From an uncultured Hormoscilla sp. (GTDB taxonomy: Bacteria; Cyanobacteriota; Cyanobacteriia; Cyanobacteriales; Desertifilaceae), in contig OZ001293.3 in NCBI GenBank assembly GCA_963921275.4, positions 2,912,001-2,976,000 of the forward strand: a stretch of DNA of 64,000 bases, given 5' to 3'. A program made the position numbers and the translations under genes. Under the pieces are notes generated by a model. That model was not told the origin of the DNA, searched no databases, and was given only the letters and a program-made list of their open reading frames with translations. Positions 1 through 64,000 of this stretch are shown piece by piece. The first letter of the stretch is position 1; each line of letters opens with the position of its first letter.

Positions 1-92
1 AATTCTCAATATCTCAGATATTGTATACCTTAAACTAGAGTACGATCGCGTTTCCAGTCTCCGGCTGGTTTCGAGAGGAAGAGGGTGAATTA

Positions 93-125
93 AGAAACCC
101 GGTTTTTCCAAAAAACCGGGTTTCT
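93..125. repeat. AGAAACCCGG-type palindromic intergenic repeat (possible terminator)
   Basis: AGAAACCCGGTTTTT-CC-AAAAAACCGGGTTTCT; related copies near 11780, 29693, 30118, 30254, 53926 and 58633. Confidence 0.7.
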
Positions 126-178
126 GGGCTACCGGTGCATATACCCGCCGCAAAAGTGAAACGAGGGTAAGATAACTG

Positions 179-817
179 TTACTTATTCGGTTGAGGAGTC
201 ATCCGCAGGTAGGGCTTGACTTCGGTGTAACCTTTGGGGAATTTCTCCTTCAGGACTTCTGGGTCTTTCAGGGAGGGGACGATCACGCAGTCGCCGCCAT
301 CTTTCCAGTTGACCGGGGTAGCGACGCTGTGGTTGTCTGTCAACTGCAAGGAGTCGATCACTCGCAAGAGTTCGTCGAAGTTGCGTCCAGTACTGGCGGG
401 GTAGGTGAGGGTGAGGCGGAGTTTCTTGTCCGAGTCGATGATGAAGACAGAACGCACTGTCAAGGTATTGCTGGCGTTGGGGTGGATCATGTCGTAGAGG
501 TCCGAGACCTTCTTATCAGGATCCGCTAAGATGGGATAGTTGACGGTGGTCTTCTGGGTTTCGTTGATATCCCCGATCCAGCCTTTGTGAGACTCAACGC
601 TATCGACGCTGAGGGCGATCGGCTTGACGTTACGCTTGTCAAATTCCGATTTGAGGCGGGCGACTTCCCCCAGTTCGGTAGTGCAAACAGGGGTATAGTC
701 GGCGGGGTGGGAGAATAGGATCACCCAGCTATCGCCTGCCCAGGAGTAAAAGTCGATTTCACCTTCAGAGGACGCCTGGGTGAAGTTGGGGACTGTGTCG
801 CCTAGTCTCAGTGTCAT
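179..817 (-). CDS. 1-Cys peroxiredoxin (Prx6 type)
   Basis: FSHPADYTPVCTTE active-site motif; YPASTGRNFDE. Confidence 0.95.
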   Translation of the reverse strand: MTLRLGDTVPNFTQASSEGEIDFYSWAGDSWVILFSHPADYTPVCTTELGEVARLKSEFDKRNVKPIALSVDSVESHKGWIGDINETQKTTVNYPILADPDKKVSDLYDMIHPNASNTLTVRSVFIIDSDKKLRLTLTYPASTGRNFDELLRVIDSLQLTDNHSVATPVNWKDGGDCVIVPSLKDPEVLKEKFPKGYTEVKPYLRMTPQPNK

Positions 818-983
818 AATCTAGTTCCTGTAGTCTTCTACTAATTGTTTCCAACTTTACATTTTCCCACATACCCTGATGCTCCCACCTAATTTTAGAT
901 ATTCTTAGGATTTGGATTGCATTTGCTGATAGACTGTATTAAGTTGAGTAATGTGTTATCTTCGCGCTTAAATAGGTTTGCCG

Positions 984-1286
984 ATGTTTCAATTGTTATA
1001 TTTTATACTACATGCCCTGGATCCGTTTCTGGTTCCGATTTGCTTTGTCTGTGCCTGGATGTTAGTGCTGATGGTAGCTTGGAGTCTCTGGAGGGCCGTG
1101 CGATCGGGGGTTGCGATTTTTCGCGCAGCGTGGGCCCAGATGATGCACCAGATCCCCTGTACCGGCTGTCAGTTTTTCACCAATGATTACCGGCTCAAAT
1201 GTACGGTGCGGCCTCAAATTGCCAATACCGAGAGGGCGATCGCCTGTTCTGACTATTCTGCCAAACAGAATCCTTTCAGTCTATAG
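984..1286 (+). CDS. conserved cyanobacterial small membrane protein with Cys motif; carries a 15-nt in-frame insertion (1115-1129)
   Basis: N-terminal TM segment; HQIPCTGCQFFTNDYRLKCTV. Confidence 0.7.
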   Translation: MFQLLYFILHALDPFLVPICFVCAWMLVLMVAWSLWRAVRSGVAIFRAAWAQMMHQIPCTGCQFFTNDYRLKCTVRPQIANTERAIACSDYSAKQNPFSL

Positions 1287-1302
1287 GGCGATCGCATTTT
1301 TG

Positions 1303-2326
1303 TCAGGTTTGCAATTGAAATTCTTCTGGAGAGATTCCCCAATTGACCCAACAAATTGCCTCCCGTGCTGATTCTACATCAGGAGGCACCCGCAATGCAT
1401 GAATGAATCCGGTGCTGGGGCAGGTCATTTTCAATAAATAAATTGGTTCGACATCCCCATCGATTCTCAATAAGGTATATTCTTGCCAAGTATCTAGGGC
1501 GATCGCCTGCAACTCTTGGATCATTCTGGCGTAGCCAATGAGTTAATACGCGCCGCAGTTCCGCATTATTTTCTGCTAAAATCCATTCCGATCGCCACTG
1601 GTGCGGGTGTAGCTTACCGTACTTTTCAGGTAATACTACTCCCTGATAAGCATAAACACTCAAACCATCTGCATATTGAATCGCTGGTCCCCCTTCTGCA
1701 TGCAGAAATAGTTGGTCGTCCAGAGAAATAGAGAAATAATTTTCGGGCGCGAACAAACAATACAAATCTTTTCAAACGGAAAAATCCAACCAGCGTTTTT
1801 CATCAGTCGCTGATATACATGTTTTTTGATAAGCTTGACAATTCAATTCTGAAATACAATAATCCAACAATCTTCCAAAATAAACAAAATTTTCTGTGAC
1901 GACAAAAACTATCTTCTAGCTCGATATTTATTCCAAGTTTGTTGTCTATCGCCGAGGAGATTTGAATTGCTCCTCCGAACGTTATTATTTGTCTTGCTTC
2001 TATTTCCCCAAATATCTCATCCTCTATCATCATCTTTTTTCTGAGTCTAATTACTAGAGCGAAATGTAATGGCGCAAATATTTCAGTTCTGTCAGAGAGG
2101 ACGATAAATTCAAGAAAATATGTCTCCAAGCAGAAGCGGGACTGTCCACAAAAATTATGTCTGGTTCTTCTGTGCCCATAAATTCATAGACAGCTTGTAT
2201 AGCTTCTGTTGCTTGGCTTCGATCTAGCGATGCAGTCGATGTAGCAATTTTCCACCATTTTTCCTGGTAAACTGGCATCATAGCTTCTTGCTCTGGCGTC
2301 AGTTGTTCGATCTTAGTTTGTGAGAT
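1303..2326 (-). pseudogene. DUF6745-like protein, fragmented
   Basis: KIEQLTPEQEA N-terminus, GWIFPFEKICIVC, ENNAELRRV and KMTCPSTGFIHALRVPP lie in different frames; 8-bp duplication AGAGAAAT near 1722-1737; start codon appears as ATC after an AGGAG. Confidence 0.8.
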
Positions 2327-2481
2327 CCTGTCGGACTCCTCCCTTTGCCTTCTTTGCTGATTATACATCAAACTGCACCCGCAATACATTAAATTTTATC
2401 TTTTTTGGGGGCCTCTCATATTTAATAATAGACTCTGCTCCATGCTATTACCCTCATGCATTCTGCCCCCTAGCCGCCGCG

Positions 2482-3216
2482 TTAATGAGATGCTCCCGTT
2501 TCTTGAGTATAGAGCGATCGCCCGCACGGTCCGCGGACGGCCCGAAAAATCGGGGTAGCCAAGTCCGGTCTACCAACCTCGCACAGGGCCCGATCGCGAA
2601 TGCGGCAAGAGTCGCAGGCCCCACAGGGAAGTTCTTCGCCCTGATAGCAAGAGTAAGTCTCTTGAATGGGAACCCCCAACTGCAAGGCGCGACGGACGAT
2701 ATCCGCTTTAGAATCTTTAACTAAGGGGGCAACCAATTTAGGGGCCTTGCCTTCCAGTCCCACTTGAGATGATAAATTAGCCAACTGACCGAAAGCTGCC
2801 AAATATTCCGGGCGACAGTCAGGATAGCCAGAATAGTCTACCGCATTAATGCCCAGATAGATAGCTGACGCCCCCTTTGCTTCCGCCAGGGAAAGGGCGA
2901 TCGCGATAAAGACGGTATTGCGTCCGGGCACATAGGTAATAGGAATTATCCCTGGTTTGACGCCATCAGTAGGTACGGAAACATTTCGGTCGGTGAGGGC
3001 CGAACCTCCCCACTGGGATAAATTAACATCTATGATATAATGTTCGGCAAGGTGCAACTCTTTGGCAATAGTTTGGGCAGCCTCTAGTTCCCGATCGTGC
3101 CGTTGCCCGTAACGAAAGGATATAGCTATAGTTTGGTAGCCATCGGCAATAGCTTGGGCCGCAGCGGTGGAGGAGTCCAGTCCGCCAGACAGGAGGGCGA
3201 TCGCCTTTTCGTTCAT
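2482..3216 (-). CDS. queC: 7-cyano-7-deazaguanine synthase; 24-nt in-frame insertion at 2528-2551
   Basis: [32 protein letters not shown]. Confidence 0.95.
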
Positions 3217-3217
3217 C

Positions 3218-3829
3218 TTATTTTACCTCCAAAAACTTGTGAGTTTGTAAACTCAAGCGCCATTGCGGGTGCTGCAAAATGTAAGCAAAAACCAGACTAG
3301 GACTAGAGGGAGTATTCCACTCAGGTTGCAGGTACTTCACCACAAAACTTTTCACCTTCAGGGCCTCTTGCTCTGCCCATTCTATATCCTGAGGGCTAGT
3401 AACGACAAACTTCAGTTCGTCCGCATGAGGATAGACAGAGGGGTGGGGAGGCTTAAATGTTTTTGGGGAAAGGGTTACCCAGTCAAAACTGCCAGTCAAG
3501 GGATATGCGCCAGAAGTTTCTAAATGGACTCGCAGGTGAGACTTTCGCAGTGCATCAGTCAGGGGAGTAAGGTCATGCATCAAAGGTTCTCCCCCAGTAA
3601 CGACCACAATAGCAGGAGTTGCAGCAGTAGCTTCTGCCACCAGATCGGGGACAGTCCACTGGGGATGAAGCTTTGGGTTCCAAGACTCCTTGGTATCGCA
3701 CCAAGAACAATGGACATCGCAACCCCCTAAGCGGATCAAAAAGGCGCTGACACCAGTCCAGGCACCTTCTCCCTGGATGGAGTGAAAGGTTTCTACTACG
3801 GGGTAAGTGACTTGAGTCAATAGAGTCAT
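3218..3829 (-). CDS. queE: 7-carboxy-7-deazaguanine synthase (radical SAM)
   Basis: [33 protein letters not shown]; adjacent to queC. Confidence 0.95.
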
Positions 3830-4052
3830 ACTCAGATCTGGGGCTACAAATCGCTATCGGGGCGAACTGCCCCTTGACAGTTATAATTTCATATTCTATC
3901 ATCCTTGTCAAGGGAGCGGACTTTGTGCTATCCTTACATAGAAGGAATTTTGGCCGGGTTTGAGCAGTAGCAGTTTAATGAGTAGGGAAGCCTGCGGTGG
4001 TGAGCGGTGGTGCCCTACTAAAAGATAACATAATATAAGGAGGTCATGGTTA

Positions 4053-4376
4053 ATGGCAACCAAGGACAGAATCCGCGAGCAGCTAACAATTTTAACTGCC
4101 CTGTGCGAAAGTGGTAATAGTAGTGAGATAGTGGAGCGATCACTCGATAAAATAATTGCCCATGAACTAGCCGTTTTCCAGCAGCTTGCAACGGAGTTAG
4201 CAGGAGAATTACAGCAATTTGAAGCCCAGTATAAAATGTTATCATCAGATTTTGAACAGCTCTTCCGGGCAGGAGAATTAGGGGATGATGTTGATTTTGT
4301 CGAGTGGAATGCTTTTTATAAAATGTGGTATTCCGTGCAAAAACGCCTCAAGATTCTTGGAGCTGAGCTAGACTGA
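4053..4376 (+). CDS. putative antitoxin (TumA-like; FE.QY.M.S..F...F..GELGDD.DF.EW)
   Basis: Motif resemblance; overlaps (TGATG) a truncated downstream toxin-like start. Confidence 0.55.
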   Translation: MATKDRIREQLTILTALCESGNSSEIVERSLDKIIAHELAVFQQLATELAGELQQFEAQYKMLSSDFEQLFRAGELGDDVDFVEWNAFYKMWYSVQKRLKILGAELD

Positions 4377-4691
4377 TGTTGTCAGAGCAGTATCTAATAG
4401 AAATAAAGGTGAGATTGCTGGCTAGTGTTGCTGTGATTTCCCTCACAATTGTCAAACAACGAGCCTTGCCAGAAAAGGGGTATTTTCGGGAGGATATGAG
4501 ACGGTATCTGTAATCCCTACAGCAGAACTTAACAGCCTGATGGAGACAGCCTATTTGTTCGGATCTGGTGAAAATGCAGCGCGTCTCCTAGATGCTTTGC
4601 AACGGGCAAAAGCACGAACGAATAAACATCGAACGATAGAAGACTTGCGTCAGGAGTTTGGACAAGGTATTAAAGAAGAGGAAAATTTATA
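4376..4691 (+). pseudogene. chimeric remnant: toxin (DUF6516-like) N-terminus joined to a Phd/YefM antitoxin C-terminus
   Basis: MLSEQYLIEIKVRLL...KGYFR, then in another frame SVIPTAELNSLMETAYLFGSGENAARLLDALQRAK. Confidence 0.55.
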
Positions 4692-4838
4692 AACCTGACA
4701 GTCCACAACTATAATCAAGGCGGGCGGTCGCCTTTACTAGGACTATGTCAATAGAAGCGATCGCCTTACATTCAGTCTTCTGATAGGGTGTGGTCAAAAC
4801 CCGTTGGTACTCGGCCTCGCCTTCTGTGCTCCGCACAA

Positions 4839-4890
4839 GCCCGAACCCTAAAGGGTCCGGCTATATGAACAAAGCCCGCCTGCGCGGGCT
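4839..4890. repeat. double-hairpin dispersed repeat (AGCCCGCCTGCGCGGGCT family); second copy in opposite orientation at 17395-17447
   Basis: Similar sequence and hairpins at both loci. Confidence 0.6.
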
Positions 4891-4924
4891 ATATACATGT
4901 ATCTGAGATGCACTCGGCTATCAA

Positions 4925-5305
4925 CTACTTATGACCACACCTTTCTGATAGAGTCAGCACTCCTGCTTTCCTATCAACAATAAGACGTAGATTTTCCAGC
5001 CAGGGTAAACCCAGCAAAATCTCACTAATTTCCTTCCCTCCTAAGACAGGAAAAGTAAACTCTTGACCGGCAAAAACAACTGTTCCTTCATATACATTTA
5101 ATCTTACATCTCCCCGTGCTGTTCGCATTTCCTGCTTGTCTATATGTAACCATCCCAAACTCTCCACATCTTGGATATCCATCGCTATCCAGTCAGTAAA
5201 ACCGGTGTCTAGCAACGCCTCAACTGTAATCACTGACCCATCAGCAGCAATCAAATCAATTTCAAACAATAGCTCACCTTTGCTACCAAAATATCCTTGA
5301 ATCAT
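4925..5305 (-). CDS. clan AA (retropepsin-like) aspartyl protease
   Basis: ALLDTGF, ILLGLPWL; start overlaps the upstream gene stop (ATGA). Confidence 0.85.
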   Translation of the reverse strand: MIQGYFGSKGELLFEIDLIAADGSVITVEALLDTGFTDWIAMDIQDVESLGWLHIDKQEMRTARGDVRLNVYEGTVVFAGQEFTFPVLGGKEISEILLGLPWLENLRLIVDRKAGVLTLSERCGHK

Positions 5306-5622
5306 ATTCTGCCACAAGTTCCTGTTTCATTCAATCGCATTGCCAAAATTTCTGCCCGAGGATGCTTCTCACGGGCTTTTTGCAAGGCGACTTTGTGATC
5401 CAGGTCAATAAAATAGTCTCCACTGTCTGGCTCAATCAGAATAAACCAGTCATAATGATCCTTGATTAATTCTGGGGAAACTCGGTCAAAAATCTCTCGG
5501 CAACGCTTGCCAAATGCGTCATCGGCGGCCATGCGTTTTTCTATCTCCTCTTGAGAAAGGCGAGGCCGATCGGGAAACAATGGCATACCTCTTGGCACCC
5601 GCCTGCGGGTTTTCTGAATCAT
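5302..5622 (-). CDS. small protein partner of the aspartyl protease (DUF5678-like), copy 1
   Basis: IEPDSGDYFID...MRLNETGTCGRI; SD-like AAGGGAG upstream. Confidence 0.75.
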   Translation of the reverse strand: MIQKTRRRVPRGMPLFPDRPRLSQEEIEKRMAADDAFGKRCREIFDRVSPELIKDHYDWFILIEPDSGDYFIDLDHKVALQKAREKHPRAEILAMRLNETGTCGRI

Positions 5623-5707
5623 CTTTACAACTCCCTTCTTCATTCTCTCACCTTAGTTTAGCATCTTCTGGGCTGCGATCGCCATCTTCTGCCCAAATCT
5701 CCTTGAA

Positions 5708-6019
5708 TCATATTCTACCAACACACCTCGTTTCATTTAAACATTTTGCCAGAATTCTGGCATAGCCGTTCGCGGGCTTTTTGGAAGCTGACCTCTCGAT
5801 CAAGATGAAATAATCTCCACTGTCTGGTTCGATATGAATGAACCAGTCGTAATGCTCTTTGACTAATTCCGAGTAGACTCGCCAAAATATTTCTCAGCAA
5901 CGTTGGGCAAATTCTTCATCTGCGGCATTGCGTTTTTCTATCTCCTCTTGAGAAAGGCGAGGCTGATCGGGAAACAGCGGCATACCTCTGGGCACCCGTC
6001 TGCGAGTTTTCTGAATCAT
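5708..6019 (-). pseudogene. copy 2 of the same small protein, inactivated
   Basis: Near-identical to copies 1 and 3, with an internal CGA>TGA (~5893-5895) and small deletions. Confidence 0.8.
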
Positions 6020-6104
6020 CTTTACAACTCCCTTCTTCATTCTTTCATCTTAGTTTAGCATCAAATGAGCTGCGATCGCCATCTACTGCCCAAATCTCCT
6101 TGAA

Positions 6105-6425
6105 TCATATTCTGCCACAAGTCCCCGTTTCATTCAAACGCATTTCCAGAATATCTGCTGTAGGATGCTTCTCACGGGCTTTTTGAAAGGCTACTTTTGG
6201 ATCTCGATCGATGAAATAGTCTCCACTGTCTGGTTCAATCATGATAGCCCAGTCATAATGTTCCTCGATCAATTCTGGGGAAACTCGGTCGAAAATCTCC
6301 TGGCAACGCTTGCCAAATGCGTCATCGGCGCGGGCGCGTTTTTCTATCTCCTCTTGAGAAAGGCGAGGCCGATCGGGAAACAGTGGCATACCTCTGGGCA
6401 CCCGTCTGCGAGTTTTCTGAATCAT
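6105..6425 (-). CDS. copy 3 of the same small protein
   Basis: Intact paralogue of 5302-5622. Confidence 0.75.
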   Translation of the reverse strand: MIQKTRRRVPRGMPLFPDRPRLSQEEIEKRARADDAFGKRCQEIFDRVSPELIEEHYDWAIMIEPDSGDYFIDRDPKVAFQKAREKHPTADILEMRLNETGTCGRI

Positions 6426-6510
6426 CTTTACAACTCCCTTCTTCATTCTCTCACCTTAGCTTAGCATCTTCTGGGCTGCGATCGTCATCTGCTGCCCAAA
6501 TCTACTTGCG

Positions 6511-6718
6511 TCATATTCTACCACAAGTTCCTTTTTCATTCAATCGCATTGCCAAAATTTCTGCCCTAGGATGCTTCTGACGGGCTTTTTGCAGGGCGAC
6601 TTTGTGATCTGGGTCAATGAAATAGTCTCCACTGTCTGGCTCAATCAGACAGTCATAATGTTCCTTGATTAATTCTGGGGAAACTCGGTTAAAAATCTCC
6701 CAGCAACGCTTGCCAAAT
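6511..6718 (-). pseudogene. copy 4 (5'-truncated) of the same small protein
   Basis: FGKRCWEIFNRV...MRLNEKGTCGRI; N-terminus replaced. Confidence 0.75.
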
Positions 6719-6719
6719 A

Positions 6720-6839
6720 CCGAAGGTGGTATAACTTGGAGTCTGTGCGATTGTATGCCACCACCGATACCCCACCTGCTAATAGCTTTTGCGCCATTGG
6801 CAGTCCCATTAGCCCAGTTCCAATTAATCCAACTTTCAC
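6720..6839 (-). pseudogene. N-terminal fragment of an NAD(P)-dependent oxidoreductase (3-hydroxyisobutyrate dehydrogenase-like)
   Basis: VKVGLIGTGLMGLPMAQKLL..G..V.AYNRT Rossmann start, truncated after ~40 aa. Confidence 0.75.
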
Positions 6840-7047
6840 AATAACCCTTGATCGCGCCATTTGAGATCATACCATAAGAAGGGGCAATATTGGTGGGCGG
6901 TGCCCACCCGACAATTAAGTACATAGGCAAAATTATTTTGATATTTTTCCTCTGAGCAGGGAGAGGGGAGAGGGGATCAGGGAGAAATGTTTGCACAAAT
7001 GATGCCCGACTAGCTATAAAAATAATTTTGCACAACTACTTAACTAT

Positions 7048-8041
7048 TAGACATCTCCAAAATAGAAATTTATGCTATAATAAGATTTGAAAATTTAATT
7101 TTGTGACGAGTATTACCTGGACATATTTGCAAGCCAAGCCTAAAGAAGCAAAACGGCTCATCGGTATCAGCTATGAAAACTTAATACAACTTATTGCAAT
7201 TGCTAAAAAGTTGGATAAAAATCATAAAGAAAAGGTGGAAGAACACAAAACTAGATTGATACGTCGGAGGAGCGAAACCTAAAGGATTAACATTCCAAGT
7301 ATTAGGTATACTTTTGTCAGTGAAAGCTAATGATATTTTTAATTATTGGCAAGAGCTTTTGCCGTTTACTTGAACAAAAAAATGGAGAAGATGAAGAATA
7401 TTTATCCAAACACAGAATATGAGTTGATAGTCGATAGCGCAAGCCATACCAAGACCTAAAGACTATGAAGAGCAGAAAAAGTTTTACTCAGGTAAAAAGA
7501 AATACCATACTTTGAAAAATCAATGTTTTACCTGGTAGCGAAGCGTGCAGATATTGTCGATGTTGTATCTGGAGAAAGAGGCCCAGCAAGCGATATAAAT
7601 CTTGCGAGCGTCGTTTTCGATCCAGATCAAATTTTTGCAGGTGATAAAGCCTATATTGGAGAACCTCAAAACTCCTCAAACCGAAAAAACAGGAATTAAC
7701 AGCTAAACAAAAAGAAGAAAATAGAGATTTTTCTGATAATTTTCGTTGAACACGTCATAAGATTGGTAAAAATTTTCCGGGTTGCCAGCGAGCGATTTCG
7801 GTTAAATATTGATAAATATGAATCGGTAATTTCGACAAAAGTTGGGTTGGTTGCGCGAATTTTAGAAGTATTAGAATCTGTTGATAGCTCTGAAAAACTT
7901 GAGATTAACCAGTACCACCTTTGGAGCTCTTTATTAACAGGAAATCTATCAAACCCAGATTCTGCCGTTTGAGTAACATATGTGAGCATGGGAGGTAGAG
8001 CTTAAAACCCAGAGCTGACAAGGGTTTTATTTTGAGGTCTA
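7048..8041 (+). mobile_element. degenerate IS5-family (ISL2/IS702-like) insertion sequence
   Basis: Ends TAGACATCTCCAAAATA / TATTTTGAGGTCTA; transposase pieces (KRLIGISY, LIVDS, EQKKFYSGKK, HTLKNQ, GDKAYIG, IFVEHVIRLVKIF) in shifting frames. Confidence 0.8.
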
Positions 8042-8051
8042 TTAACAATCT

Positions 8052-8672
8052 TCAATAAATCTGCTCTAAGCGACGAAAATCTCTTTCCACTTCCTCCCAC
8101 AGAGAACGGTTATAGGGGTCGGTTTTCAGAGCCTTTTTCAGATAAGCTCTCGCCTTATTCACCTGTTTTTCATCGATCAGATGACTCCCCCAGCGTTGAT
8201 AGACGATCGCCTGCCACTGACGCACCTCCCGATCGTGAGGGAATCGCCCGGCCAGTGCTTCAACAAGAACGATCGCCCGTGGTAATCGCTGTGCAATCAA
8301 CAATTCTTGCAACTGTTTATAGGAACTATCTTTCAGCTTCTGGTCAGCTTCTGACAGCGGTTTTACGTATTCATCTTTTTGATCTTTTTGATCTTTTTCA
8401 TTTTTTGAACTCTTGGTCTTTACCTTCACCTTTATCTTAGGTGGCTCCTGTTTTCTCTCACTTCCCTGAGGCGCTTTAGTATCTGACGATACAACGCCCA
8501 GGAGAAACTTGTAAGCGTCCGTCAATTGGATAAACTTCTGGGAGGCAAGCTTATCGGTAGAATTGACATCAGGATGATACTGGCGTGCCAACCGGCGGTA
8601 GGAGGACTTAATCTCCGCCAAAGACGCCCCAGGTCTTAACCCCAACAGTCGATAGCACTCTGGAATATCCAT
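8052..8672 (-). CDS. J-domain (DnaJ-like) protein with C-terminal TPR-like region
   Basis: YRLLGL...YRRLARQYHPD. Confidence 0.9.
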   Translation of the reverse strand: MDIPECYRLLGLRPGASLAEIKSSYRRLARQYHPDVNSTDKLASQKFIQLTDAYKFLLGVVSSDTKAPQGSERKQEPPKIKVKVKTKSSKNEKDQKDQKDEYVKPLSEADQKLKDSSYKQLQELLIAQRLPRAIVLVEALAGRFPHDREVRQWQAIVYQRWGSHLIDEKQVNKARAYLKKALKTDPYNRSLWEEVERDFRRLEQIY

Positions 8673-8741
8673 AATCAAAAATGGCAGAATTTTTTCAATT
8701 CTGCCATCGTGCAAGCTATATTAACAAATGGGAAACATCAA

Positions 8742-9350
8742 TCATTGCCTCGATGCATCCCGATCTTGGATCACCCGGTCAATCAGACCGTACTCCTGAG
8801 CTTCAACAGCAGACATGAAATAATCGCGATCGGTATCCTTTTGAATTTTTTCGATTGATTGACCCGTGTGCTTGACTAACAGCTCGTTCAGCTGCTCGCG
8901 AGTCCGGAGAATCTGCTTCGCTTCAATCTGGATATCAGTCGCTTGTCGGCGTCCAATCCCGCCGAGGGGTTGATGGATCATAATCCGCGAATTAGGCAAT
9001 GCCAATCGCTTACCCTTGCTTCCCGCTGCCAACAGGAAAGCACCCATGCTAGCAGCGAGACCGACACAAATAGTTACCACCTCACACTTGATATGCTGCA
9101 TGGTATCGTAAATCGCCATGCCCGCAGTCACCGAGCCACCTGGAGAGTTGATGTAGATATAAATCGGTTTGCTCGGATCGTCAGAGTCCAGGTAGAGCAT
9201 CACTGCCACAATTGAATTAGCCAGGGAATCTGTAACTTCCCGACCGAGAAAGATAATCCGCTCCTGATAGAGACGATCGTAAATACTAATCCACCGCTCG
9301 TAGGGACTACCAGGCAGGCGGTAAGGAACACTGGGAACACCGATAGGCAT
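8742..9350 (-). CDS. clpP: ATP-dependent Clp protease proteolytic subunit (ClpP3 type)
   Basis: [16 protein letters not shown] (catalytic Ser), MIHQP. Confidence 0.95.
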
Positions 9351-9391
9351 AGGACAACTCTACTCTTTGTCAAAATTGAATTGATAAGGAA

Positions 9392-10078
9392 CTAAGTCAA
9401 GGCAGGTACGGGTTGAGGCAGTTCTTTGGTACTTTCCAAGACCTTGTCTATCAGACCATATTCTTTTGCCTCTTCGGGGGTCAGATAGAACATCCGGTCC
9501 ATATCCTGGGCAATCTTCTCTACTGGTTGACCCGTATTTTGGGAGAAGATGCTCAGCATGGTTGCCTTATTGTCTAGAACTTCCTTGGCCCGGATTTGAA
9601 TATCCGTAGCTTGACCCTGAGTTCCGGTCCTCGGCTGGTTGAGGACAATTGTAGCATGGCCCAGACTGGCTCTGGACCCCTTGGTGCCCGCTGAGAGAAT
9701 CATCGCCGCTGTCCCCATCGCTTGACCGATGCAGATCGTATTTACAGGGGGCTTGATGTACTTCAGGGTATCGCAGATGGCAAAGGCTTCGGTTTCAAAG
9801 CCGATCGCCTCTCCACCATACCAAGAGGTGCCTGTGGAATTGATGTAAAAGTAGATCGGCTTCTCTGGGTTATCAAATTCTAGGTAAAGCAATTGAGCGA
9901 CGATCAGTTCTGTTACGTCTATGCCGACTCTCTGCTTGAGATCGTCGTCGGAAAATAAGGGCAAACCCAGATAGACAATGCGTTCCTTAAGCAATAAGGA
10001 GGCTAAGTCTGGGGGTGGTGTCCGATAATATGCATCTCCGTAGTATGCAGATTGAGCAGCCCGAATCGGTGAGTTCAT
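9392..10078 (-). CDS. clpR: non-catalytic Clp subunit ClpR
   Basis: ClpP-like but GQAMGTAA and LNQP lack the catalytic Ser and His; upstream of clpP. Confidence 0.9.
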   Translation of the reverse strand: MNSPIRAAQSAYYGDAYYRTPPPDLASLLLKERIVYLGLPLFSDDDLKQRVGIDVTELIVAQLLYLEFDNPEKPIYFYINSTGTSWYGGEAIGFETEAFAICDTLKYIKPPVNTICIGQAMGTAAMILSAGTKGSRASLGHATIVLNQPRTGTQGQATDIQIRAKEVLDNKATMLSIFSQNTGQPVEKIAQDMDRMFYLTPEEAKEYGLIDKVLESTKELPQPVPALT

Positions 10079-10459
10079 TTTGCGTTACTGCCTAAACCAC
10101 TGTCGTTTTACTTATGGTACCTTGGGACTGCCTACTATTGGAGATTGCCGATTGGGGATTGCCGAATGCGCTCCGACTGTGCGATCACCGGTACTGTCCG
10201 CAGACCGTGCGATCGCCGGTGAGTCCGGAACAATACAACTAATAACTGACAACAAACGGACGGGCGGATCGCCCATCCTCGACTGCTGCGCTTCGGACAA
10301 CCCGTGCCTGCCCTTATGCTGGTGATAGTCAGGTTTGCAGTTCGCGGTTGCCTTCGATATCTCCTGCGGTGCTCTTGCCTCCGGCACGGCACCCACTCGA
10401 CATCGAAGTGCGGTTGTCCAGAGTGTTATCATATTATGGGAAATCGGGAGTTTTGTGTT

Positions 10460-11752
10460 ATGAGAGTTGGTCTAAAAGCTGCCTTGAGTGATGCCAATGT
10501 TGATGAGCGATCGCCGAATAATCAGCGTCAGCTGGCGATTTCCGTAGAAGCGATAGCCTCCACTGACTTGTCCGGGTCGAGGTCTGTGCCCCTGAATTTG
10601 TGCCTCATTCTGGACCACAGCGGTTCCATGGGTGGGCGTCCTCTGAAAACGGTTAAACAGGCAGCCCAGCAGCTTGTAGACCGGCTGAACCCAGGCGATC
10701 GCCTCTCGGTAGTTGTCTTCGATCAGAGGGCGAAAGTAATAGTCCCCAATGGCGTGATTGACGACCCGCGCAGCATCAAGCGTCAGATCGACAAGCTGCG
10801 CGCGGATGGGGGAACTGCCATTGACGAGGGGTTGCGGTTGGGAATTGAGGAACTAGGAAAAGGCAAAAAAGATACAGTCTCCCAGGCATTTTTGCTAACT
10901 GACGGCGAAAACGAGCATGGCTCTAATGATAAATGCCTCAAATTTGCCAAGTTAGCAACGGAGTATAATTTAACCTTGAACACCCTGGGATTTGGCGCCC
11001 ACTGGAACCAGGATATTTTAGAAGCCATTGCTGATGCTGGGGGCGGTACAATGGCTTATATTGAGCGCCCCGAACAGGCGGTAGATGAATTTGGACGCCT
11101 GTTTAATCGCATTCAGTCTGTCGGGTTAACCAATGCCTACCTGCGCCTATCTCTGATGCCCAAGGTCCGTCTAGCGGAACTCAAACCTATTGCCCAGGTG
11201 TCCCCGGACGCGATCGAACTGGCAGTACAACCTGCGGAGTCCCCTGGGAGCGCTATTCGCACTACCTCGGGGACTCCGGAAGGAGATTTGTTCTTGGTGC
11301 GGTTGGGAGACTTGATGACAGGTGACCCGCGAGTGGTACTGGCAAACCTTTACGTCGGCCAGTTGCCCCTCGGAAGTCAGACGATCGCCCAAGTGCAAAT
11401 ACAATACTATGACCCCGCTTTCGGTCGAGAGGGTTTGCTATCGGAAACTCTCAGAGTTGAGGCAAATGTGGTCAGTGCTTACCAACCATCTATCAACCCA
11501 GAGGTGCAACCCCACGTGCTAGCTTTGGCTAAATATCGGCAAACTAAGCTGGCGGAAACTAGACTGCAACAGGGCGATCGCTCGGGGGCTGCCACCCTGC
11601 TGCAAACTGCCGCCAAAACCGCCTTGCAAATGGGTGACAAAGGCGCTGCTACAGTCCTGCAAGAGAATGCCACCCGCTTGCAATCAGGAGAAGAACTCTC
11701 CGATGAGGACAAAAAGAAAACCCGCATTGTCTCTAAGACGATTTTGCAGTAG
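10460..11752 (+). CDS. von Willebrand factor A domain protein; 42-nt in-frame hairpin insertion at 11236-11277
   Basis: ILDHSGSM MIDAS motif, GGT, LLTDG; ATG at 10460 preferred over the ORF-track start. Confidence 0.9.
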   Translation: MRVGLKAALSDANVDERSPNNQRQLAISVEAIASTDLSGSRSVPLNLCLILDHSGSMGGRPLKTVKQAAQQLVDRLNPGDRLSVVVFDQRAKVIVPNGVIDDPRSIKRQIDKLRADGGTAIDEGLRLGIEELGKGKKDTVSQAFLLTDGENEHGSNDKCLKFAKLATEYNLTLNTLGFGAHWNQDILEAIADAGGGTMAYIERPEQAVDEFGRLFNRIQSVGLTNAYLRLSLMPKVRLAELKPIAQVSPDAIELAVQPAESPGSAIRTTSGTPEGDLFLVRLGDLMTGDPRVVLANLYVGQLPLGSQTIAQVQIQYYDPAFGREGLLSETLRVEANVVSAYQPSINPEVQPHVLALAKYRQTKLAETRLQQGDRSGAATLLQTAAKTALQMGDKGAATVLQENATRLQSGEELSDEDKKKTRIVSKTILQ

Positions 11753-11944
11753 TTTTTCCAGGCTAGTCAATTAAGAATAAGAAACCAGGTTTTTACCGAA
11801 AACCTGCGTCTTGGCTTCTGGGCTACTCCAGCAAGCAACGATCGCGCTTACGATAACTTCTCTCTTCCCTAATCTTATAGGCGCGAAAGCGCCGGGTAAT
11901 CACTTTAGTGATTACTACAAACAGGTAAATACGAGAACAAACAG

Positions 11945-12280
11945 ATGCCTTCCCGAAAAGCCTATCAATTTATCCAAGTGCGAGTGGAATTAAAAGGACG
12001 AGGAGTAACTAATGAAATCGATACCCTTCATATCAATGGCAAAAACCTCAAACCGGGCTTAAAAACCTTGGATGCATTACTAAATTATCTGGGAACACAA
12101 GGCTTCCAGGTGGTAACTTCAAAAATGGCGAAAGAAACATTCTTTATCTACTTCTATACGCTGCAACGTGAAGTTTATACTCAAGAACCCCTCAAAGAAG
12201 ATATCCTTGAAACTATTGCTAATACTCAAACAGGGGCGAGTTTCGGTCATCCTGTCAAGGGTGCTTTCGATTTATTTTAA
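11945..12280 (+). CDS. hypothetical protein
   Basis: 111-aa ATG ORF with plausible composition; no recognised motif. Confidence 0.55.
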   Translation: MPSRKAYQFIQVRVELKGRGVTNEIDTLHINGKNLKPGLKTLDALLNYLGTQGFQVVTSKMAKETFFIYFYTLQREVYTQEPLKEDILETIANTQTGASFGHPVKGAFDLF

Positions 12281-12360
12281 AATTAGGCTTTGCACAATCA
12301 AGAAAAGCCTAAGGTGCCCACCCTACTGCAAAGCCTAAGGTGCCCACCCTACTGCTGGGT

Positions 12361-13440
12361 TTAGGCGATCGCCTCTGCCTGGGGACGGGCAAAGACCATC
12401 CGACCAGCAGAAGTTTGCAGGGCCCCAGTTACAACTACTCGGACTTCGGCACCAATATGCTTCCCTGCATCTTCGACCACTACCATCGTGCCATCATCCA
12501 GATAACCAACACCTTGCTGGGGTTCTCTCCCTTGCTTGACAATTTTCAAATTGATGTAGTCTCCCGGGAGATAGGCCGGACGAATTGCTTGTGCCAAGTC
12601 GTTAACATTTAATACGGGCACCTTTTGCAAGCTAGCAACCTTGTTTAAGTTGTAGTCATTGGTCAACAGGGTAGCGTTGATTTCTTGGGCTAAATGCACT
12701 AACTTGGCATCCACTGTGTGAATCTCGTCGTAGTCAGCGGGGTGGATGACCACCCTTTCTGGGTAAGATTCTTTCAGTCGGTTCAGGATCTCCAAACCTC
12801 GCCGTCCCCGGATCCGTTTTTGATCGTTGGAAGAATCTGCTATTATTTGCAACTCTTGTAAGACGAAATGGGGCACCAGAATTTGACCTTCGATAAATCC
12901 AGTGGCGAATAGTTCCTCAATGCGACCGTCGATAATGCAACTGGTATCTATAATCTTGCTAGTTGCTGGCCTCATCGTGCCTTCTGCTAGCAACATGGTT
13001 TCCACGCTGTGGGGATTAATCAGTCTCAGAAAGGCGCGACCGTGGGTATCTGCCAGTCCCATGCCGGAGACGGCAAAAATGATACTGACTAAGACTGCTG
13101 CCAAGGGCTTAATGAAACTAAATTCCTTGGGAATTGGCAACAGGAAAATCGGTGCTAGCATTAAGTTTGCTACTAATAGCCCCATCACTAGGCCAGTGGT
13201 ACGGGTCAGCAGCACTTCTATCGACATCTGCCGGACTTGCCTTTCTAGGCGACGGTAGGAGGTTTGGGTCAGTAATCCTACGGCACCACCTATTATGCCT
13301 GAAAAACCGGCAGTTACCGATCGCAAGCCTTCTTGATTGCTGACTTGCTCTAGTGTATGGTGGGGTAGCAAGTCAATCCCGTGGAAACCGATACCCACTC
13401 CTGTGAGGACGAATACAACAACAATGATTGCATCAAGCAT
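12361..13440 (-). CDS. PIN/TRAM domain membrane protein
   Basis: IIDTSCIIDGRI, LTNDYNL, GVGYLDDGTMVVVE. Confidence 0.92.
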   Translation of the reverse strand: MLDAIIVVVFVLTGVGIGFHGIDLLPHHTLEQVSNQEGLRSVTAGFSGIIGGAVGLLTQTSYRRLERQVRQMSIEVLLTRTTGLVMGLLVANLMLAPIFLLPIPKEFSFIKPLAAVLVSIIFAVSGMGLADTHGRAFLRLINPHSVETMLLAEGTMRPATSKIIDTSCIIDGRIEELFATGFIEGQILVPHFVLQELQIIADSSNDQKRIRGRRGLEILNRLKESYPERVVIHPADYDEIHTVDAKLVHLAQEINATLLTNDYNLNKVASLQKVPVLNVNDLAQAIRPAYLPGDYINLKIVKQGREPQQGVGYLDDGTMVVVEDAGKHIGAEVRVVVTGALQTSAGRMVFARPQAEAIA

Positions 13441-13672
13441 AGTTATACCTTGAGGTTGGGTTTCCTAAGTCGGGTGGGAATTTCTCTGATAGCTGACAAG
13501 TCCCTACGCGAGGTTGACTTGAAAAAAGCCTAGCATAACCGGCTACAAGGAGATTCTACAGCCGGATATGCTAGGCCGCCGGAAAGTTCATTCCTTCTTT
13601 ACTCTATCACAAGTTCATCGGTATTGGCCTAGCTTGACCTCTATTATATCCCTCAGAGGAGGCAAAAACGAG

Positions 13673-14905
13673 ATGCTCCCAAACATAATAGATTCTGCCA
13701 TGCCTCGCGGAGCTTATCTGCATATTCCTTTCTGCCGCCGTCGGTGCTATTACTGTGATTTCCCGGTATCGGTGGTGGGCGATCGCACTTGGGGAGAGGA
13801 CTCGGGTACGATAATTCAATATATTCGTCTGCTGTGTGAGGAAATAAAAGCAACGTCGGTGTCGGCACAGCCCCTGTCAACGGTTTTCTTGGGCGGGGGG
13901 ACGCCGTCTTTGTTGTCGGTAGGGCAGTTGGCAGAAATTTTGCACGTGCTCGATCGCCATTTGGGCATTGCTGCTGGTGTGGAAATTTCTATGGAAATGG
14001 ACCCTGGCACTTTCGATCGGGTACAGCTGCAAGGTTATCACTCGGCGGGGGTGAATCGCGTCAGTCTGGGGGTGCAGGCATTTCAAGCAGAACTGCTGCA
14101 CTCAAGCGGGCGATCGCACTCGGTGACTGACATTTTCGCCGCTGTGGACTGTCTCGGGCAAGTCGGGGTAGAGAACTTCAGTCTGGACTTAATATCCGGT
14201 TTGCCCCACCAGACGATCGCTCAATGGCAGGAATCTCTGTCCAAAGTTGTGGCCATCGGGCCTACTCACATCTCCACTTACGACTTGGTGGTGGAGCCAG
14301 TTACGGCCTTTGGCCGCCAGTATGAACCGGGAGTAGCACCCCTGCCCCCAGAGGAGACGACTGCCCAAATGTATCGCCTCGCCCAGCAAGTCCTCACGGA
14401 CGCTGGTTACCAGCATTATGAAATTTCTAACTACGCCAGGCCCGGTTATCAATGTCGCCACAATCGGGTTTACTGGGAAAATCGCCCTTACTATGGCTTT
14501 GGCATGGGGGCCGCAAGTTATGTTAACCGGGTCCGCTTTACTCGACCTCGCAGGCGATCGGAATATTATCAATGGATCGCAGCCGGATGTGTAATTGATG
14601 ATACTGCCGTATCAGACCAGGATCTGTTATTGGAAACTTTGATGCTGGGGTTGCGCTTGGCAGAGGGTTTGAGTCTGGAAAGCCTGCGTCAGAGATTTGG
14701 GGAAGCAACCTTAGCACGAATTGGCACTTGCTTGGAGCCCTATAATCAGCAAGGGTGGGTGGAAGTTTTCGGGCAAAATGGGGAATGTTGTCTGGAACTG
14801 CCGAACTTGCCAGCAACTGGACGTTTGCGGTTAAGCTCGCCAGAAGGGTTTTTGTTCTCTAATACTGTGCTAGCGGACTTGTTTAGTCAGCTGGAGGTAG
14901 GGTAG
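13673..14905 (+). CDS. hemW: radical SAM heme chaperone
   Basis: YLHIPFCRRRCYYCDF, GGGTPS, YEISNY, HN..YW; AGGAGG upstream. Confidence 0.9.
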   Translation: MLPNIIDSAMPRGAYLHIPFCRRRCYYCDFPVSVVGDRTWGEDSGTIIQYIRLLCEEIKATSVSAQPLSTVFLGGGTPSLLSVGQLAEILHVLDRHLGIAAGVEISMEMDPGTFDRVQLQGYHSAGVNRVSLGVQAFQAELLHSSGRSHSVTDIFAAVDCLGQVGVENFSLDLISGLPHQTIAQWQESLSKVVAIGPTHISTYDLVVEPVTAFGRQYEPGVAPLPPEETTAQMYRLAQQVLTDAGYQHYEISNYARPGYQCRHNRVYWENRPYYGFGMGAASYVNRVRFTRPRRRSEYYQWIAAGCVIDDTAVSDQDLLLETLMLGLRLAEGLSLESLRQRFGEATLARIGTCLEPYNQQGWVEVFGQNGECCLELPNLPATGRLRLSSPEGFLFSNTVLADLFSQLEVG

Positions 14906-14935
14906 GCGTCTCGCCCGCCCCAGAGGGAGAGGGTC

Positions 14936-15054
14936 TGCGGCGTCTTCCGCTCCAGACACCGAGCTCTTGTCCTGAAGGACTCGGCATGCTCCAGACACCT
15001 TCAACGCCTGGAGCATGCTCTTGTCCTGAAAGACGCGGCATGCTCCAGGCGTTG
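14936..15054. repeat. cluster of nested short dispersed repeats
   Basis: GCGGCGTCTTCCGC, GCTCTTGTCCTGAA x2 and GCATGCTCCAG x2; similar pieces at 24590-24740. Confidence 0.55.
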
Positions 15055-15065
15055 CCCTATCAATG

Positions 15066-15905
15066 CTACATCAATTGGTCGGGGTCAAGGTCGAGCGAGC
15101 GCAGATATTCTGCTAGCCGTTCGGCCCGTTGCCGTTCCCGTTCCAGCTCCAGCTCCTGCTGTGCCTGCTCAGCCCGTTGTCGTGCCTGCTCAGCCCATTG
15201 TCGTGCCTGCTCGGCCCGTTGCCGTTCGCTCTCAGCCCGTTGCCGTGCCTGCTCAGCAAACTCATCACTGGTCAGATATCTTCTTCCCTCTTGGTCGTAC
15301 CAATACACCCATTCCCTGCTCCTGCCTCGATATTTTCCCAGTTCCGTTCCTATTCCCAAGCCTATTTCTGGCAACCAGATGGGATTTCCTGACAGCAGTA
15401 TGTATGGTCCCCTTCTAACTTATACACTTCCAAAGGTTGATGGTCTGCATGGCGACTCCTTCGCCCCCGTCTTCCACTAGCGCTGGGACGGCAAAATGGA
15501 TTGTATATCACATAGTACAATGGCCCTAGTTCGGCATAATCTTCCATTTTTTGTCATACTCGCCCCCGTAAGTTTTGGATGCCACTTCCATCACCAAAAT
15601 TGGCACTATTCCCCTTTCTTCCCACACCAAGTAGCTGAGGCGCAGTTTTGTTGATTTTATCCGCTGTACTCCTATACTGAGAAATCCATCTGGGACTGGG
15701 GCTGGCTTTTCGGGGTGATAGTATATTCCCATATCTACTCCCCAAATCTAGTCATCTCGTTGGGCCCAGATCGGGATGATATCACGTTAGCAGCGTTGGG
15801 GATTAGGTTTTGCAATTCGTTGTCCACGGGCGTATCGTCTGAGTCGGGTAATTCTTCTGCTGTTGGCAGGCGTAATGTGGGAACGTATGACAGAAACTTC
15901 TTGAT
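15066..15905 (-). pseudogene. Uma2-family (DUF820) endonuclease paralogue, frameshifted
   Basis: Near-identical to 16024-17232 but broken into 4 frames. Confidence 0.85.
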
Positions 15906-16023
15906 GTCTAGTAGGTGGCAGTATACGCTTACATTCTTGAGCTGTGAGTATATTATCAATAGAACCCAGCCGGATGGGAGGTTGATTATGAGCCTATCCC
16001 ACAGCAGGAGCTATCCATCCATT

Positions 16024-17232
16024 TTAGATCAATTGGTCGGGGTCGATGTTTTGCGATCGCAGATATTCTGCCAGCCGTTCGGCCCGTTGCCGAGCTTGCT
16101 GAGCCCGTTGCCGTTCTTGTTCTACCTCCTGCTGAGCCTGCTGAGCCCGTTGCCGTTCTTGTTCCACCTCCCGCCGAGCCTGCTGAGCCCGTTGCCGTTC
16201 TTGTTCCACCTCCTGCTGAGCCCGTTGCCGTTCTTGTTCCACCTCCTGCTGAGCCCGTTGCCGTTCTTGTTCCACCTCCTGCTGAGCCCGTTGCCGTTCT
16301 TGTTCCACCTCCTGCTGAGCCTGCTGAGCCCGTTGCCGTTCTTGTTCCACCTCCCGCCGAACCTGCCGAGCCCGTTGCCGTTCTTGTTCCACCTCCTGCT
16401 GAGCCTGCTGAGCCCGTTGCCGTTCTTGTTCCACCTCCTGCTGAGCCTGCTGAGCCCGTTGTCGTTCTTGTTCCACCTCCTGCTGAGCCCGTTGTCGTTC
16501 TTGTTCCACCTCCTGCTGAGCCCGTTGTCGTTCCTGCTGTGCCCGTTGCCGTTCGAGCTCAGCCCGTTGTCCTTCGGTCTCAGCAAACTCATCACTGGTC
16601 AGATATCTCCTGCCCTCTTGGTCGTACCAATACACCCATTCCCTGCTCCTGCCTCGATATCTTCCCAGTCCTGTTTTTATTCCCAAGCCTATTTCTGGCA
16701 ACCAGATGGGATTTCCTGACAGCAGTATGTATTGGTCCCCTTCTAACTTATATACCTCCAAAGGTTGATGGTCTGCATGGCGACTCCTTCGCCCCCGTCT
16801 TCCACTAGCGAGCGGACGGCAAAATGGATTGTATATTACATAGTACAATGCCCCTAGTTCGGCATAATCTTCCATTTTTTTGTCATACTCGCCCCCGTAG
16901 GTTTTGGAGACCACTTCCATGACCAAAATTGGCACTATTCCCTTTTCTTCCCACACCACGTAGCTGAGGCGCAGTGCTGTTGATTTTATCCGCTGTACCC
17001 CGATACTGAGAAATCCATCGGGGACTAGGGCCGGTTTTTCGGGGTGATAGTATATTCCCATATCTACTCCCCAAAACCAGTCATCCCGTTGGGCCCAGAT
17101 CCGGGATAAGATATCGTCAGCGGCGTTGGGGATTAGGTTTTGCAGTTCGTTGTCCACGGGCGTGTCGTCTGAGTCGGGTAATTCTTCTGCCGTTGGTAGG
17201 CGTAATGTTGGATCGTATGACAGAATTTTCAT
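16024..17232 (-). CDS. Uma2-family (DUF820) endonuclease with expanded coiled-coil C-terminal repeats
   Basis: LPDSDDTPVDNELQ, VPDGFLS, LVMEVVS; 33/42-nt repeats encoding RAQQ(AQQ)EVEQERQ at ~16090-16560. Confidence 0.9.
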   Translation of the reverse strand: MKILSYDPTLRLPTAEELPDSDDTPVDNELQNLIPNAADDILSRIWAQRDDWFWGVDMGIYYHPEKPALVPDGFLSIGVQRIKSTALRLSYVVWEEKGIVPILVMEVVSKTYGGEYDKKMEDYAELGALYYVIYNPFCRPLASGRRGRRSRHADHQPLEVYKLEGDQYILLSGNPIWLPEIGLGIKTGLGRYRGRSREWVYWYDQEGRRYLTSDEFAETEGQRAELERQRAQQERQRAQQEVEQERQRAQQEVEQERQRAQQAQQEVEQERQRAQQAQQEVEQERQRARQVRREVEQERQRAQQAQQEVEQERQRAQQEVEQERQRAQQEVEQERQRAQQEVEQERQRAQQARREVEQERQRAQQAQQEVEQERQRAQQARQRAERLAEYLRSQNIDPDQLI

Positions 17233-17605
17233 GATGTCTAGGAAGTTGGGTGGCAATATCCTTACTATATCAGCAATCTTGCTTCGATGTGCGATGCGCA
17301 GTGCGAATAGCGCGCGCAGAGTACATCGAAGTGGGGCGCTCTCAAGCATGCAAATGTACGGGGTAGCCGTTACCTCCACCGGTGCAGCAGCTTGAGCCCG
17401 CCCAGGCGGGCTTAGTCAATGTAGCGATACCCTTGAGGGTATCGCGGCGCTAATTGTTCGTGTTAACTATTGAACAGTTTGCATCCATAACCTCTGGTGC
17501 ATCTGTTAATGTTGGTGGCAGTGGGGGCTGAGTGTAATCAATATGTACGTCCAGCCCTAAATATCCTTCCTCTGTATGGGTCTATATTAATGGTAAATTA
17601 GATTG

Positions 17606-17715
17606 ATGGCAAGCTGGTTGACTCCGAGGCGATCGCGCATAATTTCTCTGTTCCTAATTATAATCTGGTTGCCGCTGTCGTGCTATGGAGGACTGCATCT
17701 GCCGTCCCCCCAGAA
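17606..17715 (+). pseudogene. truncated duplicate of the 5' end of the 20044 gene
   Basis: MASWLTPRRSRIISLFLIII vs MASWFTPRRSRLISLFLIII. Confidence 0.8.
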
Positions 17716-17772
17716 CAAATCAAGAACATTCAGATTTGGGAGAAATGCGATCGCGCCTTTGTCTAGTTCCTA

Positions 17773-19623
17773 TTACTCAAATGCTGGATAGATATCGTTT
17801 TCAAAGATATCCTTAATCCAACCAGGCAAGAAGGAATACTTGGGATCGTAAACGTTAAGATCCGATCGCAGGTCTACTTTGTAAGTAGATGTTCGGGGAG
17901 CTATTTCCGGTATCCAAGCCGCGTGCAGGGGAAAAGCAAACTTGACCTCGGGATGCCGCAGTTTGGCAACGGGACCGGCAGCCAGATTTCCCGCCTGCCA
18001 AATCCAGAATTCCGAATATTCTGGGGTGGAGACCATAGCCACCAGATAACCTTCTAACTCATTATTCTGACCGAGCTTGGGAAAGTAAACCGTAGTGGTA
18101 ACGCAGGTTCCCCGAGGGGCAGCCCAGAAATCCTTTACTTCCATATCCCCAGGGGACCATCGCATCACCCCCGCTTCTTTCCATCGGGGTAGATCCTCTA
18201 TGGGAACTTCTCGGAACTCGTGGTGTTCGTACAGTTTCACCAAACGCCTGGGAGTAATTTCGCTGATGTAGCCAGTGAAATTCACCCAAAAATTTGCAAA
18301 CTCTGGGGGACTGGTTTCTTGAATGCCATTATAAGTAGGAAGGGCAATCCCCCAGAAGCGATCGGACAACTGGTATTTGCTGCTCTTTATTTCCCCCGTC
18401 TGGGCGTTGACCACGTATTTGCCGAATCCTTGCTGGTCGTAAACTCCCGGAGGCGAGCCATGGAAAGGCGCGCTTACCCAGTCATCAAATGTCGGCCAGC
18501 TCGCGTCCCATCGCCGGTTCCATTCACTCACATCGTGTCCGGAAGCATGCAATAAATGCAAGGTGACATCATCGTTGTCATCGTCATAGTTGGCAAAGAA
18601 GTGAACGCACTCCCGGGGGATCTCGACGTATTTGGCCCAAGCAGTAGCTATCTCTTCTTTTCCATCATTGAGCTGCGCTCTGGGCACAAACCAGACTTGG
18701 TTGTATGGGGACTGGGGCTTCGCTGGAGCACCGGGAATCATTATCCGATAATATTCCATGGTAAATGCCGTGTCAATGATGATGATATAATTGCGCGTGA
18801 CGGCAATTTGATGGGTTGACTGTTTAATTACCACTGGCTCTTTGGTGCGATCGTCGATAATCCGAGTAGTCTTAAATTTCCCGGTGCCATCCCAAACCTG
18901 TATGTAGGCATCGGGTTGAATGCTGCCTAGGGCAATGGGAATTTCAAAAATCGTATTGATGATGAAAATTTACCCGGTGCGATCGTCGTAAGCAGGATGA
19001 GCGGCGCTCATGTGCATGGGAAAGATCCAGGGAAACTTGATGTGCGGGATATTCGGGATGCCGTCAATCTCCATTTTCATCCACTCGGAGCGCTGGCCCA
19101 CCGGCGTGACGGGAGCGAAGGTGGTCGGATCGAAATCAAACGGACGGCCCGAGTCAATGGTAGCCATCATCCGCCAAGAACCATTGTCTGGGTCTTGAAA
19201 GGCTTGAAGGCCAGTATGACATTGGTTCTGCACTCCTAGGAACAGGTTAAGACGCGCCAAACCCATCTTGTTGCTAAACCGATAAGCCCTTCTCCAGAAC
19301 TTCCAGAAGGACTGCTCTTGAATTTTCAGATCGCAGATGATGGACGGTGTATGAAAAGGTCCGCTTTTTAGATGCACCCGATTTTTCGGGCCGTCCGCGG
19401 ACCGATCGCCTTTAAAGTCTAAGCGATACAACTGCCTGTAGCCATTAAACCAAGGGGTATCTCCCGCTTGGGGTGTAGGCACCATCCAAAATGCGTGTCC
19501 CGCCATGTCCGTAGGTATGGACCCCTCAATTGTATTGAGGTCCAGGTCGAGAAGTGCCGTGTTTTGGTAGCGGATGTGGGTGGGAAAATCGGGAGGACTC
19601 ATAAATTTAGCCTGCCAAAGCAA
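17773..19623 (-). pseudogene. carotenoid oxygenase (RPE65/CCD) family protein with one in-frame TAA (18970-18972)
   Basis: Four candidate Fe-ligand His motifs (SAAHP, STHQI, CVHFF, PLHAAW); the frame continues across the stop. Confidence 0.8.
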
Positions 19624-19776
19624 TGACTACCAAACTATAGCACAGTCCTGAAATTATCACCCGGCAATGGTTCCCGCATAACTGAGTCAGGAGGCGATCT
19701 CATATAGTCAGCCAGCGCCCTCGTTGTGCGATCTTTAACAGACTCGCCAAAGTGCCGCTTGCTGGAAAAAAAGATA

Positions 19777-19971
19777 GGCTCTTCGTGAAATAGTATGCTC
19801 AATTATCATCAAAAAAGACATCAAAGCTTTGCCTCGTATAGGTTTGATGCGATTGCTGCTCTCGAACGACTAATCTGCACTGATCTGCAAGGCTCAAGCG
19901 CTGGAAGTCTTATTGGGAAAGGATTTCATGCAAATTAGCTATCATTTTAGCATACTAAATTGGGAAGAGCC
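19777..19971. mobile_element. 195-bp MITE with 8-bp target duplication (ISL3-like ends)
   Basis: TIRs GGCTCTTCGTGAAATAGTATGCT / AGCATACTAAATTGGGAAGAGCC; AAAAGATA on both sides (19769-19776, 19972-19979). Confidence 0.85.
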
Positions 19972-20043
19972 AAAAGATATGGTTGGAAGTTGTTACGAAT
20001 CTAACAAACCAGAGATAAAATACTTAATGGGTGATTTGAGATT

Positions 20044-20973
20044 ATGGCAAGCTGGTTCACTCCGAGGCGATCGCGCCTAATTTCTCTATTCCTGATTATC
20101 ATAGGGTTACCGCTGCTGTGCTATGGGGGACTGCTGCTGCTGCGCCCTCCCAGAACCAACCTTGAACGGGTGCTGTTTAGGGGCATTACCTACAAGCGGT
20201 TAGCACGCGGAAGGCGCCGTTCCGTGCCGCGCCGCGTGATGATTCATATCGTCACTATTGACTTAACTGCCCCCGGGATTAAGGTCTTTGTGACCCCAGG
20301 CACTCCAGGACCCGATCTTGCGGAAATCTCGGCCCGAACTACAGCAGAATTTGTCCGAGAGTTTCAGGTGCAATTAGCTGTCAATGCCAGTTTTTTTTAC
20401 CCATTCTCTGCTAAGACACTCTGGGATTATTATCCCCGATCGGGCGATCGGGTGGAGGTGCTGGGAAAAGCTATTTCCAATAGAGTAGAATATTCCCAGG
20501 GGGATCCCGGATGGTTTGCCTTATGTTTCTCAGCAGAGGGGAGGGCGCAAATTACCGGCCACCATCAATGTCCTGACGGTACAATGCAAGCAGTAGCGGG
20601 GGAAACTATTTTAGTTTGGAATAGCAAGCAAAAAGCGACGTTAAGCAAAGGTGGGATATATGATGAACTGTATCCGCGCACGGCAGTAGGAATTGACCGG
20701 AAGGGTGAGAAAATCTGGATAGTTGTCATTGACGGTCGTCAAGCTTATTATAGTTCGGGTGTTTCCTTACCCGAACTGGCTGATATCTTGATAGAATTAG
20801 GTGTGGAAACAGCCCTGAACTTGGATGGTGGCGGTTCCACAACCTTAGTAGTAGGAGACCCCAAACCCAGAGTATTAAACGCACCCATTCATACTCGCAT
20901 TCCCATGCGCCAGCGCCCCGTTGCCAATCACTTGGGTTTCTATGCGATCAGGAATGATCAACTAATACAATAA
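20044..20973 (+). CDS. phosphodiester glycosidase (NAGPA/DUF2233) family protein
   Basis: AVNASFF, YPRTAVG, IDGRQ, ALNLDGGGST. Confidence 0.9.
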   Translation: MASWFTPRRSRLISLFLIIIGLPLLCYGGLLLLRPPRTNLERVLFRGITYKRLARGRRRSVPRRVMIHIVTIDLTAPGIKVFVTPGTPGPDLAEISARTTAEFVREFQVQLAVNASFFYPFSAKTLWDYYPRSGDRVEVLGKAISNRVEYSQGDPGWFALCFSAEGRAQITGHHQCPDGTMQAVAGETILVWNSKQKATLSKGGIYDELYPRTAVGIDRKGEKIWIVVIDGRQAYYSSGVSLPELADILIELGVETALNLDGGGSTTLVVGDPKPRVLNAPIHTRIPMRQRPVANHLGFYAIRNDQLIQ

Positions 20974-21022
20974 TTTTGTTTATGCTAATATCCGATTAGT
21001 TGTCGTTCGCTGGCAGAGGTAA

Positions 21023-21277
<255 letters not shown>

Positions 21278-21285
21278 TCGAGACT

Positions 21286-21462
21286 ATGTTAGTAACATTA
21301 GACGAAAATCTTAGTATTGCCCATGCAAAGTTTCTCCGGGATGAGGGTTACGATCGCGATCGGGTTACTGATGAAGAATTGTCCGGTGAAGAAGACGGGG
21401 TTGCATGGCAGCGAAGAACGCTTTTTTCTATTTTTTCGGAAAGTAGTGCGAGTTCTTCGTAG
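21286..21462 (+). pseudogene. DUF5615 PIN-like toxin, truncated
   Basis: LDENLS...LR.EGYD...V....LSG.ED, then loss of homology. Confidence 0.7.
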
Positions 21463-21597
21463 GGTGAGCACCCCTCACCAGAATGTAGTATTTTTTTACC
21501 AACTAATGCAAGACCACACTCGTCGTCATCTGACTGGCGGACCCCAGGGGATCCCGGGGAAACTCCGCATCATTACATAGATCAGCAGGCCCAGATG

Positions 21598-21734
21598 GTA
21601 TATGCTGAGAGGCAAATCATATATGCTGAGAGGCAAATCATATATGCTGAGAGGCAAATCATATATGCTAAGAGGCAAATCATATATGCTGAGAGGCAAA
21701 TCATATATGCTGAGAGGCAAATCATATATGCTGA
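21598..21734. repeat. tandem repeat, 21-nt unit ATATATGCTGAGAGGCAAATC x~6.5
   Basis: Direct inspection; no spacers. Confidence 0.95.
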
Positions 21735-21943
21735 TTTCTGGAAATACTCGTGCAGTTCTTGCACCTTGAGTAGATCGAGTATGTGGTGCGCTACTGAGGT
21801 TTGTCACTACAAACCTCAGAAAAATCGGTCACCCAATCTTGCTGTAGCAACAGGTCTGCTAAATAGAGATAGGTATGTGCTAACAGTTCTAGTGTAAGAT
21901 TGCTGCTGTTGCAGGGATAGCACCTCCTGATGGCAAAACGTTG

Positions 21944-21964
21944 GTAGGGTGGGCAATGCCCACC
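21944..21964. repeat. GTAG-type REP-like palindrome GTAGGGTGGGCAATGCCCACC
   Basis: Related copies near 6892, 12311/12338, 24504 and 38699. Confidence 0.65.
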
Positions 21965-22058
21965 TTGTCAATTGTGGGTTGTTGGTTGTCAGTTGCTATC
22001 GCTGATAAAGACTAAAGTCCTTACTACGAACCTCTGATCTATAGGCCCAGTCCCATTC

Positions 22059-22277
22059 TTAAGCCTGAGTAACCAGACTACCCAGCCAGCATCGGCTAGC
22101 CGGTTCTAGCAGACCGTCATCAGCTAACACCTCAGCTATTAACTGTTCTAAGGAACGTCCTTGAGAACGGGATACCTTGATCACCCCCGCGATCGCCGTT
22201 GCGACCAGTTCTTCATCCACCTGCTTTTTTTTGAGGGCGACAATTTCTTGAGCATTGGTGGGAATTTCATAATTCAT
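22059..22277 (-). CDS. small conserved cyanobacterial hypothetical protein (possibly with a premature stop)
   Basis: VDEELVATAIAGVI...R.QG.SLE.L.AEVLADD. Confidence 0.6.
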   Translation of the reverse strand: MNYEIPTNAQEIVALKKKQVDEELVATAIAGVIKVSRSQGRSLEQLIAEVLADDGLLEPASRCWLGSLVTQA

Positions 22278-22509
22278 GGCTATTAATCGATTTTTTTAAA
22301 ACATCTGCCAGAAATAGTTTGGCAATCTCAAATCTAAAATTTCAAATCGTCAATTCTTATCAAAAAATTTTTCACTCCCTAGCACTACGCGCACTTCGTC
22401 TCACAAAATGATATGTTTGTAAAGTTTCTTAACATGATTTTCATCTGGGATTCTGTATGATAGCGTAAGTTGTACCTTTGTCAACTCGGTTTCAAACAAT
22501 TTTCAGCCA

Positions 22510-24507
22510 ATGAACGAATTACTTTATCTGGAAGTTCCCACGCCCGATCGGGCGGCGGTAACGGCCTGGTTACAGCAGAAATACGATCCAGGCATGGGGG
22601 CCAAGCAGGTGGCTGCCGATGGCATCAGGCTGGAATTTGGTCAAAATGGTTCCCAACCCACAGCAGAACTCTCGATATTTGTCTGGTCGGTGCAGCGAAC
22701 GACATACTTAAAGGTATTTCGTTGGTCAGACAGACCTTTCAAGCAGGAAAAACAGTTAATTGCCAAACTCCGTGCCGATCTCAGAGATAAGTTTCCCTAT
22801 CAATATCCCGAACCGCCAGCGATTAACCTTCAAGAGCAAACTATCTTTGAGGCCCTGATTGGCCAGTACCCCATGACAGTCAAGTACTTTCAGAAAATGC
22901 CCAGGGGCGATTATCATCTCCAGCGGGTATATTGGTGGGAGCAACGTTGGCGTCAAAGCGTCTGCAACCCCCATAAACCTCAACAAGTAGTTTTTCCCCA
23001 GCAGCAAACAGCACCCAAAACAGAGTACGACCTGATATATATTGGGGGTGCATTAGGGGCGATCCATGCAGCAAGAATGGCCCGGTTGGGTTATCGGGTG
23101 CTGCTGATCGAACGCTTACCCTTCGGACGGATGAACCGAGAGTGGAATATTTCCCGGGATGAGTTTCAAAGAATAATTGACCTGGGTTTGTTTACTCCAC
23201 AGGAGTTTGAGGAGATCATTGCCCGGGAGTATATTGATGGATTTAATAAATTCTTTGATGGTAACAACCCCAGCCACTTAAGAGCAAAAGTTTTACATAC
23301 CCCAAGGGTGCTGAATGTGGCCTTAGACTCGGAGAAATTTTTGGACCTCTGCGGACAAAAGCTGCGGGACGCGGGGGGAGTTATCTGGGATGAAACTGAG
23401 TTTATCCGGGCAGATGTATCTAAAGATAATGTCCTAGTTCGCCTGCAACATCTACCCACAGGGGAACAACGTCAAGCAACAGGACGCCTGCTAGTGGATG
23501 CCATGGGTACCGCTTCCCCGATCGCCTGGCAGCTGAACGGCGGGCGTACCTTCGATAGTGTTTGTCCTACCGTCGGAGGGGCGATCGCCAGTGGTTTTGA
23601 ATCGGGAGTCTGGGATTCTGATTACGGGGACGTACTCAATTCTCATGGAGACATTTCCCGGGGACGACAGTTAATTTGGGAATTATTTCCCGGCGCCGGA
23701 GAGGAACTGACGATTTATTTGTTCCATTACCATCAGGTCCATCCTGATAATCCCGGATCTCTATTAGAAATGTATGAAGATTTCTTTACAATTCTCCCCG
23801 AATATCGTCGCTGCGATATGGACAAGCTAGTCTGGAGAAAGCCCACCTTCGGCTATATTCCCGGTCACTTTTCCGTCGGCAGTCACGATCGCGCGATCGC
23901 CTGCGATCGGATCCTCGCCATTGGCGACGCCGCCTCACTCCAGTCACCCCTAGTCTTCACCGGTTTTGGCTCCCTCGTCAGGAATCTGCCCCGTCTGACT
24001 GTACTTTTAGATACAGCCCTTAAGCATGACCTCTTGTCAGCCCAACATTTAAATCAAATCCGGGCTTACCAAAGCAACGTCGCCGTCACCTGGCTATATT
24101 CCAAAGGCATGATGGTGCCTACAGGTCGCCACTTGCCCCCGGAACGGATCAATTCCATGCTGAATACCTTCTTTGGCCTGCTAGCAGAGGAACCGCCAGA
24201 AGTAGCAGACACCTTCATTAAAGACCGTACAGACTGGCTGACCTTTAATCGACTGGCCCTGAAAGCAGCTTTCACGAACCCGGCCCTGTTACTGTGGATT
24301 TGGGAAATGGCTGGTGCCAAGGATATGCTGCGTTGGTTAGGCAGCTACTTCAGCTTCACCCTCAGCGCCTCAGTCAACTTGTTGCTGGGGGGCTGGTTTC
24401 CTAGCTTCACCCGCTGGTGTCAGCCTTGGTTAGAACGGAAGTATCCCGCCCTGTGGCTGCGAATGCTGACTGTCAGCTACGGACTTACTACTGTAATGAA
24501 ACAGTAG
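22510..24507 (+). CDS. cruA: FAD-dependent oxidoreductase, CruA-type lycopene cyclase
   Basis: N-terminal LYLEVPTPD...WSVQRTTYLK domain, DLIYIGGALG, MNREWNISR, IGDAASLQSPLVFTGFG; length 665 aa. Confidence 0.75.
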   Translation: MNELLYLEVPTPDRAAVTAWLQQKYDPGMGAKQVAADGIRLEFGQNGSQPTAELSIFVWSVQRTTYLKVFRWSDRPFKQEKQLIAKLRADLRDKFPYQYPEPPAINLQEQTIFEALIGQYPMTVKYFQKMPRGDYHLQRVYWWEQRWRQSVCNPHKPQQVVFPQQQTAPKTEYDLIYIGGALGAIHAARMARLGYRVLLIERLPFGRMNREWNISRDEFQRIIDLGLFTPQEFEEIIAREYIDGFNKFFDGNNPSHLRAKVLHTPRVLNVALDSEKFLDLCGQKLRDAGGVIWDETEFIRADVSKDNVLVRLQHLPTGEQRQATGRLLVDAMGTASPIAWQLNGGRTFDSVCPTVGGAIASGFESGVWDSDYGDVLNSHGDISRGRQLIWELFPGAGEELTIYLFHYHQVHPDNPGSLLEMYEDFFTILPEYRRCDMDKLVWRKPTFGYIPGHFSVGSHDRAIACDRILAIGDAASLQSPLVFTGFGSLVRNLPRLTVLLDTALKHDLLSAQHLNQIRAYQSNVAVTWLYSKGMMVPTGRHLPPERINSMLNTFFGLLAEEPPEVADTFIKDRTDWLTFNRLALKAAFTNPALLLWIWEMAGAKDMLRWLGSYFSFTLSASVNLLLGGWFPSFTRWCQPWLERKYPALWLRMLTVSYGLTTVMKQ

Positions 24508-24825
24508 GGTGGGCACCGCCTACCATCGGCCATGGGACTGTGGAAAATGCACGGCTGCGCCCCACAATCACTCACGGGAGCGGCAGCCATGCGGCGTCTT
24601 CCGCGTACTCTTGTCCTGACCGCGCTAGCGTGGCGCCAGCCATAGGACATCGTTTGCGTCCGCGCAGCGTGCGCGCAGCGCATAGACGCTTCGCGGACGG
24701 TACGCGAGAGACACCGTAGCGCCATCAGGAGTCGCGGTAACAAGAATTATCCCTCGTTCCCTCGTTCCTAGGGTCTCCCTGGGAACGAGCAGTCCTCGCA
24801 AGCACTCTTGGTGCTTACTACGAGC

Positions 24826-27739
24826 TTAGAACACTTCCAGATCGAAAGGGACGAAACTTCCATTCAACTCGTCTGGTGCCACCCGGTTAACCATGCCTAA
24901 AATCAGATTGGAGTCGGCAATTGTGATCATAGTATTGGTGCCCAATGATTCTAGAATTATATCATCTGAAGTTAATCCACCCGTTAGCCCGATCGCATCT
25001 TCTGCCACCTGAAAGTCCACGAGGACATCAACTTGCGATCTGTTAACCACTGCTGCCTCAGGGGACAGGACGAAAATATCACTGCCCGGACCGCCCAGGA
25101 GAATATCTTGACCAGATCCGCCATTGATAGTATCGTCTCCTGCACCGCCCTGGATGAAGTCATTTCCTCGACCTCCAAGGAGTTCGTCATCGCCCATACC
25201 GCCAGTCAGGCTGTCGGCACCGGGACCAGCAAAGATAATATCATCCCCTGACATGCTATCGATCGTATCGTCCCCGCCAAAGGAGATAATTAGATCGTTC
25301 TCAGGGGTGCCCATCAGCATATCGTCCCCTGGGTTCCCTCGGATCAGATTTACAAACTCCGGTGGCGGTTTTACATCACCACCGGAAATGAAGAATTGGG
25401 CCTCTTCCCAAACCGCCTCGCCCACGTTGCGCCCGAGGATTAATCCCTCTTCGTTCCCAGCAAAATTATGAATCCCACCATAGAGGCAAGAGATCCCCGA
25501 CGATGTTGCTGCATCGGAAAAGGTATCCCAACTCAGAGTCACCGGTTCGGCGGGCGTGATTCCCGGTTCAAACAAAGACTCTCCAGCAGGTGCCGTCACC
25601 GAAGCCCCAAATTGATCGCTACCTGTAAACCGCTGGAGAACTTCCGCCGCAGCGCTGCTGAAGGCACTGTGTCCCGATACATATTCAGCCAAGGGAGGAG
25701 TGGGACTTTCCAAGCGCTGGTAAGGGATAAATTCCGATCCATCTAGTTCGACAGTGCCCTGTCCCGGACCGCCCCAAGCTTCGATAGTTTGACCGCCAAA
25801 CAGAGCCTCGATCGCCGTGATCGGACGCACGTAATCATAGAATACTTTTGCTTCCCAGGCCACAATCCCCGCATCCATGACAGCGTTACCCAACATGAAG
25901 AACATCTTGGCGTCTTCATCCAGGGTGTTATCGTCCCGTTCGGAAACGAACTGGCCAAAACCCATCCAGGTACCGGGAGGAAAGGATGATCCCGGTCCAT
26001 CTTCCCAGAACTCCGCAACAATTTTGCGCTCGTCGTTGAGGTTGGCGCTGATCTCGATAACTTCCTCATGCAGCGTCAGGAACTCCTCGCTGCCAAACTC
26101 CGGCGGTGCTGGGGGTCGGAATTGGTCCCCTGATTCTAGTCCAAAGGGAATCACTTCGCCCCACTGAGGGGTGAGGAACTGTTGGACTGTGCCATCTGGG
26201 TCGCGCAAAGGTTGCAGCAGGGGTTGCCAGCGGTTCGGATCGACGATCTCCTCTCCCTGGGGAGGATTTACTGGCTCGTAACCCGTATAGTCGGAGTAGG
26301 GCAGACCATCATTTGGATGGGGTCGAGCCGGGAATCGCTTCCCGACCCTCCCTTGAGGAACCGGACTTGCGATTTTCACCGCATCCGGCTACTGGGTACT
26401 AGGCCCTTTTCATAGGTAGACTTAATAGGAATTACTTCCGTTAGCCCTTGCCGCCTGTCTTTTCTTCCCTTTCCTGGTTTAGCGAGTGGTTGTTCTGATA
26501 ACCGTTAGTATCACCATTTTCAAGTCAGTTTTACCAGTTATCCATACCTTATCCTCCACTTGCGTTTCGGATTAGTTCCGTGGCTTTTTAGGATTACTCA
26601 TTCCAGCAGCTTCCTAGTATCACCGACCCACGTCAGCACTGGCTACCCAGCATCATCTACATTACTGTAGATGTTATCCCAGGAATTACCCCGGGCATTC
26701 GCTTCTTGGGCCATCCCTCCCCCCGTGGCTTGCGCTTAACATCTAACTTGTCCTGATGGACAGCACACGAGAGGTTACTTCGTTCCCTAACAACATTTCG
26801 CGATACCTTTAGGTCCACACTATACCCCGGGAGCTATTTGAGTACTATATTAGCCAGAGTCTAAAACTAATACTAGCTACCATTTCCTTTTTAGGCCAGC
26901 GCATATAGCCTTATTTCGCTGGTTCCTTATAACGAGGCTTGCACATGTTTGCCTGCTCTAACCTTGGATATCTTTCCTAGCGGCGTCACCGGCTTAGGCT
27001 GCCAGTTATCCTACATTTGAGTCCTCGCTTAGCACCACGATGATGTCGCTTCGTAGCACCGAGGACCGGTGTCACCCCCGTACCTGGGGGGAGGGGAATT
27101 TAACCCCCATGCGGTCAGAGTTCCCGGCTAATGAAACCGGGCTAGCGTTCCGTGTTTGACCACGTTAGGCTAGAACGAATCGCACAGATCCCCTAACTGG
27201 TTGGAACCGTCGTTGCGGCGAAAGTCGAGTAATGCCTGGGCCGAGACATTGCCAATGCCTGCGGGGGTAGAGTTGTTGTCTGGGTCTAGGCCCAGTTGTT
27301 CCATGAGGCTATCGAACAAATCTACCTCTGTGGGAAACAGGTCTTCCAGCACCCGATAGGCCGCATAACTCATGGCCTCGGTTTTGTTTTCCAGGGTATT
27401 TTCCTCGGCGGGCCGTTGCAGGTCGTCACCCAACTGGGTGCCGATGGCCTCTGGGTCGTATGCTGCCCAGGCATCGAAGATCGCCGTATGCACCATCCCG
27501 TAGGCGCGGGAGGCGATCGTCGGTCCTACACCTAAATTGCGGACTGCTTGCTGTGCCGCCTCATCCCACAAAACCGAGGGCGTTATCTCTTCGGTCGCAT
27601 CAGTCAGGGTCCTGTCGGGGTTGAGCCAAAAAATCCCTATGGGTTCCCCGTCCACTTCGCCGAAGGAGACGGGACTGATACCAACACCGTTTATCCATCC
27701 TAGGCCGTCATTGGTGAGTTCTATTTCGATCGGATCCAT
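24826..27739 (-). pseudogene. vanadium-dependent haloperoxidase with C-terminal RTX Ca-binding repeats, interrupted by a group II intron
   Basis: 5' part GPTIASRAYGMVHTAIFDAW..DGSNQLGD; 3' part PYSDYTGY, AEFWEDGPG, DYVRP, EYVSGHS, SCLYGGIH and GGxGxD repeats. Confidence 0.85.
26317..27185 (-). ncRNA. ORF-less group II intron (869 nt)
   Basis: 5' GTGCG; domain V AGCCGGATGCGGTGAAAATCGCAAGTCCGGTT (26358-26391); domain VI hairpin with bulged A, ending CCCCAT; no RT ORF. Confidence 0.9.
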
Positions 27740-27800
27740 AATTTTCTGCTTGCGAATTTTTCATTGAGAATTGTTAATTGCCATTAGGGTAGTTTGGCCG

Positions 27801-28859
27801 TTAGCCATTACCTCCAATGGTCAATATGCGGCGAATTTCATCAGTTTTGAAGCCGATCGCCATTGGCCGACGCACCCCTGGCAAGATTGCCACGTCATAC
27901 AATTCCTCTACTACACCTTCTATCCGCAACCAATGTACGATATCCCCTGTGCGCAGGTCAATAACTAACAGTCCGCAGCGGGGTTCGGCATCTCTAGTGG
28001 AGAGGTTTTCATCTAAAGGCAGGCTCGAAAATGTCTTGTTATTTCTCGGTTTAGATATGCCCACCACTGCAAAGTTACGGCTAAAGGCACAGCCCCGCAA
28101 GTATCCCGGACAGAATGTCACCGCTTCAAAGGTTAAACTCTTCAGGTCTGCATAACCAAAGAAACCCGTACCCGAGTTTAACAGCCACAGTTTCTTCTGA
28201 TGCCAGCGGGGCGAGTGGGGCATGGAAAGCCCGGTAACGATCGCCTCATTGCTGCTGACATCTATGACGCATCCCCCGGAAACCCTGCGATCGCGCCACC
28301 CATCAGCTACATCACTTTGACTGACAGCAGTAACGTATTTTGCCTGACCATTTTGCATAGCTAAGCCATTCAGGTGACATCTATCTTCAGCAGCAAGTCG
28401 GGAAATAAAAGGTGGTTGCCAGAGGGGAATAAAACTATGCTCTTCACTTACGGTCGCCAGACAGCCAAATAATGTATTGACAAATATAATCTTTCCTGTT
28501 TTATCTACAGCCACATCATGAACATCCAAGTCCCCAGTAATGTAACCGACTTGGGGCACGAGCAAGCAGTCATAACCATTATGAACCTGTCCGGGTTGCA
28601 GTGCATTTTGAAATCGCCACAGTTGATACAGTACGCTCATGTAAAGCCTGGAACTATCTGCTCACAAGCCCATACATCGCTCGAAAGTGCGTTCAAATAC
28701 TGATAGTCGCCCGTCTGGTTGCAAACCGATCAGAAACAGTTTACCTGCTTGATAGGTGGTGAAGGCCAGACTGATGTTTTGCTCCCCTAACCAGGCGGTA
28801 AACTGGCGGGAACAGTTAATTTCTAGGGATGGAATTGAGGTTGGTTGTGGTTGTGTCAC
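27801..28859 (-). pseudogene. TIGR03032/DUF4915 family protein with an in-frame TGA (28662-28664)
   Basis: SLAFTTYQAGKLF, RCMGL*ADSSRLYMS, EDRCHLNG, GLSMPHSPR. Confidence 0.88.
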
Positions 28860-28987
28860 TTCAGTTGGTTTGCGTTCTACTAAGGATTATTATAACACAA
28901 ATGTGCGCGGATTCGCTGTTAGCCCGCTGGGGATTCTCAACTTTGAACGGTATATTGTATAATGGAGATGTCGTTGTTTCTGAATGC

Positions 28988-29275
28988 ATGACTATTGCAT
29001 GCGCTGCGCGCACGCTGCACGATCGAGTCGGCGAACAATATCAAATCACGATTCCCGATCACGCAGCGCGGCGCAGCCGTGGATGTGCGAGAATGGGGCT
29101 AAAAACAGGTGATTCCCTGGATGTGAAAGTCATCGATGGGGCTCTGGTTATGGTACCGTTTTCGGTAAAACCCCTAAGTCATACGGAGCGAATTTTTGGA
29201 AAGCATCGTGGGTTGTGGTCTGGAGAGGATGCAGTGGCTTATATTCGTAAAGAACGGGAATCATGGCGAGACTAG
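28988..29275 (+). CDS. AbrB/MazE-type antitoxin carrying two small repeat insertions
   Basis: RVGEQYQITIP...GLKTGDSL...YIRKERESW. Confidence 0.7.
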   Translation: MTIACAARTLHDRVGEQYQITIPDHAARRSRGCARMGLKTGDSLDVKVIDGALVMVPFSVKPLSHTERIFGKHRGLWSGEDAVAYIRKERESWRD

Positions 29276-29637
29276 AAGAACTCGAAGTGATAGAATTGCC
29301 TTGGATAGCTTCATCTTTATTTACGGTTTTTAAGGTAACCCACAATTTGGAGAACGAGCTAAAAAGATTTTTTCCCAAGATTGAGCAGGGACAATGTCTT
29401 GGCTTCCCTTGCGATCTTGTTCTGGCTGAATTGATAGTCAAACCATTGCGAGAAGGACGATTGGAGATTGCCGTTCGCGCAGCGCGGCGCAGCCGTAGGA
29501 TACGCTCGCGATTTGACAAGTTTTCCGAACTTGAACTTTGTCTGCCTAACCCAGGCAATTGTTATTGCTGCCGCCGGTTTAAGAGGAAGATGCTTCTTTG
29601 CATCTTCCTGATGTCGGTTTGGATATTTGGATGTTGA
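29263..29637 (+). pseudogene. VapC-like PIN toxin, degenerate
   Basis: LVLAELIVKPLREG motif; overlaps the antitoxin stop; N-terminal acidic motif degraded; repeat insertion at ~29477. Confidence 0.6.
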
Positions 29638-29870
29638 CAGATATTGAAGACTAAAATCAACTCAGAGATTTGATGCGAAAATATGTCGGATCAGAAACCA
29701 GGTTTATTCGAGAAATATGGTTTATAAATCTGCGGTTGATTTATCCAGAATATGAGTGCGATCGCCATTATCGCGTCTCAATCCTATATTTTTCTAGGTA
29801 ACAATTTTATCAGATAACAAACTGATAAAATTCAGATTTTAATCTCGAGCATAAAAAGATATCAAAATCC

Positions 29871-29900
29871 TTGACAATTACAATTTAAACTATCTATATT
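29871..29900 (+). promoter_or_regulatory. sigma70-type promoter candidate
   Basis: TTGACA-N18-TATATT. Confidence 0.45.
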
Positions 29901-29906
29901 TAAAAT

Positions 29907-30153
29907 GGCAATTCTAAAAATGAGAAAACTCCAATGCCCGAGACAAAACGATCAAATAACCGCCCCCATTCGGGGGCTGCTCCTAACTGAAAATCGCCGG
30001 TTGATTGCTGGCCGGAGATCGGGTATTGGAGACTCTTTTTTCTAACCGGTTGGCTAAGCGGTCAAAAAATTATGGCGCACAGAGATCCAGGCGATCGGGT
30101 TGGATATTTGCTGATTTAAAAAGCCCGGTTTCTCCTGCGAAACCGGGCTTTTT
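29907..30153 (+). ncRNA. candidate structured small RNA (or decayed small ORF)
   Basis: 13-bp stem 29929-29941/30019-30031, promoter upstream, hairpin plus U-run at 30118-30153. Confidence 0.3.
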
Positions 30154-30734
30154 CCTATGGAACTTCGATATAGTATAAGGTAACCCATAATTGGGCGATC
30201 GCCCTAAAAAGATCTACTGATTCACGAGCACTCTGCGCCCGCGAGACCAGCTAAGAAAGCCAGTTTTTTGTCAAAACTGGCTTTCTGGGGTACTGGGGAG
30301 ATACCCTCAATACTTCTCGGTTAAGCAATAAATTCGGAGTGGGGAGTGGCTTACAGGGGTATGTTTTTTAGATTTCGGTCAATACTTCAAGGTTTTGCAT
30401 TTTATTTGTCATTGCGAGGGGGGGGAGGTTGATTGTCACTACCCTTTGGCCCAGATCCCATCCAGTTTGTAACTTGAGGTAATTTTCTGCGAAAAAGTTG
30501 AGCTTTGGACCGATACCTCTGTAGAAGGAGCTCACGGGGTCTTGTTGGAACCGGTTGCTTCCCTGAGGTTGAGTTCAAATATTTCGTGGAGATTTTCTAT
30601 GTCAGGCAAATACGTGAAAAAGCTGGCGATCGGAGCGGACTGGAACCGGAAGTTGAAGATGGGTGCAGCTCATTTGTAGTTGCATTAGTAGAGCAATTTT
30701 AGACTCTGGTCGGTATTTGTGCCTACCGGCTTAT

Positions 30735-32207
30735 TCATCGGGGAAAAGTTGGCAAGTCAATTGCGGCCAGGGACTTAATCTTCTTGTGGGGACGGAGGGG
30801 ATAAACTAGAGGAGAGGGGGACTTTGTAGAGGAAAGCAGGGACAACGTCTCGGCATCCACCGTGCCGGAAAAATCGGAACCCCCCTCTGAGGCTTGCTCT
30901 TCGCTTTGGTGGCTTTCTTGCTGCTCAAAGATAGATGCAACGTCGGAAAGTGAGTCCTCTGGAGTTTGCTCATTCCCTATGCTTGAAGAGTTATCTACTG
31001 CTGCTACTGTCTCATCAGTCAAGTCCTCACCAACTTCAGAATACTCATCCTCTAATTGTTCCGAGACCGAAGCCATTACCGATAACTCATTTTCAGGGGA
31101 AGCGAGTTCCTCTGAGACTGCGGACTCTGATACCCCAAGGGTTTCTCTGGGTCGATCCTGCTGTGAGACGGGGGCGCGAACGCTGCGCGAAAAATCGACA
31201 GTAGGAGTATCGGCAGATATCTGCCAGTAGTCAGGCTCACCCCAAGCCTGCCCAGGTACTGCATCCGACTCTTCTGGATCGAGATATAATTCAAGTTCTG
31301 CTAATTCAGATGCTGCTGACCAGGGTTGAATTGCTGGCGCTTTCGGGACAACTCCCTGTACGATCGCTCTGGTATCTGTTTCCTGTTGAGTGCTCCGACC
31401 CACCGTTCCGGAAAAATTAGCCGGTTGTTCCGGACCCGTCATCTCCAGGCATTTGTCCAGGGCATTTTTGAATTGCAGGGTGTAGCGTTGCTGCCGGTAC
31501 AGACGCGATCGCAAATCCCGGCAAATCGTTTCCGCTTGGGAAAGCTTAGTTGTCTGTTCCTCGTAGCGTTGCTGAGTAAGAGCACAATCTCGTTCCAACT
31601 GGGCCACTTGTTGTTGGTTAGTTTCCAACTGCCCGCGGAGTGTTTCTATGAGAATTTGTTGGCGAACCGTTCCGGAAAAATCGGAAGTTTGCTGGCCAAG
31701 TTCCTTTTCCTGCTGCACCTGAGAGTGCTGTTTTTTCAAGCTATGCAGTTCTGCGGACTGCTCGGAGAGTTTGGCCTCTTGAGCTTGACAATGCTCCTGA
31801 TATAGCTGCAATTGCCTTTGAGCAACTGCCAGTTCTGATTCTAACTGCATTACCCGATCGATCAAATCCGTGTTTGACTCTACCCGTACTTCTGCCGATG
31901 TCTGGTCGGTGTCTCCGGAGTAGTGCGAGTAGCGCTCTCCGGAGACACCGAAGATGTCTACCGTTCCGGAAAAATCGGGGTTTTCGCGCACATCGCGCAG
32001 CGGCGCGACGATAGGAGCGCTGCGCAGCCGCTGCGCAGCCGCTAGCGTCCCGAAGACATCGAAAGGGTCTGGAGGTTGCAAGTCTTGTACTGTCGCCTCG
32101 ATGGTTGACTCTAAGCTATTGGTGGCTCCGGGAATGTCATCTAATGGTCGATTTTCAACTAGTTCTTCTGTTGGCAGGTTATTTGGGGTGTCAGCCGGTG
32201 TACTCAT
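30735..32207 (-). CDS. coiled-coil hypothetical protein carrying many small in-frame insertions
   Basis: RQQILIETL..LERDCAL..CRDLRSRLYRQQRYTLQFK; C-terminal SPSPLVYP..P.KK.KSLAAIDLPTF. Confidence 0.8.
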   Translation of the reverse strand: MSTPADTPNNLPTEELVENRPLDDIPGATNSLESTIEATVQDLQPPDPFDVFGTLAAAQRLRSAPIVAPLRDVRENPDFSGTVDIFGVSGERYSHYSGDTDQTSAEVRVESNTDLIDRVMQLESELAVAQRQLQLYQEHCQAQEAKLSEQSAELHSLKKQHSQVQQEKELGQQTSDFSGTVRQQILIETLRGQLETNQQQVAQLERDCALTQQRYEEQTTKLSQAETICRDLRSRLYRQQRYTLQFKNALDKCLEMTGPEQPANFSGTVGRSTQQETDTRAIVQGVVPKAPAIQPWSAASELAELELYLDPEESDAVPGQAWGEPDYWQISADTPTVDFSRSVRAPVSQQDRPRETLGVSESAVSEELASPENELSVMASVSEQLEDEYSEVGEDLTDETVAAVDNSSSIGNEQTPEDSLSDVASIFEQQESHQSEEQASEGGSDFSGTVDAETLSLLSSTKSPSPLVYPLRPHKKIKSLAAIDLPTFPR

Positions 32208-32289
32208 AATTTTTCGGACTATTAAAGGATCTCAAGAATGGATTGCGGGGCTGCTGCCGACACCCCAAATTAATACCAATAGTATGATT

Positions 32290-33357
32290 TTAATCTCTAC
32301 TCTGCCCATCTGGGGCTAAAATTTGATGCAATAAATCTCGATGACTCAGGGCCCGGTCTACAAGGGACTGAATTTGATTGGCATCTAGGGGAGCTCTCTG
32401 GCGGAAATGTGCTAACCAGGTTTTGCTAAGAAGATGGGGATCCTCTGGCATTTGGGCTAACTGCCATCCAGGTAGAGCCAGTTCTGCCATCAGTTGGTCT
32501 ACCTTCGGATCGTAACTGACGGCTATGCATTGACATTGGGCTGCTGCTGCCATAATCATAGCATGCAGGCGCATGGCGATCGCCATCTGTACCCCCTGAA
32601 ATACCCCTTTGAGAACTTTGGGATCTTCGAGCATGATAATTTGGCTGACTCCCGATAGCTGGGGTCCGATGGCCTGGGCGATCGGCATCTCGATGTCTGG
32701 TTGAAAGAGGAGGAGTAAGATGCTGGCATTGGTAGCTTGCTGAAATAGTACCAGAGCCCGGGTGAGATTGTCCAGTCGCTGTGGTGTCAGTTGGGGGTGT
32801 GGGCGCAATGTGACGGCAACTCTCGGTTCTGGTAAGTCCCGCAGTGCTGGGACTGGTTTTGAGTCTAAGGCCCAAACGGGGTCTGGTGCTAAATTATAGG
32901 GTATTTGCCATGCTTGCAGGACGGCAGCTGAGGCTCGATCGCGGACCGAGACTGCCGTGCAACCAGCAAAGGCCCGCCGCGCGATCGCCCGAGTCAGGGG
33001 ACGGTGTAGGGGGCCAATTCCCTGGGCCCAAGCAATTGTTTTCAAGCCCATCTGTTGTGCTAATCCCATCAAACCACTATAGTATAGAGGACTAAGAGCG
33101 CTAGTGGCATCTTGGATTAAACTACCGCCGCCCCAGATGAAAACCTCTGAGTTACTTAATGCTGACAGGACTTGGAACGCGGATAGGCGATCGCGAGAAA
33201 CCACCCCGTAGCGAGTCTGGGTTTGGTGAGGATTTCCTGACAATACCAAAGGCGTCACATTTTCTGGTAACATTTGCAATAGGGTGGCCAGCAATGCCTC
33301 ATCGCCGCCATTACCTTTACCATAGTAGCCGCACAATACCGCCCTAATTTTCTTCAT
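32290..33357 (-). CDS. csaB: polysaccharide pyruvyl transferase
   Basis: CGYYGKGNGGDEALL, GGGSLIQD, SVRD, MRLHA, SYDPKV. Confidence 0.92.
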   Translation of the reverse strand: MKKIRAVLCGYYGKGNGGDEALLATLLQMLPENVTPLVLSGNPHQTQTRYGVVSRDRLSAFQVLSALSNSEVFIWGGGSLIQDATSALSPLYYSGLMGLAQQMGLKTIAWAQGIGPLHRPLTRAIARRAFAGCTAVSVRDRASAAVLQAWQIPYNLAPDPVWALDSKPVPALRDLPEPRVAVTLRPHPQLTPQRLDNLTRALVLFQQATNASILLLLFQPDIEMPIAQAIGPQLSGVSQIIMLEDPKVLKGVFQGVQMAIAMRLHAMIMAAAAQCQCIAVSYDPKVDQLMAELALPGWQLAQMPEDPHLLSKTWLAHFRQRAPLDANQIQSLVDRALSHRDLLHQILAPDGQSRD

Positions 33358-33398
33358 TTTATCTTAGCTTTCCATTCTCAATTCACCAATAGTAATTT

Positions 33399-33701
33399 AT
33401 GCATGCTCTCTCAATTCCAACTTGGATCATTCACATATCTAGCGTCATTGAGTGGATCGCCGCCATCTGGTATATCTGGACCTATGGCGAACTGACGCGC
33501 GATCGCACTTGGTACGGGTTATCATTAGCGATGCTACCAGCACTGATCGGCGCCATGTGTGCTTGCACCTGGCATTTTTTTGATAACCCTGCATCTTTAG
33601 AATGGCTCGTTACTCTACAAGCAGCGATGACAGTTTTAGGTAACTGCACCGTCTGTGCTACTGGTTGGTGGATCTGGCGATCTAGTCTCAGCGAACAGTG
33701 A
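33399..33701 (+). CDS. ycf49: Ycf49/DUF2499 membrane protein
   Basis: MHALSIPTWIIHISSVIEW, MCACTWHFFDN. Confidence 0.85.
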   Translation: MHALSIPTWIIHISSVIEWIAAIWYIWTYGELTRDRTWYGLSLAMLPALIGAMCACTWHFFDNPASLEWLVTLQAAMTVLGNCTVCATGWWIWRSSLSEQ

Positions 33702-33755
33702 GCATTACCAGTGCCGGAGTTCATCAGCAATCAACAATTAACAATCAACAAATAG

Positions 33756-34046
33756 ATGATTTCTAAAGACACGCTGTTTGCGTTATCCCTGTTTCCCTAC
33801 CTAGGATTTCTGTGGTTTATTACCCGCTCGGGGAAAATGCCGCGTTTATCCCTGATAGGATTTTACATGACTCTAGTGTTTGTTGGCGTCACCATTCCAG
33901 CGGGTATTTACTCCCAGGTAGCCTATAGTGAATCTTTAGCAAATGTAGATTGGCTGCACGGAGGCGCGGAGTTCTTTTTAACCCTGTCGAATATTTTGAT
34001 TGTCCTGGGTTTCTATCAAGCGGTGAGGGAGAAAAAGCAGGAATAA
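33756..34046 (+). CDS. DUF3593 membrane protein
   Basis: LFALSLFPYLGFL, LANVDWLHGGAE. Confidence 0.85.
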   Translation: MISKDTLFALSLFPYLGFLWFITRSGKMPRLSLIGFYMTLVFVGVTIPAGIYSQVAYSESLANVDWLHGGAEFFLTLSNILIVLGFYQAVREKKQE

Positions 34047-34174
34047 ACAGGACTTTTATGGATGGCTAATTGTGAATTGTCCCTCGTTTATTAATATCCA
34101 TAGCGCAGTTCATATCGCGCGGCGCGCGCGTCGCGCCGCAATTATAAATTCGTTCCAGACAAGAAGTGTTAGTG

Positions 34175-37100
34175 TTATCGAGATAATGATTGCAGCCAAA
34201 CCTGATTATTGCGCAACTCTCGTAGACTTGCTATAATTTTCACTGCATTTTCTGGATCTTGCACCCAGAATTCATGTCCAAAACGAATCACACGACGAAT
34301 GTGAAAGTCTTTACCCTCGACGAGCGCGAGCACGGGAACTTTGGGTTTATGGGTCTCTCCTGAGAGGTCTTTCAACCTTGATGATAGTTGATTGTGAAAT
34401 ACCTTACTACTAGCCATCTTATCGGTCAGTTTCATCACCACCAGGTAATTGAGTTCAATCCGGACAGCGTCTGACACCATCAGCAACCACCTTTCGGCAT
34501 CCTGTTGTTGCACTTTCCCCCAAAGCATGACAAGGCTGTCCTCCCACCGTTCCGGAAAAATCAGAGATGAGCCAATTTTCTGATACAGCTCTGGTTTAAC
34601 AATGGCCACACCCGATCCAGTCAAGTCCTTAAGCACCAGAAATGTCAGGCGTGAGTCCTCTGGTTTATGTTCAGTATGATGGACTTCTTCGATCGTAGCA
34701 ACCACCCGGACAGCTACTTGGGAGTGCTGTTGTGACAGATGGCTGAGATTAATCGGATCGAGACCCAGTTTTTTCGCTGTGAGTTGTACGGACTTCAGGT
34801 GCTGGAGTTTTTGCCGATCGATTTCACCTTTTGTTTGGGTTGGCGATCTGAAGCGATCGCTATCTGGAAAAACGTAAGACTGCTGCGGCGTCCTCAAACG
34901 CACCAACCGCTGCTCTGATTTGACGAACGCTGCGCGAAAAATCGACTCATTTTCTTCTGGTTCTGACTGAGGTTCCATATTCATCTTCTGGTGTTTTGGT
35001 GGCTGGCTATCTGAGGCGATCGAGGATCTCCCCCCGGGGGTTTCAACCCCCGACAACCCCTGACCATAAGGGGGGAACCCCTCATTTTCTTCTGGTTCTG
35101 ACTGAGGTTCTATCTCGATTTTTCGCGCAGCGTTCTCCTGTTTTGGTGGCTGGGTATCTGAGGCGATCGAGGATCTCCCCCGATTTTTCGCGCAGCGTTC
35201 CTCCTTCCCATACATCTCGAACCGATCTATTTCCGGTTCCGACTGGGGTTTTGTTCCGGAAAAATCGTCCGACATCAACTGCTCCTCTGGTGGCTGGAAG
35301 TCATCTATTTCTGGTTCCCACTGGGGTGCGGATAACATCCTCTGCTGCTCTGGTTTTTCAGCATTATCCACGATCAACTGAACTTTTTGTTCATCCTGGC
35401 GATCGGGTTTCCCTATGAGGATCCGTGGATTATCATGTTCGAGCAACTCTTCAATATCTTCATAACTTTTGGGAAAGACGATCGCTTCTGCTTTTCCAGT
35501 CAGGTCTTCTATTTGCATAAATGCCATGCGATCGCCATTTTTCGTGATATGCTGTTTCACCTCTGTAAGCATCACTAGGACTTTAATCTGTGTTCTGCCT
35601 TTTTGCTCCTCTAGCTGGTCCAAATTTATGGCATCTTCCGGTCGCTGCACCGATTTCAGGGGATGAGCCGAAACGTAATATCCCAAGTATTCCTTTTCCC
35701 ACTTCAACTTTTCTTCCACGGTACAATCCTTAACAACCGGTAGCTCCGGAGCCGGTGACTTAAAGCTTTCCATGTTAAATAGAGTCAGCTGGGAGCCGGA
35801 GTTAAGGCTATTTTTATTTTTCTGTGCCCACTCGGTCACGTCTTTGAGATATTCTAATAATTGATAGCGATTGGAGTTTATCATATCGAATGCTCCACAT
35901 TTGATTAAAGCTTCCAAAGCGCGTTTGTTTACCGCCTGCAAATCTAGACGATCGCACATCGAAGCCAGATCCTGAAACTCACCACCCTCTTTCTGGGCCT
36001 TAATAATAGATTCTATTGCATGTGTGCCCAGATTTTTCACCGCCGACAGTCCAAATAAAATCTTTTTTCCCTCTGGCCTAAATTTCACTCCAGAGCGATT
36101 AATATTTGGTCCTTCTACCTCAATGCCCATTTTCTTACAATTAACGATATATTTTTGCACCTTATCCTGGTCGGAGCTGTTTTCACTCAGCAGCACCGCC
36201 ATATATTCTTCGGGATAGTTCGCCTTTAAGTAAGCCGTTTGATAGGTTACATAGGCATAGGCTGTAGAATGAGATTTGTTAAAGCAATATTCGGCAAACT
36301 TCACCATTTGCTCGAATAAACTTTCCGCTACATCTGTATGTATACCATTTTTTGCCGAACCATCTAGAAATTTTTCTCTATGCTTTTGCATTTCTTCTGG
36401 CTTCTTTTTTCCGATACTTCTCCTCAGTAAATCTGCTTGACCCAAGGAATATCCTGCCAAATCTTGAGCTACTTTCATAATCTGTTCTTGATAAACTAGA
36501 ACTCCGTAAGTTTCTTTGAGAATTGGCTCCAGCATGGGATGTTCGTAGGCAATTTTTTCCCGACCGTGCTTGCGATCGATAAATTTATCAACCAGTCCCG
36601 CATCCAAAGGTCCAGGTCGGTACAGGGCTAGAATCGAAGATATATCTTCTATATTATCAGGTTTCAATTTCTGTACCACCTGACGCATTCCCGAAGATTC
36701 TAATTGAAAGATGCCTTCTAAATCCCCTTTCCCTAGCAGCTCGTATGTTTTTTTGATATCTGGGGGAATTTTCTTTACTGTTCCTTTTGCAAAAATTTTC
36801 CAAGCTTCTCTCTCCTGTAGGGGAAATTGGTCTGGATTTATATCAAATTTACGAGTTTCTTTAATCAATTCTACCGTATTCTGAATAATCGTCAAGTTTT
36901 TCAATCCCAGAAAGTCCATTTTTAACAGACCCAGAGATTCCAGTTCTTCCATCGAATACTGAGTGATCGCCGCCCCTTCATTATTCTTTTGCAGCGGCAC
37001 AATTTCATCCAACGGTTCCGCTGAAATCACCACTCCCGCTGCATGCACGCCAGCGCTTTTGTTTGTCCCTTCTAACCGCATCGCCATATCTATCCACTGG

Positions 37101-38662
37101 CGGACCGGAATGTCGCCGGTGATTTCTCCCCGATCGTTTTTAACTTCAACTTTGCCATTTTCGTATGCTTCTTTGAACTTCGGTTCCGGCGACTCATCGG
37201 AAATCATCTCCTTCAGTTTTGCTGGTTTCCCCCGCGCTACCGGGATTAATTTCGCCATCCGATCGGCGTCTCCGTAGGAAACCCCCAAAACTCTGGCCAC
37301 ATCTTTGAGAACCGCCTTGGAAGTCATCCGGTTAAAAGTAATAATTTGGGCTACCTTTTCTTTACCATACTTATCCGTGACATATTTAATCATGTCATCC
37401 CTTCTTTCAATGCAGAAATCAGAGTCAATATCCGGCATTGATTTTCGTTCGGGATTGAGAAATCGTTCAAATAGCAGTCCGTGATGTACGGGATCTATAT
37501 TAGTAATTCTCAGTGCATAGGCCACCAGAGAACCGGCTGCACTTCCCCGTCCAGGCCCCACTGGAATGTGATTCTTTCTGGCATAATTTATATAATCCCA
37601 AACTACTAAGAAGTAACTGGAAAATTTTTTTTCCTGCATTACTTTCAGCTCAATTCCTAACCGTTCTTTATATTCTGGATAGCGCGTTTCAATTTCCTTG
37701 CGTCCTTTGCAGTTTAGCCGTTCTTCCAGTCCTTCCCATGTTTTTTCCTCAAGAAAACTATCTGGTGTATGGCCTTCCTTCTGATAATTGGGGATGCGCG
37801 GTGCCCCCATTATGTCATATGCTTGCACCTTATTCGCCACTTCTACCGTGTTCGCGATCGCCTTTTCGATCGCCTGATCTGGCAAATGATCTCTAAACAA
37901 CTGCTTCATCTCCTCTGCTGACTTGAGATACTCCGTCCCGCTGTAGCGAAAAGTCCGCTTTTCATCATTAAATAACTTATTCGTGTTAATACAAAGTAGA
38001 GCATCGTGAGCTTCTACATCATAGCAATCAATATAATGGGAATCATTAGTCGCCACTACCTTAATTCCCAGTTCCTGGGCCATATCCCAGATTTCCACAT
38101 TAACTATTCTATCTTCCTGGTAACCGTGGTCTTGAATCTCTAAATAGTAATCCTCTCCAAATATTTCCTTGTACCATTTTGCCACTTCCCAAGCTTCTTT
38201 TGCTCGATCGTTGAGAATTAGCTTTGGCACTTCTCCCGCCCGGCAACCACTGGTTACTATCAGACCTTCATGGTATTCTGCTAGCAATTCTTTTGTGATA
38301 CAAGGACGGGCAAATATCCCGCTGCCTTGCTTTCCCTCTAGATGGGACTTTGTCGTCAGCTTGACTAGATTTTTATAGCCCTGTGTATTTTTCGCCAACA
38401 CCGTTTGGTGATGGTTGCTGTACTTCCCTTTATGATTTTTAATTGTGTTATTTACCACATACATTTCATTGCCGATAATTGGCTTAATGTTTTTGCTCCT
38501 GCAAACCTTAATCAGCTCTATCGCCCCATACATTACCCCGTGGTCCGTCAGGGCGATCGCCTCCATACCCAACTCTTTAGCTCTAGAAACCAATTGTGGC
38601 AGTTGAGAAGCACCATCCAGCAGACTATAATCACTGTGAATATGTAGACCTACAAAATCCAT
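34175..38662 (-). CDS. dnaE: DNA polymerase III alpha subunit, contiguous and intein-free, with duplicated C-terminal OB region
   Basis: [41 protein letters not shown]. Confidence 0.95.
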
Positions 38663-38744
38663 AATTGCTAATTGTTAGTTGGTTAAATCTTGAGCCCTGG
38701 TGGGCGCGGCCCACCTAACCCATCTCCACCACCCAATTTGACAA

Positions 38745-40199
38745 CTAAATCGGGGGGTTTTTTAAATGCCAGCTCGTCGTTTGCTCGTAGGCATTCGCCA
38801 CTTCCAACAGCTGGTCTTCTCGCAGTACCTTGCCTATTAATTGTAGACCGATCGGTAGTCCTTTCTCATCAAAACCACAGGGTATACTTAAAGCTGGCAG
38901 TCCTGCCAGATTAACTGGGATAGTCATCAAGTCCAATAAGTACATACTCAAGGGGTCTTCTGTTTTTTCTCCCGCCTTAAAAGCCGTCGTCGGAGCCGTG
39001 GGACAGGCCAATATATCTACCTTAGCAAAAGCCCGATCAAAGTCTTGCTTAATTAAAGTCCGGACCTTTTGGGCCTTAAGATAGTAGGCATCATAATACC
39101 CCGCAGAGAGAGCATAAGTCCCAATCATAATCCGGCGTTTCACTTCGGCCCCAAAGCCAACAGCACGAGTCTTACCATACATAGATAGGAGATTATCCCC
39201 CTCCACCCGCAAGCCATATTTTACCCCATCATAACGGGCCAGATTCGCTGACGCTTCCGAAGGAGCGATAATGTAGTAGGCTAGCAGACCGTAGCGGAAA
39301 CGGGGACAGGAAACTATCTGAACCTCTGCTCCCAAGTCCTGTAGATGTTCGATCGCCTTTTTCACTGTCTCTTCTACTGCCAGTTCTAACCCCGAGCCAA
39401 AGGTTTCTGCAATCACCCCGATTCTCAGCCGTCCTCTGGCCTTAAAATTGGGTTTGAGCATCCCCACATAGTCGGGAACCTCAGCATTCAGACTGGTAGC
39501 ATCTTTGGGATCGTAACCCGCGATCACCTGCAACAGAATCGCCGCATCTTCTACTGTACGACCCAATGGTCCAATTTGATCCAGAGACGAAGCAAAAGCC
39601 ACCAACCCATAACGAGACACCCGACCATAAGTAGGCTTGAGACCGAAGATGCCGCAGAACGATGCCGGTTGACGAATCGATCCTCCCGTATCCGAACCCA
39701 CAGCCACCACTGCTTGAGATGATGCTACCGCCGCTGCCGATCCGCCGGAGGAACCCCCTGGCACCCGGGATAGATCCCAAGGGTTAGCCGTCCCTTGATA
39801 AGCGGAAGTCTCTGTCGAACCTCCCATCGCGAACTCATCCAGATTAGTTTTCCCCACCATCACCGCACCCGCCGCCGCCAGTTTTTCCGTCACCGTTGAG
39901 GAGTAAGGTGGCACAAAACCTTCCAGAATGCGGGAACCACAAGTCGTGGGGATCCCTTTAGTACAGAGAATGTCCTTTATGGCGATCGGGATCCCTGCCA
40001 GCAGTCCTATTTCTTCTCCTGCGGCTATTTTAGCATCCACCGCCTTTGCCTGTTCCAGAGCCCGAGCGGCTGACACGCACAAGAAGCTGTGTAACTTTGG
40101 CTCCAAGGTCTCAATGCGATCAAGGGCTGCTTGGGTTATTTCTGTAGCCGAACGCTCTTTATTTATCAGTTGATTGTGCAACTCGCGAATGGATGTCAT
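38745..40199 (-). CDS. gatA: Asp/Glu-tRNA amidotransferase subunit A
   Basis: [31 protein letters not shown]. Confidence 0.97.
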
Positions 40200-40702
40200 A
40201 CTCGGTACCTTCTCTAATCTTCCGTCCCGATTTTACTATAAGCCCAGCCCATCTCTTTTCTCTATTCTACCACAGCACCTGCAGAAGCAATTAAAATTCA
40301 AATTGCCAAGCTAATAACACAGCTCTCATTTATGCAAATTAAATGCATAAAGTTTATCATTCTTTCTCAATCACCTAGAGTCCAGTCAAATATTTTTCCC
40401 ATCACGACCTTCTACCATCAACCAGATCTTTTCAAAAAACCTGGTTTCTTACTTTAAGTATCGCTTCTTTTCGATCGCTGCTATATTCTATCATTTCTTT
40501 AGCAGCACTTATCTTTTTTTGATTATATACGATCGAGTATTCATCTTGCGAGCGGAGAAAATCAAGAGACAGGACAACGAAATTGATCGAGTAAAAATTC
40601 CAGATCGCGATCGACCAAGTCATCGCGATCTGGATGGCCGCGCCGACAGCGAATATACAGGCAATTATCCAGTGACTCGACACCTGCATGGTTAGTAAAT
40701 CT

Positions 40703-40990
40703 TTACATCTGGCCATTGAGGAATGGTGTCCTAGCTGCTGGCGCCGTCAACTCCCCCACCCATTCTTCAAAAATTGTCAGATTTATCGGTTTGCAGCGCA
40801 CCACTACAACTCTAATGCCGATCGCCCCTTCCTTTTCCAAGTCTTCTATGTATCCTGACTGGGCTACTTCCGCTCCCTTCTTGTTCGCAAACGGTCCGAA
40901 ATAGTAGGTGCAACGGGGGGTCTCGGTGACAATTTCCACCCACCATGCTAAACCCAGGGCGTTCAGAGAGCTAATCATCAATTCTTTCAT
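40703..40990 (-). CDS. DUF1816 family protein
   Basis: WWVEIVTETPRCTYYFGPF, GYIEDLEKEGA. Confidence 0.88.
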   Translation of the reverse strand: MKELMISSLNALGLAWWVEIVTETPRCTYYFGPFANKKGAEVAQSGYIEDLEKEGAIGIRVVVVRCKPINLTIFEEWVGELTAPAARTPFLNGQM

Positions 40991-41094
40991 TTCTTTTACC
41001 TCTTTATCAATGTTTGAGCGATATTATCCGGTGGTCCACAGGGGTTAGGTGCATTACATTTTGTTATGGTTCATTACTTTTCTTGTTTCACTGC

Positions 41095-42012
41095 TTAACT
41101 ATTCTTTACATTATTACCCAAATTCAGGGTATTTTCCCAGCGCTGACGAAAAATTTCATAAAGACTCATGGCCGCTGCTACCGATGCATTCAAGGTCGTA
41201 GTGTGTCCCAGCAGCGGGATGGAGACCAACAGGTCGCAGTAGCGTTGTGTCAACATACTCAGACCTTCGCCTTCCGAGCCTACTACTAATACCACCGGTC
41301 CAGTAAACTTAACAGCCTGTATTGGCTGACTAGCGGATGCGGCAGTGCCATAGATCCAAAAACCAGCCTCTTTCAATTCTTCCAAGGCCCGACTGAGATT
41401 GACAACCCGGGCAACTGGAAAATATTCTAAAGACCCTGCCGCCACCTTCATCACTGTCGAAGTCACCCCGGAGGCCCGGCGTTGGGGAATCACCAGTCCC
41501 TGACTCCCCAAAGCCTCTGCTGTGCGGATAATGGCACCTAAGTTTTGAGGGTCAGTAATGCCATCGGCTACCACCAGTACCGGTTGTTCGGAAATAGATT
41601 TGGCTTTTGCGATCAGTTCGCCCAGGTTAATGTAGGCGTAGGGCGCTACTGTTGCTGCCACACCCTGGTGATTGGCGTGACTGGTAATCTGGTTCAGACG
41701 CCGGTAGGAAACCTCATCGATGACTGTGCCAGTTGCCTTCGCTTGCAGCAGCTGGGAGTGAAAGCGAGGATCGTAGCGCATGCGTTCCGCGATCCAGACT
41801 CGGTTTAAGCGGCGCTTACCTCTCAGGGCCGCTAGGACAGTATGAATGCCGTAGATTAAATCAGTCTCTTGGTCAGTTGCTTGTGGGTCGGGGGCGACTG
41901 TGGCTGCTGGCGGTCGCGAGTTCCCTATAGGTTGAGGGCGCGATCGATCGCTCTTGGGCTTGTCCGGTTTCCCCCGCTGAGACTGAAGTTTTCGATCTTT
42001 TGGGGCTGCCAT
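41095..42012 (-). CDS. rlmB: 23S rRNA Gm2251 methyltransferase
   Basis: [30 protein letters not shown]. Confidence 0.92.
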
Positions 42013-42260
42013 AGAGTTTTCATTGCCTCATCTGCTAGTATAATGTATCAATCTGACATTAATCTGTGATCGTTGACACAATTTCGACGGGTTGTAGTAA
42101 ACACGAAGCGTGTTTACGCGATAGTCAGTTGCGTTGTGGGACAGGATTAGCTTGTATCAAGGGAAAGTCAAACTACCTGAAACCCTTTATCTGTGAGAAT
42201 TTCGGGCAGACCTCAATTAACAACCAACAACTAACAACTGACTACTAACATGAGAATCCT

Positions 42261-42698
42261 TCATCCTTCCAGATCCAGCTGTGCCAACAACTGGTTCAAT
42301 CGCTGGCAGTCTGTGAGGTATAGGTATCCGATCAAAGTCTCTAAGCTAGTAGCTTGCTGGTATGTTTCTGGGTCTAAGCGTCGGGGACATCCTGTAGCGC
42401 CGTTCCGTCCGCGCTTCAAAATTTCCAGTTCCACTGGAGTGAGGTGAGGTTCTAAAGAGTGTAAATGTCGCGCCTGACTTTCTGCTCGTACCTGGGCCAC
42501 CACTTGATGATGATAATCCCGCGATCGCTTGGGGGGCATCAGGTAATGGGTGCGGATATGTAGCTCATAGACAGCATCTCCTAAATAAGCCAATGCCGAG
42601 GGCGAAAGTCGTTTGATATCTGCCGGTGACAATGACAACCCCGGCTGAGTATTAAAGACCACCTGTTCCAAGATAGCAAACCTCACCAAAAAAAACAA
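42261..42698 (-). CDS. mrnC: Mini-ribonuclease III
   Basis: [31 protein letters not shown]; start uncertain. Confidence 0.88.
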
Positions 42699-42743
42699 GC
42701 TATCCAGAAAAACCTCTGGATAGCTTTCTGAGCGGTTGGTGGC

Positions 42744-43136
42744 TCAAGACTTCTGGTTCTGGACATGTTCGACAGCCTCATCTATCGAGTTCCGCAAGGA
42801 CAAGAACTTCTCTAGTCGAACTACCTTCACAGTTTGAGTCACGCGAGCATTTGAGACGATTTGCAAAGTGCCTTCGGAATTTTGAGCCTTCTTGACCAGT
42901 TGCACTAATGCTCCTAGGCCAGAACTTTCAACAAAGTCTATCATCGAGAGGTCCAAAATAATATTGGTCGGACCCTCATCGATATACATGCCGATCTTCT
43001 TACGAAAAGCTGGCTCGGAAAAGGCGTCTAACAAACCAGCGAGGCGAAATATTTGATAATTTTCCCTGACATCACGAGTGCCTCTTAAACTAACGGTCAG
43101 GGTTAGTGGCTCAGGAATAAAACCCCCTCCTATCAA
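42744..43136 (-). CDS. STAS domain anti-sigma factor antagonist
   Basis: ILDLSMIDFVESSGLGALV. Confidence 0.9.
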   Translation of the reverse strand: MIGGGFIPEPLTLTVSLRGTRDVRENYQIFRLAGLLDAFSEPAFRKKIGMYIDEGPTNIILDLSMIDFVESSGLGALVQLVKKAQNSEGTLQIVSNARVTQTVKVVRLEKFLSLRNSIDEAVEHVQNQKS

Positions 43137-43448
43137 TATCGATCGTTTTCAACTCTTTAGATATATCCGGTTGCGTCGTCCGGACGCCCGGAGTAAGCTG
43201 TCGCTCATCTAAACTGCATATCGCTCATCTAAACTGCATATTTGGGCTGAGGGTAAAATCGTGGCAACCACCAGACCCATAAGCGTTGATTGCCAGAATG
43301 GCCATGTTAAAATAGGTAATTTAAATGCGCGACAGCTTATACTTTATCCTACTTCATTGTTTCTTGTGGTGTCCTGACAACTATCGATCTGTTTGGCTCT
43401 ATCAGGATCGATAATCTAGATTAACATGGGCAATGGGGTTTGTGCAAC

Positions 43449-44606
43449 CTATCCAGGGACGGAAGCACGAGCCGATCGCATGGCCTGGACAAACCGCTCG
43501 AACAGATAATCGGCGTCATGGGGACCAGGACTGGCCTCTGGGTGATGCTGGACGGAAAATAGCGGTAGGGATTTGTGCCGCAACCCCGCGACGGTGTGGT
43601 CATTGAGGTTCCAGTGGCTAATTTCCACATCGGCGTTGGCCAAGGATTCCGGATCGATGGCAAAACTGTGATTCTGGCTGGTAATCTCAATCTGTTGAGA
43701 CAACCCAGCTGGCTGATTTAAGCCGCGATGACCGAATTTGAGCTTGTAGGTTTGGGCCCCCAAGGACAGCCCTAAAATCTGGTGTCCCATACAGATGCCA
43801 AACATGGGTTTTTCCGCACCCAACAGGGCTTTGGTAGTTTCGATCCCTTCGGTGACGGCGGCTGGATCTCCAGGACCGTTGGAAAGAAAGATGCCATCGG
43901 GGTTGTATTTGAGGATCTCTGCTGCGGGGGTGCTGGCCGGGACGACGATGACGCGGCAACCGTAACTGGCCAAGCGGCGGAGAATATTGCGTTTGATGCC
44001 AAAATCAATGGCGACTACGGTGAAGGTTTCCGTGGTGCTACCCACACCAGTGGGGTTGAACTCCCAAACCTCCTCGGTGGCCTCAGACCACTCGTAGACT
44101 TGGGATGTGGTCACTTCGCGAACGAGATTTAAGCCATTCATGCTGGGTGCAAGCTTTACTTGGGCGAGTAATTCGGCCTCGTCCAGGATTTCGGTGGAAA
44201 TGCCGCCGTTCATGGCCCCGACAACGCGGATTCTGCGGGTGACGGCGCGGGTGTCGATGCCGTATATGGCGATAATGCCGTGTTGTTTCAGGTAGTCCGG
44301 TAGAGATTGGGTGGATCGCCAGTTGCTGGGGCGGGTGCAGATGTTGCGGGCGATCGCCCCCTTTACCTGGGGTCTACTGGATTCTTCATCTTCTGGGTTA
44401 ACACCGGTGTTTCCCAATTCCGGATAGGTGAAGGTGACGATCTGACCGCAGTAGCTGGGGTCGGTCAGGACTTCTTGATAGCCAGTCATCCCGGTGTTAA
44501 ACACGACCTCCCCTATGGTGGTTCCGGTGGCACCGAAAGACCAGCCGCGATAGCTGGAACCATCAGCAAGCACTAGCAAGGCGGACTTAGCATGAGAATT
44601 TGGCAT
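43449..44606 (-). CDS. carA: carbamoyl-phosphate synthase small subunit
   Basis: [38 protein letters not shown]. Confidence 0.97.
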
Positions 44607-44755
44607 AGATATGTTCGTAAAGCTGACAACGATGGTTATTATGGCACGATCGCCCTGGGTTCGATGGGTATCTGGATGACAAATTCTGCCCCTGTGCCAG
44701 TGCTGCTATAGGCGATGGTGCTGATAACCGGAGGCGGGCGGTATCTCCTGTGGGC

Positions 44756-44987
44756 TGTAACCTTACTGCTCGCACGGTGTAACCTTACTGCTCGCACGGT
44801 GTAACCTTATTGCTCGCAGGGTGTAACCTTATTGCTCGCACGGCGTAACCTTATTGCTCGCAGGGTGTAACCTTATTGCTCGCACGGCGTAACCTTATTG
44901 CTCGCAGGGTGTAACCTTATTGCTCGCACGGCGTAACCTTATTGCTCGCAGGGTGTAACCTTACTGCTCGCAGGGTATAACCTTACT
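44756..44987. repeat. tandem repeat, 22-nt unit YGTAACCTTAYTGCTCGCASGG x~10.5
   Basis: Direct inspection; central units alternate, giving a 44-nt higher-order period; no spacers. Confidence 0.95.
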
Positions 44988-45005
44988 CGAAGCGGGACGC
45001 CCGTT

Positions 45006-48000
45006 CTACGCAACAACCTGCGGTCGGATGGGAATCTCAATGACAAATTCCGCCCCCTGTCCCGGTGCTGAAATACAGCTAAGCTTTCCTCCATGTTTAT
45101 TTACCACGATCGAGTAACTGGTAGACAACCCCAAGCCTGTGCCAGCACCCACTGGCTTCGTGGTAAAGAATGGGTCAAAAATCTTCTTTTTGACTTCGGA
45201 GGGAATACCAGTACCATTATCAGCAATGCGGATCTTCACCCAGTCTGAAGCTGTCACCTCGGTGCGAATGGTAATTTTCGGTAAATTTTTATCTCCCAGG
45301 CCCGATGCTTTCTGCTCCTCTGACAAAGCATCAATGGCATTATTTAGCATCTGCATAAACACCTGATTCAGCTCAGAAGCATAACAGGTCACCTTTGGCA
45401 GTTTACCATACTGTTTAATCACCTGAATTTCCTCACGCTCCTTATTTCCTCTGAGTCCAGACTGCAATATTAGTAGAGTGCTGTCGATCCCCTCATGGAT
45501 ATCCACTGGCTTCATGTCGGCTTCATCCAGATGGGAGAAAGAACGCACCTCGTGGACAATATTGCGGATGCGCTCAGCTCCCACTTTCATCGATAAGAGC
45601 AGTTGTTGCAAGTCTCGTACCAGGAATTCTAGGTCGATATCCTCTATGGTCTCGCTGATTTCGGACACTGGGTCCGGATAGTGATACTGGTATTTTTGCA
45701 TCAGGTCGAGAAAGTCTTGAAAATATTCCTCTGCATGAGAGAGATTGCCGTAGATGAAGCTGACTGGGTTGTTGATTTAATGGGCAACACCCGCTATTAT
45801 CTGCCCCAAGCTGGACATTTTTTCCTTCTGAATCAGTTGGGCTTGGGTGCGCTTTAGTTCCTCCAAAGTTTGTTCTAGATGCAGGTTTTTTTCGTTTAAT
45901 TCCTGCGTTCTATCTCTGACTTTATGCTCCACTAAGGCATACAGCAAGGCATTGTCTAGGGCGATCGCCGCTTGGGCAGAAAGCAGCCTTAACACTTCCA
46001 GCCTCTCAGGGGTAAAGGCCCCGCTGATAAGATTGTTTTCTAAGTACAGGATAGCAATTAGTTTGCCCCCCTTGACGATCGGGGTACATAAGAGAGATTT
46101 CAGTTGTACGCGGGCAATATAAGGATCGTTGGTAAAATTTACCTCAGATGCGGCATTGCTTAATACTACATCCGAGCCCGATCGCTGGACATAATGGATT
46201 ACAGTCACTGGCAAATCCCGAGCATCTTCTACTGGCTGTGATTGCTGTACAACTACCAGTTCTGGGTCTACTGCTGAAGAGGCTTCGATCAGCAGTTTTC
46301 CTTCTCTAGGCAATAGCAGACAACCTTGTCGCGCCCCAGCATTTTCCATGAGAATCTTCATCAAGCTTGACAGTAATTTATCCAGGAATATTTCACCGAA
46401 AATAGCTTGGGCTGCTTTCAGCACTGTGGCTAAATCTAGGGAAGCAAAACTCCGGCTACTTCTATAGGTTGTAGCGATCGCCATCTCCTCGATTATCTGA
46501 TTATAGGCTGAATTTTGGGCTAGCAACAGGGGATAGTTTTTCTGCAAATCTTCTACTTTGCGTAATGCGCCCCAAAGTTGGTAGCCATAGTAGGCTTTCT
46601 GCATGTATAGTTGGGCAAATTCCTCTTTGCCTTTGCTTAACCAGAACTTGGCTGCTAGTTCATTGCCTAAGGCTTCATTCTGGACAAACTCGTTTTCTCG
46701 GGCCGAGGAGATGGCTCGATCGTACAAATCCATGATTGTTTCTAAATCTCCACCGGAGATGCGGGCTATTTCTGCGGCTACCAGCAGGTACTTGTGCAGG
46801 AAGTTTTCCGGGCAGATGTCCGCCCAGATTTGCATCTGCTGTTGATTAGCTGTCAATTGTTGCCAATATTGTTGTTTTGTTTCAGCTGAAGCCTCCTGAT
46901 AGAGAGCGGCCAGACTGAGGGAGTAGTAAAAATTATGTTCGGACATTTGGAACTGGCCGAGAATAAAGGAGATCTGCTTTTCTGCTGCCAATGCACAGTT
47001 TAATGCTTCAGTAAAATTGCCGTACAGATAGAGAACCTGAGACTTAAATACATGAAAAGTACATATCCAAGCAAAGCTGTTATGAACCTGACAAAGTTTC
47101 AGATATTGCACCTCGTTAATTTCGTCGTTGTGAAACTCAAGCTGGCTGGCCGTCAGGCCGCTCAAATTACAGAGGGTCAGTTGCAAACTTAATATCCCAT
47201 CAATCGCCCATTGATTTTGATTTTTTTTGTTAAACTGCAAGAACTTGGGCAGAGTTTTTCTCAGAGATTCCAGATTTTGACCTTGATAAAATAAGTAACG
47301 TAATTGGTGATCTAGTATGTATCCCGAGTGCCGGAACTCCCCAGATGACAAACCTGCTTGATACCCGTCACTGAAAATATCTTCAGCCAATTTAAGATGC
47401 TTGACCCAATGATTCAAATGACCAGCCAGAACCAAACAAGCACTGCATTTTTGAGCCGGATTATTGAATTTATCGCTCAGCTGCACCGCCAGCTGGCCAA
47501 ACTCATAGCCCGATCGATAGTCACCTAAAACAGACCCCAGGATCAGTCCGTAAGTAACGTAAGCCTTTGCTGATTCGGGAACGTGACCGTATTTGAGCGA
47601 GATTTGAGCCATTTTGACGACAATCACAGCGTAGAGAGCTTGATTGCTAAAGTAGGCAGGCGGATCGATATTCGACAATAATTTTACTACTAATTTTTGC
47701 TCTGGTATGGTCATTTCCGGTGCATCCAGCAAGGAAGCAATTTCTCGTTCGCCCAAATTCTCCCTTGCTTGGGCTAGTTCTTCATCCAGGGCCTTTTGCA
47801 AATCTGATTCCGGCAAGTCAATCCCTAACTGCTTAAGAGCTTTCCGCCCTGTTTGAATGGCTGCTTCGTATTCAGACATGAGAGTATACTGCACCAGGAG
47901 CATGTCGTACATTTCGGTTTTTTCTAGGGCCGTTTTCACTCGGAACTTCGTCAGGTTAATCAATTGTTGCGATCGCTCGAAGTTGCCGTTTAAGTATTCT

Positions 48001-50400
48001 ACCTCTGCCCTCTCTTTATACAGTGCCAAGGTCAAATCATACTGTGCAATCCAGCTATTTGGGGTTAAACATGTCATCCCTGCTGTCAAATACTCCCTGG
48101 CCGCGGCGTAAGCGGTTGCATCCTTGGCTTTTTGACCCGCTGATAGATTCAAACTTGCCAATTCCACCAGTTCGTCCGCATCTGTAATCAATTCTCGACC
48201 CTGATTTAGATGATCGACTAACTCAAAGATTCTTTCTTCTCGTGCTTCTGAGGGGATATTCGCCAGCAATAGCCGCCCAATCCTGAGATGAATTGCTTTT
48301 TTCTGGTCTGCATCAATCAGGGCTTCAGCAGCCTGTTGCACCCGATCGTGCCGGAATTGATAATTTAAGATTAACAGAGGTGCATCAACTTCCATCATGT
48401 CAGTAGTTTCTAACTCTGATGTGGACTGAATTAATCCTAACTTAATTGCTGGCAGCAGGGCCTCGTAAGTTTCGGCAGCAGATTTTTCCTGGACGATCGA
48501 GAGGGTGTCTAAGTCAAACTGGTTGCCCACACAAGCTGCTAAGGGTAAAACCTGCTGAGTCTGGTCTGGCAGTTTCTGCAATTTCGATATCATCAATTCT
48601 ACCACATTGTCCGTGATGCCCAGGGCCTCAATTCTCTTAATATCCCATTGCCAGCTTCTTGGCTGAAAGTCAAAGGCGAGCAGGTTTTCTTGATGCATGG
48701 TTTTGAGAAATTCATTCACAAAGAAAGGATTCCCTTCTGTTTTCTTGACCACCAGTTCTGCCAAAGGTCTGACCTGATCGCGATCGCTATGCAAGCTATC
48801 GGCAATCAATTGAGTAATCTGCTCCAAGTTTAAGGGCCTTAAGTTAATCTGCTTGACGATCGCCCCTTGCTTTTCGATTTCCTCAAGGGCGAGCATCAAT
48901 GGATGAGTGGGGCTAACTTCATTATCTCGATAGGCGACAATCAAAAGCAGAGAGTGGGTGTCGGTATCCGTCATCATGAGATCAATCAACTTGAGCGTAG
49001 CCGAGTCTGCCCATTGCAAATCGTCTAGAAAGATAACGAAGGGATGTTCCTGTTGACAAAATACCCGGATAAAGTTTTGAAAGACGAGATTAAAGCTGTT
49101 TTGAGTCTCAGTAGGTCCTAGTTCTTGCACCGCAGGCTGAGGTCCGATAATTAATTCCATTTCCGGAATGATATCAATAATCACCTGCCCATTCGGCCCC
49201 AAAGCTGCTAAGATTTGAGAACGCCAGCGGTTAAGTTCGGCTTCACTTTCCGTTAACAGTTGCCGCACTAATTCCCCAAAAGCACTGACTACGGCAGAGT
49301 AGGGTATATTCCGCTGAAACTGGTCAAATTTTCCCGAGATGAAATAGCCGCGTTTGCGGGTAATGGGTTGATAAAGTTCCTGCACTAGAGCTGATTTGCC
49401 GATGCCCGAATAACCCGCCACTAACATCATCTCAGTTTTTCCCTGGCTGATGCGATCGAATGCCTTGAGTAAGGTCTCAACTTCTTGCTCTCGGCCATAG
49501 AGTTTTTGCGGGATTTGGAATTTGTCGGAAATATCTTGATTTCCCAGGGCAAATTCTGATATATTTCCCTGAGTCTGGAGTTGAGTGAGACATAATTCTA
49601 AATCTGCTTTAATTCCACCGGCACTTTGATATCGTTCTTCTGCGGTTTTCGCTAACAATTTCATCACAATGGCTGATACTGCTTGCGGAATATCTCGATT
49701 AAGTTCATGAGGCGGCAATGGCTGTTTGGCGATGTGACAATGCACTAACTCCATGGCATCGGTGGCAGCAAAAGGCAGCTGATGGGTCAGCAGTTGGTAA
49801 AAGGTGGCACCGAGGCTGTAAAAGTCCGTGCGGTAATCGAGCGATCGGTTCATTCTGCCAGTCTGTTCCGGGGACATATAGGGTAAGGTTCCTTCTAAGA
49901 CTGCCGGATTTTTGAGGCTGGTATTTGAACGTGATAAGATGGTGGCAATACCAAAGTCGATGATTTTCAGCTCTCCTGTGGTGGAATTGAAGACGATATT
50001 GGCAGGGTTAATGTCTTTGTGGACGATCTGGCGCAGCCGTGTGGAGCTCGCCCAGAATCTCGGTAATGCGAATGGCGATCGCCAGAAATTCCGACAGGGT
50101 AAACTGGCGTTCCCCGATCGCTGACTGTAAGGAGGAACCACCGAAATCTTCCAATATCATCACCAGAGTATTCTTAACCAGCTGCAAGTCATAGGCTTTG
50201 ATAACGCCATGGATATTCAGTCTACGGAGCAGAGAATATTCCTGCTTATATCGGGTGAGTTCTCGCGGCGTGGGATAATCTTGCTTGAGTACCTTGAGGA
50301 TAACAGGTTTATTATCCTGTTTGCGGATGCCTCGATACACGTAGGAGTTGGCACTTTCATAGATTTGGGCGATAATCTGGTAACCGGGAAGGGCGATCAT
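45006..50400 (-). pseudogene. trifunctional Ser/Thr kinase-AAA ATPase-GAF-histidine kinase, inactivated
   Basis: [41 protein letters not shown]; frameshift near 50030-50040 and TAA at 45777-45779. Confidence 0.9.
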
Positions 50401-50466
50401 ACTCTCTGTTCTCCTATAGATGTAAATTCACTTCTTAGAAAATAATGCGTTATCGTAGCAGCAGAT

Positions 50467-51321
50467 ATGGGTGATTTAAGTCAGACGCTTTCACTTACAG
50501 CTATGTTAAAACATTATACCTCTGGTTCGGCATTAATTTTGGGCATTTTAGCAATCTTATTTGTCGCCTGTAGCCACAATGAAGTCACAGATGCCAGTAA
50601 CAATGTCAGTTCAACACCAACAATGGATGGCGGTCCCGCACCCGTCGCCCCCCCCGTACAGCCGCCAAGCACAAAAGCGCAGCCGGATTATTATCAGCGA
50701 GCCCGTCTCAAAGCTGACAGTGCTGTAAGTATTGGTCAATCTGCTCAATCTCCTGAGGATTGGCAGCTAGTGGCAAGTCGCTGGCAACAGGCGATCGCCC
50801 TCCTGCAAGCCATACCCCCAGATAGTCCCCAAGCCGCTCAGGCCCTCACCAAAATAGCAGAATACCAGGGCCATCTTGCCCAGGCCCAGGAACAGGCCCA
50901 AAGCAACCGCCCCACATCCTCGACATCAGTGGCCTTCGAGATAGTACCAGCACCTGCGGCAAGGACACCACGAGTTTTTCCCGCCAGAATCAAGCGTCGA
51001 ATTGGTGGTACGCCGGTAATAGATGTGCGTTTTAACGGCTCCCAGACCTTTGAGATGATTGTGGATACGGGAGCCAGTGGCGTTGCGATCACTGAAGATA
51101 TGGCCCGAGCGCTCGCTCTGGTGATTGTCGGGGTAATTCAAGCTAATACAGCTAGTGACAAGGAAGTCCAGTTTCCTGTCGGTTTTGTCGAGGAGATCGC
51201 CGTCGGCGGTGCTACTGTCCGGGATATCCAAGTGGCGATCGCCCCCCAGCTGGACATCGGACTTCTCGGACATGACTTCTTCGGCAATTACGATATCATT
51301 ATTCGCCGAGATGTGATATAA
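50467..51321 (+). CDS. lipoprotein with C-terminal retropepsin-like aspartic protease (last ~5 residues lost to a premature TAA)
   Basis: LFVAC lipobox, MIVDTGAS, GLLGHDFF; VI*FHLR. Confidence 0.85.
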   Translation: MGDLSQTLSLTAMLKHYTSGSALILGILAILFVACSHNEVTDASNNVSSTPTMDGGPAPVAPPVQPPSTKAQPDYYQRARLKADSAVSIGQSAQSPEDWQLVASRWQQAIALLQAIPPDSPQAAQALTKIAEYQGHLAQAQEQAQSNRPTSSTSVAFEIVPAPAARTPRVFPARIKRRIGGTPVIDVRFNGSQTFEMIVDTGASGVAITEDMARALALVIVGVIQANTASDKEVQFPVGFVEEIAVGGATVRDIQVAIAPQLDIGLLGHDFFGNYDIIIRRDVI

Positions 51322-51469
51322 TTCCATCTCCGCTGAATCAGATTTATGTAGAAAATTTAAGCTTAAGTTAAGTTTTATTGCAATAAGTGAACAAAATCAA
51401 AGGGAGAGAGCTAAGATGTAAAAGGTTGAGGCTGCTAATTGCTAATAGTTAATAGTTAATAGCAATTCG

Positions 51470-51770
51470 TAGACGCGACGGTGCCTCCCGACTCCTAGGG
51501 GCAGAAAAGGGAGACACCTTCGATGTGCTCTGCTGGTGTGTCTCCTGGGAGCTCGATGTTTCTCGGGAGCTCGATGTCTCCGGAGAGATCGATGTCTTCT
51601 GGGACGAGGCGTCTCCTGGGAGCGCTAATCGCACTACCCAGGAGACGCAGAGCGCTAATCGCACAAAAGAGAAGATATCGTATTCGCACTACTCCAGAGA
51701 CATCGTAATCGCACGTTCCCAGGCAGAGCCGTGGGAACGAGGGGGAAACATCGTAGTCGCAACCATTATC
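51470..51770. repeat. dense nest of short dispersed repeats
   Basis: 18-nt tandem half-arms TCGATGTYT..., hairpin 51609-51648, CGTTCCCAGGC...TGGGAACG at 51714-51741. Confidence 0.7.
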
Positions 51771-51829
51771 AGTTAGAGGCATCTTTTACAAACTCAAAGG
51801 TTAATAAACAGAGAGAGGCAGAATTAGTT

Positions 51830-53815
51830 ATGACTAGGTATTTGTGTCCTTGTTGTTCGCAACCTCTCATTTTTCACATCAGCCGCAAAAAAAAATTCTG
51901 GTATTGTATCAGCTGTCATCAAGAAATGCCAGCAATAGAAAACCATGAGACAGAATTAACACTTCCGACTGAGTCAAAGTGGGTATTGCCAGATAAGCAA
52001 GAGCTGTACGATCGGATTATTGAAACCACAAAAGAGGGGAGTTTGCTTCTGGATCCAGAAGGGAATACGGCTTTTGTGAATGGCAGGATGACAGAAATGC
52101 TGGGCTACAGTGGGTCGGCAATGCAACGGATGCCGCTGTTGATGTTGATAGATGAGGAATATCAACAGCAGGCAGCCGAAAATCTACTGAGATGCCGTCA
52201 AGGGCTGGATCGGGAAATGGAGTTAAAATTCCGCCACAGAGATGGTTCGGAAGTCTGGGCGAACCTGTCTACTAATTACATCTTTGATGCAGCGGATATA
52301 TACGCAGGAGTGCTAGTAATAGTTACCAACATTACCGAGCAGAAAAGGGCGGCAGAGAAATTGCAAAAGCAACGTCGGCAGCAGCAAGCCCTGAATTTGA
52401 TAACTCAAGCCATCCGCAGTTCGATAGATTTAGAGACGATGTTTTCGGCAGCTGTATCGCAAATGCTCCAACTCCTGCAAGCTGACTACGTTCACATCTT
52501 CCAATATATATATGAACGTCAGCTGTGGTTGAATGTGGCTGAGTCTCGCAGCCATCCAGCCTTGCCCGCGACTCTGGGACGGGAAATTCATGCAGGGGCC
52601 CTCCCTGCTAAAATCAACAGTTTAGAAATTGTGCGCAGTGATGATAACGGCATTGATGCAGACAAGCTGGCTGAAACTTTTACCGGAACTTGGTTGCTAG
52701 TACCGTTGCACTTGGGGGTATCAGTCTGGGGTGGGATAATTATAGTCATGCCAAGTGAATCCTACAAGTGGCAAGAATCAGAGATTGAGTGGCTGCGTAC
52801 TGTTGCCAACCAACTAGACATGGGCATCAACCAAGCTGTATTATATCAACAGTTGGCAGCAGCTCACCAAGAATTAAAGTATTTGGCAGCCTTAGATGAT
52901 ATTCCCAAAAATGTCACTCCCACCTTGCGTTCCCAGGCGGATCCTGGGTTGACACGCACCTGGGAGGATGGGGATACAAAAAAAAAGCCTGCGGGGTTGG
53001 AGAACATTACGACAGAAGGGCGATCTGGTTCTTTTCTCCCTGAGCAATCATTATTAATGAGCTATATTGCCTATTATCTGAGTCGGGGTAAAACTGTGCT
53101 CAGTCCCATGAGTGGTGTCCTATCATTTGACGGGAAACTGTACAATTACCAAGGATATCACGAGGATTTCCAGGATTTTTGGCAGCAACTCCAGCAGCGT
53201 CGCGACTTCCGCGAGCTTTATCTGGAAGCAGATAGTTATTGCTTCGGTGACTTTTTGGCTGGAAGTTGCACTGTGAGCGAGTGCGCCCGTTGTCAGCTAC
53301 CAATATCCATGTCAGCAGGTCATGTTGACAAGGTTCCTGGTTGTAATGGATTCTGTGAGGGTTTATTATCTCAAAAAGAGAATCAGAACTTGGAAGAGCA
53401 ACCTTGCTTAACCTCCGTGCTTGCCATTGGGGCGCTACCAAATGGCTCTAAAAACTTAGAGGAATTGTTCGCTCGCAACGGGTTTGCAGTCACCTTTGTC
53501 AGTCAACCAGAAGAAATTATCTGGCAATCTTTACCTGATACTATAGATCTGGTACTGATTCACGCGGAAGTTTCCCTTGTCGAGGGCAAAGCTTGGACGC
53601 AGTTTCTGCGTCGTCACCCACAACTAAACTCGGCTCCCATTATTGCTCTGAGTGCTGAAGCTGGGCATCCTCTGAGCTGGGTTGAGCGAGATCTCGGAGT
53701 GGAAGATTACCTGCTGACTCCTCTAGGGGGCGAGAGGCTAGCTGCTCATTTGCGCGGCTGTTCTCAATCCCAACTCAGCTTTGCTGGCACTGAGTTGCAT
53801 TGGTTTCCGCGTTAG
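51830..53815 (+). CDS. signalling protein: Zn-ribbon, PAS, GAF, Cys-rich domain, receiver-like domain
   Basis: CPCC..WYCISCHQEMP; FVNGRMTEMLGY..HRDGSEVW; GAF with W..SEIEWL..VANQL; ECARCQLP; PIIALSA..GVEDYLLTP. Confidence 0.75.
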   Translation: MTRYLCPCCSQPLIFHISRKKKFWYCISCHQEMPAIENHETELTLPTESKWVLPDKQELYDRIIETTKEGSLLLDPEGNTAFVNGRMTEMLGYSGSAMQRMPLLMLIDEEYQQQAAENLLRCRQGLDREMELKFRHRDGSEVWANLSTNYIFDAADIYAGVLVIVTNITEQKRAAEKLQKQRRQQQALNLITQAIRSSIDLETMFSAAVSQMLQLLQADYVHIFQYIYERQLWLNVAESRSHPALPATLGREIHAGALPAKINSLEIVRSDDNGIDADKLAETFTGTWLLVPLHLGVSVWGGIIIVMPSESYKWQESEIEWLRTVANQLDMGINQAVLYQQLAAAHQELKYLAALDDIPKNVTPTLRSQADPGLTRTWEDGDTKKKPAGLENITTEGRSGSFLPEQSLLMSYIAYYLSRGKTVLSPMSGVLSFDGKLYNYQGYHEDFQDFWQQLQQRRDFRELYLEADSYCFGDFLAGSCTVSECARCQLPISMSAGHVDKVPGCNGFCEGLLSQKENQNLEEQPCLTSVLAIGALPNGSKNLEELFARNGFAVTFVSQPEEIIWQSLPDTIDLVLIHAEVSLVEGKAWTQFLRRHPQLNSAPIIALSAEAGHPLSWVERDLGVEDYLLTPLGGERLAAHLRGCSQSQLSFAGTELHWFPR

Positions 53816-54026
53816 ATCGAAGGTTTGTAGTGAAGACTTTAGTCCTCACCGTGGGCGAGGTAAAAACTAAAGTCTGCTAAGCTCAGTTTGCCGCATCTCA
53901 CTTTTGCTGCGACCATATTTTGCCCAGAAACCAGGTTTTGACAAAAAACCTGGTTTCTTACTACGAACGGTCTCGGAAGCACTAAAGTGCTTACTACGAA
54001 CGGACTTTTTTACATATTTGCTACAT

Positions 54027-54776
54027 ATGAGAAAAACTCAGTTTAGCAAACCCCACGGGACAATTGTACTTGCCATGAGCGCTGATGGCAAGATATCCGA
54101 TGTGGGGCGATCGCCTGCTCGTTTCAGTTCAGCAGCAGACAAAGCCCATCTGGAAAAACAAATTGCGATGGCAGATGGAGTATTATCTGGAGCGGGTACT
54201 CTCCGCGCCTATGGGACAACGATGCCCATTTCTAACCCCAAGCTATTGCAGCAACGAGAATCAGATGGCAAACCACCCCAACCAGTGCAAATACTGGTAT
54301 CTATATCGGCTAATATTGACTCTTCTTTACGTTTTTTCCAGCAACCCGTCCCCCGCTGGTTATTAACAACCGCTGCTGGAGCCAAACATTACCACAGTGA
54401 CCGGGATCGACCCGACGTCACCAATAGTAGAGGCTCTGAGTTTGAAAAGATTATCATTGCGAAAATGGGGAATCAAGGGATTGATTGGGTTGAGGCTTTC
54501 CGTCAGTTAGCCCAGCTAGAATTGAAACGTTTAGCAATTCTGGGAGGCGGCGAATTGGTAGCCTCCCTGCTAGCTGCTGATGTGATTGATGAATTATGCT
54601 TGACAGTTTGTCCCTTAATTTTGGGTGGCGCAGCTGCACCCACTCCTGTGGAGGGTGCAGGATTGTTATCAGCGCAACATTTGCAGTTGTTATCTGTTGA
54701 TACTATAGAACAGGAGGGATTTCTGCATTATAGCATTGTCCGACGATCGGGAAATACCTTGGATAGTTTAAGCTGA
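54027..54776 (+). CDS. RibD C-terminal (reductase) domain protein
   Basis: LAMSADGKI, GAGTLRAY, LGGGEL, IDEL.LTVCPLILGG. Confidence 0.88.
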   Translation: MRKTQFSKPHGTIVLAMSADGKISDVGRSPARFSSAADKAHLEKQIAMADGVLSGAGTLRAYGTTMPISNPKLLQQRESDGKPPQPVQILVSISANIDSSLRFFQQPVPRWLLTTAAGAKHYHSDRDRPDVTNSRGSEFEKIIIAKMGNQGIDWVEAFRQLAQLELKRLAILGGGELVASLLAADVIDELCLTVCPLILGGAAAPTPVEGAGLLSAQHLQLLSVDTIEQEGFLHYSIVRRSGNTLDSLS

Positions 54777-54935
54777 AATTGGGAGCATGTCAACTTGGTT
54801 TCTAAGTATTTTTGCTCTCAAACTGCATTACCTGCTCTTAGGTCAACTAACCACTGCTGACATGCTTTCCTGAAATTAGCTTGCCTTTTTCTCATGATCG
54901 ATCAATTGTTCAAGTTTTTCTCCCAGAGAGTCCCT

Positions 54936-56114
54936 ATGGTGAAACAAATCTCGCCTCGAATTAGAGTTGCCTGGATTGACAAAATTGCCGAAATCCCCCA
55001 AGCTAAGTGGGATACACTAGCCCAACCCCTGAAGACGCCGTTTTTTGAATGGGATTGGTTGCACAATATGGAGGCGTCTGGTAGTGCGGTGGCACGGGCG
55101 GGTTGGCAACCCTGCCATTTGACCCTGTGGCGGGATAAACAACTTATAGCAGCCGCGCCCCTTTATGTCAAGGGTCACAGCTATGGAGAATTTGTGTTTG
55201 ACCACCAATGGGCAGATTCAGCCTATCGGTTGGGGATTGAATATTACCCGAAACTGCTAGGGATGAGTCCCTTTACCCCGGCGGTGGGCTATCGGTTTTT
55301 GATTACCGATGGAGAAGATGAAGATGAACTTACAGAGTTGATGGTAGCAGCGATCGACCATTTTTGCGATCGCCACAATATTTCTGGCTGTAACTTCCTC
55401 TATGTCGATCCAGAATGGCGATCGCGCCTCGAAGGCCACGGCTTTTCCAGCTGGCTGCACCACAACAGTATTTGGCAAAATCAAGGATTTCGGACCTTTG
55501 ATGATTATTTGGGCATGTTTAATTCTAATCAGCGCCGAAATATCAAGCGGGAACGGAAAGCATTATCAAAATCAGGTTTAGAGATGAAAATGCTCTCAGG
55601 CGATGAGATTACTCACTCCTTGCTTTCCTTAATGTACGATTTTTACAGCCACCATTGCGATCAGTTTGGCTGGTGGGGAAGCAAGTATTTAACTAAGGAA
55701 TTCTTTGAGAAATTATATCACAATTATCGCCATCGCGTCTTATTGGCCGCCGCCTACCGGGAAGGGGACGATCGCCATCCAGTGGGGATGTCTTTTTGCA
55801 TCACCAAGGGCGATGGTTTGTACGGGCGCTATTGGGGCAGTTTTTCCGAATACGACTGCCTGCATTTTAATGCTTGCTATTACTCTCCCATTGAGTGGGC
55901 GATCGCGCAGGGCATTCAAATGTTTGACCCCGGTGCGGGGGGGAGTCACAAAAAGCGTCGCGGCTTTCCCGCCACCCCCCATCATAGCTTGCACCGCTTT
56001 TATAATCAACGTCTGATGCAAATTATGCGTACCCACATCGCCAAAATTAATGAAATGGAACGGGAACAAATTGAGGCTATTAACCAAGAATTGCCCTTTA
56101 GTAAACGGGAGTGA
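54936..56114 (+). CDS. FemAB-like GNAT family protein (DUF482)
   Basis: KGHSYGEFVFDHQWA, PFTP, LYGRYWG, LHFNACYY, GAGGSHK. Confidence 0.9.
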   Translation: MVKQISPRIRVAWIDKIAEIPQAKWDTLAQPLKTPFFEWDWLHNMEASGSAVARAGWQPCHLTLWRDKQLIAAAPLYVKGHSYGEFVFDHQWADSAYRLGIEYYPKLLGMSPFTPAVGYRFLITDGEDEDELTELMVAAIDHFCDRHNISGCNFLYVDPEWRSRLEGHGFSSWLHHNSIWQNQGFRTFDDYLGMFNSNQRRNIKRERKALSKSGLEMKMLSGDEITHSLLSLMYDFYSHHCDQFGWWGSKYLTKEFFEKLYHNYRHRVLLAAAYREGDDRHPVGMSFCITKGDGLYGRYWGSFSEYDCLHFNACYYSPIEWAIAQGIQMFDPGAGGSHKKRRGFPATPHHSLHRFYNQRLMQIMRTHIAKINEMEREQIEAINQELPFSKRE

Positions 56115-56283
56115 TTAATGATTATCTAGAAGTAACCCATAAACAAGGTTTGTTGAAAAAATCTTGTTTATTAATTATTTGATATCCTCTCAGGAAGATC
56201 GCCTATTTTTTTAATTATAGATGAGCGAAAAAATATGAAAAATATATGTTAAGATATAATCCGCAGAGAAAAAAGGAGTAACT

Positions 56284-57183
56284 GTGAGAACCGATACACT
56301 TTTTTACCAATTATTTAAAACTTTTCCCAGTCTGTTGTTTGAACTGCTGGGGGAGTCACCGTCTTTAGCTGAAAGGTATGAGTTTTCATCCCGAGAAATC
56401 AAAGAACTGGCTCGGAGATTTGACGGGATATTTTTGCCCGAGTCTGAAGAAGTTGACAAACTCATCTACTTTGTGGAAGTCCAGTTTCAACCCAAAGAGG
56501 ACTTTTACTGGCGCTTGTTTACGGAAATCTTCGTATACCTGGGTCAATACAAACCGAAAAACGATTGGTTGGCGGTGGCAGTATTTGCCAACCGCAATTT
56601 AGATCCAGGACTGCCAATACAGTATCGGGCTTTCCTGAGCAGTCAGCAATTGAAATTTGTGTATTTGTCGGAGTTGTCAAAACCATCAGATCCATCTTTG
56701 GGCTTGGGGATAGTCCAGTTGGCCCTAGGGTCTTCCCAGGAGGCCGTCCAACTGACTAAGAAACTGATGCTCAAAGCACGGCAGTCAGTTGATGATATAG
56801 CCTTCCAGCGGCAGGTGATAGAATTGATAGAGAGCACGCTGGTTTATAAGTTTACCGAGTTAAGTCGGGAGGAGATTGAAGCTATGTTCGCATTGAGTGA
56901 CTTAAAACAGACGAAGGTTTATCAAGAAGGCAAGGAAGAAGGTAAGCTGGAAGGTCTCAAAGAAGGCAAGGAAGAAGGTCTCGAAGAAGGTAAGCTGTCG
57001 GGTAAGCTGGAAGGCAAGCTGGAAGGCAAGCTGGAAGGCAAGCTGGAATCTGTACCTGGGTTCTTAGCACTCGGGTTGACTGTCGAACAAATTGCTACGG
57101 CCTTAGGCTTGGATGTTGAGGTCATTCATCAGGCCGCTGTCCCTGCTGAACAGCCCCCACAACAGTCAGAAACACAGAGCTAG
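56284..57183 (+). CDS. Rpn family (DUF2887) PD-(D/E)xK protein, copy 1
   Basis: MRTDTLFYQLF, RFDGIF, YFVEVQFQ, (EGKL)n repeats. Confidence 0.9.
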   Translation: MRTDTLFYQLFKTFPSLLFELLGESPSLAERYEFSSREIKELARRFDGIFLPESEEVDKLIYFVEVQFQPKEDFYWRLFTEIFVYLGQYKPKNDWLAVAVFANRNLDPGLPIQYRAFLSSQQLKFVYLSELSKPSDPSLGLGIVQLALGSSQEAVQLTKKLMLKARQSVDDIAFQRQVIELIESTLVYKFTELSREEIEAMFALSDLKQTKVYQEGKEEGKLEGLKEGKEEGLEEGKLSGKLEGKLEGKLEGKLESVPGFLALGLTVEQIATALGLDVEVIHQAAVPAEQPPQQSETQS

Positions 57184-57342
57184 AAATCCCTTCTACCTGT
57201 GAAACTGGTGGCGCGAGCGCATTTTTTTATTGGCAAGAATGCGCTCGCCTATAGCTCGTGTTTTTATTGTGAATTTTATTTGAGCAAGTAAATCTTCTAT
57301 ATCTATGTTAAAATCTCATAGGAATATCAAAAAGGAGCAACT

Positions 57343-58198
57343 ATGAGAACAGATACATGATTTTACAAACTATTTCAAACATTTCCCAGCTTGTTGTTTG
57401 AACTGCTGGTCGCCATCTTTAGCAGAAGGGTATGAGTTTTCATCCCGAGAAATTAAATAATTGACTCGGAGATTTGACGGCATATTTTTGCCCGAGTCTG
57501 AAGAAGCTGACCAACTCATCTACTTTGTGGAAGTCCAGTTTCAACCCAAAGAGGATTTTTACTGGCGCTTGTTTACGGAAATCTTCGTATACCTGGGTCA
57601 ATATAAACTGAAAAACGATTGGTTGGCAGTGGTAGTATTTGCCAACCGCAATTTAGATCCAGGACTGCCAATACCCTATTGGGTGTTGCTTCCCAAATTG
57701 AAGTTGGTGTATTTGTCGGAGTTATCCAAACCATCAGATCCATCTTTGGGCTTGGAAATAGTCCAGTCGGCCCTAGGGTCTTCCCAAGAGGCCGTCCAAC
57801 TGACTAAGAAACTGATGCTCAAAGCACGGCAGTCAGTTGATGATATAGCCTTCCAGCGGCAGGTGATAGAATTGATAGAGGGCACGCTGGTTTATAAGTT
57901 TACCGAGTTAAGTCGGGAGGAGATCGAAGCTATGTTCGCGTTGAGTGACTTAAAACAGACGAAGGTTTATCAAGAAGGCAAGGAAGAAGGTAAGCTGGAA
58001 GGTCTCAAAGAAGGCAAGGAAGAAGGTCTCGAAGAAGGTAAGGTGTCGGGCAAGCTAGAATCTGTACCTGGGTTCTTAACACTCGGGTTGACTGTCGAAC
58101 AAATTGCTACGGCGTTAGGTTTAGATGTTGAAGTCGTTCAGCAGGCCGCTGTCCCTGCTGAAAATACCCCACAACAGTCACAGTCAGAAACTGATTAA
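57343..58198 (+). pseudogene. Rpn family copy 2, 5' end inactivated
   Basis: TGA at codon 6, a small deletion and GAA>TAA (~57458) relative to copy 1; 3' part intact. Confidence 0.85.
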
Positions 58199-58218
58199 GT
58201 CGGGAGGAGATTGAGGCT

Positions 58219-58422
58219 ATGTTCGCATTGAGTGACTTAAAACAGACCAGGGTTTATCAAGAAGGCAAGGAAGAAGGCAAGCTAGAATCTGTACCTGGGT
58301 TCTTAGCACTCGGGTTGACTGTCGAACAAATTGCTACGGCCTTAGGCTTAGATGTTGAAGTCGTTCAGCAGGCCGCTGTCCCTGCTGAAAAGCCCCCACA
58401 ACAGTCAGGAACTGAGAGTTAG
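58219..58422 (+). CDS. stand-alone Rpn C-terminal small protein (RpnS-like)
   Basis: Matches the C-terminus of copies 1 and 2 from the internal Met; GGGAGGAG SD upstream. Confidence 0.7.
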   Translation: MFALSDLKQTRVYQEGKEEGKLESVPGFLALGLTVEQIATALGLDVEVVQQAAVPAEKPPQQSGTES

Positions 58423-58728
58423 AAAGAGCTTATACCTAGGGTACGGGTTGGGCGATTTTGTAGTCTGCGCGGGCGAAGTTAAGTCTAGCCCCACGCCGTG
58501 TCTCCTGGGAGATCGATGTTTCCCGGGAAACATCCTAGTCACACTTCTTTTGGAGACACGGCCCCCTAGTTCCCACGGCTCTGCCTGGGAACGGGCTCCG
58601 GCGCGGTACTTCATATCGATGCTAGACAGGAAAGAAACCCGGTTCTTGAGGGAAATGCGATCGCCCGCCCTGGCCTGGACTAGAATAAAATCACATCACA
58701 AGGTTAATCGCGAGCGAAATTATCTCTT

Positions 58729-59112
58729 ATGAATCAAATTGCCCAAGACATTGCCGCCATTGATGACAAGCTCTCCAAGCGCGACATCGCCCTCGATATA
58801 GGCGGATACTTCATTATCTACCTGGATCGAGAGGCGAAGTTAATTTGTGCCAAACATTTCACTAATGCGATCGACTCTCGGGGCAGGGCTGTCGATCCAG
58901 AAACGGGCAAAGTGATCCCCGCACGGGGTAAGGTGGAACGCACCGCCGAAACCCTGTATACCGCCAGAACCGCCAAAGAATTATGTGTAAAGATTTTTGA
59001 AGAAGCCCAGCCTTGCCCCGTGACCCTGTTAGATCACGCTGCGTATCTGGGACGAGAATTCATCAGGGCGGAACTGGCTCTGATCTCTGGACAAGAGTAC
59101 GTTCAGGACTAG
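58729..59112 (+). CDS. DUF4346 domain protein
   Basis: LD.GGYFIIY, LDHAAYLGRE..RAE.AL..G.EYVQD. Confidence 0.88.
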   Translation: MNQIAQDIAAIDDKLSKRDIALDIGGYFIIYLDREAKLICAKHFTNAIDSRGRAVDPETGKVIPARGKVERTAETLYTARTAKELCVKIFEEAQPCPVTLLDHAAYLGREFIRAELALISGQEYVQD

Positions 59113-59142
59113 AATAGTTCATGGCAAGTAATGAACTAGCCA

Positions 59143-59853
59143 TCAATTTTGGTACAGCCAGAAGTAGGTAACCATCGGGATAATGGTCGCCAGAATTAGC
59201 AAGACAATCACCCAGGTGGTGGCGTTGCTGTTTTTGGTTTCTTCTGGGGTGGCAAAGGTGCCTTCTACTTGTATCTTATTTTCGACCACGGGGGGACCAG
59301 GATCCGGTTCGCCAGATAATACAGCTGCTAGTCGATCGGCTGCCGCCAAGAAAGCACGGTTATATTGATTATCATTGCGGATGGGGACTTGCATGGTTTC
59401 GGAGACCACACTCTGGGCAATATCATCGGACATCAGCTGTTTCACAGCCGCCCCGGTGCGGATCCCAGTGTTATTGGTCACGGTATCCAGGACGACTAAG
59501 GTTTGATTAGCTTGCGCTTCTGGGGTAGGAAACCACAAGGCAAGCAGCTTCTCGGCAAAACTGTCGATCGTTTCCCCGTAGTCCAGGCGGCGGATGGTCA
59601 CCATCCTGACTTCGTTGCCAGTTTCTTGGGCGAGTTTGGACAGCTGACTGCTGAGTTTGCCTTCATTGAAGCGGCTGATCGCTTCCCCCATATCGACTAC
59701 CCAAGTATTGTCACCCGCTGTCAGGTTCGGCATTTGATAAACGCCAGTAGCTCCAGCTGGCAGGGCGAGCAGCTGGGTGACCAGCAGCAGCGCCATTAGG
59801 GGCAAAATCAGGCGATCTAGTTGTGAGAGCAGTTTTCTCATGACCTTAACCAA
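59143..59853 (-). CDS. psb32: photosystem II repair protein Psb32 (TPM domain)
   Basis: ATGVYQMP, VTIRRLDYGET, VLSGEPDPGPP, C-terminal TM segment. Confidence 0.85.
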   Translation of the reverse strand: MVKVMRKLLSQLDRLILPLMALLLVTQLLALPAGATGVYQMPNLTAGDNTWVVDMGEAISRFNEGKLSSQLSKLAQETGNEVRMVTIRRLDYGETIDSFAEKLLALWFPTPEAQANQTLVVLDTVTNNTGIRTGAAVKQLMSDDIAQSVVSETMQVPIRNDNQYNRAFLAAADRLAAVLSGEPDPGPPVVENKIQVEGTFATPEETKNSNATTWVIVLLILATIIPMVTYFWLYQN

Positions 59854-59935
59854 AAGTTTGCATATTGTAAAATTATCTCTTTTGGGGGTCGATCGTGTTA
59901 GGTTCTGAGTATTGGATTTCCGATCATCTTGGACT

Positions 59936-60190
59936 ATGACTTCCCCAGAGCTTTACAAAGGTTGGCTGATTGAGGCAAGACAAGTGTTCTGCGTACAGGT
60001 GTGGAGTGCAGGTGGTGGTGATTGCGTTATCCCCGTTCACAACGCCCAAAATGAGTCAGAGGCTCTCGCCCTCGCGAAGCGCTGGATTGACATGCAAGGG
60101 TCTCCCGCAGAGTCCCATCACCCATCGGACTCCTCGGAAGAGCACGATCCCTTTCCCCTGGACTGGGACGACGACGATATCCCATTTTAG
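59936..60190 (+). CDS. small hypothetical protein with acidic DDDDIPF C-terminus
   Basis: ATG ORF; YKGWLIE...ALALAKRWID; tail resembles an SSB C-terminus. Confidence 0.55.
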   Translation: MTSPELYKGWLIEARQVFCVQVWSAGGGDCVIPVHNAQNESEALALAKRWIDMQGSPAESHHPSDSSEEHDPFPLDWDDDDIPF

Positions 60191-60272
60191 CCCTCGTTGG
60201 CTCGCAGCCATCGCCCCTGTGTACTTTTTGTTAAGGGGGCCGCGTGAGGGCTTTCGTCCGTAGTCCGAGAGT

Positions 60273-60704
60273 TTAACGATAAAGATTATGGCCAGGGTCT
60301 AACCAGACGATGTAAAAAACATTGTCTCTAAAAAATATATGTACCCTGCCATGTTCGTTAGCGGATATTTGAAACTGGTAGGCTGTGACTACTACCTTGT
60401 CTTCATTAGGAATGCCAAAGCCATTCGGTTCAGTAGTATCCTGCCAGTCTATTGGATGACATCGCAGACTTTTACTACGATTATTGACAATCTCTTGAAC
60501 AGTTAACTTGGATAAGTCCCGCAGTCTCTTCAAGAGGGCTTCTAGATATCTGACATCTCGCCCTCTAATTGAAAAATTTTCCTTGTCATCCTGATAATAC
60601 ATGAAGGAAAAGCTTACTTTGGGTATTTCTAATCCTAAGCGCTTGATCTCAGATGAGGAACCTTGGCTGCGAACATTTATCTTTTTCGGTTTTTTAGGCG
60701 GCAG
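60273..60704 (-). CDS. putative toxin paired with a Panacea antitoxin (start uncertain)
   Basis: VSFSF.Y, SLRCHPIDW, YQFQIS.NEHGRVH.F...VFYIVWLDP.H.LY; frame open upstream of the ORF-track Met. Confidence 0.6.
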   Translation of the reverse strand: MPPKKPKKINVRSQGSSSEIKRLGLEIPKVSFSFMYYQDDKENFSIRGRDVRYLEALLKRLRDLSKLTVQEIVNNRSKSLRCHPIDWQDTTEPNGFGIPNEDKVVVTAYQFQISANEHGRVHIFFRDNVFYIVWLDPGHNLYR

Positions 60705-61606
60705 GTTTTTTGTAGTATTCTATCATTATTTTTTTAGAAATGATAGCATTAGAATGTTGAGCGATTAGCAGCCCTCTCCTCGCCTTAAGTCAAGGGTCTT
60801 CCCGATGAACCATGATTTCCAGTTCAAAAGCATCACACATAAAATACTCCTCTGTTATTTTAGCTAAAAAATCTTCTACTGCTTGCGGCAACTGTGGTTT
60901 GTTCACCTGCTTGAGAATGGGTTTCCATTGAAATTTTTTGTACTCCTCAAATAAAGCCGGAATAGTAGGACCGGGTGCCCAAGCTTCAAAATCATCTTCA
61001 AACAGGGGAGTGTGGTCAATAGCCAGATGCCAAGCTTGGGCATAATACACCAGCTTCTGTAGCTTGAGATTACTGATGAATGAACCAGTATCGTTGGCAA
61101 CCCAAATGAAGTAATCTGAAATTTCGCTAGCAGTCGTTATCGTCCTTGCTTCGACAGCACGACTCTTGTAAAACTCTCTCATTGATTCTTGAGAAATTAT
61201 AGCATGAGAAGGTTCATCTCTAGGTAAACCTTTCCTGGCTTTAATCCAAGGATATTCCCGACAAACCATCATTTCTAGTTCTAAACCAGTGCCAAGAAAA
61301 TATTCTACTGTTATATCCTCCAAAAACTCCTCTAATTCTGGCGAAAACTGTGGTTGTTTTACTTCCTTAATAATTGGTTTCCATTGAAATTTTTTTGTAC
61401 TCCTCAAATAAAGCCGGGATAACAGGACCATGTACCCAAGCCTCGAAATCATCTTCAAACAGAGGACTGTCGTGAATCGCCAAATGCCAAGCTTGGGCAT
61501 AATATACTAGCTTCTGTAGCTTGAGGTTACTGATGAATGAGCCAGTGTCGTTGGCCACCCGGATGAAGTAGTCGGCTATTTCGCCAGCAGTCGTTATCGT
61601 CTTCAT
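60694..61606 (-). pseudogene. Panacea/DUF4065 antitoxin with two tandem domains, frameshifted
   Basis: Two ISNLKLQKLVYYAQAWHLA...FEAW.(H)GP units; extra A in the run at ~61390; TGA at 60790 where W is expected. Confidence 0.85.
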
Positions 61607-61697
61607 CGAACAGGTGTCCGGCCTGTCTAAAGTTGCTTTGCCGCTCATAAAGGTAGAGTAAGCTGACAACTGACAACTGACAACTGTCGAACTGACG

Positions 61698-62828
61698 TTA
61701 TCCGAATAAAGCCAATTGCTGAGGCGGCGATGAAAATGCAGTACCCGAATCGAGACAGACCAAAGCCTTGTGGATATTCTCGCCCAGCCGTCGAGCGAAC
61801 TCCACTGGCACGGCGTTGCCAATTTGGATCATAATCGATCGTTTGTTATTGCCCTTAAACTCCCAATCGTCGGGAAACGTTTGCAGTCGTGCATATTCTC
61901 GATGGGTGAAGGCTCTCAATCGTGATGCTGATATACGCCAGAGCTTTGCGTTGGCCTTCGGATTTCTGATATGCCGACCGTTGATACGATCTTTTACTTG
62001 ACGACTCGCTCGTACATTGCCCTGGGCCCAACCCCACACTGTTGCCGTGTCGATCGCGGGAAAGGGCCGATCGTAACTGCGAATCGGATGACCGTCGGAT
62101 GCGGTGCGGGAAAAGCGTACTGGCAAGACGCAATCAGTTGGGTCGAAAGGTTCGCCAGTTTCGATGTGAACTGCGCTCTTGAATCCCCAGACCGGATCGT
62201 GATTCGGTACAGTTGGTACGGGACTGAAGTTGTGAGCCAGGTCGAACAGAAACGGGCGAATGGAAGTCTGGCACTTGTCGGGTTGGGGTAAATAATAGCC
62301 AAGTGGCGGTGGTTCGCAAAAGGCGACGAAGACAAAGCGGCGGCGGGTTTGCGGGACACCATAGTGGCACATCTTGAAAATGTCGTGAAAGACGGTGTAG
62401 CCACAGCGTTCTAAATCCTGCGTAATTTGCATGGCTACGGGCTTACCTGTTTCCGGCGATTTCATCGTGCGTAGGTTGAGGACGTTTTCGATCGCGATGA
62501 TGCGGGGTCTTCCTTGTCGCGCAATCCGTAAAACCTGTTTATAAAGCTGATTTCTCGGATCGTCATCCTGACGGTTACCGCCCAGAGAAAAGCCCTGACA
62601 GGGAACTTCTGCTAGTAAGACATCAGGTGAAATCACCGAATCTAATTCAAATTCTCGGAGGTCTGCTTGGAGAACTGGCCAGTGGGGACGATTGTGCTTA
62701 AGCGTGGCGATCGCCCACGGATCCAGATCGATCGCCTGTCGGTGCTGAAAATCAGCTAACTCAAACCCCAGGTCTAGTCCTCCGGCACCCGCACACAATC
62801 CAACGACAGTGAAATTCGATTGACTCAT
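61698..62828 (-). CDS. C5-cytosine DNA methyltransferase
   Basis: AGAGG, PCQGFS, ENV, PQTRRR, RLQTFPD, QIGNAVP. Confidence 0.92.
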   Translation of the reverse strand: MSQSNFTVVGLCAGAGGLDLGFELADFQHRQAIDLDPWAIATLKHNRPHWPVLQADLREFELDSVISPDVLLAEVPCQGFSLGGNRQDDDPRNQLYKQVLRIARQGRPRIIAIENVLNLRTMKSPETGKPVAMQITQDLERCGYTVFHDIFKMCHYGVPQTRRRFVFVAFCEPPPLGYYLPQPDKCQTSIRPFLFDLAHNFSPVPTVPNHDPVWGFKSAVHIETGEPFDPTDCVLPVRFSRTASDGHPIRSYDRPFPAIDTATVWGWAQGNVRASRQVKDRINGRHIRNPKANAKLWRISASRLRAFTHREYARLQTFPDDWEFKGNNKRSIMIQIGNAVPVEFARRLGENIHKALVCLDSGTAFSSPPQQLALFG

Positions 62829-63611
62829 CGATCTTCCTCCTGACGTAGCGTTACAGTGGGTTGGTGAGAGTGACTTGATGAGCGATATGCAATGAAATGG
62901 TGCTGTTGTCCTGCCGATGGGTTTTCGGTATAGGTAGCCTGTAGCTTATTCGTCGTCAGGTCGAAATAGTATCCAGTCATCAGGCGATCGGTCTCCGTCC
63001 TTACGAGTTCACCCACAGGGATTAAACTATCCGACACAGGCCATGCGGCGGGTAGGATCGAAGTCATTTGTCGCTCCACACCATCCAACAAGCCAAACGG
63101 AGTCGGTGCAACGTACATTTTACGATCGCGCAGCAGCACGTCACCAAAGCTTCCCATACCGCGAACACTCTTGTTTTTATGCACGTAGCTATTATCAGCA
63201 TTGAGAAACGAACCGTGACAGAGAACGAGATCGTATACACCGTAAATATTTTCTGAGGGGTTAGCTGGATAACGTCCGAACACGTAGATAATTTCGCGAC
63301 CGCGATAGACACCGTGCGGGATCTGGCTGTTGCAATCATAATCGTTGACTCGTCCGAGATACCTAGTCCTTTAAGTTCGTAGCCCAGCGGTATATGCACG
63401 AGACGAAAATCAGATACATGTTGCGACCGGGTTCGTCAAAATCTATCTTTCATTCCTCAAGGCGTGCTTTGAACCAGTTTTGAAAGGGAAATTCTTTGTC
63501 ACGGCGGGATTGACGTTCAATCAGCTTGCCGTCGTCGATCGCTGTTTCACAAGCAATCAACATGGCAGTCACTTCGGCACTCAAGACGATGGGAGCGTTT
63601 GTCATTGACAT
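62825..63611 (-). pseudogene. putative type II restriction endonuclease, broken
   Basis: DKEFPFQNWF..*, GRNMY-DF...YELKG (PD-(D/E)xK-like), VFGRYP..DRKMYVAPTPF; one stop and two frameshifts; overlaps the MTase start. Confidence 0.65.
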
Positions 63612-63806
63612 AAGTTTAACATACAGGTGCTGCAATCCCAACCTACGACCGATGTCTCCTGCATGCGCGCAGCGTGCGCGCAGCGCAATCGCTAATCGCA
63701 CTTCTCCGGGAGACACCGCGAAGGGGCCTGCGGCAACTGAGCGCCCCAACACCTGTGTAAAAGCCTCAAGCTTGTAGGAACATCTAGGTTGAAGATCAGC
63801 GATCGC

Positions 63807-64000
63807 CTAATCTTGGAGAAACTGCACCAACTGTTCCAACTTGGTCCACGCAGCACCACTGGATAGGATATCCTTAGCCACCTTAACACCCTCTGCATGA
63901 GCCTGAAGTGGCACAACTCCACCCACCTGAAGGGCCAAAGATGCATTCAATGCCACCACATCCTGCTGGGCCGCTGTACCCTTGCCTTGCAGTACATTGG
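63807..64000 (-). CDS. trpD: anthranilate phosphoribosyltransferase, 3' end (partial)
   Basis: [24 protein letters not shown]...[18 protein letters not shown]. Confidence 0.85.

Follow-up and report, generated by a model that had tools for sequence, protein, structure and literature searches.

Within the window, the 64,000-nucleotide stretch of DNA analysed here, dnaE, queC and several other genes carry very short hairpin snippets, and snippets of this kind, 15 and 24 nt long, are copied to many places in the genome of the sponge-associated cyanobacterium, a Hormoscilla, from which the window comes. Each 15-nt copy within a gene adds five amino acids and each 24-nt copy eight, and the family seems to rank with the smallest insertion elements reported so far. 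The window has 15 members, comprising the 14 listed in a preliminary description, all of which are present, and a 32-nt copy; five run one way and ten the other, with both orientations inside a 350-bp part of dnaE. The peptides listed earlier for the inserts are correct on re-translation. Host genes and elements are as follows, a vertical bar marking the insertion point.

30735..32207, minus strand: gene for P0001 (490 aa), acidic and coiled-coil-like; five elements
34175..38662, minus strand: dnaE (1495 aa); five elements, all past the OB-fold domain
1117..1131, plus strand: 15-nt type A (TTTTTCGCGCAGCGT) after GCGA; IFRAA into a conserved small CxxC protein (ORF 978-1286)
2526..2549, minus strand: 24-nt element (TTTTTCGGGCCGTCCGCGGACCGT); C-terminal tail of QueC, eight residues added
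19382..19405, plus strand: 24-nt element with a final A, in CCCGA|TCGCC (HIP1-like); N-terminal fragment of a split RPE65-type oxygenase
21136..21159, plus strand: 24-nt element with a different core (CGGCCGGACGCGAACC); DUF433 gene, eight residues added
21793..21824, minus strand: 32-nt relative, TTTTT, 26-nt hairpin and T; GA|TTTTTC start, after CCGA
30859..30873, minus strand: 15-nt type B, loop variant CGGCACG; in P0001, DFSGTV
31180..31194, minus strand: 15-nt type A; in P0001, read as DFSRS(V)
31402..31416, minus strand: 15-nt type B, flanking GA mutated to AA; in P0001, NFSGTV
31666..31680, minus strand: 15-nt type B; in P0001, DFSGTV
31960..31974, minus strand: 15-nt type B; in P0001, within a stretch of 52 residues unique to the window
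34546..34560, minus strand: 15-nt type B (TTTTTCCGGAACGGT); conserved C-terminal part of DnaE, read as IFPER
34927..34941, minus strand: 15-nt type A; in dnaE, read as IFRAA, then F
35119..35133, plus strand: 15-nt type A; opposite to dnaE, read as NAARK
35184..35198, plus strand: 15-nt type A; opposite to dnaE, read as RCAKN
35250..35264, minus strand: 15-nt type B with a degenerate 3′ end or half (..GGAACAAA); in dnaE, read as DFSGT

Architecture, abundance and coding context

The layout is five T's, a hairpin whose closing pair is C-G and one last T, with A instead in some longer copies, including half of the 24-nt ones. It is the hairpin that is common to the family, with 9 nt in the 15-nt element (types A and B), 18 nt in the 24-nt form and 26-44 nt in the 32- and 50-nt forms, and the same flanks surround four unrelated stems. 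In all forms but the 21134 core variant the C of TTTTTC pairs with the G preceding the final T, and the mini-hairpin stem has 3 bp rather than the 2 bp first proposed. Types A and B differ at two of these three pairs with both sides changed, so that the covariation claimed earlier is real, but it is based on one variant and is matched in 13-34 of 500 shuffles. The hairpin of the 32-nt relative, C TGAGGTTTGT AGTG ACAAACCTCA G, has an energy of -11.5 kcal/mol, a value as low being found in 0 of 500 core shuffles; the sole ORF there, 21595-21897, matches no Pfam family.

The motif exceeds composition-matched chance, with GATTTTTC present 19 times in the window on both strands, against 4.66 +/- 1.97 expected (100 dinucleotide shuffles; largest 12), and GATTTTTCNNGNA 11 times against 0.29, more than 30-fold over chance. 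The GATTTTTCNNGNA match at 48481 is without a hairpin and is not a family member, and exact searches overlook the copy at 31404 because it starts with AATTTTTC. Identical 17-mers occur at 62 or more loci in four independent Hormoscilla assemblies and also in the window, which the protein table places on a 6.88-Mb contig. Subfamily abundance varies by lineage: type A makes up 5 of the 11 mini copies in the window and 1 of the 66 catalogued across four other Hormoscilla genomes.

What is repeated is the nucleotide sequence and not a peptide motif. The earlier observation of different frames and strands is borne out by 75 copies, in which each of the six frames occurs (coding strand 24/10/6, opposite strand 17/7/11), the commonest reading being DFSGTV (24/75), and some copies sit in short-ORF contexts. 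Though the 14 copies do all lie inside ORFs, as the preliminary description held, they show no preference for genes, since 85% of random window positions are also in ORFs of at least 100 codons; across loci the proportion is 29/40 for elements and 86% for random positions, so genes tolerate the elements and do not attract them. Both the 15- and the 24-nt form have a length divisible by three (the 32-nt relative does not), and six-frame translation of the 15-nt forms checked, types A and B, gives zero stop codons, which accounts for survival inside genes with a gain of five or eight residues. The idea that short peptides are written into the proteome holds to the extent that inserts lie in the predicted reading frames of DnaE, QueC, HisF, SufS and other genes, but the DnaE copies are outside the catalytic core: Pfam matches stop at residue 1102 and all five are C-terminal of the last domain. 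In-gene copies are mostly in loops, tails and disordered-looking segments. P0001 matches no Pfam family, and the DUF433 match at the 21136 insert has 64 residues for a 56-position model.

Empty sites, boundaries and targets

That these are real insertions, as first proposed, is borne out by 10 window sites that are empty in close relatives, as deduced from alignments of orthologous proteins rather than from DNA alleles. The five residues at 1117..1131 are missing from 13/13 aligned homologues, with a consensus xRAxx that agrees with deletion after GA, and the QueC insert from 9/9 aligned orthologues, including Hormoscilla P0135 (93% identity); the QueC junction fits the deletion model only if one extra substitution is allowed. 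For DnaE, P0122 has GSSLR-----EDSLV at 34546..34560, identical to prediction, and orthologues have ENESI---VKS at 34927..34941 (empty site TCGA|TCGTC) and YGKED-----RGRSS at 35184..35198 (reconstructed empty site CCCGA|TCC). At 35119..35133 they have KQE or KQQ and then an I/L/M-E tract without NAARK (KQE-----IEMEP in P0122 and P0123; reconstructed empty site GAGA|TCTCC), and the 35250..35264 insert is common to P0122 and P0123 and missing in P0127. For P0001, the empty site at 30859..30873 reads GSE-----DA in P0004 but GSE-----NA in P0007, and the insert is missing from outgroups as well; 31180..31194 is TVD-----RA in P0004 and P0007 (empty site GTCGA|TCGCG); 31402..31416 is PAE-----GRS in P0004, with DFSGTV in insert-bearing relatives; and 31666..31680 is QTSD-----RQQ in P0004, P0006 and P0007, with the insert missing also in the more distant P0008, P0010, P0015 and P0018. 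Every outgroup is without the inserts, these four as well as P0128, P0129 and P0132, the nine QueC orthologues and the 13 homologues of ORF 978. At least three converse sites (KLSE|QS, TRA|IVQ and EYSE|VG) are full in relatives and empty in the window. Sites empty in relatives and outgroups and filled elsewhere are thus derived, polymorphic insertions, and the gene tree of P0001 requires at least two changes at each of two sites. As copies vary among closely related Hormoscilla genomes, and subfamily abundance among lineages, the family has been recently active.

Empty-site peptides were predicted by script under two boundary models, the site at 31960..31974, covered by zero orthologues, being left out. 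Deletion of 15 nt after GA agrees with 9/9 informative 15-nt sites and the boundaries of the preliminary description, with their C|GT target, with 0/9; its flank counts (C before in 11/14, GT after in 12/14) are correct, but the true edges are 2 nt rightward, after GA. Judged from these alignments, the element is TTTTT-[C..hairpin..G]-T, placed precisely 3′ of GA. Its target bases are not duplicated, as had been thought, since a type B junction followed by G cannot be shifted.

In 74 copies the two bases preceding GA are C in 63 and 65, and the base 3′ of the element is A in 34, G in 32, T in 8 and C in 0; the type B preference is CCGA|R. Type A and the 24-nt and 32-50-nt forms often split (C)GA|TCG, the central part of HIP1 (GCGATCGC; 51 copies in the window) or its GATC core, with type A in GA|TC in 4/6 copies, the 24-nt form in CGA|TCG in 6/10 (11 rows, one mis-hit removed) and long copies in either in 2/4, one 50-nt copy splitting a perfect HIP1, GGCGA|TCGCC.

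How the elements may move

On balance we lean towards very small non-autonomous insertion elements that form one structural family and are moved in trans by a hairpin-recognising enzyme. That enzyme, encoded by the host or an IS, would recognise the single-stranded hairpin with its T5 flank and would cut and join at GA|, perhaps in the manner of HUH/Y1 transposases of the IS200/IS605 and REP-RAYT kind; the preliminary description had suggested that the hairpin may be recognised as ssDNA or RNA, and its overall interpretation is partly supported. Both IS608 and ISDra2 integrate 3′ of a target of 4-5 nt, which is not duplicated, and DNA hairpins serve for their recognition. Known HUH substrates have two different, longer ends, and a single 9-nt hairpin is, to our knowledge, far smaller than any of them. 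Both orientations side by side in dnaE argue against a strict lagging-strand bias. Relics of the IS200/IS605 family, a TnpB pseudogene and an IscB-like RRXRR+HNH ORF, are present in Hormoscilla loci and are counted in favour of mobilisation in trans. The HUH/RAYT, reverse transcriptase or recombinase gene that had been envisaged was not found: no Y1/HUH transposase, RAYT, reverse transcriptase or recombinase is among 60 window ORFs or 178 ORFs in about 270 kb of Hormoscilla loci (238 in total).

With zero transposases among these ORFs, and elements in both orientations, movement may be thought to need none. A nuclease tied to a GATC/CGATCG methylation system would nick GA|TC, and the break would be mended by copying a short hairpin cassette from elsewhere through gene conversion or microhomology-primed synthesis. 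The sites of type A (4/6), 24-nt (6/10) and long copies (2/4), with the split HIP1, suit such HIP1/GATC-directed nicking, and directed cutting at HIP1 is proposed for precise SDR5 insertion in the account of Elhai 2015 (PMC4390886). We nevertheless consider it unlikely, as type B, the most abundant type, uses CCGA|A/G in 66/74, leaving just 8 at GA|T, the window has 153 CGATCG sites without an element, and the flanking homology expected from repair copying is not seen. The missing DNA transposase gene among the ORFs scanned, and the general consideration that RNA, too, could form such a hairpin, would also suit a small hairpin RNA copied into nicked targets by a reverse transcriptase of retron, group II or DGR type. 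This is very improbable given zero reverse transcriptases among the 238 ORFs and copies that are full length with exact ends, with no target duplication, variable 5′ truncation or A-tail. Hardly credible is immobility, with repeated origin by slippage, selection for a useful peptide or assembly artefacts: DFSGTV is indeed the commonest reading, but six frames, both strands and short-ORF contexts are occupied, conservation is at the nucleotides, and the excess over chance and the 17-mers shared by independent assemblies speak against it.

Comparison with known systems

Mobilisation in trans by a hairpin-recognising enzyme invites comparison with REP/REPIN and RAYT, which likewise involve many-copy short hairpin repeats with an unpaired conserved tag at one stem end; in the accounts cited, a Y1 HUH enzyme acting in trans is the probable mover of REPs, and they differ in being extragenic, 20-40 nt, often paired and tagged by GTAG or CGTC (PMC3116915, PMC3733652). 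The Hormoscilla elements have a T5 tag, are as short as 15 nt, are mostly single and lie freely inside genes, and, unlike REP/REPIN systems, have no RAYT among the 238 ORFs scanned. With IS200/IS605 elements (IS608, ISDra2 and miniature derivatives) they share insertion just 3′ of a short specific sequence, seamless ends, absence of target duplication and, on the reading preferred here, recognition of DNA hairpins. IS200/IS605 elements have two distinct subterminal hairpins, usually tnpA and/or tnpB, and a lagging-strand bias, whereas those here have one hairpin, zero genes and both orientations adjoining. The palindromic elements of Rickettsia, with a length of about 100-150 bp, each code for an entire peptide segment, and they are without a defined GA| target, unlike the Hormoscilla elements.

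Among known repeats, those nearest to the family are the small dispersed repeats of Elhai, SDR1-8 from Nostoc and its relatives, and SDR5 in particular; they are alike in being very short and dispersed, in a HIP1-rich cyanobacterium, with mobility judged from presence and absence. We know of no enzyme for SDRs to date, as for the Hormoscilla elements. Elhai et al. in 2008 are said to have given SDR sizes of 21-27 nt, a range under which the main form here, at 15 nt, falls. The SDR hosts reported so far are Nostocaceae, in contrast to Hormoscilla, and one account reports SDR-like repeats absent outside that family (PMC5861425). As described in the respective sources, SDR5 is 21 nt (PMC13756078) and inserts precisely within HIP1 (PMC4390886), between bases 3 and 4, whereas insertion here is after HIP1 base 4 (GCGA|TCGC) or at CCGA|R; the comparison with SDR5/6 is of descriptions, not sequences. 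HIP1, at whose core type A and the longer forms preferentially insert, itself spreads through substitution and produces no indels (PMC13756078), while the Hormoscilla elements are discrete insertions of 15-50 nt.

Copies, ends and target

The small elements of the window are a real family of polymorphic insertions whose ends can be placed exactly. The two 15-nt forms are represented by five copies of GATTTTTCGCGCAGC-GT (type A) and six of GATTTTTCCGGAACG-GT or near variants (type B; one begins AATTTTTC, one has C in the loop and one a degenerate 3′ end), and together with three copies of a 24-nt form these are exactly the 14 that the preliminary description had located, each at its coordinates. 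The sequence with which that description began its copies, GATTTTTC, occurs 19 times on the two strands as against 4.66 ± 1.97 in dinucleotide-preserving shuffles (maximum 12 in 100 shuffles), and GATTTTTCNNGNA 11 times as against an expected 0.29, so the motif stands above a composition-matched null; the leftover GATTTTTC matches without a hairpin number four or five, which is the chance level. The sites that define the ends (/ marks the insertion point throughout), and a longer relative that had been overlooked, are the following.

34175-38662 (-): DnaE gene; junction peptides KQE/IE, KED/RG, ESI/VK and SSLR/ED
30735-32207 (-): gene for P0001 (acidic, coiled-coil-like, outside any Pfam family); junction peptides TSD/RQ, PAE/GR, TVD/RA and GSE/DA
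978-1286: ORF for a genuine conserved small CxxC protein (451 homologues at E <= 0.001); junction VAR/AQ, compared with a family consensus xRAxx
21793-21824 (-): 32-nt relative, a TTTTT tract (T5) followed by a hairpin with an 11-bp stem and a T

When either the 15 nt of the preliminary description (GATTTTTC plus 7) or the 15 nt after GA were removed by script and the remainder translated, the residues of orthologues fitted the second choice at all nine informative 15-nt sites and the first at none, which contradicts the earlier boundaries throughout. The 15-nt element is therefore TTTTTC-NNGNANN-GT between GA and the next base, for type B in its target context CCGA/TTTTTCCGGAACGGT/G, and as a G at that next position leaves the junction unable to slide, there is no target-site duplication; on this last point the preliminary description was right at 9/9 informative 15-nt sites. 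The junction of the 24-nt insert in QueC is exact under neither model, and works after GA once a single subsequent T-to-G substitution is allowed; that site was counted for presence or absence only.

GA precedes 14 of the 15 window copies and is mutated to AA in the other, a frequency that is unbiased for window copies and empty sites only, as GA was within the scan pattern. With the matches listed from a scan of a genome collection, the window gives 74 non-redundant 15-nt copies (68 type B and 6 type A; the number varies from 68 to 74 with the deduplication of overlapping loci). In this set the two bases preceding GA are C in 63/74 and 65/74 copies, and the base 3′ of the element is A in 34, G in 32, T in 8 and never C. 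Among the same matches and the window, four of six type A copies lie in GA/TC and six of ten 24-nt copies in CGA/TCG, the pattern search for the latter having given 11 rows, of which one (window 30875) was dropped as a type B copy with adjoining flank; half of the 24-nt copies there end in A instead of T, and are then always followed by TCG. A 50-nt copy interrupts a perfect HIP1, the palindromic octamer with core CGATCG, as GGCGA/TCGCC. Targets are sparsely occupied: the window has 242 CCGAR and 153 CGATCG, of which at most about six of each are filled. Its 51 HIP1 octamers mark the window as cyanobacterial. The corrected boundaries and the defined target are new relative to the preliminary description.

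The scan, made with the type B 17-mer, returned at least 106 stretches, at least 62 of them from four assemblies of Hormoscilla, the genus of filamentous sponge symbionts that supplies the nearest relatives of the window's host proteins; at least 36 are singletons, as chance predicts. Type A supplies 5 of the window's 11 mini copies but, among the matches listed, a single one of the 66 in the other four Hormoscilla genomes; the abundance of the subfamilies is lineage-specific. At least eight stretches are from Methanoregula metagenome-assembled genomes (L018, L036, L048, L049, L058, L063, L066 and L085), and were rejected as relatives: the 17-mer there belongs to a longer, AT-rich repeat array of another kind, whose flanks are unrelated. 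In that array GATTTTTCCGGAACGGT occurs 10 times among the matches listed, with units like aaaatcgNtgatcgatt, and the presence of the 17-mer is probably coincidence.

Empty sites and host genes

Three host proteins were compared with a large protein collection and one with a representative library, and protein alignments place empty alleles in the orthologues of close relatives at 10 window sites, in P0001, DnaE, QueC and ORF 978-1286, as the preliminary description had led one to expect. Orthologues of P0001 with 88-95% identity over aligned positions are without the 5-residue inserts at four sites, the fifth site being within a segment found in the window only, and some of them carry FSGTV or NAARK inserts at at least three sites where the window is empty. 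Four of the five DnaE inserts are absent in at least one close orthologue, and the fifth is common to two orthologues and absent in another. The 8-residue insert of QueC is absent in all nine aligned orthologues, one of them a Hormoscilla protein 93% identical to it, and that of ORF 978-1286 in all 13 aligned homologues. Since more distant relatives are without every insert, the filled state is derived; the crown Hormoscilla clade carries the elements, and in the orthologous genes compared they are absent from the relatives that supplied P0008/P0128 and P0010. In at least four relatives P0001 and dnaE are on one contig. At the DNA level the 106 loci have scarcely any overlap with the window region, and when the Hormoscilla loci were compared all against all, six orthologous pairs emerged, with no element-sized indels. 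In the gene tree of P0001 two sites require at least two changes, and the gene trees of DnaE and P0001 conflict, so that recurrent insertion, seamless (precise) excision and recombination are not separable.

By their sequence the type A and type B 15-nt units are free of stop codons in all six frames, and the suggestion that the inserts are read in different frames and strands holds: over the 75 copies of the window and the matches listed, the longest covering ORF is on the same strand in 24, 10 and 6 copies by frame and on the opposite strand in 17, 7 and 11, so that all six frames are used. The longer relatives, of 32 and 50 nt, are not multiples of three, and the window copy lies where there is no supported gene. 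ORFs of at least 100 codons hold 29 of 40 elements in the 6-kb loci as against 86% of 1720 random positions, and 9/9 in the window as against 85% of random positions; the elements are thus tolerated in genes and not aimed there. Inserts are present in well-folded enzymes, where they fall at gaps relative to solved structures, for example HisF (4evz) and SufS (1t3i) in Hormoscilla loci, and QueC and DnaE in the window also carry them.

Eleven of the 15 window copies are concentrated in the P0001 gene and in the part of DnaE beyond the OB-fold domain (the last residue in a DnaE Pfam match is 1102). We read both stretches as poorly constrained: DnaE, for its first four inserts, because of many indels among orthologues, and P0001 because it has no Pfam family. 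Target density does not explain the clustering, as CCGAR occurs 7 times in the 1473 nt of the P0001 gene, close to the 242 per 64 kb of the window; selection or local hopping might.

Several features of the surroundings can be recorded here. The window DnaE (1495 aa) is intein-free, and the DnaE proteins of three relatives, 1710-1936 aa long, have intein domains (PF14528 and PF14890 in P0122 and P0123, PF14890 only in P0126). Split or decayed-looking genes occupy window 17773-19623, 24826-27739 and 45777-50400, where an RPE65-type oxygenase and a DUF6851/VCPO gene are each spread over two ORFs and the N-terminus of a protein kinase is detached from its body. Two type B copies lie close together (25-54 nt apart) and in like orientation within one ORF at L042:3001-3043, where the stem of the second is broken (CAGAACG), and likewise in L068 and L046:3001-3071. 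A second small hairpin repeat within genes, (G)TGTCTCCGGAG-AGCGCTAYTCGCACTA-CTCCGGAGACA, is at window 31906-31950 (-) and L057:3090-3127; its window copy, inside a 52-residue P0001 segment absent in all orthologues, is separated by 10 nt from the type B element at 31960. A repeat resembling CCCACCC[A/T]TGTCGT...ACGACA[G/T]GGTGGG, also a hairpin, adjoins some 24-nt copies (L005, L038, L065 and L023), which suggests nesting or common targets.

Hairpins and possible modes of movement

Each element has a single hairpin. In folds with DNA parameters at fixed lengths (delimitation by minimum energy gave long spurious structures and was discarded), the C of TTTTTC is paired with the penultimate base, G, in five of six forms: the 15-nt forms have 3 bp around GCA or GAA, the main 24-nt form 3+3 bp around TCCG and the 32-nt form 11 bp around AGTG. 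The exception is the core variant of the 24-nt form at 21134, in which pairing begins one base further in and whose energy is not below that of shuffles (0.462 as low); the corresponding fraction of core shuffles is 0.016-0.06 for the 15-nt forms, 0.058 for the main 24-nt form and 0/500 for the 32-nt form. The covariation proposed for the stem stands in that two of three pairs are altered on both sides among seven distinct 17-mers, a result reached in 13-34 of 500 shuffles. As all of it is the single difference between types A and B, in a stem of 3 bp, it amounts to one event. The strongest argument for recognition of the hairpin together with its flanks is that four unrelated stems are borne on the common flanks (CC)GA/TTTTT...T/.

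The elements, then, have precise ends, no duplication, a short 5′ target and a hairpin with conserved flanks. They would be mobilised by a putative trans-acting enzyme that handles single-stranded hairpins, for which IS200/IS605 and REP-RAYT systems, whose Y1 HUH transposases act on single-stranded hairpins, may serve as a model. Counted against an HUH-type mechanism is the 9-nt hairpin, which to our knowledge is far below the size of any known substrate; the orientation of the window copies, 5 (+) and 10 (-) and mixed within dnaE, may also tell against it. No Y1 HUH/tnpA, RAYT or reverse transcriptase gene was found among the 60 ORFs of the window and 178 ORFs of Hormoscilla loci (about 64 kb plus 270 kb). 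A TnpB pseudogene (OrfB_IS605 and Cas12f1-like TNB; L004:3979-5256), whose own sequence is broken by a type A 15-nt insert (read RCAKN) and another repeat, and an IscB-like ORF (RRXRR and HNH; L045:436-1314, -) in a Hormoscilla locus do establish the presence, now or in the past, of the IS200/IS605 family. About 105 nt downstream of this pseudogene there is a 50-nt member of the small-element family in a perfect HIP1; the idea that the long hairpin terminates a TnpB insertion sequence was rejected, as the L004 copy splits the HIP1 at the usual GA/ and there is no TnpB ORF beside the window copy.

The main rival to such an enzyme is nicking directed by HIP1 or GATC followed by templated repair, to which the GA/TC targets lend weight, as does Elhai's own suggestion of directed cutting at HIP1 for SDR5, one of the small dispersed repeats (SDRs) of Nostoc (PMC4390886); the preference of type B for CCGA/R weakens it. 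Genes for C-5 cytosine DNA methyltransferases, at window 61698-62828 (-) and L051:4896-6017 (-), may be relevant to HIP1/CGATCG methylation. Elsewhere, at window 56284-58198, are two adjoining DUF2887 ORFs, of a family related to the PD-(D/E)XK Rpn-type recombination nucleases.

The fullest form of the proposal with a hairpin enzyme is that this is the smallest sequence-specific mobile DNA known, a 15-nt T5-hairpin-T that a putative single-stranded DNA hairpin enzyme moves by seamless cut-and-paste at GA/ (the middle of HIP1 among such sites), and it is offered tentatively, as a rather doubtful possibility. Were it true, a single cyanobacterial system would have the Nostoc repeats as one branch and the Hormoscilla family as another, with HIP1/GATC sites as its landing pads, and protein loops of 5 and 8 residues would be continuously written and erased. 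How repeats on the 20-nt scale move has been an open question since 2008, and the family is an unusually clean handle on it, with exact ends, no duplication, a target of 2-4 bases, a single pair of flanks on which four hairpins can replace one another and several close genomes that differ at many sites, so that the enzyme can be sought by co-distribution and the reaction tested with short oligonucleotides. That housekeeping proteins (DnaE, HisF, SufS, QueC) accept repeated insertions of 5 and 8 residues bears on the evolution of loops and linkers, and on the annotation and alignment of cyanobacterial proteins.

Comparison with known small repeats

The Hormoscilla genome paper (PMC6520454) nowhere discusses transposases, mobile elements or insertions, and has 'repeat' in other senses only. 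No paper containing the motif strings or DFSGTV was found in the literature searched, and a search for cyanobacterial in-frame mobile short hairpin repeats yielded only an intein paper.

The nearest kind is the small dispersed repeats of Elhai, known here by description in citing papers. They are reportedly 21-27 nt long (Elhai 2008), as against 15 nt for the main Hormoscilla form, the 24-nt form (at least 10 copies) being within that range. Common to both is presence or absence between related genomes, in Hormoscilla at 10 sites and at least three reverse sites. The host is different, Hormoscilla being outside the Nostocaceae, beyond which no SDR-like repeats had been found according to PMC5861425, and the Hormoscilla family is also set apart by its defined T5-hairpin-T architecture. 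SDR5 is 21 nt long, HIP1-associated in a few heterocystous cyanobacteria and of unknown function as of 2026 (PMC13756078). Its insertion point is between HIP1 bases 3 and 4 (PMC4390886), unlike the Hormoscilla junction after base 4 (GCGA/TCGC), or CCGA/R for type B.

Other systems are more distant. IS200/IS605 elements are alike in having no target-site duplication and in inserting 3′ of a specific short sequence (GA in Hormoscilla), and unlike in having two distinct subterminal hairpins of their own (LE and RE) and tnpA, where the Hormoscilla element has one hairpin. Rickettsia palindromic elements occur in frame within genes, which is their sole likeness. REP and REPIN sequences also have a tagged hairpin, with GTAG or CGTC as the tag rather than TTTTT (PMC3733652), and REPs are extragenic, whereas the Hormoscilla elements are genic (29/40 in loci and 9/9 in the window). 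The family is best filed with the very small mobile repeats.
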